Shown here: piece by piece, positions 1 through 64,000 of the stretch
How positions within the stretch are numbered: position 1 is the first letter of the stretch
Layout of the letters: the number at the start of each line of letters is the position of its first letter
Source of the DNA: an archaeon GW2011_AR15
Lineage (GTDB): Archaea; Nanobdellota; Nanobdellia; Woesearchaeales; GW2011-AR15
Direction of reading: 5' to 3'
Assembly: GCA_000830295.1 (NCBI GenBank)
Contig: CP010425.1
Span: 544,001 to 608,000 of the forward strand
DNA length: 64,000 nt
Translations under genes and position numbers: made by a program
The notes under the pieces: model-generated
Told to the model about the DNA's origin: nothing
What the model saw: the letters and a program-made list of their open reading frames with translations, nothing else
Database searches by the model: none

Positions 1-1
1 C

Positions 2-127
2 CTGCTGGTGAAATTATCTGAATTATCAATAAAAGAAAAACATATACAGGAGATTGATTTCAATCCTGTAATCGCCAATGAAAAAGAGGCCGTAGTTGTG
101 GATGCGAGGATGATAACAGATGCTTGA
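2..127 (+). CDS. acdB: ADP-forming acetate-CoA ligase beta subunit, C-terminal fragment (5' truncated by window)
   Basis: Manual frame-2 translation LLVKLSELSIKEKHIQEIDFNPVIANEKEAVVVDARMITDA* has the ATP-grasp EIDxNP...VDAR end motif; overlaps acdA start. Confidence 0.85.
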   Translation: MLVKLSELSIKEKHIQEIDFNPVIANEKEAVVVDARMITDA

Positions 128-1508
128 GAATTTCTTCAGCCCAAAATCAGTGGCAGTGATAGGTGCGTCAAGGGAGAGAAGTTCTGCAGGCCAGGGAATC
201 CTCAGGAGCCTTCTCAAAGGCGGAGTTTTCAGGAGCAGCACAAACAGGCCGTTCAGAGGAAAGATATATGCTGTTAACCCGAAGGCGGATAATATCCTCG
301 GTGTAAAATGCTACTCCTCTGTGCTTGGCATAAAGGGGAAAATCGACCTTGCTGTGATTGCAGTCCCTGCAAAAATAGTCTCCAAGGTAATGAAAGAATG
401 CATGCAGAAAAAAATACATGCGGTCATCATAATTTCGGCCGGGTTTTCAGAAGCAGGCCAGGAAGGGAAAGAATTGGAAAAGCAGATTCTTGAAATAGCC
501 AGAAAAGGAAAAATAAGGATCTTGGGGCCGAACTGCCTGGGGCTGATGAGGCCTTCCTCAAATCTCAATGCATCTTTTGGTCCCTGCATGCCGAAAAAAG
601 GAGATGTTGCTTTTTTTTCGCAGTCAGGAGCACTGATAGACAGCGTGATAGACTGGTCGCTTGAAAACAACTATGGGTTCAGCACAGTTGTTAGTATTGG
701 AAACAAAGCAGACCTTACAGCAGAGGATTTTTTGCTGTGGGCGGAACACGATAAGGAGACAAAAGCAATTGCATTATATCTTGAAGACATAAAAGACGGC
801 GGGAGATTCATGGCAGCAGCAAAAAGGGTTTCCGCAAAAAAGCCTATTGTGGCCTTGAAATCAGGAAGGCTGGAAACAGGCATGAAGGCTGTGTCAAGCC
901 ATACAGGAGGACTGTCGGGAAGTTATGAAATTTACAAGACGGCATTCAGGCAGTCAGGAGTTCACATAGCGAACAGCGTAGATGATTTGTTTGAGATGAC
1001 TGAGGCGCTTGCCCATCAGCCGCCGTGCAGGAACGGAATTGCAATAATAACAAACGGCGGAGGGGCAGGAGTGCTGTGCGCTGACCACTGCGAAGAGCTC
1101 GGCGTAAAACTTACAGAGCTTAGCGAACATACAATAAGAAAGCTTGACAGCTCAGGAAAAATGCATCCGGCATACTCAAGAAGCAACCCGCTGGACCTGG
1201 TCGGCGATGCCCTTTCTGAAAGATATGATACTGCAATAGATACATTGCTCCAGCAAAAGGACATATACGGGCTGATAGTAATACAGACGCTGCAGACAAT
1301 GACACAGCCTATACTTGACGCTAAGGCAGTTCTAAGGGCAAGGAAAAAATATCCCGGCAAGCCCATAATAACAAGCTACATGGGAGGCAAGTTCTCAAGG
1401 GAGGCAGCCGAGCTTCTTGAAGCCAACAAAGTCCCTGATTTCAACGTGCCGTATAAGGCAGCAAAGGCAATGAAAGCACTGATAGACAGGTATCTGTGGC
1501 TGCATTAG
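120..1508 (+). CDS. acdA: ADP-forming acetate-CoA ligase alpha subunit
   Basis: CoA-binding SVAVIGAS, LGPNCLG, SQSGA, phospho-His motif SSHTG, NPLDLVGDA. Confidence 0.95.
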   Translation: MLENFFSPKSVAVIGASRERSSAGQGILRSLLKGGVFRSSTNRPFRGKIYAVNPKADNILGVKCYSSVLGIKGKIDLAVIAVPAKIVSKVMKECMQKKIHAVIIISAGFSEAGQEGKELEKQILEIARKGKIRILGPNCLGLMRPSSNLNASFGPCMPKKGDVAFFSQSGALIDSVIDWSLENNYGFSTVVSIGNKADLTAEDFLLWAEHDKETKAIALYLEDIKDGGRFMAAAKRVSAKKPIVALKSGRLETGMKAVSSHTGGLSGSYEIYKTAFRQSGVHIANSVDDLFEMTEALAHQPPCRNGIAIITNGGGAGVLCADHCEELGVKLTELSEHTIRKLDSSGKMHPAYSRSNPLDLVGDALSERYDTAIDTLLQQKDIYGLIVIQTLQTMTQPILDAKAVLRARKKYPGKPIITSYMGGKFSREAAELLEANKVPDFNVPYKAAKAMKALIDRYLWLH

Positions 1509-1580
1509 GTTTGGAAAGCTTTATAATTAAGATAATTCCTGGATTCTGATTGGTGGGGTAAAATTTCATTGCGTGATAAT

Positions 1581-2657
1581 ATGTGGGAATATGCATTTCT
1601 TGACGGGACAAAATATGAACCTTCTAAGCATGATGAATTAATCAAGAAACCGTTATGGGCATTTAGCTCAGAAGAGATGGAAGAAATGGGGCTCCCCCTA
1701 ATAAGAGATACGGCAATCACACAGAAATATTTTGACGTAATCCTTGCAGCTGACAAATCAAAACCTACTCCGGACCAGTCCGGTTTCTATGTTCACACAG
1801 GCGGGATGACTGAGAAAGGAAATATTGTATATGGGGGCAACCATGAAAAAGGGAGAGGAAAACAGGACACAATAACACACGGAGAAGAATCAGTTCTTGC
1901 AAGAGCGCTTGATGATTACGGAATAGAAGATCAGATTTCAATTATAGGCTTCTTAAGAGAAAAAGGGTTTGCCCCGGCCCCAAGGCATTGCGGACCGTGC
2001 AGGGACGGAATCCTGAAATATGACACAAGCAGGCTCAAGGTTTTCGGAGCCTCTAAAGACGGCGGGCATGTTGTGGTGTTGCCTTTCTCCAAATACCTGA
2101 AAGAAGATTTTGAAGAGACAGATGAATTCCTGGATTTTCCAGGAGAGCAAATTGAAACAGCTGTACATGGCCTGAAAATAGCATCATACAGAGGGCTTTC
2201 AGGAACTCCGGAACTTGAAAAGAAAATGGAAGACGGATTATATGGTGCAGTGATTGTGGCAAAGAACGGAAAGATGTGGAAAGGCAGTTTCAGGGGGGAT
2301 ACAGCATACCACTCTTCATATACAATTTCAGCTGCAATAGACACATTCAGGAATTCCGGATTGTTAAGAGGAAGGGATATAGATATAGAAAAACTGATTC
2401 TGGTGTCTCAGAATTCCGCTCCGCAAATTCCTTACAAGGACAGGCAATATTTCCTTGATTTTGCAGAATCAGTCCAGCTGTTCAACAACAGGGGGGATGA
2501 GCCTCTTCCTGTTTACATGCTCCAGGCTGATGAAAAAGGGGATATAGTGAAAGGATGGAAAACAGACTCATACGAATGGCTGCCTCTTCCATTTTCCGGA
2601 AAGCTGTTTGGTCTCGGCCCGTCCTACGTGAAGAATATAGAAGCGTTATTAATCTAG
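1581..2657 (+). CDS. Cytidine deaminase-like protein, two-domain (one catalytic, one degenerate)
   Basis: HGEE (HxE) and HCGPC (CxxC) Zn motifs; second domain YGAVIVAKNGKMWKG...PYKDRQ lacks ligands; ATG 1581 chosen, TTG 1569 possible. Confidence 0.7.
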   Translation: MWEYAFLDGTKYEPSKHDELIKKPLWAFSSEEMEEMGLPLIRDTAITQKYFDVILAADKSKPTPDQSGFYVHTGGMTEKGNIVYGGNHEKGRGKQDTITHGEESVLARALDDYGIEDQISIIGFLREKGFAPAPRHCGPCRDGILKYDTSRLKVFGASKDGGHVVVLPFSKYLKEDFEETDEFLDFPGEQIETAVHGLKIASYRGLSGTPELEKKMEDGLYGAVIVAKNGKMWKGSFRGDTAYHSSYTISAAIDTFRNSGLLRGRDIDIEKLILVSQNSAPQIPYKDRQYFLDFAESVQLFNNRGDEPLPVYMLQADEKGDIVKGWKTDSYEWLPLPFSGKLFGLGPSYVKNIEALLI

Positions 2658-2806
2658 AAAATTACAGACAGATAATCTTCGGCATATTTATCTTCAACCC
2701 TCTATATTTTCCGGTTTATCCATATTCTCAAAAATATATAATACAATACTATATAATCTAAGATAAGAAATCTTTATAATTAAGTTTATTTTTAGGATTG
2801 GGTAGA

Positions 2807-5800
2807 ATGGCGGGGTTGGATAATTTAGTTTCTACTAATATACGCGACTTCCATGCAAAATTTTCAACTTCACCCGCCGAGCACATAGAAATTCCGAGCA
2901 CACAGAAACTAACCTCTACTGATAAATTTGACAAGACTCTTGAATACCTTACTTCTATCCAGAAATACAGCGGACTGGCTGCCCCGTCAATGCTGGCCAA
3001 TATAGGTGGGGTAGATGCAGCACTCAGTCTCTATGCCAATGTTGCACAAAAAACAAAGGGAACCCCACATATTCTTTTCATTGACAGGAACCCAAGCCAT
3101 ATAGATAATCTCCTGTTCAGGATGATTACTGCAGTGCTAAATCCGGGAAGCAGGAGGGAATATATTGCTGACATCTTTGGAGTTACTGATCCTGAGCAGA
3201 GGAAGAGCATCAACCCCGATTCAATCTCACTCGACGACAAGGTAATCAAAGCTTATGATGTAAGTAAGCATTACGAGATGCTTAAAGCAAAAGCAAAGGA
3301 GAAGTTTGCGGAAAGTCCCAAATTGCTTGAGGAATATCTTGAATCTATCTACAGGATAACAAACCATCTTGGGGCAAATTCAAACTACAGGCAGTTTGTA
3401 ACTGGCCTCAGAGCAAATATAGACGCAAACCCGAAAACCCATTACCTGGCCTCAGATGGCCTGTACAGGAGTGTATCAGGAGTAATAAAAAACGGCAGCA
3501 CATATGCCCACGTCATGTGGGGAGACATAACCCTCCCTGACGGTGAGGCAGCAATAAGGAAAGTCATAAAGAAATATGGGCTTTCAAAGGGAGGCACACT
3601 TCCTTTTGATATTGCATTTATTCCTGACCTTAAAAACAGCATGGACAGCCTTGTCCCTTTCCTGAGAAAAAATGTAGGGGACGTCATATATACCAGGAAA
3701 GATGTCAAGAAAAATGAGAGGTTTTTGGATACAGAGGACGCCAGCCAGCTTGTAATCTCAACAAAGAAAGCCAAGGAAATAGAAGGTTATAAAGAAGAAA
3801 AACTGAAACGGGTAAAGATAGGGGAAAAAGTGCGGGTCTCAAAGGCAGAGGCAAGGGAAGGCATCCCTCCGGTCCTTTTCCTTTCAAAGCTGGATATCGG
3901 CTCAAAATACTGCGATGAGAAAACCCTTGAATATATTACAGAGAAGGCAATAGGCGCGGGCGTGGAGCTTGCGCTGGTCAACGGGGCAGTTTACGGGCCT
4001 TTCTTTTTCTGGGAAAACAAGAGAAGAGCGCTGATTGATCCGGAGTATCCGACACTTGATGCCCAGTTGAGGAGATATGCTGAGTGGAGGCAGGGATTCA
4101 AGAAAGTAGTCCATATAATGAATGATAATGATTCCAAGATTATTGAAGACCTGAATGCGCTCTTTGTGAATGAATATATGAGGAGGACAGAAGGAAAACT
4201 GAATATAGGAACAAGCGTGGGATGGCAGAGGGAATACAGGAATTCAAGGTGGGATGATGCAAAAAGAATCATAAGGGACTGCGTATATCCGTTCCTTCTT
4301 TATCTGGGAGAGGATGCAGCAGGGCTATACACCGAAGACAACTACAGGTCGCCAATATTTGAGCTTGTTTCAGGATTCCAGAGGCTTGAAGAGGGCGGAA
4401 ACTTAAAGCCGGCGGAAAAAAAGGTTCTCCAGGGAAACAGGAAAAAAAGGAAGGCTTTTGAAGCAGTAATGAACCATGGCAATGACAAATTTGAGGTTGT
4501 CCATGAGTTCTCCAAGATGTTTGATGAGAAAAAGAACCTCGGCATAAGATACTCAGGAGGCTGGACATTCTCAAAAATCACAGAATACACAGACCCGATA
4601 TCTGTCCCAAAGCAGAACGTACTGAGGTCGCAGAACGGCCACCTGAAAGATGTGCTTAAGGAGCAGATTATAGCAGACGGAAGGGCAGCGATGCTGTATT
4701 TCAATGCAACAGACGGGGAGAGAGTGACTCTCCTTGTCCCTGGCATGGCGGATGACAGAAGATATTTCACAAATGAGTTCGCGCCAATAAGGCAGGTATT
4801 GCAGGATCCAACACACAAGAGGGCGTCACAGCAGAACAAGACCCTGAATGTGCCGGGCGGAGTTGTCATTTCAGGCGACATAAAGAAAAACATGACAATA
4901 GAGCCATATATTCCGTTCATAATTGAAAGGATGGAAAAAGTCCAGAAGACCGGAACACCATATGAAGAAACAGTAATCCCTATTATCCATGACGTTCAGA
5001 CAGGCTCAATCACTGAGAGAGTGGACATGTTCATGAAATTCCTTGACTATGCAATACATGAGAGAAAAGGAAAGGGAATACTTTCAGTAGGCGACCTTCT
5101 TCAGGGAAGGAATTACAGGGAAATGCCAAATGAGAACCACTGGCTTTCAACAGTTTCCATCAGTGTGCAGCAGGACAATGTAAATGAAATGATAAGGCCA
5201 TTTGTCCCTTACATTAAATTCTTCAAGATGGTTGACGGCAACCACGAGTGGAATTCTGACAGGCTGGCAACAGGAGTCAATTATCATGCAAACATGCGCG
5301 CAATGTTCAGGGAATACAACAGGCATGTTCCTGAGGAAAAACAAATTGATTTTGAGCACTTTGAATTTATAGAGAACAGCAAAGGCGAAATAGTAAAAGC
5401 GCCTTTTGGCAGCCATAAAGAGCAGGACGTAAACATTCTTTTTTCACACATGTATTCCCAAAAAGGCTCAGGAAAAGGAAGCAGCAGGAACCCGGTTACA
5501 CATATGGCCTCATGGCTTGATACAATAGGCAGCATCGCAGACCCTTTCAATATACTCCTTGGAGCGCATTATCACCAGGTTGAGATGATGGGAACAAACG
5601 GCAGGCTTGCTGCTATTCTTGGAAGCAACGCAGGGGAATCAGGGTTTGAGATGGCAAGAGGTTATGCCAGCGTGCCTATGAACGGCCTGCTTATTTTCAA
5701 GCCTGACGGAAGCATAGTTGTTGAGATAGTCTCTGAGCAGTTCTTCAAAAACTACAAGCCAAAGAATCCGGAGATAGTAGCTGCAGGAGGAGTTGATGCT

Positions 5801-5908
5801 TATCTGAAGAATGCATTCCAGCAGGCAGTGTATCCGTTGCATGACGGAATAAGGCAGGGATACGAGCTGCAGCCCTTCTACAAGAGAGAGCTTAAAATAT
5901 CAGAATAG
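2807..5908 (+). CDS. Large protein with tandem calcineurin-like metallophosphoesterase domains
   Basis: C-terminal HDVQTGS, VGDLLQG, GNHEWN, FSH, GAHYH motifs; earlier degenerate copy SKLDIGS/NGAVYG/NDND. Confidence 0.7.
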   Translation: MAGLDNLVSTNIRDFHAKFSTSPAEHIEIPSTQKLTSTDKFDKTLEYLTSIQKYSGLAAPSMLANIGGVDAALSLYANVAQKTKGTPHILFIDRNPSHIDNLLFRMITAVLNPGSRREYIADIFGVTDPEQRKSINPDSISLDDKVIKAYDVSKHYEMLKAKAKEKFAESPKLLEEYLESIYRITNHLGANSNYRQFVTGLRANIDANPKTHYLASDGLYRSVSGVIKNGSTYAHVMWGDITLPDGEAAIRKVIKKYGLSKGGTLPFDIAFIPDLKNSMDSLVPFLRKNVGDVIYTRKDVKKNERFLDTEDASQLVISTKKAKEIEGYKEEKLKRVKIGEKVRVSKAEAREGIPPVLFLSKLDIGSKYCDEKTLEYITEKAIGAGVELALVNGAVYGPFFFWENKRRALIDPEYPTLDAQLRRYAEWRQGFKKVVHIMNDNDSKIIEDLNALFVNEYMRRTEGKLNIGTSVGWQREYRNSRWDDAKRIIRDCVYPFLLYLGEDAAGLYTEDNYRSPIFELVSGFQRLEEGGNLKPAEKKVLQGNRKKRKAFEAVMNHGNDKFEVVHEFSKMFDEKKNLGIRYSGGWTFSKITEYTDPISVPKQNVLRSQNGHLKDVLKEQIIADGRAAMLYFNATDGERVTLLVPGMADDRRYFTNEFAPIRQVLQDPTHKRASQQNKTLNVPGGVVISGDIKKNMTIEPYIPFIIERMEKVQKTGTPYEETVIPIIHDVQTGSITERVDMFMKFLDYAIHERKGKGILSVGDLLQGRNYREMPNENHWLSTVSISVQQDNVNEMIRPFVPYIKFFKMVDGNHEWNSDRLATGVNYHANMRAMFREYNRHVPEEKQIDFEHFEFIENSKGEIVKAPFGSHKEQDVNILFSHMYSQKGSGKGSSRNPVTHMASWLDTIGSIADPFNILLGAHYHQVEMMGTNGRLAAILGSNAGESGFEMARGYASVPMNGLLIFKPDGSIVVEIVSEQFFKNYKPKNPEIVAAGGVDAYLKNAFQQAVYPLHDGIRQGYELQPFYKRELKISE

Positions 5909-5917
5909 TTCTGGCAA

Positions 5918-6712
5918 TCAATCCATTTTCTTTATTATGAATTTATAAGTCAGATAGCCACTCACAAGGGAAATGCCAAAAGCAGCCAAAGTCCCGAATA
6001 CAAGCCCCAGAACAGGATAAAAATATCTTACTGCCCCGCTATAAACAGCAACATTTATCACTCCTGTGACAAGCAGGGTCTTTGCAAGCGCTGCTGAGAT
6101 TTTCGGTCCCCTGTATAAATGCGTTATTATCATTGTTGAACTGTACATGGCGGGAAATACAGAGAACATCCCTCCGAAAACAGGGCCGCCAAGCCTGCTG
6201 GCAAATACTGCAAATACGATTATTGCCCCGCTTATTGCTGCCCTTGCCAAAATTTGTAAGGGAGTATATCTGACTTTTATCCCTTTGGATGATTTTATTT
6301 TTAGCTTCTTTTCAAAGATATAATATGACATTAACAGTATCAGCAAACAAATCATAAGGGATACAGCATAATTTTCATATCCCACTGCGACAGCAATAAA
6401 AGCCAACACAAACCATACAGCTATCCCGGCTGCAATTGCCTTAAACGGGCCGTATTTTGCCATTAGTGCATAAACAACCAGGAACAACCCGCTGAACGAA
6501 AGGAAAAGGGGCTGCATCGTAGTTGCCTGGACAGCAACATCTGTTGACTCTACAAGACCTATAAAAAATATAGTTATCACGACAGTTGAAGGAAGCCCGC
6601 CTATTGCCCCGCCTATTTTGCTTCCAAATTTTTCTGCTATGGCTGTTGTAAGAATGACCCACAGGCTGCCGGTTACAAAGGCCAGAATTAAATTTGTTAA
6701 AAACTGATTCAT
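5918..6712 (-). CDS. Multi-pass membrane protein, DUF3147-like
   Basis: ~8 hydrophobic segments with internal duplication (AEKFGSKIGGAIGGLP / SRLGGPVFGGMFSVFP). Confidence 0.65.
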   Translation of the reverse strand: MNQFLTNLILAFVTGSLWVILTTAIAEKFGSKIGGAIGGLPSTVVITIFFIGLVESTDVAVQATTMQPLFLSFSGLFLVVYALMAKYGPFKAIAAGIAVWFVLAFIAVAVGYENYAVSLMICLLILLMSYYIFEKKLKIKSSKGIKVRYTPLQILARAAISGAIIVFAVFASRLGGPVFGGMFSVFPAMYSSTMIITHLYRGPKISAALAKTLLVTGVINVAVYSGAVRYFYPVLGLVFGTLAAFGISLVSGYLTYKFIIKKMD

Positions 6713-6750
6713 TAAGGCAGGTAACAGCAGACATTATTTTAATTTTGCTA

Positions 6751-6815
6751 AAAAAGGCGAAACCCCTGGATTTTCGCCTTTTTGCATCCCGAAAATCTGC
6801 CGGAAGCAGATTTTC
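6751..6815. repeat. Two adjacent perfect inverted repeats (12-bp and 10-bp stems)
   Basis: AAAAAGGCGAAA(6751-62)/TTTCGCCTTTTT(6772-83); GAAAATCTGC(6791-6800)/GCAGATTTTC(6806-15); just downstream of pelota. Confidence 0.8.
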
Positions 6816-6821
6816 ATGATT

Positions 6822-7883
6822 TCAATAATTAATCTTATATCTCAATATAGCACCCATCCCGCCCAGTCCGTCCAGCTTGCTTCCTGCCTCATGCTCAGAG
6901 CTGATTATGTGGACTTCGCCCTGCATATTCTCAACAGCCTTCATCATATACTCAACCTGCTCAAAAGTATTGTCTTGCCTTTTCTTCTGTATAAGCCTGT
7001 CAGTTACAAGAAGTTCAGAAACAGCCCCGCTGTCAACAGCCTCTTTGATTTCTTTCAGGCCATACTGTGCTTTTCCTTTTTTTGCAATCTCCCCAAGAAA
7101 CCCCTCGACTTTCCTGCTCTCGTCAGCAAATTTTTCCAGCTTCAGGACCTGCTGGACCTCATCCCTCTTTATCACCTCATTTATCCCGTTGACGCCGACT
7201 GAAGAGCATGTGGCATAGACAACTTTCTTCTTTAAATCGCCTGTTATTATTTTCTGTATATATTCTTTCCAGAATCCCGGGCTGGCGATTATTATGTTTG
7301 AGAAATTATGCCTCTTGTCATAATCCTCGACTGTTTTTTTTATTGCAGCAAAAAAATCGCTTGTTTCCGTCTTCACATCTGCCTTTTTTTGGACATCCCC
7401 TTTTATCTGGCCAAGCATCTCAAAGCCGTATTTTTTCAGCTGCGCAAAATATGCCTCTTCCCTGTCATGCACGACCAGCATTATCTTGCTGTTAAGGCCT
7501 TCTGCAGATTCCTCCAGCTTTTCAATCTGGTATTTCAGCAGGGCCTGCTTCTGGAGTGAAAATTCTGTCCCTCCCTCAAGGGATATTGTATGATGGCTGC
7601 CGAGCGGGATATCGTCGGGGCCTTCCCTGATTATCCCTGAAACCCTCAGCACATTGGAATATTTTGAGAATTCTATTTTGTCAACCTCTATCGCAAGCGT
7701 CACAGGTTTTCTTATTATCTTTGTATTTCTTTCATCTTCCTTCCCCAGCTTCACTTTTCTGTATGTGCTCGCCTTCAGAATATCGGATTTCTCAATAATA
7801 TAAGTCAGGTACCACAGGTCGTCCATGGATTCGACCTGCGCCCTTACAAAATTTTTCCTGTAATCCTTCTTTATTATCCTCAT
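6822..7883 (-). CDS. pelA: mRNA surveillance / ribosome rescue protein Pelota
   Basis: ESMDDLWYL, LRVSGII, GSHHT, eRF1-like C-terminus HEAGSKLDGLGGMGAILRY; start moved to MRIIKK at 7883. Confidence 0.95.
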   Translation of the reverse strand: MRIIKKDYRKNFVRAQVESMDDLWYLTYIIEKSDILKASTYRKVKLGKEDERNTKIIRKPVTLAIEVDKIEFSKYSNVLRVSGIIREGPDDIPLGSHHTISLEGGTEFSLQKQALLKYQIEKLEESAEGLNSKIMLVVHDREEAYFAQLKKYGFEMLGQIKGDVQKKADVKTETSDFFAAIKKTVEDYDKRHNFSNIIIASPGFWKEYIQKIITGDLKKKVVYATCSSVGVNGINEVIKRDEVQQVLKLEKFADESRKVEGFLGEIAKKGKAQYGLKEIKEAVDSGAVSELLVTDRLIQKKRQDNTFEQVEYMMKAVENMQGEVHIISSEHEAGSKLDGLGGMGAILRYKINY

Positions 7884-7939
7884 AATCCTATAGAGAAAAT
7901 AATAAGATTTATATATGTAATTGACTGTTTTTCCAGGAT
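7884..7939. promoter_or_regulatory. Divergent promoter region between pelA and the surface-protein operon
   Basis: 56-bp AT-rich spacer with TTTATATA TATA-like box near 7908-7915. Confidence 0.5.
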
Positions 7940-9130
7940 ATGAAAAAAGCACAGCTGACAAATCCCAACCCTCAGTCAATGATTGCTTTGCTGATTTTTA
8001 TAATCGGGGTTGCCCTTGTTATGTACATACTTTTCCTTCCTCCGGCCGAGAGGGCAGAGCTTCTTGAGCAGAACAGGAGTACGCCGGGAGACGGCACAAG
8101 GGATGAGATTTCAATTCTTATGACACAGGAGCCTGGCAGGATAAGCAACATAGCAGACACTGAGATAATAAAAGACCTTCCGTCTTTCAACCTTTTTACA
8201 AGGACAGATGCAAAGACACTTGCAGAATTTGATTCCATTTACATAAAAAAATCACTGTTTGAAGAGCAGATGCGGAATATTACTTTTGGGATAGAGGACC
8301 TGGAGCACACAGATAATTATGCATTGTCATACAATGTACAGCGGCACAGCGGAGTACTGACCATTATTCTTAATGATAACATTATTTTAAGCAATGAAAT
8401 AACAACAGCCAGCCCCGCCCCTCTTAAGCTTCCCAAAGACCTGCTTAAGGAAAACAACAATCTTGTTTTCAGGGTATCCGGCCCGGGCATTGAATTCTGG
8501 AAAAGCAATCAGTATATCCTTGAGGACATAAAAGTTACAGCAGATTTCACAGACATTTCAGCGCAGGAGAACATACAGATAATCCATGTGACAGAGCAGG
8601 AAATAGATAATCTCGAATCCATGGACCTTAGATTTGCAGTAAACTGCGAAGAGCTTGCAAACGCGCCTCTTGAGATATACTTAAGGAAGAGGCTTATCTA
8701 TTCAAGCGTGCCTGACTGCGGCACAAGCGTGCTTATACCTCCTGTAGACGGCAGCAGGCTTATTGAGGGAGAAAACGACCTTCTTTTCAGGACAGAAAAA
8801 GGCAATTACCTGCTTTACGGGATAGAGGCAAAGCTTCACCTGAAAAAACCATTGTTCCCTACATACTTCTTCAACCTTGATGCAGAGACATTTAATAAGG
8901 TCAAAAACGATGAAGGAGACCTCAATGTCTCAATACTTTTCCCCAACAGCGAGGACAGGAAAAAAGGGATTATACTTGTAAATGATTACATACTTGAGAT
9001 AGAGACATATGACACATTCTACAACAGGAAGATAAACTCATTCGTCAGGCAGGGCAACAATGCAGTTGAGATACAGCCCAAGGATGAGAAGCTGGATATC
9101 GTCGAGCTACATGTATTTTTAGCAGAGTAA
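7940..9130 (+). CDS. Secreted/membrane-anchored beta-rich protein with class III (prepilin-like) signal
   Basis: N-terminal MKKAQ followed by hydrophobic helix; three repeats of a 'G.N.L.F' beta motif. Confidence 0.6.
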   Translation: MKKAQLTNPNPQSMIALLIFIIGVALVMYILFLPPAERAELLEQNRSTPGDGTRDEISILMTQEPGRISNIADTEIIKDLPSFNLFTRTDAKTLAEFDSIYIKKSLFEEQMRNITFGIEDLEHTDNYALSYNVQRHSGVLTIILNDNIILSNEITTASPAPLKLPKDLLKENNNLVFRVSGPGIEFWKSNQYILEDIKVTADFTDISAQENIQIIHVTEQEIDNLESMDLRFAVNCEELANAPLEIYLRKRLIYSSVPDCGTSVLIPPVDGSRLIEGENDLLFRTEKGNYLLYGIEAKLHLKKPLFPTYFFNLDAETFNKVKNDEGDLNVSILFPNSEDRKKGIILVNDYILEIETYDTFYNRKINSFVRQGNNAVEIQPKDEKLDIVELHVFLAE

Positions 9131-9170
9131 AGTTTATATAGCTTAAATATTCTAGAAGACTATTAGGGAA

Positions 9171-10868
9171 ATGGCACTTGAAAAGTTAAAAGATCTGCTG
9201 AAAAATGAGACAGATAACCTGGGATTTGCCGAGGCATTATTCGGTGTCTGCGGGGCCGTATTCTTATATCTCGTTGACCTGACCACAAAATGGAACGGCT
9301 ATCCGCTGCTGGAGGTATTTTCAGGGGCATTATTAATAGATGCATTGAGAATAGTGATTTTTGGTTTTTTTACAATAAGACTCCTTATGCTGATTGTAGA
9401 GCATAACAAGCAGGGATTCCACTGGTCAGCATATATCTCCGAGGGACTGCTTCATCTTTTATGGATAATGACTGCAGCAATTGCCCTAAAAAATCCCACT
9501 TCAACACTTCACCTTCTTTTTTCCATCCTTATCTATTTCCTGTTCGGGAAAGCTGTCCCTGAAGAGCATAAGGAAGATTTTACAAGGGCAATCCTTGTGT
9601 TGACTTTTATGGACTTCTATGGCTACGCATTGTTAAAAGGCATAAGCATAGGCTTTATCCTGGAAAACCAATTCAATAGGATACTTGTCCCATTATGGGG
9701 TTTTTATGTTATAGGATTTGCCATGAAGCACAACAGTTCTGCGATATTCAGCTGGACCTTCTTCATCATCTCCGCCATTTATGTCGCAGCCCTGTTTGAC
9801 GGGGTTTCACTTATGGCCCAGCAGACAGACAACCTTGACCAGGGAATTATAAACCAGGCAAAATCATCAGTATTCGGAGGGCTTAACCTTCTTTTTGGGA
9901 TCCCGCAGATGATAACAGACGGATGGAACAATTTCTACCAGCAGACATTCAACCAGTCATACATCTATGGGGGCGAGCAGGAGGAGACAAAGAATCCGCA
10001 GGGTGTTTACCTCACTGAAATTGAAAGGGGAGACTATACGAATTATGCAGATTCTCCTATCTATATATGGGCAAGGCTTGAGGCAAGGACTCTCGACAAA
10101 CCGATAAACCCGGTAACAGTAACCTGCAGCGCCGAGCTGGACGACGGGAACATAACACAGGGCATTGTCAATGAGGAAAGCACAGAATACAAATTCCTCG
10201 TCATATCTGGCGTGGACAGGACAATATCATGCAGGTTTAACAACCTTACAGAAGGAAGGTATACGGCGGTATTCAATGCCACTTTTGATTTCGCAACTGA
10301 TGCAAGGCGCAAGGTCTATCTTATGGACAGGGACAGGTATATAGAGGAACTGCAGGCCCTCAACCAGAGAGGCCAGCAGGCCACAGGAAAGGATGTCCTG
10401 CTCCAGCTTGAAATTACAGACACCGCCCCGGAAACAATCTACACCTCTGGGCCGGTGCTGGTAGGCATAGGCAGCGACAATGTTCCCTGGGACATAGGAG
10501 ACCAGAATAACATAAAATACAGGTTCGGCGTAACAGCAGAGAACGAGTGGACCATAGGCGGAGAAATACTCAAGATAAACAAGATTGAAATGATAGTTCC
10601 CCCGACATTTGACATAATTACTACAAGCTGCGACATAAAGATGCAGCCCGCAGGCTCAAGAGAAGGGGACAAGGTCTATGCAACAACAGCAGTTATTGAT
10701 GATATAGATAACCTTAAAACAATAAACTGCCTTATGAATGTGGACAAGAGGAGCCTTGATCCTGTGCCTGTAACCACAAGGTTCCTGAGGGCACATGTCG
10801 ACTATACCTATATGATAACAGAAGAAATAGATTTTGAGGTGGAGCCTCTTCCCGGCAATACAACATGA
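9171..10868 (+). CDS. Polytopic membrane protein with C-terminal extracellular paralog of the downstream lipoproteins
   Basis: ~7 TM helices in N-half; C-half has QGVYL, ATFDFAT, SGPV, RAHVDYTY matching neighbours. Confidence 0.65.
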   Translation: MALEKLKDLLKNETDNLGFAEALFGVCGAVFLYLVDLTTKWNGYPLLEVFSGALLIDALRIVIFGFFTIRLLMLIVEHNKQGFHWSAYISEGLLHLLWIMTAAIALKNPTSTLHLLFSILIYFLFGKAVPEEHKEDFTRAILVLTFMDFYGYALLKGISIGFILENQFNRILVPLWGFYVIGFAMKHNSSAIFSWTFFIISAIYVAALFDGVSLMAQQTDNLDQGIINQAKSSVFGGLNLLFGIPQMITDGWNNFYQQTFNQSYIYGGEQEETKNPQGVYLTEIERGDYTNYADSPIYIWARLEARTLDKPINPVTVTCSAELDDGNITQGIVNEESTEYKFLVISGVDRTISCRFNNLTEGRYTAVFNATFDFATDARRKVYLMDRDRYIEELQALNQRGQQATGKDVLLQLEITDTAPETIYTSGPVLVGIGSDNVPWDIGDQNNIKYRFGVTAENEWTIGGEILKINKIEMIVPPTFDIITTSCDIKMQPAGSREGDKVYATTAVIDDIDNLKTINCLMNVDKRSLDPVPVTTRFLRAHVDYTYMITEEIDFEVEPLPGNTT

Positions 10869-11803
10869 AAAAATATATTGCAGCATTAATTCTGCTGGCA
10901 GTTATTACAGCCTGCACAGGCGGCTCAGGAGAGGCAGACCTGGAAAAAGACATATACAAGGGGACAACAGGGGTTGTCCTGAGTTTCTTTGAGAACAGCC
11001 TTGGAGACGAGGTATTCGAGAATGAACAGCTTAATCTTCCTATCAAGCTCGAAAACAAAGGAGCATACCAGGTCACAAATTCAAAGCTCGTGGTGGCAAC
11101 AGAAAGGGGTTTCATAGAATTTTCAAACGGGAACAACATATACCAGAAATCAGGCATAAGGCTGGACGGCAAGAGCGTCTTTGTTACATTTGACGATTTC
11201 CATATAGAAGAGCTTGTAATGAATGTAAAAGAGCTTGACCCGCAGAGCGAATATCATGACTCGTTCATAACCGTCAACTTCTGCTATGACTACAAGACCT
11301 CTGCATTTGCAGAGGTATGCATAGATACAGACCCTCACGGCCAGAGAGTCAGCGACAAAGCATGCTCGCAGATAAACTCAATAAGCATGTCAGAAGGGCA
11401 GGGCGGCCCTGTTGTCATAGAAAGGGTAGAAACAAGGATGCTGGTGGTTGATAATTTCATAAAGCCCCAGTTCAAGATTTACATATCCAACAGGGGAGAA
11501 GGCACAGTGATAAGCCCAAACAGGATAGATTCAGTCTGCAGCCAGGGCTCAATAGGCCAGGAAACATACAATTCCCTGAGGCTTACAGCACTGGACATGT
11601 CAGGATTCTCAATGGGAAGCTTTGAATGCATTCCCTCAGAGCTTGTGCTTTACAATGATGAGGATTTCATAACCTGCACCCTGAAAACAGGGATAAGCAG
11701 GGACAGGCAGCCTTACCTTACTCCTCTGAAAGTGGAGCTTTCATACGGCTATATGGAGACAGCATCAAAAGAAATTAAAATAAAGAAAATATTAAGATAC
11801 TGA
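10865..11803 (+). CDS. Putative lipoprotein, two beta-sandwich domains (paralog 1)
   Basis: Lipobox-like VITAC; GTTGVVLSF, LENKG, FCYDYKT..VCID, QGGPV, ISNRGEG, LSYGY; ATGA overlap with upstream gene. Confidence 0.75.
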   Translation: MKKYIAALILLAVITACTGGSGEADLEKDIYKGTTGVVLSFFENSLGDEVFENEQLNLPIKLENKGAYQVTNSKLVVATERGFIEFSNGNNIYQKSGIRLDGKSVFVTFDDFHIEELVMNVKELDPQSEYHDSFITVNFCYDYKTSAFAEVCIDTDPHGQRVSDKACSQINSISMSEGQGGPVVIERVETRMLVVDNFIKPQFKIYISNRGEGTVISPNRIDSVCSQGSIGQETYNSLRLTALDMSGFSMGSFECIPSELVLYNDEDFITCTLKTGISRDRQPYLTPLKVELSYGYMETASKEIKIKKILRY

Positions 11804-11805
11804 GA

Positions 11806-12687
11806 ATGAGAAAAGAGCTTATTGTTTTGTCCTGCCTGCTTGTATTCCTGAGCGCATGCGTCATTGATTCAGGAAGCACAAACCAGCAGAACTGGAGGTC
11901 AGGAACACAGGGCATAGTGATGAGCTTTGTCCAGAACAGTCCGCCGTCTGAGGTCGTAAGCAGGTCAAATGTGGTGGTTGTTCTTGAATATTCAAACAAG
12001 GGAGCAGCTACAACAAGCCCGACATTCTATCTTGGGGGATTTGACAGCAATATACTTCCTTTCGGCAATACAAGGGTTTCTCCGGGAAGCATAGGAGGCA
12101 AGGACCAGTATAACATAGCAGGCTCCCAGCCGGGGTTCCTCAAATGGGAGACAGGCATAAACCTTGGCTCGTTAAGGGAGGTCGACAGCTTTAAGCAGTA
12201 TCTTAGTGTGACAGCATGCTATCCCTACCAGACACTGGCTTCCCCTATAATATGCGTCGATCCGCAGAAATACGAGTATATTGCGCCTGCAAGATGTGAT
12301 TTTGATGTAAAAGAGCTAGGCAGCAGCCAGGGAGGGCCAATGGCAGTCACAGAAGTGAAGCAGAAAGCCACCACTAATGAGATATTCCTTGAGATACATG
12401 TGGAAAACAAAGGCAGCGGCACTCCCTACCTGCAGGGAGACTGCCTTACCCTCGGTTATGAGCAGGTTGACCAGGTAAGCCTTGCTGAGGTTACAATGTC
12501 AGGCAGGAAATTCAGCTGCTCACCATCAACAATAAGGCTTGTAAACGGAAAAGGCTATGCCATATGCAGCCTCGGCATAAATGTTGACTCATATTACGAG
12601 ACGCCGCTGACAATAAGGCTCAATTACAATTACAGGGATACGCTGCCAAGAAAGGAAATAACAATAATAAATGTGGATAAAAAGTAG
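11806..12687 (+). CDS. Putative lipoprotein (paralog 2)
   Basis: Lipobox FLSAC; GTQGIVMSF, YSNKG, ACYPYQT..ICVD, QGGPM, VENKGSG, LNYNY. Confidence 0.75.
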   Translation: MRKELIVLSCLLVFLSACVIDSGSTNQQNWRSGTQGIVMSFVQNSPPSEVVSRSNVVVVLEYSNKGAATTSPTFYLGGFDSNILPFGNTRVSPGSIGGKDQYNIAGSQPGFLKWETGINLGSLREVDSFKQYLSVTACYPYQTLASPIICVDPQKYEYIAPARCDFDVKELGSSQGGPMAVTEVKQKATTNEIFLEIHVENKGSGTPYLQGDCLTLGYEQVDQVSLAEVTMSGRKFSCSPSTIRLVNGKGYAICSLGINVDSYYETPLTIRLNYNYRDTLPRKEITIINVDKK

Positions 12688-12734
12688 AAAGCTTTATAAT
12701 GTAGAAATGCAGGACTTAATAGAAGGTGAATAGC

Positions 12735-13679
12735 ATGAAGAATTTCAGATGGGTCATATTTTTGCTAATTGTAGCTATGCTGACAATGGCTCAGGAAGGG
12801 TGCCAGAGCTCAGGCAAGGGCACAGACAAGATAAATCCTTATATTGGCGGCACGAGAGGCCTTTCAGTCTTGTTTGCAGATGGTGCCCCTCCGGAAGAAG
12901 TGTTTGACAACAAGCAGTACCCATTTGACATTGATGTAAAGCTTCTTAATGTCGGGGAAAAAGATATCTTAAAAGATGATGTAAAAATAGTAATTTCAGG
13001 GCTTAACCCGTCTGATTTCGGCAAGACAGACAACTTCTTCATAAAAGACGGAATTGAAGAGGATGTGCTGGCAACATACAAGGATTTTGAAGGAAACATA
13101 ATAAATCCCTCAGAAGTCTATGTGACCTTCCCCGGGCTTAATTTTCAGGACAAGCTTACAGGAAACTTCCAGCTTAAGGCAAGGGCAGATGTATGCTACG
13201 GATATGAAACAGAAACTGTGGCAGACGGGTGTATAAGGTCCGATGTATTATCAGTTGACCCTGATGCAGTCTGCCAGGTAAACGAGGAAAAGACAGTATA
13301 TAATTCAGGAGCTCCGATCCAGGTAACTGGGTTTACAGAGCAGCCAAGCGGGACAGATAAGATAAGATACCTGTTTACAGTCAAGCACGTGGGTTCAGGA
13401 AGAGTCTATCTCCCGGACAGCAAATGCCCGTCTGTAAGAGGCTCAGAAGACAGGCTTTACTTCAAGATTAAGTCAAGTGTAGCTGACCTTACATGCAGCG
13501 GGCTTGTAGGCGGCAGCGGAAAAGAAGGTGAAATAATCCTGAGAAACGGCGAGCAGACAATAAGATGCGTCCAGCAGACCAAGAGCCAGATTGACTATAT
13601 AGACAGGATAACAATAAGCCTTACATATGACTACCAGGATTCATATGATGAGACTATACTGGTCAAGAAGAGCGATTAA
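12735..13679 (+). CDS. Putative lipoprotein/secreted protein (paralog 3)
   Basis: Signal peptide ending QEGC; GTRGLSVLF, LLNVG, VCYGYET..GCI, SGAPI, VKHVGSG, LTYDY; AGGTGA SD before ATG 12735. Confidence 0.75.
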   Translation: MKNFRWVIFLLIVAMLTMAQEGCQSSGKGTDKINPYIGGTRGLSVLFADGAPPEEVFDNKQYPFDIDVKLLNVGEKDILKDDVKIVISGLNPSDFGKTDNFFIKDGIEEDVLATYKDFEGNIINPSEVYVTFPGLNFQDKLTGNFQLKARADVCYGYETETVADGCIRSDVLSVDPDAVCQVNEEKTVYNSGAPIQVTGFTEQPSGTDKIRYLFTVKHVGSGRVYLPDSKCPSVRGSEDRLYFKIKSSVADLTCSGLVGGSGKEGEIILRNGEQTIRCVQQTKSQIDYIDRITISLTYDYQDSYDETILVKKSD

Positions 13680-13698
13680 ATTTTTTATACTCTTTTTT

Positions 13699-14655
13699 TT
13701 AATTCTTGCTGTTATTTATATATGAGATTCCTGCAATAAGGGCTTCCAGCTGTATAAACTCATCGCTGCCCTCCACCATCCTGAACTCTATCTCTCCGCA
13801 GAGCTTTATCATTTCCAGCTTTTTCAGGTCATCCACTTTCTGCTTCCAGATTGAAGACTGTATCTGCTTTATTATATCAAGCCCGGATAAGCCATTCTCA
13901 AACATTGTATTAAGGAGCTTCTTTCTTGCCTCCAGCATATTGTTTTTGAAAGCCAAATCAAGTATCTCCTGCACTTCTTCAGGAAGCGCCTGCGAAGCTA
14001 TGCTGTAGACAGCCTTTTCTGTAATCTCCTGCGCCACGGCTGCAGAGCTCTGGAGCAAATTCTCAACTTTCCTGCAGTCCCCTCCGGTTACCTCATAAAG
14101 GGCCTGCTTTGCATCTCCTGTAACCTTTATCTTTTCCTCAGAGGCAATCTTATCTATGATGCTGAATATATCCTCTTTTGGCAGGGGCTTGAATTTGAAG
14201 ACAACGCACCTGCTCTGTATTGGGTCTATTATTTTTGATGAGAAGTTGCATGACAGGATGAACCTGCATGTCTTGGTGTAATTTTCCATTGTCCTCCTCA
14301 AAGCCTGCTGCGCCTCCCTTGTAAGGGCATCGCACTCGTCAAGGAATATGATCTTGAAAGGCACGTCTCCTATAGCTTTTGTCCTGGCAAAGTCCTTGAC
14401 CTTGACACGGACAACGTCAATACCGCGTTCGTCAGAGGCATTCAGCTCAAGGAAATTCTCTCTCCAGATATCTTTAAAAAGCTCCCTTGCAACCACAAGG
14501 GCAAGTGTGGATTTGCCGACACCAGCAGGCCCTGCAAAAAGCAAGTGGGGCATGTTCTGCTGCTTTACAAACGCCTCTGCCCTCTTCACTATGTCTTTCT
14601 GGCCTTTTATCTCCTTAAATGACTTTGGCCTGTATTTTTCTGTCCATATTTCCAT
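13699..14655 (-). CDS. rfcS: Replication factor C small subunit
   Basis: WTEKYRP, GPAGVGKS, LELNASDERGID, LDECD, QSRC; no intein. Confidence 0.97.
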   Translation of the reverse strand: MEIWTEKYRPKSFKEIKGQKDIVKRAEAFVKQQNMPHLLFAGPAGVGKSTLALVVARELFKDIWRENFLELNASDERGIDVVRVKVKDFARTKAIGDVPFKIIFLDECDALTREAQQALRRTMENYTKTCRFILSCNFSSKIIDPIQSRCVVFKFKPLPKEDIFSIIDKIASEEKIKVTGDAKQALYEVTGGDCRKVENLLQSSAAVAQEITEKAVYSIASQALPEEVQEILDLAFKNNMLEARKKLLNTMFENGLSGLDIIKQIQSSIWKQKVDDLKKLEMIKLCGEIEFRMVEGSDEFIQLEALIAGISYINNSKN

Positions 14656-14790
14656 AAAAGGAGTAGAAACTGGTTTAGTTTAAAAAATTATAGGATAAAG
14701 TGAAATAAGAAAAGAAGAGTGATTAATATTAAATTATATCTTCTTCCGCAATTAATGAAAATTTAAGAAATTTTCAATATTGCCTCAGAG

Positions 14791-15075
14791 TTATATAATA
14801 TCCTCTTCGGCAATCACCATGAAGTCCCCCATGGCAATCACAGCGCTGAAAGGTATAAGCAGCCTGTCCTGGCTGTCTTTTTCCAGTTCAAGCTTCTCTG
14901 TGTAGGTTGTAGGGTTATTCACGACTATATGTATAAGCTCTCCTGATTTTGTCTCGAAGATCAGGTCACCAACTTCACCGAACCTTTTGCCTGTTTTGCT
15001 GACAATAGTCTTTCCTAGCAACTGTTTTGAGAATTTCTTTGAATCGTTATCTTCAAATGATTTTTTTACAGCCAT
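14791..15075 (-). CDS. PRC-barrel domain protein (CdpB-like cell division candidate)
   Basis: LLGKTIVSKTGKRFGEVGDLIFETKSGEL...IPFSAVIAMGDFMVI. Confidence 0.85.
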   Translation of the reverse strand: MAVKKSFEDNDSKKFSKQLLGKTIVSKTGKRFGEVGDLIFETKSGELIHIVVNNPTTYTEKLELEKDSQDRLLIPFSAVIAMGDFMVIAEEDII

Positions 15076-15159
15076 GATCTATCTACCCCTTATTTGGTTG
15101 AAATACATAAATTAAATTGTTTATATAAAGATTTCTATTAATAAATCTTACTATATTTC

Positions 15160-15921
15160 TCAGAATTCCCCTATCCTCTTGTCTACTTTGTCATAATGCC
15201 AGAACATTGCTATGGCGCCAAAAAGAAGACCGGCCAGCAGGGCAATTATCGGGGAAAGGAAAAAGCCTATGGCTGAAGCCACAACCACAAATGCAAGGGT
15301 AAATGTCCAGAAATATATGTGAGGGTAGAACAGGTATAACCCCACATTACCGGGGAGAGGTATAAGGGAATATATGGCAAACAGGAGGCTGAGCACCATA
15401 AGCTGCATTACAAAAGGGTTTGATTTGAACGGTGAGAGCAGAAGCAGCAGTATCACATTAAAAAAAGGCCCCATAAAGCCTGCCTTGGCCCATTCCCAGT
15501 CGTTTGTATAGTATCTGAATTCACCAAGCCTTGAGGCTGTCAGATGCCTTATATTTATGGCTCCGGGCAGGAAGAATATGAGGTATCCTCTTGAAGCAAA
15601 AGTCACAACCAGGGCAATCATAAGCCCTATAATCCCGTATTCATAGACAGGGTCATATCCATAGTATACAGCGACAACCCTCTGCCCAACCTGGTTGAAA
15701 ACAGTACAGATGAGCGCCATAAGGCAGCCAAGGCCGAAATTCTTTATTCCTTCAAGGAAATTGAAAGTCTCTCCTCCCCATTTGTTGAAAGACCAGACAA
15801 ACCCGATCATAACAACAGTTATAATAATCTGCTTTATCTCTTCCTTTGAAAGGGAAAAGCCAAACCTTTTCAGGTTATAGAAGAAAGTCCTGTATTCTTT
15901 TGCATATGAATGCGATGGCAT
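15160..15921 (-). CDS. M50/site-2-protease-like membrane protein, catalytic residues absent
   Basis: M50-like layout (PGA, AGFMGPFFNV, SLIPLP) but NQVGQ replaces HExxH and GNVG replaces PLDG. Confidence 0.6.
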   Translation of the reverse strand: MPSHSYAKEYRTFFYNLKRFGFSLSKEEIKQIIITVVMIGFVWSFNKWGGETFNFLEGIKNFGLGCLMALICTVFNQVGQRVVAVYYGYDPVYEYGIIGLMIALVVTFASRGYLIFFLPGAINIRHLTASRLGEFRYYTNDWEWAKAGFMGPFFNVILLLLLSPFKSNPFVMQLMVLSLLFAIYSLIPLPGNVGLYLFYPHIYFWTFTLAFVVVASAIGFFLSPIIALLAGLLFGAIAMFWHYDKVDKRIGEF

Positions 15922-15968
15922 GAGAAGAAATTGGCTGGGAGACTATATAAAATTTTCTTATTTTATCT

Positions 15969-16631
15969 CTACTGCTCTTTATTGAGATAAGCAAGAACAC
16001 CGTCTATATGGCCTGCCCCCATCACAGCAAGGATTTTCTTGTCCGGAAAGAGCCTGTGCAGCCTGTGCAGCTGCCTTGCCATGTAAATATCCCTTTCATC
16101 AATGAGTATCCTATGCAGGGAAGGATATCTCTTTTTCGTGTATCTTATCACTTTCCTGACAAGCTCTTCAGGCGGTATTTTTGAAAAATCAAAAGCCATT
16201 TCCTCAGCAGGGGGCCTAAAGGAGTCTATGAGAAGCCTGAACAGCTCCCTTTTCCTGAAATTCTTTGAGAACCTTTTCATGGTTATTGATATGTCCCTGT
16301 CTATAAGGGCGATATCTGCCTTGCTTTTCTCTGCCAGCTTCAGTGCAGCAAGCATCTCGCTTCCCGGTTCTATATTCACAATCTTTCCGATTTTCTTCTG
16401 AACGAATTCTCCAATCACATAGAATATGAATCCTCCGAGCCCAAAAGCTTTGATGAGCTCAAGGTTTTTCGGCCTTCTTACTTTGTTTTTCAGCGCATAA
16501 AGCCGGTTCCTGTCAAGCTCCACAGCAACAATATCAGGCGATATTTCTCCGAACGCAGCATTTACTCTCCTGGTGCTTTCGCCGGCAACATGGGAAGTTC
16601 CGACAAGTGCAATGTTCCTAAATTTCTTCAT
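15969..16631 (-). CDS. TraB/PrgY family protein
   Basis: LVGTSHV, VAVELD, PGSEM, LIDRDI, LIDERD, AVMGAGH. Confidence 0.9.
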   Translation of the reverse strand: MKKFRNIALVGTSHVAGESTRRVNAAFGEISPDIVAVELDRNRLYALKNKVRRPKNLELIKAFGLGGFIFYVIGEFVQKKIGKIVNIEPGSEMLAALKLAEKSKADIALIDRDISITMKRFSKNFRKRELFRLLIDSFRPPAEEMAFDFSKIPPEELVRKVIRYTKKRYPSLHRILIDERDIYMARQLHRLHRLFPDKKILAVMGAGHIDGVLAYLNKEQ

Positions 16632-16662
16632 AGAAGACAAGCCATATTAGAAAAAATATAAA

Positions 16663-17226
16663 TCATTTGGTTTTCAGGGCAATTCTTGTCCATACAAAGT
16701 ACACAAGCAGCGCCATAATGCTTCCTGCCAGGAACCATAGGGCGTAATTAGGCCCACTTTGAATAGCTGCAGCAGCCATATCAGCTTCTGCTGCCAGCAT
16801 TTCAGTTTTGAGGGCAGCAGGAGCAGGATTGTTTTGGGAAGATAAAAACTGCACTGCCAGGCTTGCCACTCCCATAATGAAGACAACAGGGAGGAATTCT
16901 TTCAGCCTTGAGGCCATGCCTGCTGATTTTTTCGGGGCTATCACGACATATTTATTTGAGAGCGAGTAGTGGATTATCTTTTTGCCTTTTTCTGAATATT
17001 TGTAATGCTCGTCCTTCACAAGGTCGGATTTGACAAGCAGCGCCATGTTGTAATGGACAGTTGAGAGCGGAATTTTGAGCTTTTCTGCAATTTCTGTTTC
17101 AGTCATCATCTCTTTTTTTGACATAATGTCAAGTATCTTCCTTGCAGTATCATTGCTCAGCACCTGGGCGAGCTGCTTTGACTTTTCCTCGTCAAGGCTT
17201 ACAAGAAGAAATGACTCATCTGCCAT
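16663..17226 (-). CDS. ArsR-like winged-HTH regulator with two C-terminal TM helices
   Basis: LSNDTARKIL...TETEIAEKLKIPLSTVHYN..L; start moved to MADESF. Confidence 0.8.
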   Translation of the reverse strand: MADESFLLVSLDEEKSKQLAQVLSNDTARKILDIMSKKEMMTETEIAEKLKIPLSTVHYNMALLVKSDLVKDEHYKYSEKGKKIIHYSLSNKYVVIAPKKSAGMASRLKEFLPVVFIMGVASLAVQFLSSQNNPAPAALKTEMLAAEADMAAAAIQSGPNYALWFLAGSIMALLVYFVWTRIALKTK

Positions 17227-17284
17227 AAGAGAGGTGAACAGAGACATATATTTAAATAATTGCAAGACTTTAATCCGGATTGAA

Positions 17285-17623
17285 ATGAAGACGCATTTCC
17301 CGACACTGAGGGGACTCCTTATCAGGCTCAAGCTCTACATGTCAAGGACAGGCAGCTACATAAGCCTTGTCAACACAGCGATGATACTTTTCATATTTCT
17401 TTCGGATCTTGAAAAATACAATATAGATATTGAAATAAGAGATTGGATAATCCCTATCTTTATCGTCGGAGTCCTAGGCATGCTCACTTTCGGGTATCTT
17501 GAAGACAGGTTGGGATTCTACAGCGAGGAGCAGAAGGCATCGCAGTCAAGAAGCCCCTATTTCAGGGAGATAATAGAGAGACTGGACAAGATTGAGAAGC
17601 AGTTAGAGAAGAAATCAAAATGA
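17285..17623 (+). CDS. Small membrane protein, hypothetical
   Basis: ATG 17285 after TATA-like box; two hydrophobic segments and coiled-coil-like C-terminus. Confidence 0.65.
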   Translation: MKTHFPTLRGLLIRLKLYMSRTGSYISLVNTAMILFIFLSDLEKYNIDIEIRDWIIPIFIVGVLGMLTFGYLEDRLGFYSEEQKASQSRSPYFREIIERLDKIEKQLEKKSK

Positions 17624-17672
17624 TTCTGAGGTATCACTAACTTTTTAAGCTGCCATGCCTTTCCCTGTTAAT

Positions 17673-18045
17673 GTAGGGCAGTGCTTAGCTATCGGTGCTT
17701 TAGGAAGGTGATAAAGAATCATCGGTCTTCGGAGGGCTTTATGTCCTCCTTAAGGTGTTTCCATCAATGCTTTCTTAAAGGACTGAGGAAAGTCCACCCA
17801 CTATCGTAGCCACTCGTGAAAGCGAGGCCCTGAAAAGGGCGGCAACCACTCAGAAACGAGACCGCCCATATCCGCTGTGATGCATGCGAAGGCTCTGGTG
17901 ACAGAGCTGAGTTCCTGCTGAGTTTGTTTATGGGAACGGATGAAACGGTGAGCCCTGGCTTGTGCAACCCGCAAGGGGCTCAGTAAAATGCTAAGACAGG
18001 CTATCCTAACGGAGCCTGACAAAAGGTGGCTTACAGCTGCCCTGC
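17673..18045 (+). ncRNA. rnpB: RNase P RNA
   Basis: P1 GTAGGGCAGT/GCTGCCCTGC; CR-I GAGGAAAGTCC 17785-95; CR-V ACAAAAGGTGGCTTAC 18019-34 completing P4; CAGAAAC and TGAAAC conserved regions; TATA-like box upstream, T-run downstream. Confidence 0.95.
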
Positions 18046-18051
18046 TTTTTT

Positions 18052-18447
18052 TTAAACTTCAGGAACAGAGCTGAATAGTGATTTAAGCCCGGTCTTGAGG
18101 CTGGCAGGATCTGCAAACTTGTGGTGCAGATGCGGCATAATAGACCACTGCATGTTGATTTTGGGGTTTGCAAAGATTACCTTAAGGGTAGTATTTGATG
18201 AAAGTTTAGGCCAGTTCTCTATCATAAATTTCAAATTCTCTCCTGTATTTAATGTTACAAGGACAGCCTTATCCCCAAGCCTTTCAAGCACACTATTTTC
18301 AAGCCTTTCCATTACAATATACTCCACAATTCCTTTACCCTCATGCTCGCACGTGATTATATTTCCTTCTGCAAATTTCTTGGTCATATCTCTCTTAAAA
18401 GAATTTAGGTAATCAATAAATGCAGAAGTCCATTCTGATAAATTCAT
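18052..18447 (-). CDS. Conserved hypothetical protein
   Basis: 131-aa ORF overlapping minD stop by 4 nt. Confidence 0.7.
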   Translation of the reverse strand: MNLSEWTSAFIDYLNSFKRDMTKKFAEGNIITCEHEGKGIVEYIVMERLENSVLERLGDKAVLVTLNTGENLKFMIENWPKLSSNTTLKVIFANPKINMQWSIMPHLHHKFADPASLKTGLKSLFSSVPEV

Positions 18448-19220
18448 TTTAGGCCCAGTCTTTTCATAATATAGTCAAACAAGTTATCGTTCTCTTCAGC
18501 AGACGCAACATACTTCTCTCCAAGCAGCTCGGCGGCAAGCTCTTTGTAGCTCAGTGATGCCGGGGCATTGGGATGCGTGTGTGTTACAGGATTTTTCATT
18601 TTTACTGCTTCCCTGACAGTCTCGTCTTCAGGAATCATGGCAATCACTTTCGTCTCCAGCATTGCCTCAACATCCTCTTTGCTGAGCTCAAGCTCATCCT
18701 CATATACCCTTGAAAGTATGACCCCTCTTACAGTTTTCCCATGCTCCCTGGCTGTTTTTATTGTTCTCAGCGCATCGCTTACAGCGGGAAGCTCAGGAGT
18801 TGAGACAACAAGCACCTCGTCCCCCATTTTTATTGATTCAATTGTGTCCTCTGTCAGCCCAGAAGGGCTGTCTATTATCACAAAATCAGCCTCTCCTGCC
18901 AGATCCCTTAGCATTTTGGCCAGCTTTTTCATGTCAATCCTGCCTTTGTGCTTCAGTGAAGGGCTGGCCGGCACAACTTTCAGGCCGTGGGAATGCATGT
19001 ATAATGCATCAGAAATATGCTTACCCTCTTTTATGACATCCTGCAGTGTTACAGGAACCTGCGGCGAGCCCAGGTAAAGGGCAATATTAGGGGTTGAAAA
19101 ATTGCAGTCGACAACAATGACATCCCTTCCGAATACAGTCAGGGCTGTCCCCAGGTTAATGGCGGTTGTTGTCTTTCCAACCCCGCCTTTGCTGGAGGCT
19201 ATTACGATGAATTTTGTCAT
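18444..19220 (-). CDS. minD: MinD family ATPase
   Basis: Deviant Walker A SKGGVGKTT, IIDSPSG, IPEDETVREA, C-terminal amphipathic LFDYIMKRLG. Confidence 0.92.
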   Translation of the reverse strand: MTKFIVIASSKGGVGKTTTAINLGTALTVFGRDVIVVDCNFSTPNIALYLGSPQVPVTLQDVIKEGKHISDALYMHSHGLKVVPASPSLKHKGRIDMKKLAKMLRDLAGEADFVIIDSPSGLTEDTIESIKMGDEVLVVSTPELPAVSDALRTIKTAREHGKTVRGVILSRVYEDELELSKEDVEAMLETKVIAMIPEDETVREAVKMKNPVTHTHPNAPASLSYKELAAELLGEKYVASAEENDNLFDYIMKRLGLK

Positions 19221-19663
19221 TTTACGATTTTTTCAACAGTTTCAAGGCATTTTTTAAGAGTGTGAAAATCCTCAGTGATGCTGTCTATATCCACTTTTAT
19301 CTCTGCTTCATCAACAACAGAAGTCATTGTTACATGTCTCCTGAATTCGCTTGACTTGTCATGGGTTACTCTCCTGAGTTTCCTGAAAAGAAGGTATTTT
19401 TGTATGTTTTTGCGGATATCTTCTACATCATAATATTCAAGAACAGCATGAGCCTTGGCAATCGGGTTGCCCGGGATTTCTGCGATTTTTCCGTCATCAA
19501 ACGCCTTCTGCACAAGCGCATCAACAACAAACTCATAAGAATTTATCATCCTTTCAACAACACTGAGCAGCACATCGACCGTCCTCGTGTACTTCAGTGT
19601 CACATAGATAAGATGGTCAATCCTCTTTAATTCTTCTTTTGCATTTTCCAGGTTCTCTGTCAT
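19217..19663 (-). CDS. Conserved hypothetical helical protein
   Basis: AKEELKRIDHLIYVTL; coupled to neighbours by 4-nt overlaps. Confidence 0.7.
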   Translation of the reverse strand: MTENLENAKEELKRIDHLIYVTLKYTRTVDVLLSVVERMINSYEFVVDALVQKAFDDGKIAEIPGNPIAKAHAVLEYYDVEDIRKNIQKYLLFRKLRRVTHDKSSEFRRHVTMTSVVDEAEIKVDIDSITEDFHTLKKCLETVEKIVK

Positions 19664-20121
19664 TTTATCACTTTTTGCATTTCCTTCATGAGAAGCTTTC
19701 CTTTAATAATGTATTCCTTCAGTTTCTCCTTTGATATGATATTGAGCCTGTAATCCTCTGAGGCAAACACGAACCTGTCCTTCCTCACAAACTCAACATC
19801 AGATTCATTCTGGGTTTCCATGAACTGGTTGAGGTCATCCAGGAAATTATAGTATTCAATGTTTATCTTATGTTTCTTCATCACCGGCTTCACTGCTTCG
19901 AGAGCAGAGGGGAAATCACCAATAAATTCAGGAATTTTAAAATGTTTCGTTTCATAATGGAGCAAAGCAAGCACAAGGTTCTGCATTGACATGAAAAGAT
20001 TCTTGAAGACCAGTTTCAGGAGCTTTGGGTCCTGCACAATAGGGTAAGTCATTGTAAGCACATGGTCAGCAACCCTCATATACCTGATTGCGTTTTCCTT
20101 TGCTTCCTGATATTTTTCCAT
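19660..20121 (-). CDS. Conserved hypothetical helical protein, paralog of 19217-19663
   Basis: AIRYMRVADHVLTMTY...EFVRK parallels RIDHLIYVTL...EFRRH. Confidence 0.7.
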   Translation of the reverse strand: MEKYQEAKENAIRYMRVADHVLTMTYPIVQDPKLLKLVFKNLFMSMQNLVLALLHYETKHFKIPEFIGDFPSALEAVKPVMKKHKINIEYYNFLDDLNQFMETQNESDVEFVRKDRFVFASEDYRLNIISKEKLKEYIIKGKLLMKEMQKVIK

Positions 20122-20460
20122 TTATTTCTTCAAAGAGAGGATAGCCTCAGCCAGGTCTCCCCTGCTTTTTTCCAGCGCACTTTTTGCTTTTTCTTTTGAT
20201 ACGCCTGCCTGCTGCATGACTGTCTTTATGTCCTCTTCGCTTATTTCAGGCTCTTCCTCTGCAGCCCTTCTCTCTTCCTGTCCGCTTATCTGATAAGAGC
20301 TTTGCCCAGAAATCTTTATTTTCTGCACAGAAGGATTCCTTATGATTATATCTTCCTTTTTTGTCCTTATTATTACAGCAACAGCATCTATGTCTTCCTG
20401 CTCCATCCCAAGCTTCTTCATGGCCTGCTGCATCTGCTTTGGATTCATGCCCGGGAACAT
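20122..20460 (-). CDS. nac: Nascent polypeptide-associated complex protein
   Basis: MFPGMNPKQMQQAMKKLGM, UBA-like end EEDIKTVMQQAGVS...GDLAEAIL. Confidence 0.97.
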   Translation of the reverse strand: MFPGMNPKQMQQAMKKLGMEQEDIDAVAVIIRTKKEDIIIRNPSVQKIKISGQSSYQISGQEERRAAEEEPEISEEDIKTVMQQAGVSKEKAKSALEKSRGDLAEAILSLKK

Positions 20461-20531
20461 AGTGTAAAAAAGAAATCAAGCCAATTTTAAAAAGATTATT
20501 GAAAATTGTTAGGTTTTACAATTTTTAATCC

Positions 20532-20549
20532 CGAAAACTATAGTTTTCG
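20532..20549. repeat. 18-bp perfect palindrome
   Basis: CGAAAACTATAGTTTTCG in intergenic region upstream of nac. Confidence 0.7.
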
Positions 20550-20599
20550 TTATTATTAAAGAGGGGAAAAATAAAGAAAAATTAACTTTTTCCGCCTTT

Positions 20600-20941
20600 C
20601 TAGTAATCTCTTATTATGGCATCATCAAGCGACCGGATAAGCAGTGGAAGGCTCAGCTCGTGCATTCCGATTATGCTGCCGACAACAGGGACATATCCTT
20701 TCGGAAGGTGCTCATAGAGATTCGGGATTTCTTCCCTCCAGGGGTCCACATAATAATAATGGTTCTGATTGTGGATTATGTCTATGTTGACCATGTACTT
20801 ATTTCCTTCCTGATACGGCTCTATGCTTCTCACAATAAAAGCCTCAAAAGGCCCGCTTTCTTTATACCCGACGCCGTAAAGCTCGTTCATCGAGTCCAGC
20901 AGTTTATGTAATCCCATTTTCATTTCTTCATCAAGTTTCAT
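20600..20941 (-). CDS. Hypothetical protein
   Basis: AGGAGG SD upstream of ATG 20941; no recognised motif. Confidence 0.55.
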   Translation of the reverse strand: MKLDEEMKMGLHKLLDSMNELYGVGYKESGPFEAFIVRSIEPYQEGNKYMVNIDIIHNQNHYYYVDPWREEIPNLYEHLPKGYVPVVGSIIGMHELSLPLLIRSLDDAIIRDY

Positions 20942-21206
20942 TTTACATTCCTCCTTGTATAGGTTTATGCAGGCTCCAGACAAATCACACTACAGGTTAA
21001 GGGAAACTAAGAAACAATGCTGCACTTATGCAGCCGTAGCCGTAGAGAAAACACTTGCAGAATCTGATATTTTTTGATTCCCCATTGGCATTCAATAAGA
21101 GAAGCTGACGTAATATTTAAACATAATGGCCAATCTATATTACTCTAATTTTATATATAACTTCTTTTTACCACTTAAAAAAAGTAAATCTTATGGAGGA
21201 ATTAAA

Positions 21207-21614
21207 ATGAGCAAAACAATTGAATACGTTGTCAAAGGAGAAGGCAGCACAGTAAAGAAAGCTGAAGCAGAGCTTAAAAGAGATCTTTCAGCAGCAATAA
21301 AGAAATTCGGCAAAGAATTTGGAGAGCTTGAACATGTCTCTCTTTACGTTGCAGAAGCAAAAATAAACGGAGAGCCACATAAGGCACACCTAGTGGAAGG
21401 GACATTTGAAGGGCCAAACTATACAACACTCGAATCAAAGATGGAGACAGCATTTAACAGCGAAGGGTATAAGATTGGCAAAATTTCAGTGGCACAGACA
21501 TACATGGTTCCGGAGGAGATGTATAATGCAGCAGTAAAGCCAAAATCACCAACAGCATATGCTGCTCCACAAAAGCCAAGCATTACTGATACCATTATAG
21601 ACATATTAAAGTAG
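21207..21614 (+). CDS. Hypothetical protein
   Basis: GGAGG SD and TTTATATA box upstream of ATG 21207. Confidence 0.7.
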   Translation: MSKTIEYVVKGEGSTVKKAEAELKRDLSAAIKKFGKEFGELEHVSLYVAEAKINGEPHKAHLVEGTFEGPNYTTLESKMETAFNSEGYKIGKISVAQTYMVPEEMYNAAVKPKSPTAYAAPQKPSITDTIIDILK

Positions 21615-21627
21615 TAAAGGAAACAAA

Positions 21628-23199
21628 ATGCCCTTTCCCCAGGAAACTGTAGATAAAGCCAGAGCCATAGCTCATGAATATTCCATAAGAGACAAATCTA
21701 AGCTTAATCAGGCAAAGCGGCTTTTCGACGGGGAATTTCTTCATATTAATTACGGCTTTGAAGATGCCATAAGGCAGGGCAGATGCGGCCATTATCTCCA
21801 TCAGGTCCAGAGAGATGCAGACTGCTTTTCCCTGGCAGGCATTAATTATATTATTGCAAAGGAGGCAGGTCTGAAGCCCAGAATATGGTGGGTTACTGAA
21901 ATGAGGGATGTTTTTCAGGAAGATAAATCAGATGACCAGCCGATAAGTGATCATTCTTTTATAACTGTAGAGGCTAAAGGAAAAACATATCTGAATGATC
22001 CATTCTACAGCACATTTGCAGAAATAAAATTTGAGCCCGGAAGAATAATAATTTTCGGGAAAGACGATCTATACGGGAAAATCATCAGGACAAGGCTCTA
22101 TAAAACGATGAAGGAAATTGGCGAAGAAGAATATGTAGAAATGATGGACAGGCACCAGTCCCCTGAATACGGAAAGGAAGTGCTCAGAGCAGGCCAGGTT
22201 GTCCATAATTTCGGCAAGAGAGTAGCATTACAGCTGCTGCCTCAGGACGAACTGGCATCAGCAGCCATATATTCTGTTGACACTCCGCTTTATGAGAAGA
22301 CGCCGAATATCGAAGAAGTATATATGTTAAAGGGAGGAGTGCATAAAGACGGAACTTGGAAATACGAAGACGGGGAAGTTGTAACATATTTTGCGAAAAG
22401 CGCAGGGTGGCTGCTTGAGCAGCATCAGCTTAAGCATATGCAGATAGTTCTGCCCTATTCAGCTGTCATGTCATATATTGAAAACCTTAGGCAGGCATCA
22501 GAATTCTCAGGAAGGAGAACTCCCCTCCACCGGCTATACTCAAAAAACAAGCTGCTTTATTTCAGGGAAAGAGGATTTAGTGTTACAGGAGAAATCACAA
22601 AAGAAAACGGCGTTGATGCCAAAAAACATCAGCAGCTCCTGGAAGAGATTGTCAATAACGGGCTTGTTTCGTTTGGAAGGGAGCCTGAAGAAGCGATGCC
22701 CTTCATCCACCAGTACAGCAGCTATACAGCACAAAACATTGCAGCAATGTGCGAGGCAAACCCGCACGGATTTGTCTATTCTGAGGATATGAGGGACAAT
22801 TTCATAGAGCAGAGTCTTGAGCCAACAGGAGCATTGTTTGAGGAAGGGGGGAGGAAAATCTGGGGGGTTATACTGGCCAAGTCAGGCCTGGCATCAGGCC
22901 TCAAGGAAAAGCAGAGAGACCTGATCAGATACAAGTTTAACACCAAAGATAATTTTATTGAAAAATTTGCGGGAGCCCTTAGGGAACGCAGAGACAACAT
23001 ACATGCATTTGAGGGAGTAATTGATTTTGCGCTTTTCCAGAGAGACAATCCCATGGGAAAAATTACTGCAACAGGAGAAGAACAGATGCAAACGTACAGG
23101 CATATAGTCCACACAAGAATGATTGACCTCTCAAAAATACTCAGGGTTCTTGAGGTTAGACAGTTTCAGCATGGCCTCAAAAAAATATTGGCTGCATGA
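21628..23199 (+). CDS. Protein with N-terminal transglutaminase/papain-like Cys-His-Asp domain
   Basis: ADCFSLAG, DHSFITVE, YLNDPFY spacing typical of the TGase/NAT fold. Confidence 0.6.
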   Translation: MPFPQETVDKARAIAHEYSIRDKSKLNQAKRLFDGEFLHINYGFEDAIRQGRCGHYLHQVQRDADCFSLAGINYIIAKEAGLKPRIWWVTEMRDVFQEDKSDDQPISDHSFITVEAKGKTYLNDPFYSTFAEIKFEPGRIIIFGKDDLYGKIIRTRLYKTMKEIGEEEYVEMMDRHQSPEYGKEVLRAGQVVHNFGKRVALQLLPQDELASAAIYSVDTPLYEKTPNIEEVYMLKGGVHKDGTWKYEDGEVVTYFAKSAGWLLEQHQLKHMQIVLPYSAVMSYIENLRQASEFSGRRTPLHRLYSKNKLLYFRERGFSVTGEITKENGVDAKKHQQLLEEIVNNGLVSFGREPEEAMPFIHQYSSYTAQNIAAMCEANPHGFVYSEDMRDNFIEQSLEPTGALFEEGGRKIWGVILAKSGLASGLKEKQRDLIRYKFNTKDNFIEKFAGALRERRDNIHAFEGVIDFALFQRDNPMGKITATGEEQMQTYRHIVHTRMIDLSKILRVLEVRQFQHGLKKILAA

Positions 23200-24321
23200 C
23201 TATATCAACTTTTTTAATTCTCTGAAAGGGAAATACTTTGCATATTTCATAAGTGACGGTCTCGCAGCAATTATTTTTATTATCATGCTGACAATCCTGT
23301 CCCTGCTCTCATCATGCAGTATTTTCTTCATTTTACTGCTGGAGAAAGTCCCTATCAAATCATTCCAGTCTGTTGCAGTGAACCTCTGGTGCATCCTGTG
23401 GGCGAGAAGGTGGACATATAGGTTCAGGAACATCTGTTTTCTCCATTCTTTGTCATAATCCAGTTCTTTGTCAACGCATTCTGCCAGTATAATGGCTGCC
23501 TTTAGGCTCTGGTTTATGCCGCCTCCTGAAGTTGCCTTGACAAAAGTTGCGGCATCCCCTAGGATATATACATTGTCTTTCTGCGCCCTTACTTTTGGGT
23601 TGAAGACAGGGATTACTCCGGACTGATTCTCTATGGTTCTTTTATTATAGTCTTTTCCTATCTTTTTCATGGCAAATTTTTTGAAAAGTGCCATTGAATT
23701 CTTATAGGATGCCACTCCGATCCTTACAGTTTCTGGGTCAACAGGCACTATCCAGGCATAGCAGCCGATATACGGGTAAAACTCAACAATATTGTTATTT
23801 TTCATCTTCGCCTCTATCTGCGTGCCTATGACAAATTCCCGCCCTTCAAACAGGCCTGCTGCTTTTGCGACTTTGCTTAATGGACCGTCTGCGCCAATCA
23901 GGACATCTGCTTCTGACTCTATTGCTTTGCCCCTGCAAGATATTTCTGAAATTATTTTCTTCCCGTTTTTCCTGAAAGAATTAAAGCTGTGGCTGAGATG
24001 GTATTCTGCCCCTGCACTTTCAGCCATCTTTGCAAGATAGCTGTCAAACTTTTTTCGGCAGACAACATAATTCTTTTTTATTCCTGCATTGACAAATTTT
24101 CCGTTCGGAGAAAATATTTTTGTCCTTTCCACAGTATTCAGCACGAAATCTTTTTTCGGCTCAAATATAGTCAGGAAATAATCACTCAGGATTCCAGTGC
24201 ACTGCACCGGAGGGCCGACAACAGGATTTTTTTCATATACACTCACAGAATGGCCTTTCTTTGCCAGAAGATATGCGGTATAGTTTCCGGCCGGACCAGC
24301 GCCTATGATATCAATTTTCAT
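23200..24321 (-). CDS. Geranylgeranyl reductase family FAD oxidoreductase
   Basis: IIGAGPAG, VQCTG, IGADG, YAWIVP, LGDAATFVKATSGGGI. Confidence 0.9.
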   Translation of the reverse strand: MKIDIIGAGPAGNYTAYLLAKKGHSVSVYEKNPVVGPPVQCTGILSDYFLTIFEPKKDFVLNTVERTKIFSPNGKFVNAGIKKNYVVCRKKFDSYLAKMAESAGAEYHLSHSFNSFRKNGKKIISEISCRGKAIESEADVLIGADGPLSKVAKAAGLFEGREFVIGTQIEAKMKNNNIVEFYPYIGCYAWIVPVDPETVRIGVASYKNSMALFKKFAMKKIGKDYNKRTIENQSGVIPVFNPKVRAQKDNVYILGDAATFVKATSGGGINQSLKAAIILAECVDKELDYDKEWRKQMFLNLYVHLLAHRMHQRFTATDWNDLIGTFSSSKMKKILHDESRDRIVSMIIKIIAARPSLMKYAKYFPFRELKKLI

Positions 24322-24447
24322 TCCGGAAATGAAAGCTTCCAATTATATATAACTAGTTTACTACTAATAAATAACTACAAATAGAAAACTTTAAATATTG
24401 TTTGTAGTTACCACGCGGTAGTTATTTGAATAACGAGAGGAATATCC

Positions 24448-25215
24448 ATGGGAAACTTATACAAAACAGCTGCTTCAGTTTTTCTAATAGCGAGTCTTGG
24501 CCTGGCAGGGTGCGTGCGCTCTGCAGGCAGTTCATCTGTACCTACACAAAATTCTCCAACATCAACTATTGGGAATACCCTGACATCAACTCCAACATCA
24601 ACTTACTCTCCAACACCAGTTCTAATGCCGACCAGGGTATATGAAGACAGGGGCGTCATCAAAGTGTACAAATGCGATGACCTTAACAGGAACGCAATGT
24701 GCGACCCAGGGGAATACCCATCAGGATACCAGCTTGAGCTTAACGGCCAGCCATTTGTCCTGCCGCCATTTTCAGAAATTGAGGGTATAATACACTCAGC
24801 AGGAATGGACATTCCTTATGTCCAGCAGGGAGGAGTTCTTTACCTATATGTAGAGCCAGGAACATACAACTTCAGAGACCCGATATACGCAGGATGGATC
24901 AGGATATCTCCGAATGAATTTGAGATGAGAACTGTTACAGACGAAGATGCAAACCTTGAGAGGCTTGTAAACCCGCCAGTTGTTTTTGTCAATATGCAGG
25001 TAGGAGCATCGGCAACGCCTACACCTACAGTCCCTTATGTGCTGCCAACATATACCCCGACTCCACAGAATACTCCGCAGAAAACACCTCAGAAAACACC
25101 AACACCACAGCACCCTACAAATACACCGCCTCCTCCGCCTACTAACACCCCTCCGCCTCCACCAGCTACATCAACTCCAATAGACATAGTTTTCCCAACA
25201 CCTAATGATCCGTAA
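24448..25215 (+). CDS. Lipoprotein with Pro/Thr-rich linkers
   Basis: Lipobox LGLAGC; EF-loop-like DDLNRNAMCDPGE; PQKT and PTNTPPPP repeats. Confidence 0.75.
   Translation: MGNLYKTAASVFLIASLGLAGCVRSAGSSSVPTQNSPTSTIGNTLTSTPTSTYSPTPVLMPTRVYEDRGVIKVYKCDDLNRNAMCDPGEYPSGYQLELNGQPFVLPPFSEIEGIIHSAGMDIPYVQQGGVLYLYVEPGTYNFRDPIYAGWIRISPNEFEMRTVTDEDANLERLVNPPVVFVNMQVGASATPTPTVPYVLPTYTPTPQNTPQKTPQKTPTPQHPTNTPPPPPTNTPPPPPATSTPIDIVFPTPNDP
25060..25185 (+). repeat. Coding low-complexity Pro/Thr repeats
   Basis: PTPQNTPQKTPQKTPTPQHPTNTPPPPPTNTPPPPPATSTP. Confidence 0.7.
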
Positions 25216-25280
25216 GGAGAAAAGTATGAAAATCAAAAAACAATTTTCAAATTTCAAAAACACGGGGTGTTTTTAAAAAA

Positions 25281-27221
25281 ATGAAAAAGACAACAATGCT
25301 GTTTACAATCTTTTTGATACTCGCGGCAGCTTTTGCATTTGCAGCATATACAGTCAACTGGACAATAAATGGCAATATGCCATTCCATGCAAGGGCATAT
25401 CTTTGCCCGGGCGGTATATGTTCAGAAAGCACAGCAACACTGGTCCAGAACGGTTTCGGCACCAGCTCACTAAAGCTGAATTTCTCAAGCGCAGGCGCTT
25501 CAGACAGGTATGCAATATTCATCTATCCGGAAGATGCATGCCATGTTCCTACAGCAATCCATGTGGATTTTTCAGGATCAGGAAACACAACAAGCAACGT
25601 ATCATTTTACAAGCAGGGCAGCACTACTTGCGGCTCCAATGTTAATTTTACAACTGTTTCAGATTCAAGCATAACTCTTGGAGATTCAGTTACTGTTACC
25701 TCCCAGCTCCAGGGAGCATGGGGATTTGCAGACCCTCTGGTTAATTTTACACCTAACGCAATAGCATCATACTACCAGTCAACTGTGGATGTTAATTTCA
25801 GCGCCAATGGCGCAGTCCTGGATTCAGATCAGATAATTATAGAATGGGAAGACCAGTGGGAAACAGTATCCTACAATTTTACACCCAATGCAACAGGAAA
25901 CTACACGCTGAGAATAGCCACAAAGATGGACAATGAATGCAAGTGCAACGGAAGCAATTACAAATATCAGGAAGTAGTAGTTGAGGTTACCCCCTCGGCA
26001 TGCGTTGATGAATGTGTACTGGGCGAATATTGTACAAACAACACCGCCATGGAGTGCGGCAACTTTGACTCAGACTCATGCCTGGAATTGAATATAATTG
26101 AAGTCTGCGGAAACTCAACAACAGACATATCATGTATAGGTGGCAATGTAACAGAAGTATTTACAAATTCAACATGTGTGGTAAGCTCAGGCAATGCTTT
26201 TTGCGATGATGTTGTAAATACAACAGTAATAGAAAGCTGCGGCCTTGATTTCTGCATAGAATACACCGATAAGGACCCTGAGATACTGGAATATGTCCAT
26301 GATGAGAACACATGCTCGCCCTCAACGCTGATGTGCGTTTATGATCCGGGAGACGTATATGACTTCTGCCTGTCATCTGATATACTTATGCAGGCAGTCT
26401 GTGTAGGGGATGACAATGACTTTGAAGCCTATGACTGCAACAGTCTTGACGGATGCTATCCCTTTGATATACCAGACAGCGGCTCATGCAGCTGCCCTTA
26501 CGGAGGATGCAGCCAGCCATGCCAGGAGCCACAGACAACAGGCATGCTGTACAGGAATTACTCATGCGGCGCAGGAGCATGCTCATATGTGAACCTTTCA
26601 ATGGTAGATTCAGATTCAGATTTTGTAGATGACAGGTGCGATGCCTGCCTGGACGTAGACCACGACGGGGCATGCGACTCAGTGGACAACTGCCCCCTTA
26701 TAAGCAACCCGACACAGGTTGATTCAGACGGGGACGGGCTTGGAAACGCATGCGACGAAGATAAAGACAGTGACGGATATCCTGCAGGACTTGACTGCAA
26801 TGACTGGAACGCAGATGTTCACCCCGGAGCTCCGGAAATACCGAATAACGGAAGGGATGATGACTGCAATCCATTTACAGATGACAAGGGAACTGCTGAG
26901 CCAAGGCAGATATTATACATAGACACAATCTATGATGAAACACTTATGCAGCCGGGCAGGGACTTTGTTGTAGTGGTTTCAGTGACAAATACAGGCAAGC
27001 ACAGGCTGGAAGATGTCAAGATAGAGGTAAGCATGCCAGGATTCCAGGAAAGGCAGTCTACGCTGCTTGGAGACCTCAGGTCAGCTGAAACAGAATCAAG
27101 GCAGTTCATTATATCACTGCCTGACAAATTCACCACAGAATATGAATACCTGAGAATAACTGTCAGCAATGATGACTACAGCAGAAAAGTCTACAGGGAG
27201 CTTAAGCTTCCACCCCAATAG
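25281..27221 (+). CDS. Secreted Cys-rich protein with thrombospondin type-3-like and MopE-like Ca/metal-binding repeats, C-terminal Ig/CARDB-like domain
   Basis: Signal peptide; [24 protein letters not shown]; [26 protein letters not shown]; VSVTNTG. Confidence 0.8.
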
Positions 27222-27361
27222 TCATTTAAGAATGGTTACAAATAGTATTCACTTACAAATGCTAATATAAACGAAAGCTTTAAATATTAGCTCAGAGTCA
27301 TTCAAACTTAGACATCCTGTTATAGGATTGCAAAACAAAAAACTCGAGGAGGAAAGCAAAA

Positions 27362-28696
27362 ATGAAAATAAAAAGCATGATGCTTATAGTAATGACGTTA
27401 GTTCTAGCTATAGTAAGCATGTTCGCAGTAAGTGCTGCTACAAACGACACACCCTGCTGCGGAGATCCGGCAAATACATCAAAACTTGATGTGGCTGAAT
27501 GCCTGGTAGAAGTTAACGGCAGAGCTGTATACAATGACGTCACAGTTCTGAAAGCATTCGACAGAGGAGAAGAACTTGAAATTGAAGTGGAGTTCGTATC
27601 TCTACAGGATGCTGAAGATGTTCAGGTAGTTGTCTTTATGACAGGTTATCACAGGGGACACAAATTCACAGACGATGTTTTCGACATGACACCATCATTT
27701 GATGTAGAGGCAAATGTGTCATACAAAAAGACACTTCACTTGAAGCTGCCAGATGATTTCGAGCTTGACACAGGCGACGAGCTTAAGTTGAGGCTGGAAA
27801 TATCAGACAAGTACGCAAGCTCACACATCAGGGAATACAACCTTAAAGTGGAAGCACTTAGGGAAAGTGTCATAATACAGGACATAATCCTAGACCCTGC
27901 TGACAGAGTTCAGGCAGGAAGGGGTCTGTTTGCTGCAGTAAGAGTCAAGAACATGGGAGAAGACACAGAAGAAAGCCTTAGGGTTGAAGTGTCAATGCCG
28001 GACCTTGGCATAAAAGCAACAGAATATATTGATGAGCTTGATTCAGATGAAGCAACAACTTCTGAAGACTTGTTCCTCAGGCTGCCAGCATGCGCTGAGC
28101 CAGGAACATACAGTGTTGAGGCAACAGTCACATACGCTGATGGCGATGAGTCTGTTACAGCAGAGACAACAATAGAAGTTGGCGAAGATCCAAGCTGCCC
28201 ATTATCAGGCGGTTCAGACAAGACAGTAGTTACTGTCCCTGGAAAACAGGATGTTGTTAAAGGTTCTGCAGGAAGCGTTTACCCAATAATGCTTCAGAAC
28301 ACAGGCGCAACAGACAGGTCATACGAGCTGTCAGTCTCAGGCCTATCATGGGGAACCTACAGATTCGACCCTGGAGCACTAGTACTGCTTAGGTCAGGAG
28401 AAACAAAAACAGTTTACCTGTACGTAGCAGCAAACGATGATGCACCAGAAGGCGAACAGGTCTTCAAGGTAACAGTTGAAACTTCAGGCGACGAGAAAGA
28501 AATTGCTCTTACAGCAAATGTTGTCGCTGGTGAATCTTCAGGCCTAGGCGGCTTTGGCGATGTCAGGAAAGCCCTGGAAGTCGGAGTTATAGTATTGATA
28601 GTACTCCTGATTGTACTGGGACTTATCATTGGCTTCAACAAGCTTAAGGGAAACGAAGGAGAGCCGGAAGAAGTTTCAGGCCAGACATACTATTAA
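27362..28696 (+). CDS. Cell-surface (S-layer-like) protein with CARDB/Ig-like domains and C-terminal TM anchor
   Basis: Signal peptide, VRVKNMG, PGTYSVEATVTY, LQNTG, TM plus GQTYY tail; strong GAGGAGG SD. Confidence 0.75.
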   Translation: MKIKSMMLIVMTLVLAIVSMFAVSAATNDTPCCGDPANTSKLDVAECLVEVNGRAVYNDVTVLKAFDRGEELEIEVEFVSLQDAEDVQVVVFMTGYHRGHKFTDDVFDMTPSFDVEANVSYKKTLHLKLPDDFELDTGDELKLRLEISDKYASSHIREYNLKVEALRESVIIQDIILDPADRVQAGRGLFAAVRVKNMGEDTEESLRVEVSMPDLGIKATEYIDELDSDEATTSEDLFLRLPACAEPGTYSVEATVTYADGDESVTAETTIEVGEDPSCPLSGGSDKTVVTVPGKQDVVKGSAGSVYPIMLQNTGATDRSYELSVSGLSWGTYRFDPGALVLLRSGETKTVYLYVAANDDAPEGEQVFKVTVETSGDEKEIALTANVVAGESSGLGGFGDVRKALEVGVIVLIVLLIVLGLIIGFNKLKGNEGEPEEVSGQTYY

Positions 28697-28762
28697 TTTA
28701 TTTTTTTTACTTAATTTTATTAATTTATTATTAGCTATTGATACAACAGAGGGGAGAGAGAG

Positions 28763-29791
28763 TTGACAAGCAAAAAACTGCTATTGGTTCTTTTCCTTAG
28801 TATAATTGCTCTTGGTATAGTCAGTGCCCAGTCAGCAGAGCAGAATACCCACGAGTTCGTTGTCAATAAATATTATCCGCCGACAGTTGTAAGGCAGGAG
28901 ATAGTTGTAGTAGAAAAGCAGCCTGAAGTGCAGGAGAGAATGCAGGAGATTATAATCACTCCTGATAAATATGAATACACAATTGATTCATGTGATGCAG
29001 CACAAATATCCTTTCTATTAACCAACCCAGGCACAGAATCGCACATATACACTTTCAGCGTTGAGGATTTTGTCGGAGAAGCAAGAATTCCCGCTGATTT
29101 GACATTAGGGGGAAAAGATTCACTTACTGTCAATTTTGAGCTGACGCCAAAGTGCGGCTCAAGCGGGGATTTCAATCCAAAGCTTATAGTTGAGACAATC
29201 AATGAGAAAGCAACATTCCCTGTACTGCTGCATGTGAACGAAGTCGACCTTCTGGATGAGGAAGACTGCAGCTTCTATTTCAATGAGACAGTATGCAGAT
29301 CAGATGCATATGTAAAGATACTTCAGGGCTCAACATATGTTGTTGATTTGTCAGCAATCTTCTATGACCCTGACGGGGATAGGCTCAGGTATAGCGTTGA
29401 ATACAGCGGAGCAGTTAATAAGGTATGGATATGGGGAAATAAGGCAAGATTAAAGCCAAGGTTTGACTGGTATGGTAAAGAAGAGATTGTATTTGTAGCA
29501 AATGACGGGAAAGGCGGAAGGGCAGAATCAAGGAAAATTTTCCTTCACGTTGTTCCCAATCACAGATCCTACCTGCAGAACTTCCTTGCAGCATATTTTG
29601 TTCCATTGCTTGCATTCCTTGCAATTGTGATTGCAGCAGCCGCGGTGTTCCTTTATGTCAAAAACAGGAGAAAGGAAAGGGAAGAGAAGCAGAGAGAGGA
29701 AAAGCTAAAGCTGAAGGCAGAAAGAGAAGCTGCCAGGGCTGCACGGAAGAGCCAGGCTGCAAAAAAAGCGAACAGAAAGAAGTCTAAATAG
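28763..29791 (+). CDS. Secreted Ig-like protein with C-terminal TM and basic tail
   Basis: FYDPDGDRLRY...FVANDGKGG cadherin/Big-like motif; TTG start after GAGGGG. Confidence 0.7.
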   Translation: MTSKKLLLVLFLSIIALGIVSAQSAEQNTHEFVVNKYYPPTVVRQEIVVVEKQPEVQERMQEIIITPDKYEYTIDSCDAAQISFLLTNPGTESHIYTFSVEDFVGEARIPADLTLGGKDSLTVNFELTPKCGSSGDFNPKLIVETINEKATFPVLLHVNEVDLLDEEDCSFYFNETVCRSDAYVKILQGSTYVVDLSAIFYDPDGDRLRYSVEYSGAVNKVWIWGNKARLKPRFDWYGKEEIVFVANDGKGGRAESRKIFLHVVPNHRSYLQNFLAAYFVPLLAFLAIVIAAAAVFLYVKNRRKEREEKQREEKLKLKAEREAARAARKSQAAKKANRKKSK

Positions 29792-30986
29792 GTTTTTTCA
29801 ATATTTTTCTTACAGCATACAGGAACATGCCTGAAGACCAGGCAAAAGGATATTCTGCCTTGTATAAAGGCCTCTTTACAGGCTTTCCCTTATTGTCGTA
29901 AATCTCGTATACTATACCATAGTCCACAATCATATCTGCAATTGTGTTAAGTATCTCTACAGCCTCTTTTTCCAGTCCTGCTTTCTCTTTTGCCAAAGCA
30001 CTGGCGCACCCAAGCCAGAGCCATGAAAGCCCATTGTGATAATCACTCAGTCCAAGCATACTAAGCAGGGGAGCTGTCATTTTCTTTGGATATAGGGGAT
30101 ATACGCATGCAGAAGGGACTTTATCAATTCCGTGCTTCTTTGAATATTCTGCTATTGGAATACTGTGTTTCTCCGGCGCAATATCCCATACCACAGCCAG
30201 CATATTTCCGTCTGTTGAAAAATGCTCCCGCCTCTCGTCATGTATCCAGTCTGTATAGTATCTTCCGTTCCAGAAAACTTTTTCTATCTTTTCCTTTGTT
30301 CTGTTATACAAAGAAAGGTACTTCAAATGCTTTTTTTTCATTTCCAGCATCATGAACATATCGCTCAGGCATTTCAGGGCATGGCAGTGGCATATATTTG
30401 TGTAAAGCACCTTCCCTTCCTTTTTCATGCTGTCTGCCCAGTCAGAGTAATGCTTCTGCTCAATAATAAGGTCTGTATCATGGTCGCATGAGTAGTTCCA
30501 CAGCAGAGCCTTCTCTATCCTGATAACATATTTCTTCAGAAACCCGATGTCCCCGGTCTCCTTTACATACTCGTGGGAAGAAATCACAATAAGGGAATTC
30601 TGGTCAACTGTCTTGTGCTTATTCTTATCTGTCGTATAATATGGCTTTCTTTTCCGCTTCCATTCCACGCCAAGATATTTCATCACAATGCCGAAATGTG
30701 ATGCCCCGACTTTGAGCGGAATCTGGCTGGATAAGTCTATATTAAGCCTGTGCTTGGCTATCTTCCTCGGCAGCTGCCATTCCTCGTTTATATGATCAAG
30801 ATAATTAGAAAGGTTCTTCCTGACAATATCATAATCCCTGATAGCCAGGCTGCCATAGCTTGCAAAGCAGGAATCCCTGGCCCAGTAATCCTTGAAATGG
30901 TGCAGCCCTGCGAAAATACCTTTCTCTGCATAGCACTCCCTTAGATTCTTTTTGGCTATCTCCACAGCCTTTTCTATATTTTTCAT
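29784..30986 (-). CDS. (alpha/alpha)6 glycoside hydrolase (glycogen debranching/invertase-like)
   Basis: YWARDS, DWADS, YHNGLSWLW, YEIYD, PFAWSSG. Confidence 0.8.
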   Translation of the reverse strand: MKNIEKAVEIAKKNLRECYAEKGIFAGLHHFKDYWARDSCFASYGSLAIRDYDIVRKNLSNYLDHINEEWQLPRKIAKHRLNIDLSSQIPLKVGASHFGIVMKYLGVEWKRKRKPYYTTDKNKHKTVDQNSLIVISSHEYVKETGDIGFLKKYVIRIEKALLWNYSCDHDTDLIIEQKHYSDWADSMKKEGKVLYTNICHCHALKCLSDMFMMLEMKKKHLKYLSLYNRTKEKIEKVFWNGRYYTDWIHDERREHFSTDGNMLAVVWDIAPEKHSIPIAEYSKKHGIDKVPSACVYPLYPKKMTAPLLSMLGLSDYHNGLSWLWLGCASALAKEKAGLEKEAVEILNTIADMIVDYGIVYEIYDNKGKPVKRPLYKAEYPFAWSSGMFLYAVRKILKKPI

Positions 30987-31063
30987 AATTTTTTATCTGT
31001 CCTGTTTATTTATATAGTTTTCATAAAGTTTATATAAACACTTTTACACCCTAGTATAGAAAA

Positions 31064-31327
31064 ATGGATTTTGACAAGCTGATGAAATATCAGAACATGC
31101 TCCAGAACAGGCTGAGGCAGGAGGAGCAGACAGACAGGAAGATAGATATTCTCTCTATAATTAACAGGCTCACATCAGGGCCGAAGAACATTGTCCAGAA
31201 AGAGCAGATAGTCCTTGAAGCATCTTCAATGGGGTTTACAGAAGAGGAGATAGACTCCCTTATAGACACTTTAATTGAGGACAATATAATCTATGTGTCT
31301 TCTCCGGGATACATCAAAAAAAGGTAA
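31064..31327 (+). CDS. Small winged-helix protein resembling the MCM C-terminal domain
   Basis: EQIVLEASSMGFTEEEIDSLIDTLIEDNIIYVSSPGYIKK. Confidence 0.6.
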   Translation: MDFDKLMKYQNMLQNRLRQEEQTDRKIDILSIINRLTSGPKNIVQKEQIVLEASSMGFTEEEIDSLIDTLIEDNIIYVSSPGYIKKR

Positions 31328-31381
31328 ACTTTTTTTGGGCTCTGGAAACAGGTGAGTTTTCAGGATATAAAGAAAAGATAG

Positions 31382-34303
31382 TTATTTCTGATAATCAGGA
31401 ACAAGTATAGCATTAAGCCCCTTCTTTCTTGCATCCTCTATCTGTTTTTTCATCTCTGCATCAACTTCATTTATCCCTGAAAAATTGTCATCGGGGCTGA
31501 ATGCTGCCCAGGCTTCTTTTATAGGGTATTTTATGAAAATTTTTTCTCCTGCATCCGGTGTAACCCACGATTCCGCCCCTGAAACATATCCCTTCATGTA
31601 TGGCCACAGCTTTCCGTTATTGAAAAAGAAAGAAGGCTGGTAATCATTTTTTTGCTCTTTCCCCTCCAGGCTGTAAAAAAAAGCATGCGGAACAATAATA
31701 TCCACTCCATTATCCAGAAGCCAGTCCCTTGTCTTCTCAGCCTGTGCAATCGTTAGCTCTTCGCCATAGCCCGCAAAAGCCTCAGTTAATGCAGGCCTGC
31801 TGCCATACAACTCTTTTGCGGAATTCAATAAGACCGGGTGTATTTTATTCTCATCAAAATAGAATATATCGTCTGTCCCGTATATGTCAAAATATTGCTG
31901 GTGCGTGAAGAAATCTCCTTCATAGATTACAGTTTCCCACAGGTTCTCTTCACCCATCAGATGCCCTGTCAGAAGCACGCCGTGGCTGCTGGTCCAGTTA
32001 TGGAGTTTTTCAAAATAGTTCTTTGAATAGGCATATGTAAGCACCTCAAAATAATCTGCCTTTGTTTTTTCTGAGAGTTCCCCAGAATCATGCCAGATGT
32101 AATACAGGTTTTCAGAAATATTGTAGCCCTTCATTCCGTAAAATACCGCATCAAAATCATCTGTCCATGCTATTGCATTATAATTTTCAACTGCACCATA
32201 CAGTCCCGGTTCATCAGTAAAGAACCCGACGATGGTTGTTCCGAAATATTCAGGAAACCTCTTGTAATATTCCTCATAAGTTGTTTCTATAAAAAGCTCT
32301 GTTGTCTCGGGATCAAGAAGATCAACATATTCTTCTCCGGTGGTTTCAGTCCTGTAATTTGCATAATCTTTATAGAAGATTACGGCGTTAGAATTTATTT
32401 CGAAGTTGCAATAATCTTCCGCGCAACTGTCCTTTCCTATAACTTTTATATCTGTAATATCTGTTACATCAAGAATAACTTCAATCATGCTCTTATCAGT
32501 ATTAATATCTTTCAGATATATGCTTCCGCCCTCAACAATTTCAATATTGAGGTTCTTTGCCCGTAAATCATAATCCCCTTCGAGAACTTTTCCTCCGGCT
32601 CTGCCGCTAGGCCAGTCAAATTCGTCATATATCCAAGCCCGCATACCTCTTTTTTCAAGCTCTTTCAGGGCATAGCCGACGAAGTAAAACCATTCCTCTG
32701 ACAAGTATTCCTGTTCGAGTCCTGTTCTGGCATGTATAATAACCTCGCTTATCTCTATATCCTGCATCAGCTCAATCTGTCTTGTTATTTCACCTTCTGC
32801 AAGGTTTCCGTTCCAGAACCAGTACGGTATGATTTTAGAAGGAGTATAGTTCACAGGCTGCCTTATTATCTCATAGACCATTATATCCCCAAACTCCTCC
32901 GCCAGCATCAGTCTTGTGTCTTTGAAAAGCAATCTGAAGCATTCTTCATTTTCAAAGTCCTTTTCTGTTAAGACATATTTTATATGCTTTTCAATTTCCC
33001 AATATCTATAATCTTTCCAGTCATCTCTCATTAAAACCTTTGAGTAATTCAGTGTGCTGCTGTTGCAGAAAGTTGCAAAATTCAGTGTTCTTCCTTTTTT
33101 CCCGGAAAGCCAATAAAGTCCTTCATTCCAGCCATAATAATAGAATGATTGATTTTCTTCTAGATTATCGGAAAGGAATTCAGTGATTTTATTTTGCTCT
33201 TCTAGAGAACTGAAAGGACCAAACTCCAGCTCGATTGAATCCACATTTAAATTTGGATATAAAACTACAGAAGAAGATATTGTTAGTATCAGAGTAAATA
33301 CAAGCCCGGCAACAAATATTTTTTCTTTAATGAAATGCCTCGCCAGATTTGCAGAAATAAGTGCCAGCAGAGGAACAATATTTAGGATATAATGGCCATA
33401 TGTCGGAAGCACCAAGCTAAATAGAAGATACATAATGCAGAATAATGAGATTAATGAATAGGGGGCTTTCAATTCCCTGCGCTTTAAATATGAAAACAGA
33501 GTAATAAAGATGAATATGGAAGACTGGAGCAAGAACAGTGGGATATACGAAGGCTGCACATTATGCTGGTAGGGTATGTTCAGGTACCAAATTCTAGTTG
33601 CCTCAAAAATACCCGCTGCTCTCTCGATTAAGTTGAAATTATATATATATAATAAACTGGCAAAAGACATGGCGAATAAAGCAAAGATTCCAGTTATCAG
33701 CGGCACATATGCATCTTTTCTTCTTATTGCAAAAAGATAAATTATGTGGAACAGGCTTAGATATATTACCCGCGGATCTGAGAATATTGCCAGAAAATAC
33801 ACAATACTAGCTATGATGAGGTCAACTTTTTTCCTGCCTGCAAGGTATTTATTGAGAAAATACAGGCTTGAAGTGAAGAATAGTATATAGACGAGGCCGA
33901 CTTTATTCAGGAAACCGTGATAAAATGGAATTGCCATAAGAACAGCAAAAATACCGCCTGCAAGATATGTCTCTTTTCTGTTTTTTGAAAACTGATATGA
34001 AATAAGCACGATAAAAATGAAGCATAGCAGATAAAGAAGAAACCCATATAGTCTGTAAAATAAAAAAGAGTGGTTCAGGATAAACAATGGCAGCATATAT
34101 ACGGCATAGACTATGGGTGATTTGTCGAATAACCCTGTTAGAGGTGATGAACTCAGATTGTCTTTCATATACTCTGAGAATGAAACAATCACGCCCTCAT
34201 CAATTTCCATTGGCGTAATTAGCCACATGGATCTCAGTAGGATTGCAAACAGCAAGAGCAGGATAAACTGCTTTGTAAAAAATAGTTTTTTCAGCTCCCT
34301 CAT
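31382..34303 (-). CDS. Fusion: GT-C (ArnT/PMT-like) membrane glycosyltransferase plus GH106-like glycoside hydrolase domain
   Basis: N-half ~11 TM with IDEG and DKSP loop motifs; C-half PYWFWNG, HARTGL, YLSEEWF, WIYDEFDWPSG, GFFTDEP, LTGH..GE. Confidence 0.75.
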   Translation of the reverse strand: MRELKKLFFTKQFILLLLFAILLRSMWLITPMEIDEGVIVSFSEYMKDNLSSSPLTGLFDKSPIVYAVYMLPLFILNHSFLFYRLYGFLLYLLCFIFIVLISYQFSKNRKETYLAGGIFAVLMAIPFYHGFLNKVGLVYILFFTSSLYFLNKYLAGRKKVDLIIASIVYFLAIFSDPRVIYLSLFHIIYLFAIRRKDAYVPLITGIFALFAMSFASLLYIYNFNLIERAAGIFEATRIWYLNIPYQHNVQPSYIPLFLLQSSIFIFITLFSYLKRRELKAPYSLISLFCIMYLLFSLVLPTYGHYILNIVPLLALISANLARHFIKEKIFVAGLVFTLILTISSSVVLYPNLNVDSIELEFGPFSSLEEQNKITEFLSDNLEENQSFYYYGWNEGLYWLSGKKGRTLNFATFCNSSTLNYSKVLMRDDWKDYRYWEIEKHIKYVLTEKDFENEECFRLLFKDTRLMLAEEFGDIMVYEIIRQPVNYTPSKIIPYWFWNGNLAEGEITRQIELMQDIEISEVIIHARTGLEQEYLSEEWFYFVGYALKELEKRGMRAWIYDEFDWPSGRAGGKVLEGDYDLRAKNLNIEIVEGGSIYLKDINTDKSMIEVILDVTDITDIKVIGKDSCAEDYCNFEINSNAVIFYKDYANYRTETTGEEYVDLLDPETTELFIETTYEEYYKRFPEYFGTTIVGFFTDEPGLYGAVENYNAIAWTDDFDAVFYGMKGYNISENLYYIWHDSGELSEKTKADYFEVLTYAYSKNYFEKLHNWTSSHGVLLTGHLMGEENLWETVIYEGDFFTHQQYFDIYGTDDIFYFDENKIHPVLLNSAKELYGSRPALTEAFAGYGEELTIAQAEKTRDWLLDNGVDIIVPHAFFYSLEGKEQKNDYQPSFFFNNGKLWPYMKGYVSGAESWVTPDAGEKIFIKYPIKEAWAAFSPDDNFSGINEVDAEMKKQIEDARKKGLNAILVPDYQK

Positions 34304-34394
34304 AATAATATGCGTAGTTGGGACATGTGATTTTAAACTTTTCTTTTGCATAAACTATTTATAACCCTCTTCATTCTAAAAGCAAGGTGTGTTC

Positions 34395-35108
34395 ATGGCA
34401 GAAGCTCTTTATATGGAAGATTCATATCTGAAAGAATTTGATGCAGTAGTTAAAGCAGTAAGCAAGGGCAAATATGTAATTCTTGACAGGACAGCATTTT
34501 TCCCTAAAGGAGGGGGGATAGAATATGATACAGGAGTTATTACAAGAAAATCTGACTATAAGGAGTTCAAAGTCGTATTTGTAGGCAAATTTGACGGAGA
34601 GATAAGCCATGAGGTTGACCAGGAAGGACTTAAAGAAGGCGATGAGGTCCACTGCAGGCTTGACTGGGACAGGAGATATCTCCTTATGAGATACCATACA
34701 GCAGCCCATGTCTTAAGCGGCGTATTCTATAAAGAGTACGGTCTGATGATGACAGGCAACCAGATGACACTGGAAAAGGGCAGGATGGATATGAATATGG
34801 AAGAGATGGACCCCGAAATGATAAGTGAGGGGTTTAAGAAGGCAAATGAGCTGATAAAGAAGGATTTTCCGGTAGAGATCTACTCCAAGACAAAAGAGGA
34901 GGCAGAAAAAGACCCGACATTGTTCAAACTGGCTATAGGCTTCCCTCATAAGCTGGATAAGATAAGGATAGTGGATATCAAGGGCTTTGATGCACAGGCT
35001 GACGGAGGATGCCACGTCAAAAGCCTTAAAGAAATAGGGAAAATAAGGTTTACAGAGGCAATCAACAAGGGAAAAGAAAACAGGAGGGTTTATTTTGTTT
35101 TAGAATGA
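34395..35108 (+). CDS. alaXM: Alanyl-tRNA editing protein AlaX-M
   Basis: LYMEDSY, LDRTAFFPKGGG, MRYHTAAH, ADGGCHV. Confidence 0.93.
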   Translation: MAEALYMEDSYLKEFDAVVKAVSKGKYVILDRTAFFPKGGGIEYDTGVITRKSDYKEFKVVFVGKFDGEISHEVDQEGLKEGDEVHCRLDWDRRYLLMRYHTAAHVLSGVFYKEYGLMMTGNQMTLEKGRMDMNMEEMDPEMISEGFKKANELIKKDFPVEIYSKTKEEAEKDPTLFKLAIGFPHKLDKIRIVDIKGFDAQADGGCHVKSLKEIGKIRFTEAINKGKENRRVYFVLE

Positions 35109-35233
35109 GAGAAATATCATGCCCAAGGTGCGGCTCTTCTGAAATCAGGGAGATTGCAGACGGCTATTATAAGTGCGATTCATGCGGGTATACAGGAAGC
35201 CTTGACATGGATAAAAGCATATCCAGAGAATAG
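35105..35233 (+). CDS. Small zinc-ribbon protein (42 aa, not in ORF track)
   Basis: MREISCPRCGSSEIREIADGYYKCDSCGYTGSLDMDKSISRE*; ATGA overlap with alaX stop. Confidence 0.7.
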   Translation: MREISCPRCGSSEIREIADGYYKCDSCGYTGSLDMDKSISRE

Positions 35234-35938
35234 TTATTTGCAGTAGGCTTTCCCGAAATTAATGTAAATATAGGCACCCCCTTCCGGGCCTTCAAGGTAT
35301 GGGTATTCGTAGGTTCCAAGGTTTGTTTCTATTGTTGCAATATCTCCAATTTCCTTTTCACCAAAAAAAGAATAGTAAGCATCTGTATCTGTGCCATCCC
35401 ATAACGAGCTTGCCTCTCTTCCATCAATAGAAAGAATTATTTCAGCTTCACTCATCTTTTCTAAATACTCTTCCCTTTCTTCTTCATAGCCGGCAAAATA
35501 CCAGCCGCATACACGCGCTCCACCAAGATTCTCTGTTTCTCCCAAATAGCAATGATATGCATCAATTGAAGAATTCTCATTCTGACATGCCGGGAAATCA
35601 TCCAGTGTCAGTAGTTCTGAGGAAGATGCACTTTGAGTAAAGATAACAATCAATGCTATTACAAGCACTATTGCAGTGGGGATTGCAATAAACTGCCACT
35701 TGATATTCAGCTTGAATCCGGGCTTTTTTTCCGGAGCAGACGCAGATTGTAGGGTAGGAAGAGGCGGGACAGCAGGAGTTGGAGAGGCAGGCCCCAGCGC
35801 CTTATCAATAATATCAGAAGGGACATTAGAACTCTCAAGTTTCTGCCTTATAACCTCCACAGAGAAACCTTTTTTTAGATTATCATCTACATATTTTCTA
35901 ATGTTTTCTAAATAAGTCACCTCTTTTTTATCGTCCAT
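35234..35938 (-). CDS. Single-pass membrane protein with N-terminal small helical domain
   Basis: IRKYVDDNLKKGFSVEVIRQKL, Pro-rich linker, TM helix, acidic extracellular domain. Confidence 0.7.
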   Translation of the reverse strand: MDDKKEVTYLENIRKYVDDNLKKGFSVEVIRQKLESSNVPSDIIDKALGPASPTPAVPPLPTLQSASAPEKKPGFKLNIKWQFIAIPTAIVLVIALIVIFTQSASSSELLTLDDFPACQNENSSIDAYHCYLGETENLGGARVCGWYFAGYEEEREEYLEKMSEAEIILSIDGREASSLWDGTDTDAYYSFFGEKEIGDIATIETNLGTYEYPYLEGPEGGAYIYINFGKAYCK

Positions 35939-35985
35939 CTTATTTAGTCTGGCTTACAAGCTTTATAAATTTTACCTGTAATGCT

Positions 35986-36354
35986 TTAGTTTTTTGATGT
36001 AACGTACAATGCTTTCAGTGCCACTACAGCAGCTCCAGGAGCCACAAACAGGGTTACGTTAGCCAACAGAGGATCTATGAATGTAATCCATGAGCTAACA
36101 AAAGGAACCACCCCTACAACTCTTGTCAGTGTTACGGAAAGCGCATTAGCGGACAGCAGGAAAGTCAGGCTTGCCAACAGATACAATGAAAGCTCTTTTT
36201 CTGTTATGTTCATCAGACCCACAACCAGTCCAAGCACTCCGAGCATCCAGAACACCTGTCCTGCGAATGTTGCAGCTACAGCAATCAGCAGGCCGAAAAA
36301 GAAAGCCCACGGCCCTATACTGCCTAGCATACCTTTATCATTTTTTTTTGCCAT
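35986..36354 (-). CDS. Small multi-pass membrane protein
   Basis: LGLVVGLMNITEKE...FVAPGAAVVALK, hydrophobic throughout. Confidence 0.75.
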   Translation of the reverse strand: MAKKNDKGMLGSIGPWAFFFGLLIAVAATFAGQVFWMLGVLGLVVGLMNITEKELSLYLLASLTFLLSANALSVTLTRVVGVVPFVSSWITFIDPLLANVTLFVAPGAAVVALKALYVTSKN

Positions 36355-36420
36355 AAAACCACCCCAGAAATAGTCTAATATATGCGTATATAAATATGTT
36401 TTTATTATCTATTAAAAAAC

Positions 36421-36430
36421 CTTTATAAAT
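36421..36430 (+). promoter_or_regulatory. TATA box with upstream A-rich BRE for the tRNA-Trp locus
   Basis: AAAAAACCTTTATAAAT, ~25 bp before the tRNA-5'-like copy at 36455. Confidence 0.6.
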
Positions 36431-36454
36431 TACAGCCGTTTCTGTGAACTTAAT

Positions 36455-36532
36455 GGAGGCGTAGTATAACCAAGGCCAACTGATAATGTCGGTTGACACC
36501 ATAGTGGGTTTCGCTACGCTCAAGCCCACATA
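36455..36532 (+). repeat. Degenerate copy of tRNA-Trp 5' end followed by REP-like hairpins
   Basis: GGAGGCGTAGTATAACC vs tRNA GGGGACGTAGTACAACC (14/17); GTGGGTTTCGCTACGCTCAAGCCCAC is a near reverse complement of 50683-50708. Confidence 0.65.
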
Positions 36533-36534
36533 AC

Positions 36535-36663
36535 GGGGACGTAGTACAACCTGGCTAGTATAAGCGGCTCCAGTCATGGAGCGATGAGGCGTAAGCCGAT
36601 GACATGCAGATAAAAGTTCCGGGAAGTAACCGCTGGATCGGGGTTCAAATCCCTGCGTCCCCA
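36535..36663 (+). tRNA. trnW: tRNA-Trp(CCA) with 55-nt intron at 37/38 (36574-36628)
   Basis: Acceptor GGGGACG/CGTCCCC, anticodon stem AGCGG/CCGCT, CCA at 36570-72, T arm CGGGG-TTCAAAT-CCCTG. Confidence 0.92.
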
Positions 36664-36664
36664 C

Positions 36665-36758
36665 CTTATTTTTTTCGTTCTGTTAACTCGTTAACAGAAC
36701 TGGATTTGTTTCCCTCAAGGCTTTTTTAAAGGCTTGGTGAGCATCCCTGCGTCCCCAC
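36665..36758 (+). mobile_element. ~94-bp non-coding hairpin element ending in a duplicated tRNA-Trp 3' end
   Basis: ATCCCTGCGTCCCCAC at 36649-64 repeated at 36743-58; hairpin GTTCTGTTAAC/GTTAACAGAAC; 35-bp core 36705-39 shared with tRNA-Thr locus. Confidence 0.7.
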
Positions 36759-36805
36759 TTTTACTTATAGGAAATATTTTAACCAAGACCGTATTTTTGT
36801 TTAAC

Positions 36806-37657
36806 ATGGATATTTCCTTAGGCATAATAACTTACAAAGACAGGAAAATAGATGGACTTCTGGAAAGCATCAAAAAACAAAAGCTGCAAAAAGTAAGGGT
36901 AAAAGAGATTATCGTCGTTTGCATTGAAGCAGACAAGAGACATATAAGAAATCTGCTGAGAAAATATGGATTTGAGAAAGCAAAAATTCTAACAGAGAAA
37001 AAAAGAAAAGGAAAATACAACGCAGTCAATTTATTTTTTAAAGAAGCAAAATCAGGCATCCTTGTGATGAGCAGCGGGGACATTCTGCTGCATGAAGCTG
37101 CAGTTGAAAGTATATGCAGGCCGTTTTCTGACAGTCGGACAGGCATAGTGGCAGCAAGACCTCTGCCTATGAATATTAATTCCGAAAACATGCTGGGATT
37201 TACTGTTGAACTGCTGTGGGAGCTCCATCACATCATTTCATATCAGCAGCCGAAATTCGGCGAATTTATTGCTTTTAGGAATCTCGGATTTATCTTACCG
37301 AAAACAGCAGTAGACGAAGAGACGATAGCGAGCATAATATATTCAAGAGGATATAAAGGAAGATATGCAGAAAACGCAGTAATTTATAATAAAGGGCCCG
37401 GCACAGTCCATGATTACATAAAGCAGAGGAGGAGAGTGTATTGCGGGCATATGCAGCTTAGAAAAATTTCCGGATATAAAGTTCCGACCTTAGATAGCGT
37501 TAGAATTATCAGCCATCTTCTGAAAAGAAAAGAACTCCTGAAGCATCCACTTAAAGCACTCTATGCCATCTCACTGGAATCTGCCGCTAGAGCCCTTGGT
37601 TTTTTTGACTATATTGCCGGAAAAGATTACGCGGTATGGAAGATAATAAAAAAGTAA
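36806..37657 (+). CDS. Glycosyltransferase family 2
   Basis: RKGKYNAVN, SSGD, GEFIAFR, AVDE, QRRRVYCGH. Confidence 0.85.
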   Translation: MDISLGIITYKDRKIDGLLESIKKQKLQKVRVKEIIVVCIEADKRHIRNLLRKYGFEKAKILTEKKRKGKYNAVNLFFKEAKSGILVMSSGDILLHEAAVESICRPFSDSRTGIVAARPLPMNINSENMLGFTVELLWELHHIISYQQPKFGEFIAFRNLGFILPKTAVDEETIASIIYSRGYKGRYAENAVIYNKGPGTVHDYIKQRRRVYCGHMQLRKISGYKVPTLDSVRIISHLLKRKELLKHPLKALYAISLESAARALGFFDYIAGKDYAVWKIIKK

Positions 37658-38527
37658 TCAAAGGGATTTTTCTGTTATTTCCACTGCTTTTTCTAAGGTA
37701 ATGAATTCAGGCTTAATTCTTTTCTTTAATTTGCTTATGCTGACCGTCCTTGTCTCTGTAAAGAAATTTACCCTCTGAGAGTTTATCAGAAAATCTCTCT
37801 TGAATATTTTTGACAATAAATCTGCTAATTTTGCGAAGGGCATCATAAAGACACTACATAATGGGATAAAGATGATTTTTTTATTTATCATTTTTGCAAA
37901 TTCTCTCACTGAAACCTGCCTTTCTCCTGCAACAACAAACAATTCATTATTTATATCTTTCTCAATAATTTTGATCAGTATATCTGTAAAATCCTCAACA
38001 AATAATGGCTGTATAAGATTCCTGCCTGAATCAATAAGAGGGAAAAACCCTCTTCTTGCCATCCTGAATATTTTCATGAACCTCCTATCTCCGGGCCCGA
38101 ATATTATTCCAGGCCGTAAGATAACATAGTCAAGGCCGGAATCCTTCACAAGCTTTTCTGCCTCCAGCTTTGTTTTCTCATAAGGTGTTCTGGGGTTTGG
38201 CGGAGTATTCTCCTTAGCATTTATGCATGGTTCGTAGATTCCTGCAGTGCTTATAAAAATAAATCTTGCCCCGGCTTTTTTAGCTTCATTCAGCATGTTT
38301 TTCGTCCCGGTAACATTAACTCTATAATGGGAATCGTCAAATGAGTTATCCATCAGCTTCCCGGCCAGGTGGATAACTATATCAGACTTTTTGGCGCAAT
38401 CTATGATTGTTTCTGGCTTTGTTATGTCCCCGCTGAGAAGGTTTAATTCATACCCTCTATTTTTTAGTTTTTTCACAAGATTTTTACCTATAAAACCCCT
38501 ATGTCCAGTAACAAGAACCCTTGCCAT
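37658..38527 (-). CDS. NAD-dependent epimerase/dehydratase
   Basis: LVTGHRGFIG, IHLAG, YEKTK, LRPGIIFGPGD. Confidence 0.9.
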   Translation of the reverse strand: MARVLVTGHRGFIGKNLVKKLKNRGYELNLLSGDITKPETIIDCAKKSDIVIHLAGKLMDNSFDDSHYRVNVTGTKNMLNEAKKAGARFIFISTAGIYEPCINAKENTPPNPRTPYEKTKLEAEKLVKDSGLDYVILRPGIIFGPGDRRFMKIFRMARRGFFPLIDSGRNLIQPLFVEDFTDILIKIIEKDINNELFVVAGERQVSVREFAKMINKKIIFIPLCSVFMMPFAKLADLLSKIFKRDFLINSQRVNFFTETRTVSISKLKKRIKPEFITLEKAVEITEKSL

Positions 38528-38565
38528 AGCAAATTATTTAAAAAAACGAATGCATATAAAAAACC

Positions 38566-39645
38566 ATGTTTCCCACATACGTCAGGCTAGGGTATTCAAT
38601 ACCAGCATACAGGCTGTCAAGAGTTCTGAATCATCCTCTTGCAAAACCGATTAACATCACCCTTTCTGTCACGAACAGGTGTTATTCAAGATGCCGAAGC
38701 TGCAATGTCTGGAAAGTCCATAAAGAGAATCCCGAGATAGCAACCCAGGAGATGACAACAGAAGAATGGGGCAAATGCCTGAAAAGCCTTGGCAGAGGGC
38801 CAATATGGTTCACAATCACAGGAGGAGAAACAACATTAAGGGATGACCTGCCTCAGATAGTTTCGCTTATAGCTAAGCATAACAGGCCAAGATATATAAA
38901 CTTGGCAACAAGTGGCATTTATCCAAAAAAAACAATTAGCATTGTCAGGGAAACTCTGAAGATAACCTCAAAAAACAACATTCTGTTTACTCTTAACCTA
39001 TCTATTGATGAGATTGATGAGAGATATGAAGAAGTAAGGGGCGTCCCAAAAGGCTTTGAGAAGGTAAAAGAGACATTTTTCGGACTGAAAGAACTTAAAA
39101 AAGAATTTCCGGAGTTTGTTCTTGGTGTTAATATGGTAATCTCAAGGCTCAATTATAAGCGCTTTAAAGAAATTCATAACTATATCATGGATAAATTGGG
39201 GCCGGATTCTTTTGTTTCAGAGATTGTAGAAAGGAGAAAGGCGATATACTTTGATGATGACCTTTCAATACCTGATGAGGATGCACAGGAAATACTTAAT
39301 TATCTCATAGAATATGAGAACCAGAAATCAGAGCAGGCAAAAGTAATTGGCTTTTTCAGAAGGCGATATTACAGGATACTAAAAAAAATAATACATGATA
39401 AGAGGGAAGCTATGCCCTCGTATTCCGGGATAGCCTCCTGCACCATCTCTTATAACGGCGATGTATGGGATGCCCCAAAAGAGACAAACATCTTTGGCAG
39501 CCTCAGAGAAAACGGGTATGATTTCAGCAGGGTATGGAAATCAGACAGGGCAAGAAATGAAAGGAAAAAACTGAGAGCAAAAAGAGAGTATTCAACAACA
39601 GCCAACCCCCTGTATACAGATATGCTTTGCAATCTTAAGATATAA
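38566..39645 (+). CDS. Radical SAM protein with degenerate SPASM-like C-terminus
   Basis: CYSRCRSC, TGGE, LSIDE; SPASM cysteines substituted. Confidence 0.85.
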   Translation: MFPTYVRLGYSIPAYRLSRVLNHPLAKPINITLSVTNRCYSRCRSCNVWKVHKENPEIATQEMTTEEWGKCLKSLGRGPIWFTITGGETTLRDDLPQIVSLIAKHNRPRYINLATSGIYPKKTISIVRETLKITSKNNILFTLNLSIDEIDERYEEVRGVPKGFEKVKETFFGLKELKKEFPEFVLGVNMVISRLNYKRFKEIHNYIMDKLGPDSFVSEIVERRKAIYFDDDLSIPDEDAQEILNYLIEYENQKSEQAKVIGFFRRRYYRILKKIIHDKREAMPSYSGIASCTISYNGDVWDAPKETNIFGSLRENGYDFSRVWKSDRARNERKKLRAKREYSTTANPLYTDMLCNLKI

Positions 39646-40860
39646 CTACATAGCCCTGTTCTTTATCATCTTCTCATACATGAAATCAACAAGCTCAGGA
39701 TTCTTGGAAAGATGGACGCACAAGTGGCAGATAAACGGATAGTCTTCCTTTTCTATCTTTTTTTCTTTTATAAGGAAATCATATAATTCTTTTCCCTTGA
39801 ATCTCTTTAGCAGCATGAGGTGCCTGTGCTCTTTCATAAACACCTCCTCCAGCGAAAGATTTTCACTTAATTTTGCAATAGTGTATTCTTCTTTCATAAC
39901 AGCGGGCCCTGCACAGAAAGAGATTCTCTCGTCAGGCAGCAGTTTAAGCATAGTGCAATATAGATTATCAGGATATTCAAACTTGCCTTTGTTCTCTCTT
40001 ATAATCTCATCTTTATATTTTTTCCCGGCTCCAATTGGAATAATCTGCCTCCATCTTGATTGGTGGTGTTCCATTAATTTGGAGAACTTTTTTCTGCTTT
40101 TTTCATAATCACATCTGGAAACTTCTTCAATCTGAAAATCAAACACATTCCAGCCAAAGACATCTTTTGATATGTCCTTGAGTTTGAGGAAACTTTCTTC
40201 ATTTATTCCATATTTTCGATGTCCGATGCCTATGCTTATAGTTATAAATCCATTATATCCGGCGTCCTTTAGCCTCTGCATATATTCCCAGGCTTTTTTT
40301 GGATCGTTGCACCAAAAACCGTTTGTAGTCATTCCAAAAACTCGCATACCTTTTTTTTGGGCCAATTTGATGGCTTTACAAAGATGATCCATATAGAGAA
40401 AAACTTCACCACCAAAAAAAGAAATTTGTCTTATGTTTACTTCTTTTAGTTTATCTATAAACAACTCTATTCTATCGAGTTCCAGTAATTTATGATCAAA
40501 ATTTGTCTGATAGCAATGATCACACCTGTAATTGCAGGCATAGGTCAATATAACAGTGGCATAATTAGCGTAGAATATATATGATGGGTAGAGAAAGAGG
40601 TCATTCTTTACAAGTTCTTTTGAAAATTCAAACTCCAGCTTTTTCAGATCATTGTATGAATTAAGTTTTGTTTTTTTTCCTTTTGTTACTTTATCGAATA
40701 GCTTATATCCAAGTTTTAGTTTACGTATGTTTAATTTTATATAATCTCTGAATTTTTGATAATCACTTTTAAAAGGAGAGCAATAGAAATACTTCAGTCT
40801 GGCCGCAAGGCCAGCCTTATACTTCAGCAACCTGTATTTGTTTTTTATAGTACTGTACAT
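39646..40860 (-). CDS. Radical SAM protein
   Basis: CNYRCDHC, FFGGE, TTNGFW, C-terminal CHLC. Confidence 0.88.
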   Translation of the reverse strand: MYSTIKNKYRLLKYKAGLAARLKYFYCSPFKSDYQKFRDYIKLNIRKLKLGYKLFDKVTKGKKTKLNSYNDLKKLEFEFSKELVKNDLFLYPSYIFYANYATVILTYACNYRCDHCYQTNFDHKLLELDRIELFIDKLKEVNIRQISFFGGEVFLYMDHLCKAIKLAQKKGMRVFGMTTNGFWCNDPKKAWEYMQRLKDAGYNGFITISIGIGHRKYGINEESFLKLKDISKDVFGWNVFDFQIEEVSRCDYEKSRKKFSKLMEHHQSRWRQIIPIGAGKKYKDEIIRENKGKFEYPDNLYCTMLKLLPDERISFCAGPAVMKEEYTIAKLSENLSLEEVFMKEHRHLMLLKRFKGKELYDFLIKEKKIEKEDYPFICHLCVHLSKNPELVDFMYEKMIKNRAM

Positions 40861-41378
40861 TCTATTCCTTTAGAGGATAATCTCTTTTTCATTGAATCTA
40901 AATGGTCATTACCAAGTATTACATATACCTTTTTAATGCTTTCTTTTAAACAGTCTTTACTGATTTCTTCAATCATTGCAGTTTCTCTTTTTTTTATGAA
41001 ATATTCTTCAAAAACAGGATTGTTAGTATTATTAGACCCTGTAGTTGCCATCCTAAAGAGATCTTTTATATTGGAATCCCTATAGAATTGCTTTGCTAAT
41101 TTTATACCTTTTATATCTATATATTTGAATTTAAAACCCTCTTTTTTTAGATATTCTGTCAGGTGATAGAATTCATAAAATCTGGTCTTTTTTAATCCAA
41201 AAATCCCACTAAAAAATCTGGCAGTTATGGTCTTTCTCCGGTGTTTTTTGTATCTTAACATATCATATTCAAGCAAAATAAGAGCATTTTTTGCATTAGA
41301 GTTATTAAGAATAGTTTTTACTTTTTGAAAAGAGGTTGGGTTATTATGCTTAACCCCCATGATAATAATCTTACTCAT
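40845..41378 (-). CDS. Hypothetical, distant TraB-like fold
   Basis: IIMGVKH, LLEYD, KRETAM, VILGNDH parallel TraB motifs. Confidence 0.5.
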   Translation of the reverse strand: MSKIIIMGVKHNNPTSFQKVKTILNNSNAKNALILLEYDMLRYKKHRRKTITARFFSGIFGLKKTRFYEFYHLTEYLKKEGFKFKYIDIKGIKLAKQFYRDSNIKDLFRMATTGSNNTNNPVFEEYFIKKRETAMIEEISKDCLKESIKKVYVILGNDHLDSMKKRLSSKGIECTVL

Positions 41379-41606
41379 ATTAAGGCGACATAGTTTTTGT
41401 CTAGATTAATTTAACTGTTTTATGAAGGCTTTAAATTATATCTTCTCAGAATTCTGTTTCCAAAAACCTTTTCTTTAATGAAAGTAAAGACTCTTTCTCC
41501 GAAGCTTTTATACATGGCTATAATAAGAGTCTTCCCTTTTATATATTTTTCGGGCGGGAGCAGCTACCAAAAGGTTTTTTAAGCATTAGTACTTAATTTT
41601 AAGATT

Positions 41607-43115
41607 ATGAATGAGAAAAAGAAAATACTGTTTATCAAATATTTTACTCCGGCAAACTTTGACCAGCGCACTATTGGAGCCATACTTAATCACAGATACG
41701 ATGTCAGCTACCTGACTATCCTAAGCGATGATGGTTTTAAGTCGCTTAAAGGAGAAAAAACCCACGACAGAGAGAATTATCGGAAACTTGGCAAATTCTG
41801 CAGCAACTACGATTTCATACTTATAGGCGCGCTATCTTTTGATGAGAAAAGGATATTTGAGTTTATAACCTATCTAAATAGGAATTATCCGGATCTTAGA
41901 CTCCTCCTTGGGGGGCCGTTGGCAATGGCAGAACCTGAAAAATGCCTGAAATATGTTGATTACCTTTGTATCTGGGACGCATATAATATAATGCAGCTTT
42001 TTGACTATATTGAGACAGGGAAGTTTCCTGAAGGAGGGTTGGATAATTTTGTGATAAAGGGAAAAAATGAGTTTCCAGGATTATCATTGCCAAAGACTTA
42101 TGATGAATACCCGGTCCCAGATTTTGCTTCTGAAGAAAATTATTCTTATCTTAATGGAAAATTGATGAAACTAGGTAAATATACTCCAAAAATGGTTTAT
42201 TTTGAAACAGAAAAAGGATGCATCTTCAACTGTAGTTTCTGTTCTATTTCTCATTATAACAAAATAAAGCGTCAAAATAAAATGCCTCTTGTAGTAAAGA
42301 GCTCTATGATAGTTGTCTTAGAGAAACTTAGAAAAATAAAATCCAATTTAAGAAAAGATGCATGTATTGACATCTTGGACGATAACTTTTTTGTCTATAG
42401 TGAAGAAGAAATACAATATTTTGTTGATCATTATGACAAAGAGATAGGTCTTCCTGTTATAATTCAAACCGACCCCAGATCAGAAAATTTCATTGAGAAG
42501 TTTAGGATTATTTCTAAAATAAAAAATATGAAAGTATTTGCGTGCGGAATTCAAACTGGATCAGAGCAATTTAATCTGAGAGTATACAACAGATCTCAGA
42601 AAAATAAGCTCATAATAGATAACCATAGGTCTATGAAAAAAATAATGAGACGACAGGGTGTGAAATTTACAGTCTTATATTATATAATATACAATAACCC
42701 ATTAGAGAAAAGAGAAGATGTTCTTGACACAATTAACCTCATGCTTAATCTTAGAGGGAAGGAGTTTGAATTCCAGCTAAATGCCTATTCGTTAATACCT
42801 TCAACAATACTTGGAGAGAGATTAAAAGACTATTATAATGATATATATACTTTCAGAGACCCGCAGTTTAATGTTTTCAGAAAAAATGCATTCTATAATC
42901 TATTCCTTTTTATCATAAACAAAATTAATTTTATGGGTGCAGATTTCCTCCTGCCAAGCAAATTTAAGGAGAATATAGTTACTGAACTATTGAACAATAA
43001 ATTCCTTGCAAAGCCGTATTACAAAGCATTAATAAACGCTACATATACTCACGAAAAAAGAAGGCTACAAAAAGAAAGAGAGGACATTCTAAAGAGAGCC
43101 ACGATAATTGCATAG
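41607..43115 (+). CDS. B12-binding-domain radical SAM protein (class B methyltransferase-like)
   Basis: LLGGPLA, ETEKGCIFNCSFC, LDDNF, GIQTGSE. Confidence 0.88.
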   Translation: MNEKKKILFIKYFTPANFDQRTIGAILNHRYDVSYLTILSDDGFKSLKGEKTHDRENYRKLGKFCSNYDFILIGALSFDEKRIFEFITYLNRNYPDLRLLLGGPLAMAEPEKCLKYVDYLCIWDAYNIMQLFDYIETGKFPEGGLDNFVIKGKNEFPGLSLPKTYDEYPVPDFASEENYSYLNGKLMKLGKYTPKMVYFETEKGCIFNCSFCSISHYNKIKRQNKMPLVVKSSMIVVLEKLRKIKSNLRKDACIDILDDNFFVYSEEEIQYFVDHYDKEIGLPVIIQTDPRSENFIEKFRIISKIKNMKVFACGIQTGSEQFNLRVYNRSQKNKLIIDNHRSMKKIMRRQGVKFTVLYYIIYNNPLEKREDVLDTINLMLNLRGKEFEFQLNAYSLIPSTILGERLKDYYNDIYTFRDPQFNVFRKNAFYNLFLFIINKINFMGADFLLPSKFKENIVTELLNNKFLAKPYYKALINATYTHEKRRLQKEREDILKRATIIA

Positions 43116-43119
43116 ATAT

Positions 43120-44124
43120 ATGAAAAAATTTAAGGCAATATTGAGAGGCAGCAGGAAAGTCCTTCTAATAACTTCCTCCGGATATATGAATCTGGGTGGA
43201 GAAGCAGTTGTCCATAAGATAATAACTGAGGTCCAGTCAGCAAATCCAAAATCCCGGCTGAGAGCTACTTCAAGCAACCCTGGACACTCAGAGAAACTGC
43301 ATAAATTTGAAAATATCAAATTCATAAATTCTCTCTCAGTCAAACTTGTTTCCAATCTATTGTTAGCAGACACAATTGTTATTGCAGGCGATGAGATTAC
43401 TTCTGCCAGGCTTAATCAGCTTTACCCAGGAGTTCTGTCATATCTTCAGGGAAAATTCAGGATATTTGCTGCAGCTCTTGGAGTATTTTTAGGGAAAAAA
43501 GTCATTTTCTACAAGATCGGTCTGTATTCTTTTCAAAACAATTTCCCAAAAGGTGCCCTTAATTACGCACTAGAGAATTCAGTTCTTATTGTTGCAAGGG
43601 ACAATGAAACAAAAAAACAGCTTAGGTTGTTCGGGTGCAGAAAAGAAATCCAGGCTGGGAGAGACCCCGGTTATGATGTGGAATACCGGAAACAGAAGGG
43701 AACTAGAGGGATGGGCCTGATATTGAGCAACCCCCTCAATGACAGAAAAGAGCAGAAATTAACACAATTCCTGAAAAGCCTGTCTGACAAAAAGAAAAAG
43801 CGCAAACTCTGTTTCTTTGTTTTCTGCAGACATCCGGAAAAAGAAGCGGAAAATGATTTAACTTTTGTCAATAAAATAGTTTCTAAGCTCGGCCTGAAAA
43901 AGAAAGATTATGAAATATTTGTCTCAGATGAGCCCGCCAGAGTCAAGTCAAAAATGTCATCTATGTCTTTTATTATAACCTCAAGATATCACGGCGCAGT
44001 TTTCGCAGATTCAACAAAAGTCCCTTTCATTGCACTGCCCGTCAGCAACAAATTAAGGGCATTCGGAAAAAGGACAGTTGAATTCGAGGAGCTGGAAAAT
44101 TTTAACTTAAACCATATCAAGTAA
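43120..44124 (+). CDS. Polysaccharide pyruvyl transferase family protein
   Basis: GYMNLGGEA, IVARD, DPG, ITSRYHGAVFA. Confidence 0.8.
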   Translation: MKKFKAILRGSRKVLLITSSGYMNLGGEAVVHKIITEVQSANPKSRLRATSSNPGHSEKLHKFENIKFINSLSVKLVSNLLLADTIVIAGDEITSARLNQLYPGVLSYLQGKFRIFAAALGVFLGKKVIFYKIGLYSFQNNFPKGALNYALENSVLIVARDNETKKQLRLFGCRKEIQAGRDPGYDVEYRKQKGTRGMGLILSNPLNDRKEQKLTQFLKSLSDKKKKRKLCFFVFCRHPEKEAENDLTFVNKIVSKLGLKKKDYEIFVSDEPARVKSKMSSMSFIITSRYHGAVFADSTKVPFIALPVSNKLRAFGKRTVEFEELENFNLNHIK

Positions 44125-45309
44125 CTTCAGCTTACCTCGCTCAGAGAAGCCAATCTTTTTATTGATTGTAACACTGACTTTCTTAAAGGCTAATTTCATA
44201 AATGCTTCTTTAATTTCCCCATTGATTTCCTTGTCATGCACTTGTTTTGGGAGTATGTTTATTGTTAATCTGTTCCCAGAACACTTAAAAGTAAATAACT
44301 TTACGGTCTGGAAATCAAGCATCTTATCTACCATATCCCCAAGATAAACCTCTTTTTTTCCTGCTTTTATGAAATCGCTTTCCCTGCCTAAAATACGCTT
44401 TATCCTGCTGTTTTCAGCCATTACAAGGTCATCAGTCCTGTATCTTATCAAAGGCATAAAATAGTTTGAGAGAGAAGTGATAACCGGTCTTTTTATCCCT
44501 GGTTTTCTTGTATCTTCAAATTCAAGGACCACACTATCCCAGTTTGTCTTATAGTAGGTCATGCCAGGCTTCCTGTAAGCAGCAATATTGAACTCAGTGA
44601 GCCCATAATTGTCGGAAACAGGACAGCCAAATCTTTTCTCAAAATATGCTCTCATTTTCTCTGTCAAAACCTCCCCAATGCAGAATATTCTCCTTAGCTT
44701 CAGGCTTCTCAGATGCTTTTCATCAAAAGAATTCGCAAGTTCGAGAAGCTTGAACGGGAAATAATAGAGATACTTTATTTTATGTTTTCGGATAATCTCA
44801 ACTTGCTTTTCAGGGTTGGAATCCTGCCTTATTATGACTTTCCTGCTTATCCCAAATTTGTTGAAGAAACTGTTGCTTTCTTCTCTGTACCAGTAGAATC
44901 CAAGCTTCCTGAAAGGAGTGTATCCCTGGTCCATCAGTGTTCTGATAAAAATGGCGTTGTTGTAATCATTGGCCTCATCATCAAGGTAAACAGAGAATTC
45001 TTCTCCAGTAGTCCCGCTTGTGTATGTGACTTTGTAATCTTTCATCTTTTTTCTGTCAATCAGCTTCCTATAGTTTTTTAGAAGAGCAGACTTGTCCACA
45101 CAGGGGATTTTTTTAATATCTTCAAGGGCCCTTAACATATTAGGATGAAATTTTTTTTTTGAGTAGAACTCCCTGTAAAACTGGTTATTCCTGTATGCAT
45201 GATCCACTATGTTTTTCAGAAAAAAAAACTGGAGATCTCTCTTTTTTCTGTGGCTGAATTTATCCTGACTGAATATCTTGTATAAGTAGTAGAGCTCTCT
45301 TAAAAACAT
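44107..45309 (-). CDS. Phenylacetate-CoA ligase/CapK-like adenylate-forming protein
   Basis: YTSGTTG, IGEVL, NYGLTE, MPLIRYRTDD, GRESD. Confidence 0.85.
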   Translation of the reverse strand: MFLRELYYLYKIFSQDKFSHRKKRDLQFFFLKNIVDHAYRNNQFYREFYSKKKFHPNMLRALEDIKKIPCVDKSALLKNYRKLIDRKKMKDYKVTYTSGTTGEEFSVYLDDEANDYNNAIFIRTLMDQGYTPFRKLGFYWYREESNSFFNKFGISRKVIIRQDSNPEKQVEIIRKHKIKYLYYFPFKLLELANSFDEKHLRSLKLRRIFCIGEVLTEKMRAYFEKRFGCPVSDNYGLTEFNIAAYRKPGMTYYKTNWDSVVLEFEDTRKPGIKRPVITSLSNYFMPLIRYRTDDLVMAENSRIKRILGRESDFIKAGKKEVYLGDMVDKMLDFQTVKLFTFKCSGNRLTINILPKQVHDKEINGEIKEAFMKLAFKKVSVTINKKIGFSERGKLKLLDMV

Positions 45310-45347
45310 AAAAATATAGAGGGAAACGTAATATTAAAGCTTATTGC

Positions 45348-47183
45348 TTATTTATGGAATTTTTTAACAAGCTCCATGATTTCTTTGCCCGGCGCCTTTC
45401 CCCTCAGCTTTCCCATAACCTTTCCTATTACAGCATTCCTGGGAATTCCTTTATTCTCTTTCAGTATTTTCTTCACTTCTTTCTCAAGCAATTTTCCCGT
45501 CAATGGCTTATATTGTTTATAGTCAGGTGATTTTCCTTCTGCAATGCCGATAAGTATCTCAAAGACAGCATCATCTGTTATCAAACCCCTGTTCAGTTTC
45601 TCCAGTATTCCAGGAGCGTGCTTCTCAATCTCGATTTCCTTATTATATCTCTTTTTTATCTCCTTCGGAGATTCTATAAGTGTCCTTGCTATAAAACCCG
45701 GCTCTACTTTCCTGTATTTCCTGACGTATTCTTCAAAATCAATGCCTTCATCGACAACCTCTTTCGCAAGCTGTCTACTGACATTATACTCTTTTGCCAG
45801 TCTATTGATTTTTTCAGGTATAAGTTCAGGCAGCTCTACAGACCCAAGAAGCTCTTCTGTGACATCAATATTAGGTATATCTGTCTCAGGATAAAGCCTG
45901 TTGGCCCCTGGAAGGGGCCTTGCATAAGAATTTGTGGCATTGTGATGGTTTGGAATCCTTGTTTCTTCGGGAACTCCTTTCAGACTATATAGGGCCCTCT
46001 CATAGACAGCGTCTGCGGCTTTTTCTGCAATTGCTTTCTTCTCTGCCATCACAATTATCAGGTCATTTTTTCCTGCCTTGAATAACTTCCTAAGCTCTTC
46101 AAATTCTTTTCCAAGGTTGTATTTTGAAAGATCCTCATCAGTATGTATCATTCCCTTTGTGCCGTAAGCCATTGCGTATTCCGCAAGCTCTTTCCCGAAT
46201 GTCTTCTCAGGGCACAGCTCTTTTTTCAGCAATCCTGAGAAATTTGGGAGAAGAAGGGCAATAACAGAGCCGCCGCTCTGTATTATGCCTGAAATCATCC
46301 TTGACTCGGAATTTCTGAACAGCTCTGTGGCATCTTCTGTTTTCTTGCTGAATTTTCCTGTTTTTCTTTTTTTCAGTTCTTTCTTTATCTCAATCAGGTT
46401 ATACTGCCTCAATACTTCATTTTCAATCAGCAGCTCCAGCTTTTTCAGGTCCTGCCAGCCCTTTACCTCTATTCTTGCCCCTTCTTTAATCGATATATTT
46501 ACGTCCTGCCTTATTGAGCCTATACCTCTCCTTACATTAAATGACCTCAAAAGAGTCCCTATTGCCAGGGCGGTTTCCCTCACATGCTTAGGGTCTTTTA
46601 ATGAGGCATCCGTGCCGATTTCAAGCAGGGGTACACCGAGTCTTGAAAGGGAATAGTATACAGCATCGCCTTCTTTTTTCTCTATCTTAGAAGAATCTTC
46701 CTCGAGGTTAAGCTGGACAATCTTTACTCTGCCTTCAGGAGTTTCAAGGAACGAATCCTTATTCTCATAGCCAAGCAGCATTGTCCTCTGGAACCCTGAT
46801 ACCGCAGAGCCGTCTGTCACTGTCTTGCGCATCACGCATATTGTTTCCGGGACATTCAGCTTAAACATCTTTGCCACGCCAAGGCCGATCATAAGCGCTT
46901 CATTATTGACAGCATGAGGAGGTTCCTCATCAAGCTCGACAAGGCAGTATTCACCTTTATAGCCGTGGTACAGAAATTTCCTGTTCCTGAACTGCTCATA
47001 CTGGGCTGCAAGGTCAACTTCTCCTGTCTCTCCTGCAGATGCCCTCAGCTTTCTCGAGGTCTCGGAAATAAGCTCTTTTTCCCCCATGCCGGAAGAGCAG
47101 TCGCAGAACAACTTTCCAGTGTTAAGCTCCTGATGTATCTCAATGCCTGCTTTGAATCCCAGTTTATTGTAATCTACCTTCAT
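45348..47183 (-). CDS. gatE: Glu-tRNA(Gln) amidotransferase subunit E
   Basis: GIEIHQEL..KLFC, CLVELDEEPPH, RRGIGSIRQDVNISI, RPLPGANRLYPETD. Confidence 0.97.
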   Translation of the reverse strand: MKVDYNKLGFKAGIEIHQELNTGKLFCDCSSGMGEKELISETSRKLRASAGETGEVDLAAQYEQFRNRKFLYHGYKGEYCLVELDEEPPHAVNNEALMIGLGVAKMFKLNVPETICVMRKTVTDGSAVSGFQRTMLLGYENKDSFLETPEGRVKIVQLNLEEDSSKIEKKEGDAVYYSLSRLGVPLLEIGTDASLKDPKHVRETALAIGTLLRSFNVRRGIGSIRQDVNISIKEGARIEVKGWQDLKKLELLIENEVLRQYNLIEIKKELKKRKTGKFSKKTEDATELFRNSESRMISGIIQSGGSVIALLLPNFSGLLKKELCPEKTFGKELAEYAMAYGTKGMIHTDEDLSKYNLGKEFEELRKLFKAGKNDLIIVMAEKKAIAEKAADAVYERALYSLKGVPEETRIPNHHNATNSYARPLPGANRLYPETDIPNIDVTEELLGSVELPELIPEKINRLAKEYNVSRQLAKEVVDEGIDFEEYVRKYRKVEPGFIARTLIESPKEIKKRYNKEIEIEKHAPGILEKLNRGLITDDAVFEILIGIAEGKSPDYKQYKPLTGKLLEKEVKKILKENKGIPRNAVIGKVMGKLRGKAPGKEIMELVKKFHK

Positions 47184-47222
47184 AGTATAGGTGATATATA
47201 TAATCTTTATATAGATTTTGCG

Positions 47223-48062
47223 TTAAGCTGAATCTTGTTTCTTCATCCTTACTATTCTCTCATTTTTTTTTGTAGTTATTTTTGGTATTTTAGTCTTCAC
47301 TTCTTTTTGCCAAAACGCATCATCAAAAATAATTTCTCTTACCCAGGGTAAATGACCGTCATGTGAAAATATAACTCCATTAGGAACGATTAACGGATAT
47401 AAATTTTTCAGACATATTTTTGTGGAAGAAGCATAGTCAACATCTAGGAAAGCAACTGCAATATTTTCATCAAAAGAAGGCATTGTTTTTTCAAATAATC
47501 CCTTTATAAATATACAGTTGTCAATTTCCCCATATCTCTTTACGTTATTTTTCACTTCATCTAGAGATCCTTTAAATAATCCTTTTTTGTAGAGCTCTTC
47601 AAGAAATAGTTTCCCTTCTTTCTTTTTATCAGGTTCAGGCAGTCCTTCAAAAGAGTCAAATACATAGAGTTTCTTGTTTACCAATTTTGCAGCTATGCTT
47701 AGTTTACAAGTGCTTGCTCCTTTCCAACATCCTGCCTCCACAAGTATCCCTTTAAGGTTAGATAGTTTTAATATTTCTGTAATAATTTCAAATATCTCTT
47801 TTTGAGAATGATAACCCTCCACATTTTTAGAAATAATATGGGCTCTTTTTATTATCTCAACTTTCTCTTTAAAACTGATTCCCAGATTTTCCTTTAAAAA
47901 CCGGGAGTATGTAAAAATATTAGCTAAAGGATAAAAAATACTAATTGCATTTATAATAAATTTTGGTATGATTTTCTTCAATATGCTCTCTATGCTGGGA
48001 GGCAGGCGCCCTTCTTTCAATAAATAAATGGGCTTGTTGATAACCGGTTTAGCAGAGGACAT
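47223..48062 (-). CDS. TylF/MycF family O-methyltransferase
   Basis: VEAGCWKGAS, FDSFEGLP, IKGLFEKT, FLDVD; AT-rich. Confidence 0.88.
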   Translation of the reverse strand: MSSAKPVINKPIYLLKEGRLPPSIESILKKIIPKFIINAISIFYPLANIFTYSRFLKENLGISFKEKVEIIKRAHIISKNVEGYHSQKEIFEIITEILKLSNLKGILVEAGCWKGASTCKLSIAAKLVNKKLYVFDSFEGLPEPDKKKEGKLFLEELYKKGLFKGSLDEVKNNVKRYGEIDNCIFIKGLFEKTMPSFDENIAVAFLDVDYASSTKICLKNLYPLIVPNGVIFSHDGHLPWVREIIFDDAFWQKEVKTKIPKITTKKNERIVRMKKQDSA

Positions 48063-48147
48063 TGAGAGTAATAATACTCTCTCTCTTTATATTATTTCTT
48101 AACATTTTTTCAAAAACAATTTAAACACCATTTCATTAGCTATTCCA

Positions 48148-48546
48148 ATGAGAACATATACCAGAGAACAACTCCTGTTTTACCTCACAAGCCTTTCTAA
48201 AGAACTGAAGAAAACACCGACGATAGATGACATGAACAGGAAAAAAGACTATCCTTCCGCAGCCACCCTTGCAAAAAGGTTCGGCTCCTGGAACAATGCC
48301 CTCAGGAAAGCGGGCCTCAAGGTAAATGTGAGGAAGAAATACACGAAAACAGAGCTTCTGGACAACCTGAAACTGCTTGCGAAGGAGCTTGGCAGGCAGC
48401 CAAAATCAACTGATTTAAAGGGCAAGAAATGGGCGGCTTCATATACGACTTACAAGAAGCACTTTGGCAGCTGGAAAAAGGCCCTGGACTTGGCCGGGGT
48501 CACGGAAAGCAGGGTAGTCAATCTCAGGAAATTCTCAGGGAAGTAA
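48148..48546 (+). CDS. Stand-alone homing-endonuclease-associated repeat protein (two repeats)
   Basis: Two YT..LL..L..L.KEL...P....RFGSW..AL..AG repeats; no HNH motif. Confidence 0.8.
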   Translation: MRTYTREQLLFYLTSLSKELKKTPTIDDMNRKKDYPSAATLAKRFGSWNNALRKAGLKVNVRKKYTKTELLDNLKLLAKELGRQPKSTDLKGKKWAASYTTYKKHFGSWKKALDLAGVTESRVVNLRKFSGK

Positions 48547-48584
48547 TAGAAATACATTTAAATTAAGTTCCATTGATTTTTCCT

Positions 48585-50351
48585 ATGTTGTATAAAGAGC
48601 TGGCAGAGCTGTATAAGAGGCTGGACAGCACCTCAAAAAGGCTTGAAAAAACATACTATATCTCTGAACTTATTAAAAAGACGCCGAAAAAAGACCTTGA
48701 GAAGGTTGTTTTGTTGGCGCAGGGGAAGATATTTCCGGACTGGACAGATAAGAAGATAGGTGTGGCATCAAAACTCGTTGTAAAGGCAATAAGCAAGGCT
48801 ACAGGAGCCTCTGTAAGGGATATTGAGGAAGCATGGCGGAAGCACGGGGACCTGGGCGATGTTGCCCGGAATCTGCTGGAAAAGAGAAAGCAGGCCTCTT
48901 TAATGCCAAAGGAACTTGAGCTTGACTGGGTTTTCATGTCTTTAAGGAAGCTGGCTGAGCATGAGGGCAAGGGCAGTGTGGAGAGCAAAGTTACGCTAAT
49001 CTCCGAACTTCTCATAAATGCAGGGCCTGATGAAGCCAGATACATAACGCGAACAGTGCTTGATAAGCTCAGGGTAGGCATAGGCTCAGGAAGCATGAGG
49101 GATGCCATAATCTGGGCTTTTTTCTCCGAAGAGCTTGGCATAAGGTACAACAGCGGGAATAACGATATTGAGCTTTCTGAAGCTGACAGGGCGAAATACA
49201 ACCAGATGTCAGAGAAAGTCCAGTATGCATATGACCTTATCAATGATTTCGGGGAATTGGCATTAAGGCTGAAAGAACGCGGACTAAAGGGGCTTGACGA
49301 AGTTTCTCTGGAGGTTGGAAAGCCTATAAATGCAATGCTTTTCCAGAAAGCCAAGGATATCGGGGATGCTTTTTCAATAGTGGGCAAGCCTGCAGCATTT
49401 GAGTACAAGTATGATGGTTTTAGGATGCAGATTCACATAGTCCAGAGTAAAGTCCAAATATTTACAAGAAGGCTGGAGGATGTTACAGAGCAGTTCCCTG
49501 AGGTTGTCGATGCGCTTAAAAAAAGCATCAGGGCCAAATCATGCATCCTGGATGCAGAGGCGGTGGGGTATAGCCCGGCCACAAAAAAATACGTGCCTTT
49601 CCAGAAGATATCCCAGAGGATAAAGAGAAAATACAATATAGATGAAATGGCCAAAAAGTTCCCTGTTGAAATCAATATATTTGACATAATCTACTATGAT
49701 GGCAAAAGCACTATCAATGAGCCTTTCCATGAGAGAAGGAAGTTCCTTGAAAAAATTGTGAAAGAAAAGCCGTTCAGCCTGGTTCTTGCAAAACAGCTCA
49801 TTACCTCAGACGAAAAAGAAGCCCAGGATTTCTATAATGAATCCCTGAAAATGGGGGAAGAGGGAGCAATGGCGAAGAACCTCGAAGGCATCTATAAGCC
49901 AGGCTCAAGAGTAGGATATGGTGTCAAGATAAAATCAATAATGGATCCCCTTGACCTGGTTATAGTCGCTGCTGAATACGGGGAAGGCAAAAGGTCAGGA
50001 TGGCTCACAAGCTTCTATCTTGCATGCTCTGACAACGGGAAACTGGTCGAGATAGGGAAAGTAAGCACAGGCCTGAAGGAGCTTGAGGAACAAGGAACTA
50101 CCTTTAAGGAGATGACAGGGCTGCTGAAGCCCCTGGTAAGAAAATCCTCCGGGAAATTTGTTGAGCTGAAGCCCGAAATAGTGATTGAAGTCGGGTATGA
50201 GGAGATACAGAAGTCGGTAAATTATTCTTCAGGATATGCCCTGAGGTTTCCAAGGTTCATCAGGCTCAGGACCGACGAGAAAACAGTAGATGACATCAAT
50301 ACAGCCGAAGATGTTGAGCAGCTGTACGAGCAGCAGAGGGCGAGAGGTTAA
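48585..50351 (+). CDS. lig: ATP-dependent DNA ligase
   Basis: EYKYDGFRMQIH, LDAE, EEGAMAK, ALRFPRF. Confidence 0.97.
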   Translation: MLYKELAELYKRLDSTSKRLEKTYYISELIKKTPKKDLEKVVLLAQGKIFPDWTDKKIGVASKLVVKAISKATGASVRDIEEAWRKHGDLGDVARNLLEKRKQASLMPKELELDWVFMSLRKLAEHEGKGSVESKVTLISELLINAGPDEARYITRTVLDKLRVGIGSGSMRDAIIWAFFSEELGIRYNSGNNDIELSEADRAKYNQMSEKVQYAYDLINDFGELALRLKERGLKGLDEVSLEVGKPINAMLFQKAKDIGDAFSIVGKPAAFEYKYDGFRMQIHIVQSKVQIFTRRLEDVTEQFPEVVDALKKSIRAKSCILDAEAVGYSPATKKYVPFQKISQRIKRKYNIDEMAKKFPVEINIFDIIYYDGKSTINEPFHERRKFLEKIVKEKPFSLVLAKQLITSDEKEAQDFYNESLKMGEEGAMAKNLEGIYKPGSRVGYGVKIKSIMDPLDLVIVAAEYGEGKRSGWLTSFYLACSDNGKLVEIGKVSTGLKELEEQGTTFKEMTGLLKPLVRKSSGKFVELKPEIVIEVGYEEIQKSVNYSSGYALRFPRFIRLRTDEKTVDDINTAEDVEQLYEQQRARG

Positions 50352-50382
50352 TTTTAAAAATTAGTGATTGATCCTATAAAAA

Positions 50383-50544
50383 ATGGCAAAATGTTCAATA
50401 TGCGGAAAAAAGATTGAAGAGATATTTCTTGGAAAAATACTGGGCACGTATATCAGGAATGAAAAGGGCAAACAGTATGCAGTCTGTTTTGAATGCCAGA
50501 AAAAATTCAGCACGAAAGACGAACTTCTCAGGAATATCAAATAA
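50383..50544 (+). CDS. Small Zn-finger protein (53 aa, not in ORF track)
   Basis: MAKCSICGKKIEEIFLGKILGTYIRNEKGKQYAVCFECQKKFSTKDELLRNIK*. Confidence 0.75.
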   Translation: MAKCSICGKKIEEIFLGKILGTYIRNEKGKQYAVCFECQKKFSTKDELLRNIK

Positions 50545-50583
50545 ATTTTTAAACAGGCTTGTTGTCTAGCAGAATTATAGGCT

Positions 50584-50667
50584 GCCCCTGTAGCTCAGCG
50601 GGAGAGCGGCGGTTTCGTATGTTACAGAAAAAACCGCAGGTCGGGAGTTCAATCCTCCTCAGGGGCT
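50584..50667 (+). tRNA. trnT: tRNA-Thr(CGT) with 12-nt intron at 37/38 (50620-50631)
   Basis: Acceptor GCCCCTG/CAGGGGC, U73, D stem GCTC/GAGC, anticodon stem GCGGT/ACCGC, CGT at 50616-18, T arm GGGAG-TTCAATC-CTCCT. Confidence 0.9.
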
Positions 50668-50668
50668 T

Positions 50669-50852
50669 GTAGTAAAATGAATATGGGCTTGAGCGGAGCG
50701 AAACCTATTTGTTTCCGCCAACGCTTTCCAAAAGGGTTGGTGTAATCCTCCTCAGGGGCTTTCCACCAGGAACTGGGACTGAGCAGAGCGAATGTCGCAC
50801 ATGTTTCGTTCAACCCTTTCCTAAAGGGTTGGTGGGATTCAACTCAGGGGCC
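50669..50852 (+). mobile_element. Two tandem ~93-bp hairpin elements each ending in a copy of the tRNA-Thr 3' end
   Basis: AATCCTCCTCAGGGGCTT 50651-68 repeated exactly at 50744-61; CTCAGGGGC again at 50843-51; each unit has TGAGCRGAGCGAA and CAACSCTTTCCWAAAGGGTTGGTG. Confidence 0.75.
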
Positions 50853-50877
50853 TGTATTAACATGTTGGATTAGGGAA

Positions 50878-51213
50878 ATGAAAATAATAGCAGTAGTAAA
50901 CGACCTCTTCTTTGCAGCAAAGATAAGGGAGACAGCAAATCAGCTAGGTATAGAGCTGCTCATAATAAGGAATAAAGAAGACTTGTTTAGGCAGCTGGGC
51001 GGCTCTGAAACATACAAGCTCATAGTTGATCTGAATTTCAGGAGCTTTGACATCCTAGGAGCACTCAGGGAGGTAAAGAAAAAACACACAGTCTATACAA
51101 TAGGCTATCTTTCGCATGTCCAGGTTGAGCTGAGGAAAAAAGCAGAGAAATGCTGCGACCTGGTGCTGCCGAGGAGCGCATTCTCAGAAAGGCTTCCAGA
51201 GTTATTGTCTTAA
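50878..51213 (+). CDS. Stand-alone atypical receiver-like protein
   Basis: IIAVVNDLFF, LIVDL, IGYLSHV, VLPRSAF. Confidence 0.65.
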   Translation: MKIIAVVNDLFFAAKIRETANQLGIELLIIRNKEDLFRQLGGSETYKLIVDLNFRSFDILGALREVKKKHTVYTIGYLSHVQVELRKKAEKCCDLVLPRSAFSERLPELLS

Positions 51214-51254
51214 AAGCAGAGGTTTTTTATATATCTCTTTAACTAATAAATCTG

Positions 51255-51806
51255 ATGGCAACCTCTCAGAGGCTAAAATACAAAAAATTCAGTGTAGACA
51301 GGAAATGGATTTTTCTCGGCCTTTCAGTCTGGTTCATATCTTTTTTTATTGAGATCATACCAATCATTTTCCTGACATTTTTTTGCGTGATAAATTCAGC
51401 CATGCTCTCTTTTAAAAGATACTTTGATGCCCCCCTTGACCCGGAGTTTTCAACATTCTCGGCAATACTTATGACAGTGAGATACGGGCTGTTATTCGGA
51501 ATTATTACTGCCATACTTACAAAGCTTGTCTCTATGATATACATAAAAAACATCAAGGTAAATTATTTCTTCATGATGACGGGATATATTGTAGCGGCCC
51601 TGCTGGCAGATGTTTTCAAGGGATACGGGGTTGTAACACTGGGGCTGATTGTCACGCTGCTGGCAAATGTCTATCAGTTTTTCATAAGGAAATTTGTAGT
51701 CAATTACTCCACATTTGAAATAATCTCATACGGAGTCACAAATATAATATTTAATTCAGTGCTGTTCATAGGGTTCGCAGATATTTTTATTAAGATAATG
51801 ATATAG
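51255..51806 (+). CDS. Membrane protein (tandem paralog A)
   Basis: ~6 TM; DRKWI, PLDPEFSTFSAILMT..YG. Confidence 0.75.
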   Translation: MATSQRLKYKKFSVDRKWIFLGLSVWFISFFIEIIPIIFLTFFCVINSAMLSFKRYFDAPLDPEFSTFSAILMTVRYGLLFGIITAILTKLVSMIYIKNIKVNYFFMMTGYIVAALLADVFKGYGVVTLGLIVTLLANVYQFFIRKFVVNYSTFEIISYGVTNIIFNSVLFIGFADIFIKIMI

Positions 51807-51815
51807 GCAGAGATA

Positions 51816-52379
51816 ATGGAAAGAATTTCAATGTCCAAGGTAAGAGGACGTTACAGGAAATTAAATATAGACAGGAAATGGATTATCCTTGTGCTTCTGG
51901 CTGCCATTGCCTCAATATTCATCAACCTCTGGCCACTCATATTCCTATCCCTGTTCTGCATCCTGAATGCAATCCTCCTTAGCATAGACAGGTATGTCCA
52001 GATGCCTGTTGATATTGAGATTTCAACCTTTTCTGCAGTCCTGATGACATATTCATACGGCCTTAACTGGGGGATTGCCGCAGCAATACTGACAAAACTG
52101 GCAGCAATACTCTATAACAAAAATGTCAGAGTCGACCATTTTTTCATGATGGGGGGCTATGTTGTCGCAGCCATGCTTGCAAATTCCCTGGCTTTTCCGA
52201 GCATAATAATGGCCGGAATCATAATTGCATTTATGGTGAACCTTTATGTCGTCTTTGTCTCAAAATTCATAACAATGCTGTCTGCATATGAGATACTGAT
52301 GTACGGCACAAGCAACTTCATATTCAATGTCGTCCTGTTTGTCGGATTCGCAGATCTGTTCAGGCTTCTCATGATTTGA
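51816..52379 (+). CDS. Membrane protein (tandem paralog B)
   Basis: ~6 TM; DRKWI, PVDIEISTFSAVLMT..YG. Confidence 0.75.
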   Translation: MERISMSKVRGRYRKLNIDRKWIILVLLAAIASIFINLWPLIFLSLFCILNAILLSIDRYVQMPVDIEISTFSAVLMTYSYGLNWGIAAAILTKLAAILYNKNVRVDHFFMMGGYVVAAMLANSLAFPSIIMAGIIIAFMVNLYVVFVSKFITMLSAYEILMYGTSNFIFNVVLFVGFADLFRLLMI

Positions 52380-52417
52380 CAACAATTTTTTTAAACTAGG
52401 ACAATTCTTCATACTGC

Positions 52418-53014
52418 ATGCCCCATTATTATTCTGAAAAGCAGGACTCAGAGCTTAACCTCAAAAAAATAGAAATCAGGCTGAAACAAATATCTTTCAG
52501 CATGTATACTGCCGGCGGCATATTCTCAAAGGGCAGGCTTGATACAGGCACGAGGCTGCTAATAGAAAATGCCCAGATCGGAAAAAATGACGACATCCTT
52601 GATCTCGGGTGCGGTATCGGAGTAGTGGGAATTGCTGTTAAGCTTATGCATCCAGAAGCAAAAGTCACCATGTCGGACATAAATGAAAGGGCAGTTATGA
52701 TTGCCTTAAAAAATGTTAAAACCCATAACCTTGGCATTGAAGTTTTGAAAAGCAACCTGTATGAAAAAATAAACAAGAAATTTGACACTATCCTTGTTAA
52801 TCCCCCGCAGACAGCAGGCAGAGAGGTATGTTTTGCAATAATAGAAGGCGCATACACCCATCTGGAAAAATCCGGAAGCCTGCAGCTTGTTGCAAGGCAT
52901 AAGAAAGGCGGGAGCATGCTCGAAAAAAAAATGCAGGAAGTTTTCGGCAATGTTGAGACTTCTGCAAACGGCTCAGGGTACAGGGTATACCTAAGCAGGA
53001 AAACTATTTCTTAG
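52418..53014 (+). CDS. RsmC-like class I SAM methyltransferase
   Basis: GIFSKGRLDTGTRLL, LDLGCGIG, SDINERA, VNPP. Confidence 0.9.
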   Translation: MPHYYSEKQDSELNLKKIEIRLKQISFSMYTAGGIFSKGRLDTGTRLLIENAQIGKNDDILDLGCGIGVVGIAVKLMHPEAKVTMSDINERAVMIALKNVKTHNLGIEVLKSNLYEKINKKFDTILVNPPQTAGREVCFAIIEGAYTHLEKSGSLQLVARHKKGGSMLEKKMQEVFGNVETSANGSGYRVYLSRKTIS

Positions 53015-54269
53015 ATTTTGAATTCTTCTCTTCTTCAGCAAGTCTCTTTTTCTTATCCTCGCTTCTCCTGAAAAGTATTGTCCCGAAAATTGAGACTACA
53101 GATGTCGAGAATATAAGGAGAAGCACTATTTCCGTAAATCCGGGGATAATTATGCCCTCATTGAAAGGGAGGAATGCAAGAAGTGTTGCTACAAAACCGC
53201 GCGGCACCATGGTTGAAATCAGGAAAGCATGCTGCCTGTATTTTTTTTCTATGAGTGATATGAAACCCACACTGACGTATCTTGTAAGTATCATGATGGT
53301 TATTATGCCCGCAGCCATGACAAGGAGAGGGGCAGTCATAAGGGATATATCAGTTATCATTCCAAGGAATAAGAAAAAGAAGGTCTTTATGAAAAATGAA
53401 AGATCAAGCTGGACAAGCCTTATGGATTTTAATGATTCTATATGCTCTTTCCTGTAGTATTTCTCTTTCAGGTTTAAGGATTTCATTATGCCGCGGATGT
53501 TGCCCAGGAATATTGCGAAGAACAATGCAGCAACGACACCGCTTCCCTGAAAGAACTCAGTTACTCCATAAAGTATGAATATCATCCCGAGGATGAATAC
53601 ATAATTCCTTTTCTTGTGTGCAGGTATCTTTTTGACAGCCTTGAACCATATTACAAAGAAGATTACAGCAAATAGCAGCCCTATGGAAAATTCAACCACA
53701 ACAGAGGTTATCATTGTCCTTATTGAGTCTATTATTGAGAAACTGCTCTGCCTTATCATATTGATAAGGGCAACAGCAATTATGATAAGGGTGGTATCAT
53801 TTAGGATAGATTCCAGCACAAGAAGATGCCTCGTGTCTTTGCCTATATCAAGCCCTTCCAGCAGCACCTGGACCATGACAGTTGTAGTCCCGCTTGACAC
53901 AATACCCAAAAGAAAGCCGTGAAGGAGATTCCAGCCGTAGACATAATGCACAAAAAAACCGACAAAAAGCGTTATCATTACATTAACTATTATTGTAAAA
54001 ATAGCTGCGTCAAACATCTTTTTTACCAGTGTTGAAACGTCAAACTCAAGCCCGCTGTCTATTAGGATAATTACTATGGCTATTGTTGCAAATATCCCTG
54101 CAAGGTCTTTCAGCCCGGTCGGGTCTATGAAGCCGAAAACAGGGCCGATAAGCAGGCCGATGATAATCATGAACAGGGATTCAGGGATTTTGCTCTGCTC
54201 AGAGAAAAGATTGGCTATATAGCCTACCATTATGACAAGCCCTAAAAATAAAAGTGTCTCTATGGCGAT
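53004..54269 (-). CDS. Cation:proton antiporter (CPA1/NhaP-like)
   Basis: ~12 TM, LESILND, PRGFVA; probable ATC start 54269 after GAGGTG SD, first ATG at 54230. Confidence 0.88.
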   Translation of the reverse strand: MAIETLLFLGLVIMVGYIANLFSEQSKIPESLFMIIIGLLIGPVFGFIDPTGLKDLAGIFATIAIVIILIDSGLEFDVSTLVKKMFDAAIFTIIVNVMITLFVGFFVHYVYGWNLLHGFLLGIVSSGTTTVMVQVLLEGLDIGKDTRHLLVLESILNDTTLIIIAVALINMIRQSSFSIIDSIRTMITSVVVEFSIGLLFAVIFFVIWFKAVKKIPAHKKRNYVFILGMIFILYGVTEFFQGSGVVAALFFAIFLGNIRGIMKSLNLKEKYYRKEHIESLKSIRLVQLDLSFFIKTFFFLFLGMITDISLMTAPLLVMAAGIITIMILTRYVSVGFISLIEKKYRQHAFLISTMVPRGFVATLLAFLPFNEGIIIPGFTEIVLLLIFSTSVVSIFGTILFRRSEDKKKRLAEEEKNSKSKK

Positions 54270-54316
54270 TTTGGCACCTCAGGGGTATACAAAGCCTGCA
54301 AATATTAAAAAGGTTT

Positions 54317-54673
54317 CTAAATCTCTTTTAAAGAATCATTCACATAGCTCACTAGTCTTATTCCTACCCCTAATTTCAGAAGTGCAGAGAGGACTGCCAT
54401 ATGCTCTTTTCCCGAGCCTGAGACCATATTGAAAGCAACATCTGTACCTGAAATTTTTCCGGACATTCCCTTCCTTATTTTTTCTATGAGCACAGGAAGT
54501 TCATCATTTGCATTTACGACTATTAGCTCCATGTTTTCCTTTTTGCTGAAATTCTCTCTGCCGAAATCATTGGTTATTATGAATATCTTCTCCCATTCTC
54601 CTGCAGAGATTATTTTAGCTGCTTCAGCCCAGGTCCCTTTTCCTGTTGACACCACAATCACAAGCTCTGTCAT
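54317..54673 (-). CDS. Conserved hypothetical protein (Rossmann-like, CARF-reminiscent)
   Basis: VVSTGKGTW...VAFNMVSGSGKEHMAVLSALLKLGVG. Confidence 0.65.
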   Translation of the reverse strand: MTELVIVVSTGKGTWAEAAKIISAGEWEKIFIITNDFGRENFSKKENMELIVVNANDELPVLIEKIRKGMSGKISGTDVAFNMVSGSGKEHMAVLSALLKLGVGIRLVSYVNDSLKEI

Positions 54674-54710
54674 AAGCCTGCTAAATCAGAAGTTCTTTTT
54701 AAGCCTATTG

Positions 54711-55364
54711 CTAAATTTTCCCGCTGTTTATGTAATCCTTGAAATCCTTTGAGGTTATGTGCACCCTTGTCTGGAATTTCCTGTCGAATTTCTTTTTCTT
54801 CCCTTTCAGATACAGGCCATAAAGGATTCCGGTTGCGACTCCGACAAGGTGCGCGAGGTTTCCGACTCCGGAAGGCACAAAGACACCAAGGACGTCCAGA
54901 AGTATCCAGATTATGCCTGCTGTCCTTAATGACATGGGTATGAAGAAGAGGAACAGCAGCTTCAGGTCAGGCATAAGCACTATAAGCGCCCCAAGCATTC
55001 CCATTATTGCTCCAGAAGCCCCAAGCGCGGCAGGGGCGGTGCCGTATATGAGCATGCTGAAGACTATGTGCCCTATGCCGGACAGCAGCCCTGCACCGAG
55101 ATAGAGCAGCAGGAACCTGTTAGGGCCTATCCTTCCCTCCAGAAGAGGTCCGAACATAAGGAGACCGTACATATTCCAGAAAAGATGGCCGAAAATATAA
55201 GGCGAATGGAGAAACATAGAAGTCAGCAGGATATACGGCCTGTAAATCACGTCAGCAGGAGTGAGCATGAAGAATGATGTGAACCAGTTGCCGAGGAATA
55301 TCTGCAGGGCAAACATGGCTACATTGATGACTATTATCGGCAGTATGACAGACCTCAGCTTCAT
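54711..55364 (-). CDS. Rhomboid intramembrane serine protease
   Basis: TSMFLH, HLFWNM, GASGA, AHLVG. Confidence 0.95.
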   Translation of the reverse strand: MKLRSVILPIIVINVAMFALQIFLGNWFTSFFMLTPADVIYRPYILLTSMFLHSPYIFGHLFWNMYGLLMFGPLLEGRIGPNRFLLLYLGAGLLSGIGHIVFSMLIYGTAPAALGASGAIMGMLGALIVLMPDLKLLFLFFIPMSLRTAGIIWILLDVLGVFVPSGVGNLAHLVGVATGILYGLYLKGKKKKFDRKFQTRVHITSKDFKDYINSGKI

Positions 55365-55507
55365 TCCGTGGAGTAATATCTGTTCATTTTAATTTCTTTT
55401 GATATTTTCCAGAACAACAATTTTTAAATACAACTTTAAGCATTCCTTAATAGTGCACCCAAAACTTTTTTCAGATTCTGCATATTTTTTAAGAGGTGGA
55501 GCCGGCC

Positions 55508-57229
55508 ATGTCTGACCTTCTTAAGGACGTGATGAAGAGGTCAATAGACAGTGAGTTCTACAGCCCATTCCCCAAAGGCTACAGGCCCGGCAGGACAAAG
55601 TATATTGTTGTATTCGGCACAGTGATATCAGGAATAGGCAAGGGCATTTTTGCAGGTTCGCTTGGGAAGCTGCTGAGGTATAAGGGATTCACGATTTCCC
55701 CCATAAAGTTTGACGGCTACCTCAACCAGGATGCAGGCACGCTTAATCCATACAGGCACGGGGAGGTCTTTGTGCTTGAGGACGGCACAGAATCAGACAT
55801 GGACCTCGGCACATACGAGAGATTCCTTGACATTAATCTTACAAAAGACAACTACATCACAAACGGCAAGCTTTTCCAGGAGATACTGAATAAGGAGAGG
55901 AGAGGGGATTACCTTGGCAGGGATGTGCAGGTCATTCCCCATGTTACAGGAGAGATAAAGCTGTTTCTGAGAAAGCTGGCTGTAAAGTCAAAATCTGATA
56001 TTGTCTTGTTTGAAGTCGGCGGTACAGTAGGGGATCTGGAAAGCATGTTCTGCATAGAGGCAGTAAGGCAGCTGATGTATGAGGAAGGAAAGGAGAATGT
56101 CTGCGCAATAGCAGTCACATATATCATGGAGCCGGGGTTTTTGGGGGAGCAGAAAAGCAAAGCAGCCCAGCTTGGCATAAAGAGCCTGCTTTCAAGCGGA
56201 ATCCAGCCCGACATAATCGCATGCAGGGCAAAAAATGAGGTTACGGAAAAAATAAGGCAGAAAATAAGCCTGTATTCCAATGTAGAGCTTCGAGATGTCC
56301 TTAGCATCCCTGATGTCGGAAGCATTTATTTTGTTCCTGAGATGATAAGGAAGACAGGAGTTGCTGAAAGCGTGATGAAGAAGCTGAAGCTTGGCAGCAG
56401 GATATCAAAAAAAGAAGAAGAAAGCAAATGGCAGAAATGGTCTAAGTTTACAGGCAGGATAAAAAACCCGAAAAACAGGGTTGTTATAGGCATGTTCGGG
56501 AAATATACCAATCTAAGGGACTCTTATGCCAGCATACTGAAGGCGCTGGAGCATGCAGGAGCTAATCTTGACACTGCAGTTGAAATAAAATGGATAGAGA
56601 CAACAGATATTGAAGAAGGGAAACTTAAAGTTGAAGAGGCCCTGAAAGGCATTGACGGCGCGCTTATAGCTCCAGGATTCGGGAAGAGAGGGACAGAAGG
56701 CAAGATTGCCAGCATAAAATACATCAGGCAAAAAAATATACCCTATCTCGGAGTCTGTTACGGCATGCAGATGGCCATAATAGAGTTCGCAAGGAATGTC
56801 TGCGGGCTTAAGGATGCTAACTCGACAGAGATAGATAGCAGGACGAGGCACCAGGTTATTGACATACTGCCCGAGCAGAAGAAGATTGAAGGATTAGGGG
56901 GAAACATGAGGCTGGGCGCAAAAGAAGTTTTAGTAAAGAAAGGCACAATGGCATATGAGCTCTATGGCAGAAAGAAGATGATAAAGGAAAGGTTCAGGCA
57001 CAGATATGAAGTAAACCCAGAGTATATCCCCCTGCTGGCGAAGAAAGGCATGGTTTTTTCAGGCAAGCATCCTGAGTATGACATAATGCAGATAATGGAG
57101 CTTCCGGGGAAGAGATTCTTTGTCGGCAGCCAGTTCCACCCCGAATTCACATCTAAATTACTCCATCCCAACCCTCTCTACCTCGGTTTTGTCAGGGCGG
57201 CTCTTGGATCGGGCCTCAGTAAACTATAA
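55508..57229 (+). CDS. pyrG: CTP synthase
   Basis: SGIGKG, DAGTLNPYRHGEVFV, GVCYGMQ, RHRYE, QFHPEF; GAGGTGG SD. Confidence 0.97.
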   Translation: MSDLLKDVMKRSIDSEFYSPFPKGYRPGRTKYIVVFGTVISGIGKGIFAGSLGKLLRYKGFTISPIKFDGYLNQDAGTLNPYRHGEVFVLEDGTESDMDLGTYERFLDINLTKDNYITNGKLFQEILNKERRGDYLGRDVQVIPHVTGEIKLFLRKLAVKSKSDIVLFEVGGTVGDLESMFCIEAVRQLMYEEGKENVCAIAVTYIMEPGFLGEQKSKAAQLGIKSLLSSGIQPDIIACRAKNEVTEKIRQKISLYSNVELRDVLSIPDVGSIYFVPEMIRKTGVAESVMKKLKLGSRISKKEEESKWQKWSKFTGRIKNPKNRVVIGMFGKYTNLRDSYASILKALEHAGANLDTAVEIKWIETTDIEEGKLKVEEALKGIDGALIAPGFGKRGTEGKIASIKYIRQKNIPYLGVCYGMQMAIIEFARNVCGLKDANSTEIDSRTRHQVIDILPEQKKIEGLGGNMRLGAKEVLVKKGTMAYELYGRKKMIKERFRHRYEVNPEYIPLLAKKGMVFSGKHPEYDIMQIMELPGKRFFVGSQFHPEFTSKLLHPNPLYLGFVRAALGSGLSKL

Positions 57230-57277
57230 ATACTTACTTTCTCTTTAAGATAATAAAAAAAATAGAGGGATGGGTTT

Positions 57278-60200
57278 TTGAGGAAAGTACTGTTCGCTGC
57301 TGTTGTACTGATTATATTATTTTCTGCACTCTCGGTTAGTAAGCCAACAGGCCCTGAAGTAAGTGCAAAAGTTCTCGAGATATCTGAAAAACAGGAAAAA
57401 TTTGATGTTATTGTAAAATTCAGGGACACACCAGATATAGCTTCACTTAGCAAAACCGATTCTGCCAAAAGCCTTTCAATAAAAGCAGCAGAAATAGCGG
57501 ATTTTCAGGAAAATAAACTGGATGAGATACTTGATAAAGACCTCAGACTAAAAAGGCAGAATAGCCTTACAAATGCAGCAACACTCTCAGTAACGCAGGA
57601 GGGCCTTGAAAAACTGATAAATGACCCGGATGTTGAATTTATCTATGAAGATATGCCCGTCCAGGCATTCCTCGATGTTTCTGCTCCGCTGATAGATGCA
57701 AACGATTTCTGGGCTATTAACATCAGCGGAATTGAAATAAACGGGACAGGGGAGACAGTGTGCATAATTGATTCTGGGATAGAGTATAATCACACCTCGT
57801 TGGGTGCATGCACGATAATAAACGAAACACGCTTCGGAAATAATGAGTCGTTTGCGAACGAGTCAGCACATGATTACACAAATGATCTTTCGCAGATATT
57901 CAAAGTCAACTACACAGGATTTACAAACATAGCAGTCCATTTTGTGAATATAAGCACTGAAGCAGAATTTGATTATGTTGAGATACTTGACCCGAATAAC
58001 AACAACAATACTATTGCAGTATACACAGGCAACCACGACAATGTATGGACGCCTTCTGTTGATGGGGACACAATTTATGTCAAGCTTGAAACAGACTTAT
58101 CTGTAACTGGCTGGGGATTCAAGATTGACCAAGTGATAAACGGCTCTGTAAATACAACCCTAAACTGGTCAACATGTGAGAAAGTTATTGGAGGGTGGGA
58201 TTTCACAGGCACTAACTCAAGCCTTGACGATCAGGACCCCATGGATAATTATGGCCACGGAACTCATGTTGCAGGAATAGTCGCATCAACACATAGTACA
58301 TATATGGGCATTGCTCCTGGGGCGAAAATTGTTGCAGTCAAAGCACTAAACAGTACAGGCGGCGGAACAACGTCAGATATCCTGGCAGCCATAGAGTTTT
58401 GCATAGAGAATAAAGACAGGCTGAATGTATCCGTTGTTTCCATGAGTCTTGGAGTCTCAACTCAATATGCTAATAACTGTGATGCTGATAATTCATTATT
58501 TGCTTTATATTCTCAAACCATACAGCAGGGAATTGCAAATAATATCTCTTTTGTTTCAGCATCAGGGAATGAAGCGAATTCATCAGGAATAACTTTCCCT
58601 GCCTGCCTACAAAATGTGACTTCTGTAGGAGCAACAACAGAAGCAGATGCAGTTGATACAAGCTATTCAAATTCAGCGGCCATACTTGACCTACTGGCCC
58701 CAGGAACGAATATAACCTCCACCTACATAGGCGGCGGAACAACAGAACTGGATGGAACATCAATGGCAACACCCCATGTAGCAGGAGCATTTTTGCTGAT
58801 AAGAAATTTCAAGAGGCTGGAAAACGGTACAATATTAACGCCAAAACAGATTGAGAACATACTGAAAGCAACCGGGATAAATTTAACAGATTCAAGAAAC
58901 TCTCTAAATTTTTCAAGAATAAACCTCTCAGCAGCCCTAGAATCTATCGACGACATTCCCAGAATAACATTTGTTGAGGGAAATGCAACCGGGAATACAA
59001 GCATAAGCTCCAGATTTGTGAATATAACCACATCAGAGCCACTCCATAGGTCATATGTGGAAGTTGATAGCACAACAAATTACACAATGAGCGGAAGCTC
59101 TGAGAATTTCTACTACAACATTACGGGGTTAAGTGTTGGCAGCCATAATTTCACAGTGCATGCTGTAGATTCAACAAACAACACAGGAAACAGTTCATTA
59201 GTCAGTTTCACAGTCACGCCGGCAGCACCGGGCATAACTCTGAATTACCCGACCGAATCATTGGTCGTAAACAGCTTTACAGTTGAGCTTAATTATACAC
59301 TGAATGAAACAAATCTTAACCGGACGTGGTATACAAAAAACAGCAATGCTACAAAAATTTCATTAACAGGAAGCAACGGGAATAATCTCCAAAATATAAC
59401 TTTCACAAAAGCAGGCAGGCAGGTTCTATCAGTCTTTGCCAACAATACCAATGGCGGAGTCGGCAGTGCAAATGTTACTTTTTTCATCAATCAAAGCTTT
59501 AATATCACACAATGGACAAGCGCGGTCTCAACAGCATCCCCGAATATATCTTCTGTAAGAATACAAGATCCAACAGGAGGTACTTTGACAGGAAATATTT
59601 CTGCAGATATGAATTTTACTCTGAAAATAAATTTTACAACTAGTGGGATAAATCTTACAGCACATAATCTGACAGGTCTCAACACAACATGGGATTTCGT
59701 ACTTATAGCAGATGATGATTCGGCTTCTTTTGTTTCAGACATCGGGGATGCAATAGGTACAGGTCCGGTAGATTATGTTCACCTGAAGAATTTTTCCAAT
59801 TTTTTCAATGATTCAGATGATTACTTCGGAAATGTAAGCCTGCCGCTAAACGCCAGCGCATATAACGGAATTTATTATTGCCCGACAGGAAACTTCTCAG
59901 CATGCACGCAGATAAGCAGCTGCTCAGGAGAATTCAATGAGACATCATCAACATCATGTTACAACACCTCAACAGGAATTGCAAGAGTATTCGTGCCTCA
60001 TTTCAGCGCAGTTTTCGGGGCCAATGATACTGTTGCACCTACAATTACAATGATTAATCCAGTGAATAATTCAATAATTAATTTCAGCTATCATGTTCCT
60101 GTTAATTTCACGACAAACGAGAATTCAACATGGTGTTTCTACCAGCATAATGCCGGCACAGCAGTTAATGTTACCGGCACAACATCATTCAATACAGTTT

Positions 60201-61531
60201 TCAACGCTACAAGCAATAGCGCCCAGAATATTTCAGTCACTTGCCGCGATCAGTATAATAACTCTAATTCGCCGGCCACTGTAGTTTATTTTACAATCAA
60301 TGATACAACAGCTCCAACAATCTCTTCCCTAAGTGATACTTCAACCACGTCAACAGTCAGGATAACATTCAACACAAACGAGCCCGCCAATTCCTCAGTA
60401 GTTTTAAGCAGCGGGACAACGACAACAAACACAACGCTCAGGCTTTCCCATTCATTCAATCTCACAGGCTTAACTGAGGATACAAGCTACAGCTATAATA
60501 TAACTGTTTGCGACAGACTCTCCAACTGCGGCAACACATCTGGAACAGAAGCTACAGAAGATTCATCATCAGATGACAGCTCAAGCAGCTCAGACTCTTC
60601 CAGCTCCTCCGGAGGCAGCAGTTCCGGAACAGCATCAGCCACGGCAAAGATGACGCAGATATGGGAAACCCTTGAAAGAGGAGAGCAGATAATGAATGTT
60701 GCAAGCGTAAAGATAGCCTTTACCAGACTCACACTGGCTGTCCTGAATACTATAGACTCTCAGGTGACTGTAAGTGTGGAATCCCTGCTTGAACTGCCTT
60801 CATCAGTGCCGGCGCCAGGCAGAGAGATTTTCCAGTACCTTGAGACTGAGGAAACTGGAATAACAGATGTGGATATAGGAGCAGTCACTATAAATTTCAG
60901 GGTGGATAATTCATGGATAGAAGAGAACTCAATAGATGCTGAAAGCATAAAGCTTTACAGGTATACTGATGCATGGGCTGCGCTTGAGACAGAGTTCCTG
61001 TCGCAGGATACAGTATATGCCTATTATGAGGCACAGTCTCCCGGCCTGAGCTATTTTGCAGTAACAGGCGGCAAGCTGCCGCAAAATGTTGTAGCAGCAA
61101 ACGAAACAGGAACAAACGAAACAGGAAATATAACGGATTTACCGAATGAAACAGCTAAAAGATTTAACTTTCTTCCGTGGCTGCTCATACTCCTTTTCGT
61201 GGGTGCAGCGGGTGTAGGGTTCTATTATTACCAAAAAACCGTGTCAGTCAGCACAGACAAGGAGCTGCATGGATTAAGGGAATATGTGAGAAAATACAGG
61301 AAGCAGGGTGGAAAAACAGAAGATATAGAGAAAGCCCTTATCACAGAGGGCTGGAACAAGAACCTTGTTGATCTTGCTCTGCATGAAGTGGAAGAACCGC
61401 ACGAGCAGCATGACAAGCTGCAGGAATACATAAGCAAGGCATTAAAATCAGGAAAGACAAAAAAAGAGGTAGAGGAACTCCTGAAAAGAGCAGGCTGGGG
61501 CGATGATGTGATAAACAAATATCTCAAATAG
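57278..61531 (+). CDS. Large membrane-anchored S8 subtilase with CUB-like insert, Ig/FN3-like domains, PGF-pre-PGF-like domain, TM and cytoplasmic helical repeats
   Basis: Triad IIDSG / GHGTHVAG / GTSMATPHVAG; SPGLSYFAV; dense N-x-S/T sequons. Confidence 0.88.
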   Translation: MRKVLFAAVVLIILFSALSVSKPTGPEVSAKVLEISEKQEKFDVIVKFRDTPDIASLSKTDSAKSLSIKAAEIADFQENKLDEILDKDLRLKRQNSLTNAATLSVTQEGLEKLINDPDVEFIYEDMPVQAFLDVSAPLIDANDFWAINISGIEINGTGETVCIIDSGIEYNHTSLGACTIINETRFGNNESFANESAHDYTNDLSQIFKVNYTGFTNIAVHFVNISTEAEFDYVEILDPNNNNNTIAVYTGNHDNVWTPSVDGDTIYVKLETDLSVTGWGFKIDQVINGSVNTTLNWSTCEKVIGGWDFTGTNSSLDDQDPMDNYGHGTHVAGIVASTHSTYMGIAPGAKIVAVKALNSTGGGTTSDILAAIEFCIENKDRLNVSVVSMSLGVSTQYANNCDADNSLFALYSQTIQQGIANNISFVSASGNEANSSGITFPACLQNVTSVGATTEADAVDTSYSNSAAILDLLAPGTNITSTYIGGGTTELDGTSMATPHVAGAFLLIRNFKRLENGTILTPKQIENILKATGINLTDSRNSLNFSRINLSAALESIDDIPRITFVEGNATGNTSISSRFVNITTSEPLHRSYVEVDSTTNYTMSGSSENFYYNITGLSVGSHNFTVHAVDSTNNTGNSSLVSFTVTPAAPGITLNYPTESLVVNSFTVELNYTLNETNLNRTWYTKNSNATKISLTGSNGNNLQNITFTKAGRQVLSVFANNTNGGVGSANVTFFINQSFNITQWTSAVSTASPNISSVRIQDPTGGTLTGNISADMNFTLKINFTTSGINLTAHNLTGLNTTWDFVLIADDDSASFVSDIGDAIGTGPVDYVHLKNFSNFFNDSDDYFGNVSLPLNASAYNGIYYCPTGNFSACTQISSCSGEFNETSSTSCYNTSTGIARVFVPHFSAVFGANDTVAPTITMINPVNNSIINFSYHVPVNFTTNENSTWCFYQHNAGTAVNVTGTTSFNTVFNATSNSAQNISVTCRDQYNNSNSPATVVYFTINDTTAPTISSLSDTSTTSTVRITFNTNEPANSSVVLSSGTTTTNTTLRLSHSFNLTGLTEDTSYSYNITVCDRLSNCGNTSGTEATEDSSSDDSSSSSDSSSSSGGSSSGTASATAKMTQIWETLERGEQIMNVASVKIAFTRLTLAVLNTIDSQVTVSVESLLELPSSVPAPGREIFQYLETEETGITDVDIGAVTINFRVDNSWIEENSIDAESIKLYRYTDAWAALETEFLSQDTVYAYYEAQSPGLSYFAVTGGKLPQNVVAANETGTNETGNITDLPNETAKRFNFLPWLLILLFVGAAGVGFYYYQKTVSVSTDKELHGLREYVRKYRKQGGKTEDIEKALITEGWNKNLVDLALHEVEEPHEQHDKLQEYISKALKSGKTKKEVEELLKRAGWGDDVINKYLK

Positions 61532-61532
61532 A

Positions 61533-61967
61533 TTATTTCTTCTTCTTTATCATGTCTTCAATAGTGAGTTCTTTTGTATCCGCCTTCAGGCTTTTGGAAG
61601 TAACTTCCCGTTCTTCAATAAGCTTAACGCTCAGCTGCTTTTCCAGCTTCCTTGCTATCTCAAGCGGAGGCACGTATTCTCCTGATTCCATCTTGTGCAC
61701 AAGAGATTCCCTCTCAGCAAGATATTTTGCGAACTCATTCTGCTTCAGTCCCATCTTTTCCCTTTTTTCCCTGATTATCTTTGGGAAATCATCTATGACG
61801 ACCTCTATTATCTCTTTTTCAGGCCTCCGGACAACCCTCGACCTCACAACAAGTTTCTTCCTTACTGGCCTGCCGAAAGAAGCGCAGTTCCTGCAGACTT
61901 TCAGCTCCACGCCTTCAACCATGACAGTGACCAGCTCTGCTTCTGTTCCGCACATCTCGCAGTTCAT
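61533..61967 (-). CDS. mbf1: Multiprotein bridging factor aMBF1
   Basis: CEMCG...VCRNC Zn ribbon plus HTH REKMGLKQNEFA...ARKLEK. Confidence 0.93.
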   Translation of the reverse strand: MNCEMCGTEAELVTVMVEGVELKVCRNCASFGRPVRKKLVVRSRVVRRPEKEIIEVVIDDFPKIIREKREKMGLKQNEFAKYLAERESLVHKMESGEYVPPLEIARKLEKQLSVKLIEEREVTSKSLKADTKELTIEDMIKKKK

Positions 61968-63119
61968 TTATCTCCCCCACACCAATATATTAAACAGCTC
62001 TCTGCCCTGGTTAAGTGAATATTGTTTTTTTAATTTAAACTTATGGGTTTTGGCATATTCATCAAGTAGCTCATACTCCTTTGCCAGCAGCACAACTTTT
62101 CCTGTTTTTTTCAGTATGTATTCCGCCTGGTAGAAAAGCTCATTGTATATTTTCCTCATCAGCCCGACGTCCTTGTGCTTTGACATCCTTGGAGGGTCTG
62201 ATATTATGAAATCAACATTGTTCTTCCCGAATTTCATGTCCATCCACTCAACTTCTTTCTTGCTTAAAGTTATGTATTTATCCACGCCCGCAAGTTTGGC
62301 ATTCTTCTGGGCTGCATTCAGGAATCTCAGCTGGAAATCATATCCTGATACATTTGTCATTTCCCTTTTTATTTTCTTATCATGCATTTCAAAAAATTTC
62401 TTTTCACCATATTTTTTAAAAAATTCAAAATTGGTAAAAAAGAGCCTGTCCTTGCTGTAGTAATGCACAGGAAACCCCATTGCATACAGCGCAGCCTCTA
62501 TCACAATAACGCCGGAGCCCATGAACGGGTCAACTATCACTGAATCTTTTTTTATGCCGGCTTTCCTCAGCACAGCATAGCCTGTTGTGCCTTTCAGGGC
62601 TTCCGGATGGTTGAATATCTTATACTGCCTCTTTGAGAGATCAATCCCCGCAAAATCAACCCCGAAATACCCACTGTTTCCGTATATGTAGATATAGAAT
62701 ATCACATCAGGCAGGTCATAGTCAATTTCAGGCTTCCCTGTTTTTTTCATCAGCTCAAAAAGACATTTGCTTGCCTCAGCCCCGACATCCACGCTGTGGA
62801 AATCATGCTCGCCTTCCCTGCCTGATTCAACCTTATATTTCCCTAGAAACCATTCACTGATGCCATCTTTCTTTAAACTCCCGGTAAGATTCTTTACTGT
62901 CTTATCAAGCTCTTTCTCTACCTTAAACTCAAACAGGAGAAGAACGGCTTTCGATATAGACTGGGACCTGTAGCATACGGTGCACAGCTCAGAATAGTCT
63001 TTTATGCTGAACTTTGCCAGCGTCTCTGAAACTTCTGCTTTGCTTCCTATAAGCTCTTTTATCTCCTCAGCAGCAACATCCTCAGCGCCTTTGTTGGTTA
63101 TTGCAATTGCCTCGTGCAT
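61968..63119 (-). CDS. THUMP-domain RNA methyltransferase (Trm14/RlmL-like)
   Basis: DLSKRQY, VDPFMGSGVIVIEAA, ISDPP. Confidence 0.85.
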   Translation of the reverse strand: MHEAIAITNKGAEDVAAEEIKELIGSKAEVSETLAKFSIKDYSELCTVCYRSQSISKAVLLLFEFKVEKELDKTVKNLTGSLKKDGISEWFLGKYKVESGREGEHDFHSVDVGAEASKCLFELMKKTGKPEIDYDLPDVIFYIYIYGNSGYFGVDFAGIDLSKRQYKIFNHPEALKGTTGYAVLRKAGIKKDSVIVDPFMGSGVIVIEAALYAMGFPVHYYSKDRLFFTNFEFFKKYGEKKFFEMHDKKIKREMTNVSGYDFQLRFLNAAQKNAKLAGVDKYITLSKKEVEWMDMKFGKNNVDFIISDPPRMSKHKDVGLMRKIYNELFYQAEYILKKTGKVVLLAKEYELLDEYAKTHKFKLKKQYSLNQGRELFNILVWGR

Positions 63120-63175
63120 GATTAACTGGAAAGGAAAGCTGTTTTTAAGCGTTGCCATGCCGACAGAAATAAGCC

Positions 63176-64000
63176 CTATCCAAGAATTCTCGCAGCATCA
63201 GCTACCTTATCGCCCTGGTTCAGCCTCATCAGCCTGACGCCCTGGGTGTTCCTTCCTATCACAGAAATGAATTTTGCGCTGGTCCTTATTACCTGGCCGT
63301 TGACGCTGATAAGCATAAGCTCGTCTTCGTCACTAACTGATTTTATGACGATGACCCCGCCGTTCCTTTCATTTGTTTTTATGTTTATGACTCCGCTCCC
63401 GCCCCTGTTAATGAGCCTGTAGTCTGATATGGGGGACCTTTTTCCAAATCCGTTTTCAGTGATTGTGAGCAGGGTCCTGTCTTCCTGGGCAACAACCATC
63501 CCTATTACTTCATCACCTTTTTTCTTCAATGTTATTCCCCTGACGCCGAAGGAATGCCTGGCCACAGGCCTTACATCAGTCTCATTGAATTTTACAGCCA
63601 TGCCTTCTTTTGTTGCCAGTATGAGCTGCTTCTCTCCGTTTGTCTTCACGACGCTTATAACATCATCTCCCTCTCTCAGGTTGATTGCCCAGATTCCTCC
63701 CTTCCTGGGCTTTGAATATGCCCTGATCCTTGTCTTCTTCACTAATCCTCCTGTCGTTGCAAATACAAGATATTCATTATCCTTGAATTCTTTCACGGGA
63801 ATCACAGCAGATATTTTCTCGTCCTGCTCCAGCCCCACGAGATTCACTATTGCCTTTCCTTTTGAATACCTTGATGCATCAGGAATCCTGTAGACTTTTG
63901 TCCAGTAAACCCTTCCCTTGTTTGTAAATGTAAGCAGGAATGAGTGCGTGTTTGCAATGAAAAGATGCTCCAGGAAATCCTCTTCTTTTGTCTCTGCTCC
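63176..64000 (-). CDS. gyrA: DNA gyrase subunit A, C-terminal beta-pinwheel (5' truncated by window)
   Basis: Frame open to window edge: HLFIANTHSFLLTFTNKGRVYW, GVRGITL, TENGFGKR, NRGGSGV, GRNTQGVRLM. Confidence 0.95.
   Translation of the reverse strand, partial: GAETKEEDFLEHLFIANTHSFLLTFTNKGRVYWTKVYRIPDASRYSKGKAIVNLVGLEQDEKISAVIPVKEFKDNEYLVFATTGGLVKKTRIRAYSKPRKGGIWAINLREGDDVISVVKTNGEKQLILATKEGMAVKFNETDVRPVARHSFGVRGITLKKKGDEVIGMVVAQEDRTLLTITENGFGKRSPISDYRLINRGGSGVINIKTNERNGGVIVIKSVSDEDELMLISVNGQVIRTSAKFISVIGRNTQGVRLMRLNQGDKVADAARILG

Follow-up and report, generated by a model that had tools for sequence, protein, structure and literature searches.

A two-hairpin element flanked by repeated tRNA and protein-gene ends in the genome of a Woesearchaeota-like archaeon

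Introduction

Duplicated gene ends are a feature of several described systems. Among the integrative elements that use tRNA genes, att sites of a T-loop type were reportedly distinguished by Williams in 2002. Integrative elements are able to replace gene ends, and so are the mitochondrial mobile ORFs with C-terminal duplications, which carry a duplicate gene C-terminus, the two copies being diverged alleles. In archaea, Fujishima et al. are said to have described in 2010 "transposed" BHB tRNA introns at non-canonical positions, e.g., 58/59. At this point of the T-loop, m1A58 blocks reverse transcriptases, as it does at the retroviral primer-binding site.

Other short or gene-associated elements come closer in size or in setting. 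According to the accessible parts of the respective articles, the Pyrobaculum sRNA element is MITE-like, carries inverted repeats and is distinct from the element described here (PMC6009581), a tRNA fragment was left beside a recombinase-bearing insert at the Caldiarchaeum tRNA-Thr locus (PMC3293823), and Allomyces mitochondria harbor double-hairpin elements (Paquin et al., 2000, cited in PMC3787672); a further article (PMC11782384) is, in its accessible part, not relevant to the element. The literature searched (main texts) yielded no description of elements such as those reported below.

Here we follow up a 64,000-nucleotide window of the genome of the archaeon GW2011_AR15 (contig CP010425.1, positions 544,001 to 608,000, forward strand), a Woesearchaeota-like DPANN archaeon from groundwater with a genome of 1.16 Mb. 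The original prediction proposed that a non-coding element of about 93 bp targets the T-loop of different tRNA genes in this window and duplicates their 3′ ends. All coordinates are those of the window, unless otherwise stated.

Organization of the loci in the window

The tRNA-Thr(CGT) gene (50584..50667, plus strand; Rfam tRNA 54.2 bits) is followed by a proximal element copy, E1 (50668..50743, plus strand; nhmmer E 1.8e-13), composed of a tandem-GA hairpin 1 (50683-50708), a linker, hairpin 2 (50718-50740) and the tail GTGT. Behind it lies a spare copy of the tRNA 3′ end (50744..50761, plus strand), identical in 18 of 18 positions from T-loop nt 58 onwards and placed, as had been predicted, at an offset of 93. 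A distal element copy, E2, with another hairpin-1 variant (50762..50835, plus strand; nhmmer E 3.6e-12; hairpin 1 at 50774-50801, hairpin 2 at 50810-50832) and a second spare tRNA end (about 50836..50852, plus strand), so decayed that it is exact only in CTCAGGGGC at 50843-50851, complete the array. Since E1 and E2 are different variants, they would represent separate insertions. The same site is empty in four of four relatives.

The tRNA-Trp(CCA) gene (36535..36665, plus strand; Rfam tRNA 44.8 bits), which contains a 55-nt intron, has an element on each side. Its last 16 nt (36649-36664) recur exactly, in agreement with the prediction, at an offset of 94; this spare end (36743..36758, plus strand; 16/16 identical) runs from T-loop nt 59 to the discriminator and is followed by a T-run. 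The element copy between them (36666..36742, plus strand; nhmmer E 8.5e-14) comprises a T-run (36666-36676), hairpin 1 (36677-36700), a linker to 36714, hairpin 2 (36715-36737) and a tail to 36742. It is absent from the orthologous site in five relatives, G003 included, and a sixth (G011) has an unrelated insert there. On the 5′ side the element copy lies on the minus strand (36472..36534), antisense to the tRNA, so that its tandem-GA hairpin 1 adjoins the tRNA and hairpin 2 is distal; beyond it is a decayed spare tRNA 5′ end (36455..36471, plus strand), with 14 of 17 nt identical to 36535-36551. In G003 both the orthologous 5′ element and the orthologous spare 5′ copy are found, the latter identical in 17 of 17 positions. 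ARAGORN in intron mode miscalls this tRNA gene as Arg-cct.

The two 35-nt cores that had been compared (36705-39 and 50708-42) are indeed identical at 28 of 35 positions, CAAG/CTTG against CAAC/GTTG being a compensatory change, and in all three units 5 nt separate GGTG from the T-stem 3′ strand. The window also has an element-like insert in the RNase P RNA (17731..17783, plus strand; nhmmer E 2.1e-5), located within an 83-nt expansion of helix P3 and made of a hairpin, the linker GTGTTTCCA and a hairpin-2-like stem-loop. At the Rfam gathering score only tRNA and RNase P are matched in the window, the best other families giving E-values of 0.7 to 4.6, i.e., at chance level, in E-value scans of both loci.

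Anatomy of the element family

Iterated nhmmer searches recovered 23 copies in the genome, 60-90 nt long and non-coding, with a common order of parts: a T-run, a variable hairpin 1, a conserved linker (YTGTTTYS), a covarying hairpin 2 in which a G.G mismatch is conserved, and a short tail. Twelve are found at tRNA 3′ ends, two at tRNA 5′ ends, one within a tRNA-Gly intron and eight at protein-gene ends. The view of a multi-copy, non-autonomous element with a conserved, covarying core and without a recombinase of its own is borne out: among 21 family members 96% of the hairpin-2 cells are paired, both-sided changes occur in five of its nine pairs, and none of 500 shuffles matched the covariation score.

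L7Ae binds K-turns, in which sheared G.A pairs in tandem adjoin a bulge of 3 nt. One class of hairpin 1 has a 2-bp stem that covaries (AC/GT, GC/GC, CC/GG or CT/AG) and is enclosed by GA...GA, and a K-turn-like motif is predicted there from the sequence, with an atypical bulge geometry; it is absent from the other hairpin-1 classes. Tandem-GA hairpins similar to hairpin 1 are also present in tRNA introns of the AR15 genome. In 14 of the 23 copies a TTTT precedes hairpin 1 by at most 15 nt, against 10% at random positions. Terminal inverted repeats were not found in the three window copies, in which the first 15 nt and the reverse complement of the last 15 share 6, 1 and 5 identities. A strand test based on G.U pairs over whole elements (20/414 pairs in sense, 26/388 in antisense) was not decisive, and the closing pair of hairpin 2 is U.G in nine sequences.

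Repeats and polarity at tRNA genes

The 39 tRNA genes detected by ARAGORN were scanned for their own 3′ 12-mer, with up to one mismatch, 20-150 nt downstream, and 17 of them repeat it, which confirms at the genome scale the expected 3′-end duplications. The controls gave 2 of 1388 pairs of a tRNA with a foreign tail, 0 of 39 on the opposite strand and 0 of 39 upstream, so that chance is excluded. A genome scan for distant copies of tRNA ends, as large integrated elements would leave, returned nothing beyond similarities among isoacceptors and a small number of stray fragments.

Direct repeats comprising 9-56 nt of a gene terminus flank 20 of the 23 element copies and exceed those of 200 shuffles. 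The preference for tRNA genes is strong, with 15 of the 23 copies in a gene class that makes up a few percent of all genes, and the tRNA 3′-end repeat usually begins, as anticipated, at nt 58/59 of the T-loop. Among the tRNA repeats, most show no mismatch; the spare copies have a T-run at their end and no CCA. The proximal tRNA copy of a 3′-end locus is complete and can therefore do without splicing. The joint on the hairpin-2 side is always 0-6 nt from hairpin 2, and at the tRNA and protein-gene ends examined, 5′ and 3′ alike, it is hairpin 1 that lies toward the intact gene. The polarised arrays with a more decayed distal copy, foreseen for tRNA-Thr-CGT, recur at His and Thr-TGT. Behind tRNA-Pro lies a 3′ half, 50 nt long, that belongs to another allele of tRNA-Pro(CGG) and shows compensatory changes in its stem.

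Sites outside tRNA ends and allele-like divergence

Targeting restricted to the T-loop did not hold, inasmuch as the same element occurs at tRNA 5′ ends, in a tRNA intron, in the RNase P RNA and at eight protein-gene ends. In tRNA-Gly(CCC) a copy makes up most of an 80-nt intron, both here and in a metagenome contig. The protein-gene hosts, occupied at their 5′ or 3′ ends, include Cpn60, Hsp70, a class II aaRS, PTH2 and Nop10, with repeats of 22-56 nt; these sites show that a tRNA structure, which the predicted enzyme would read, is dispensable.

The start of Cpn60 carries the element in both the AR15 genome (G000) and G005, with repeats of 48 and 32 nt and different boundaries, and is empty in G001, G002 and G003. 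Each spare copy matches the allele of its own genome, MAAK in G000 and MGSK in G005, so that the repeat is a second copy of sequence already resident. An outer repeat boundary set by a transcript end was considered and discarded for Cpn60, where the repeat begins at the stop codon of the preceding gene, read as groES.

Over six protein genes, the copy pairs differ by ten synonymous codons and one stop-to-stop change against a single non-synonymous codon. The spare end of PTH2 encodes a full alternative C-terminus, stop codon included (PDDEDKIDKITGSLKLI); G003 has a different one (DKVTSELKLV), the left boundaries differ, and the mutual divergence looks coding-like. Such nearly exclusive synonymous differences imply that recombination between lineages shaped these loci; alternatively, the functional gene end could have arrived with the element from another lineage.

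Relatives, metagenomes and enzymes

The element family is spread through the AR15 genome, of the Woesearchaeota-type DPANN, and through its family, and the same architecture appears in congeneric genomes and in unrelated metagenomes. In G004 the elements occupy different tRNA genes, 3 of the 18 sampled, one of these being recognized by eye only. A loosened version of the core pattern gave 72 matches in metagenomes, only 13 of them with a clear repeat, hence many copies are old or are not insertions of such kind. A viral contig collection gave no match to the core pattern.

The arrays are hardly a product of assembly or of chimeras, a reading to which we assign a negligible probability. It is true that in some runs the de Bruijn contigs are interrupted at the repeats, one of them (X8, record 17) starting at 36649; nevertheless, contigs from three further runs span the arrays with no difference (36620-37421 in X6, 49564-51100 in X8 and 49947-51100 in X9), and the architecture recurs at more than 20 loci, in congeners and in unrelated metagenomes. 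Contigs of the sequencing runs revealed no empty and filled alleles within one population. A joint from 36663 to 36755 in run X1 was considered as an empty site and rejected: it skips 91 nt instead of 94, its shorter side is 21 nt, and it probably belongs to another organism.

That no integrase or transposase lies nearby was also corroborated, the sole tyrosine recombinase above the Pfam cut-off being encoded at 1.154 Mb of the genome, outside the window; it is a 319-aa, Xer-like protein whose gene adjoins that of eIF2-alpha. A 165-aa integrase fragment, below the cut-off, is found about 4 kb from tRNA-Leu(TAA). G000 gave no usable match to RVT_1, Cas1, Y1_Tnp, DDE_Tnp_1 or TnpB, and a "Resolvase" match proved to be a TrmB regulator. 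RVT_1 is likewise missing from all six genus genomes and present in 3 of 20 in the family, none of them element-rich. A TrmI/GCD14 homologue is present (92 bits).

Origin of the repeats

The element is best read as neither tRNA-specific nor a classical integrase scar, and it resembles a mobile element of a type not yet described, one that brings no enzyme. We give about an even chance to a non-autonomous insertion family that duplicates its target, is mobilized by machinery acting in trans and was later reshuffled by recombination. We infer the following order of events. The element would insert at the outer edge of a gene, the 9-56 nt straddled by the two joints being duplicated; the gene would stay intact on the hairpin-1 side, and the spare terminus would be left on the hairpin-2 side. 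One joint would fall within or beside a T-rich tract (the oligo-T terminator in the case of tRNA genes), and the other, in tRNA genes, in the T-loop at nt 57/58 or 58/59. New copies would enter beside the intact gene and thus build polarised arrays, and later homologous recombination between diverged lineages would leave spare and functional protein-gene copies that differ like alleles. The number of copies with flanking repeats, the covariation of hairpin 2, the tRNA bias, the constant polarity, the Cpn60 comparison, the variable occupancy among congeners, the TTTT enrichment and the two variants of the Thr(CGT) array speak for this insertion reading. Weighing against it, the enzyme searches of G000 gave only the Xer-like recombinase and the integrase fragment, terminal inverted repeats are missing, no empty and filled alleles turned up within one population, few of the metagenomic matches have a clear repeat, and the repeats vary far more in length than the target duplications of known DDE transposons.

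We consider a gene-end replacement cassette unlikely, if worth keeping in view. Here a gene end plus element would come from another lineage, with a homologous joint in the conserved gene and an illegitimate one at hairpin 2, upstream of the resident terminus, and the displaced resident end would be the spare; the repeat would never be a target-site duplication. The predominance of synonymous codon differences, the intact alternative C-termini of PTH2 in G000 and G003 and the tRNA-Pro(CGG) allele would follow, the highly conserved named hosts could serve as homology anchors, and the orientation of hairpin 1 toward the gene would be accounted for. However, the Cpn60 spare copies match the allele of their own genome and not a foreign one, most tRNA repeats are perfect, and the decayed spare end of tRNA-Ile is found as a real end, behind a T-loop, in none of the 401 genomes of the order. 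Neither the spread of one family to more than 20 genes of one genome nor an illegitimate joint constantly 0-6 nt from hairpin 2 is explained. A functional RNA module (a terminator or a processing or RNP-binding element, e.g., with L7Ae on hairpin 1) selected downstream of tRNAs, the repeats being incidental, seems quite improbable. The covariation of hairpin 2 and its U.G closing pair, which favors the sense strand, point in that direction, as do a compensatory G-C to A-T change of the hairpin 1 closing pair between G000 and G003, the similar tandem-GA hairpins of tRNA introns and the tolerance of the unit inside RNase P RNA. Against it, occupancy differs among congeners with most orthologous sites empty, copies lie antisense at 5′ ends and within an intron, the protein-gene repeats have no RNA-level role, and no Rfam family matches.

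The two readings that name a specific enzyme are weaker. In one, very improbable, the units would be mini integrative elements or att scars made by a tyrosine integrase that crosses over in tRNA T-loops and comes, in trans, from a virus or plasmid. The identity block from T-loop to tRNA 3′ end resembles T-loop-type att sites, the arrays are polarised, an integrase fragment lies near tRNA-Leu(TAA), and the Caldiarchaeum locus, in the accessible part of its description, offers a parallel (PMC3293823). Yet such an enzyme, which the original prediction had brought in, fits poorly with one family at more than 20 different targets, protein-gene 5′ ends among them, and with such variable repeats; the element would need to carry the 3′ end of each tRNA, the genome has only the Xer-like gene, and the viral contigs contain no match, even if a virus-borne enzyme may have acted. 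The excision scar also suggested there is unlikely given the constant hairpin 1-linker-hairpin 2 unit shared by the copies. A retro-type insertion would prime cDNA on the U-tail of a transcript, stop at m1A58, jump to the element RNA and insert at an oligo-T terminator. The inner boundary at nt 58/59 coincides with the m1A58 block, for which the TrmI/GCD14 homologue is available, the spare copies end in T-runs like primary transcripts, T-runs are enriched at the hairpin-1 joint, and repeat length varies as in target-primed reverse transcription. We nonetheless rate it marginally below the integrase. Against it stand the lack of RVT_1 in the genus genomes and in the element-rich genomes of the family, the spare copies without CCA, a Cpn60 repeat whose beginning is the end of the preceding gene instead of a probable transcript start, and 5′-end insertions that need another series of steps.

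A bolder version of the insertion reading, which we regard as rather improbable, would see a new class of archaeal mobile DNA, independent of any enzyme encoded by the element, that lands at two RNA-defined landmarks of highly expressed genes, the oligo-T terminator and the m1A58 position of the T-loop, uses the duplicate as a portable homology arm for homing by recombination into any lineage with the gene, irrespective of the downstream sequence, and seeds tRNA introns, as in tRNA-Gly(CCC), and RNase P RNA expansions. Were this homing reading true, it would open a direct route to intron gain and fragmented tRNA genes in DPANN archaea. In this archaeal genome, which is close to minimal, units accompany roughly one in two of the tRNA genes that could be detected. 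If they are mobile without a transposase of their own, they point to an undescribed insertion activity in DPANN archaea, which might be provided by a host enzyme, by a virus or by a recombination pathway. The copy in the intron of tRNA-Gly and the T-loop joint at a known non-canonical intron position make the long-standing question of the origin of archaeal tRNA introns and split tRNA genes testable. The spare gene ends, in turn, could be seen as fossils of past alleles that record recombination among uncultured lineages.

Comparison with known systems

Like MITEs, the element is short, non-coding and multi-copy, with direct target repeats, variable presence and no enzyme of its own; unlike them, it has no terminal inverted repeats (1-6 of 15 nt), its repeats span 9-56 nt and not a fixed few, its orientation to the host gene is strict, and G000 holds no cognate transposase (DDE_Tnp_1, Y1_Tnp, TnpB). 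With casposon or CRISPR-type integration it shares neither a Cas1 match in G000 nor a fixed duplication length. Retroviral primer-binding sites and LINE/SINE insertions recall the 15-18 nt block to nt 58, the variable duplications and the T/A-rich joint, whereas here the block and the tRNA share one sense, no CCA is present and no reverse transcriptase was found in the genus.

Archaeal BHB introns are approached by the copy that forms most of the tRNA-Gly(CCC) intron and by the T-loop joint at a known non-canonical position; in contrast, the tRNA 3′-end copies need no splicing, and the mature RNA is interrupted only at tRNA-Gly(CCC). As far as the accessible part of PMC3787672 describes them, the Allomyces elements are also two-hairpin mobile units in intergenic regions and structural RNA genes, while the AR15 unit differs from them and from mobile ORFs in residing on an archaeal chromosome, mainly at tRNA T-loops and terminators, without an endonuclease ORF. 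Its repeated gene ends recall those of the mobile ORFs in that the two copies look like diverged alleles. The integrative elements of tRNA genes share with it a tRNA 3′ end duplicated from the T-loop, an intact gene, polarity and an allele-like spare end. Their att blocks begin in the T-loop or anticodon loop and reach the tRNA 3′ end; a comparable block is present here at 17 of 39 tRNAs, mostly from nt 58/59. The AR15 unit stands apart from them as a gene-free stretch of 60-90 nt, with no integrase found and more than 20 targets, in which, instead of a single att core or target, the same element core is found at 12 tRNA 3′ ends, two tRNA 5′ ends and eight protein-gene ends.

Duplicated Gene Ends in the Window and Across the Genome

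The genome under study is a single contig of 1,157,790 bp with 42.5% G+C, of which the window covers positions 544001-608000; it includes an archaeal RNase P RNA and numerous intron-bearing tRNA genes. A 611-aa protein encoded in the window has its relatives in MAGs that carry the label Woesearchaeota or Nanoarchaeota, and the organism is accordingly placed among the DPANN archaea, as one of Woesearchaeota type. The last 16 nt of tRNA-Trp(CCA) (36535-36665) are repeated exactly at 36743-36758, and the last 18 nt of tRNA-Thr(CGT) (50584-50667) at 50744-50761, followed by a decayed repeat at about 50836-50852. The 35-nt cores shared by the two units are identical at 28 of 35 positions, with a compensatory stem change. 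These duplications and their common core, from which the original prediction had started, were reproduced in coordinates and identities and are greatly extended here. The runs yielding contigs of window sequence are groundwater and soil metagenomes, and since the contigs of three other runs span the arrays with 0 differences, the duplications are not assembly artefacts, a possibility raised at the outset that can thus be ruled out.

When every tRNA gene was scanned for a 3′-end duplication, as had been proposed, 17 of the 39 tRNAs found by ARAGORN with introns allowed had their own 3′ 12-mer (at most one mismatch) 20-150 nt downstream, against 2 of 1388 pairs for the tails of unrelated tRNAs and 0 of 39 for the own tail either on the opposite strand or upstream. 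Decayed tail copies also lie behind three more tRNAs (Ser-TGA, Ser-GCT and Ile), and a tRNA near 763000, missed by ARAGORN, has a perfect one, so that about 21 of 40 tRNAs carry a tail copy. The majority of the tRNA repeats are perfect, and those at 3′ ends mostly start with AATCC or ATCC, i.e., at T-loop nt 58 or 59, right behind the element's tail GTGAG or GTGGG.

ARAGORN labels in intron mode are unreliable (the Trp gene is named Arg-cct and the Thr-CGT gene Phe-aaa), and Infernal counts 36 tRNAs. By our reading of the anticodons listed, several expected species, such as Asp, Phe, Lys-UUU and Glu-CUC, went undetected; they may be more heavily disrupted. The genome also holds two tRNA-His genes and, at 331291, a second, intron-less tRNA-Trp-like gene. 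At genome positions 769587-769656, beyond tRNA-Pro(CGG), its element and its 16-nt spare end, there is a further 50 nt that correspond to a tRNA-Pro(CGG) of another allele from the anticodon arm onwards, the stems differing by compensatory changes. This 3′ half has the appearance of a relic left when the 3′ half of the tRNA was replaced at some earlier time.

A Structured Unit With Fixed Orientation

The commonest spacer, type 1, consists of a T-run, hairpin 1, a linker YTGTTTYS, hairpin 2 of the form CAAnGCTTT...AAAGGnTTG and a tail, for example GTGAG. Several classes of hairpin 1 exist: it occurs as a long perfect palindrome (CGTTCTGTTAAC...), as a form related to it (TCGGACTAC...), as a K-turn-like GA...GA motif around a covarying 2-bp stem with a 3-5-nt loop, and in further classes; the units of tRNA-Arg, Glu and Thr-TGT are shorter, having the GA-motif hairpin only. 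In hairpin 2, 96% of cells are paired (n = 21 sequences), five of nine pairs are altered on both sides, one of them being U-A in 10 sequences, C-G in six and G-C in five, and 14 of the 21 sequences retain a G.G mismatch; in 500 shuffles the covariation score was never reached. Comparison of the ends of the three window copies revealed no terminal inverted repeats, and Rfam gave no match. Of the 23 copies, 14 have a TTTT no more than 15 nt upstream of hairpin 1, as compared with 10% of random positions.

Nested mini-hairpins, CAAAAA-N6-7-TTTTTG, were seen in hairpin 2 at genome positions 24565-24687 and at one locus each of two relatives (L012 in G004, L209 in G005), as well as downstream of tRNA-Ala and at 863004-863176. 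They constitute a second family of small palindromes.

Iterated nhmmer searches recovered 23 type-1 copies in the genome, plus a partial match inside the RNase P RNA. Twelve sit at tRNA 3′ ends (counting the tandem pair behind tRNA-Thr(CGT) as two), two at tRNA 5′ ends, one, antisense, in the intron of tRNA-Gly(CCC), and eight at the ends of protein genes. Pfam identifies five of these last hosts as Cpn60, Hsp70, a class II aminoacyl-tRNA synthetase, PTH2 and Nop10; the remaining three have no Pfam match, although one has, by our reading, a pilin-like N-terminus. Direct repeats of 9-56 nt, each surpassing all of 200 shuffles, flank 20 of the 23 copies. The repeat is always a terminal stretch of the gene, including the stop codon at 3′ ends and the ribosome-binding site, start codon and first few codons at 5′ ends. 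In every case examined, likewise in G004, G005 and metagenome contigs, hairpin 1 points toward the intact gene and hairpin 2 toward the spare copy; the element thus lies in sense orientation behind a gene and in antisense orientation in front of one. The targeting of tRNA T-loops originally proposed holds for the joint in tRNAs, but not as a restriction to tRNAs, given the eight protein-gene ends.

At two 5′-end insertions (genome positions 28859-28969 and 32846-32948), a short upstream ORF, of 36 codons at Cpn60, begins at the start codon of the spare copy, runs through the antisense element and stops shortly before, or overlapping, the true start.

Gain and Loss Among Relatives

The core is present in 17 of the 19 other genomes of the family by BLAST, part of this signal being the tRNA itself. 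Occupancy is unequal between close relatives. In the congener G003, the 5′ side of tRNA-Trp is occupied, with a 17-nt repeat that is perfect, whereas its 3′ site is empty. In G004, several of our copies are missing and others sit at tRNAs unoccupied here, 3 of its 18 sampled tRNAs being filled (one recognised by eye only). The site at tRNA-Thr(CGT) is empty in all four relatives compared. At PTH2, an element is present here and in G003 but in none of G001, G002 and G004; at the Cpn60 start, this genome and G005 have one, and the site is empty in G001, G002 and G003. In the further relative G011, the 3′ repeat of tRNA-Trp, 16 nt long, encloses a 110-nt insert unrelated to the element.

At tRNA-Thr(CGT), the tandem elements differ in their variant of hairpin 1; this array hence arose from independent insertions beside the intact tRNA, bearing out the polarised arrays that had been postulated. 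With a relaxed core pattern, the element family was detected in many metagenomes; among 72 matches away from contig ends, 13 have clear repeats, including tRNA 3′ ends, tRNA 5′ ends and one tRNA-Gly-type intron. One metagenome contig (L103) bears a gene 3′ end plus element twice in tandem, without any difference between the two, and then a third, diverged gene end with two synonymous changes and one non-synonymous change. Protein-gene ends thus have arrays too, and these can grow by unequal recombination.

Origin of the Spare Gene Ends

An unselected copy under pure decay is expected to show mostly non-synonymous-type changes. At protein genes, the functional and spare copies differ almost only synonymously: TTT/TTC in the aminoacyl-tRNA synthetase; ACT/ACC and TAT/TAC in the gene at 863915-864460; ACA/ACT, CTA/CTT, AGG/AGA and TAA/TGA in that at 1013711-1013875; CAC/CAT and ATC/ATT in Nop10; AAA/AAG in Cpn60; and CCA/CCT plus one non-synonymous codon in PTH2. 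The PTH2 spare copy continues into an entire alternative C-terminus that is closed by a stop codon (PDDEDKIDKITGSLKLI-stop, the functional gene ending DGITSELKLM-stop), and the orthologous element of G003 is followed by a shorter and different spare end (DKVTSELKLV-stop). These intact, differing ends must thus formerly have been functional alleles, and diverged lineages have recombined at these loci.

Allele exchange or cassette replacement could be regarded as the origin itself, and this reverse weighting is a serious rival. Nevertheless, the Cpn60 repeats, 48 nt here and 32 nt in G005 with different boundaries, each match the allele of their own genome, as duplication of a resident target predicts, and the decayed tRNA-Ile spare end has no real tRNA match in 401 genomes of the order. 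Together with the mostly perfect tRNA repeats, this leads us to favour duplication of the target as the way the repeats originated, and to regard allele exchange as later history or as the route by which cassettes would spread between lineages.

RNase P RNA and tRNA Introns

Helix P3 of the RNase P RNA (window 17673-18045) is expanded by 83 nt compared with the Rfam model, and an insert at about 17731-17783 has the architecture of the element: a hairpin GGAGGGCTTTATGTCCTCC, a linker GTGTTTCCA and a hairpin-2-like stem-loop. Its CTTTATG-loop hairpin recurs beside hairpin 2 in several metagenome contigs.

Outside the window, tRNA-Gly(CCC) (genome positions 617016-617166) has an 80-nt intron that is mostly a complete antisense element and also holds a segment able to pair with the anticodon region. 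A metagenome contig shows this arrangement as well, so that a tRNA intron either houses an element or originated from one. Furthermore, the T-loop joint agrees with known non-canonical positions of archaeal tRNA introns, and both points connect the element with the question of archaeal intron gain.

Five tRNA introns share a small K-turn or box C/D-like hairpin, GATGAG-stem-loop-CGATGA, which resembles hairpin 1 of the GA-motif class (window 36572-36626, in Trp; genome positions 618352-618478, 769787-769896, 869719-869844 and 1111523-1111659). The D-loop of the G011 tRNA-Trp (L007/L025) has a 19-nt insert, a 4-bp hairpin with a GGAA loop, between two copies of a 6-nt direct repeat GTACAA; this could represent a very small non-canonical intron or a further target-duplicating insertion.

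Mechanism and Comparison With Known Systems

No match to RVT_1, Cas1, Y1_Tnp, DDE_Tnp_1 or the TnpB zinc-ribbon domain was found in the genome; RVT_1 occurs in 3 of 20 family genomes and in none of six of the genus. Among the families searched, the only recombinases found are a Xer-like protein beside eIF2-alpha and a 165-aa integrase fragment, an apparent resolvase being a TrmB regulator. The fragment (119542-120039), with a partial tyrosine-recombinase catalytic domain scoring 26.5 bits, just below the cut-off, adjoins an AAA ATPase, is about 4 kb away from tRNA-Leu(TAA) and is possibly all that remains of an element once integrated there. The acting enzyme may be virus-borne. A TrmI/GCD14 homologue is present, which makes m1A57/58 in the T-loop plausible.

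A non-autonomous element, as first proposed, accords with 23 oriented copies and no enzyme of their own; the accompanying idea of an integrase excision scar does not fit, there being neither a single att target nor an enzyme. Established are the structured, oriented unit, its gain and loss between relatives, its repeated entry beside an intact gene, and both joints: next to hairpin 1 the joint is T-rich, and the second one lies 9-56 nt deeper in the gene, at nt 57/58 or 58/59 in tRNAs. Insertion would proceed through a long, variable stagger with machinery supplied in trans, and loss through recombination between the repeats. In so compact a genome, only insertions whose duplication covers the gene end would survive, and antisense orientation at 5′ ends would be enforced, because the sense strand has T-runs that would halt archaeal transcription. 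Selection alone leaves the all-sense copies at 3′ ends unexplained, so the joint at T-tracts probably belongs to the insertion mechanism.

A literature search returned no description of such elements, noteworthy for their load on tRNA genes, the missing enzyme, the allele-like spare gene ends and the link to introns. They behave like a MITE, but without inverted repeats, fixed duplication length or enzyme, and like a mini integrative element, but without a single att target or an enzyme. In their form and in what they leave behind, they also resemble mitochondrial double-hairpin elements and mobile ORFs that duplicate gene ends.
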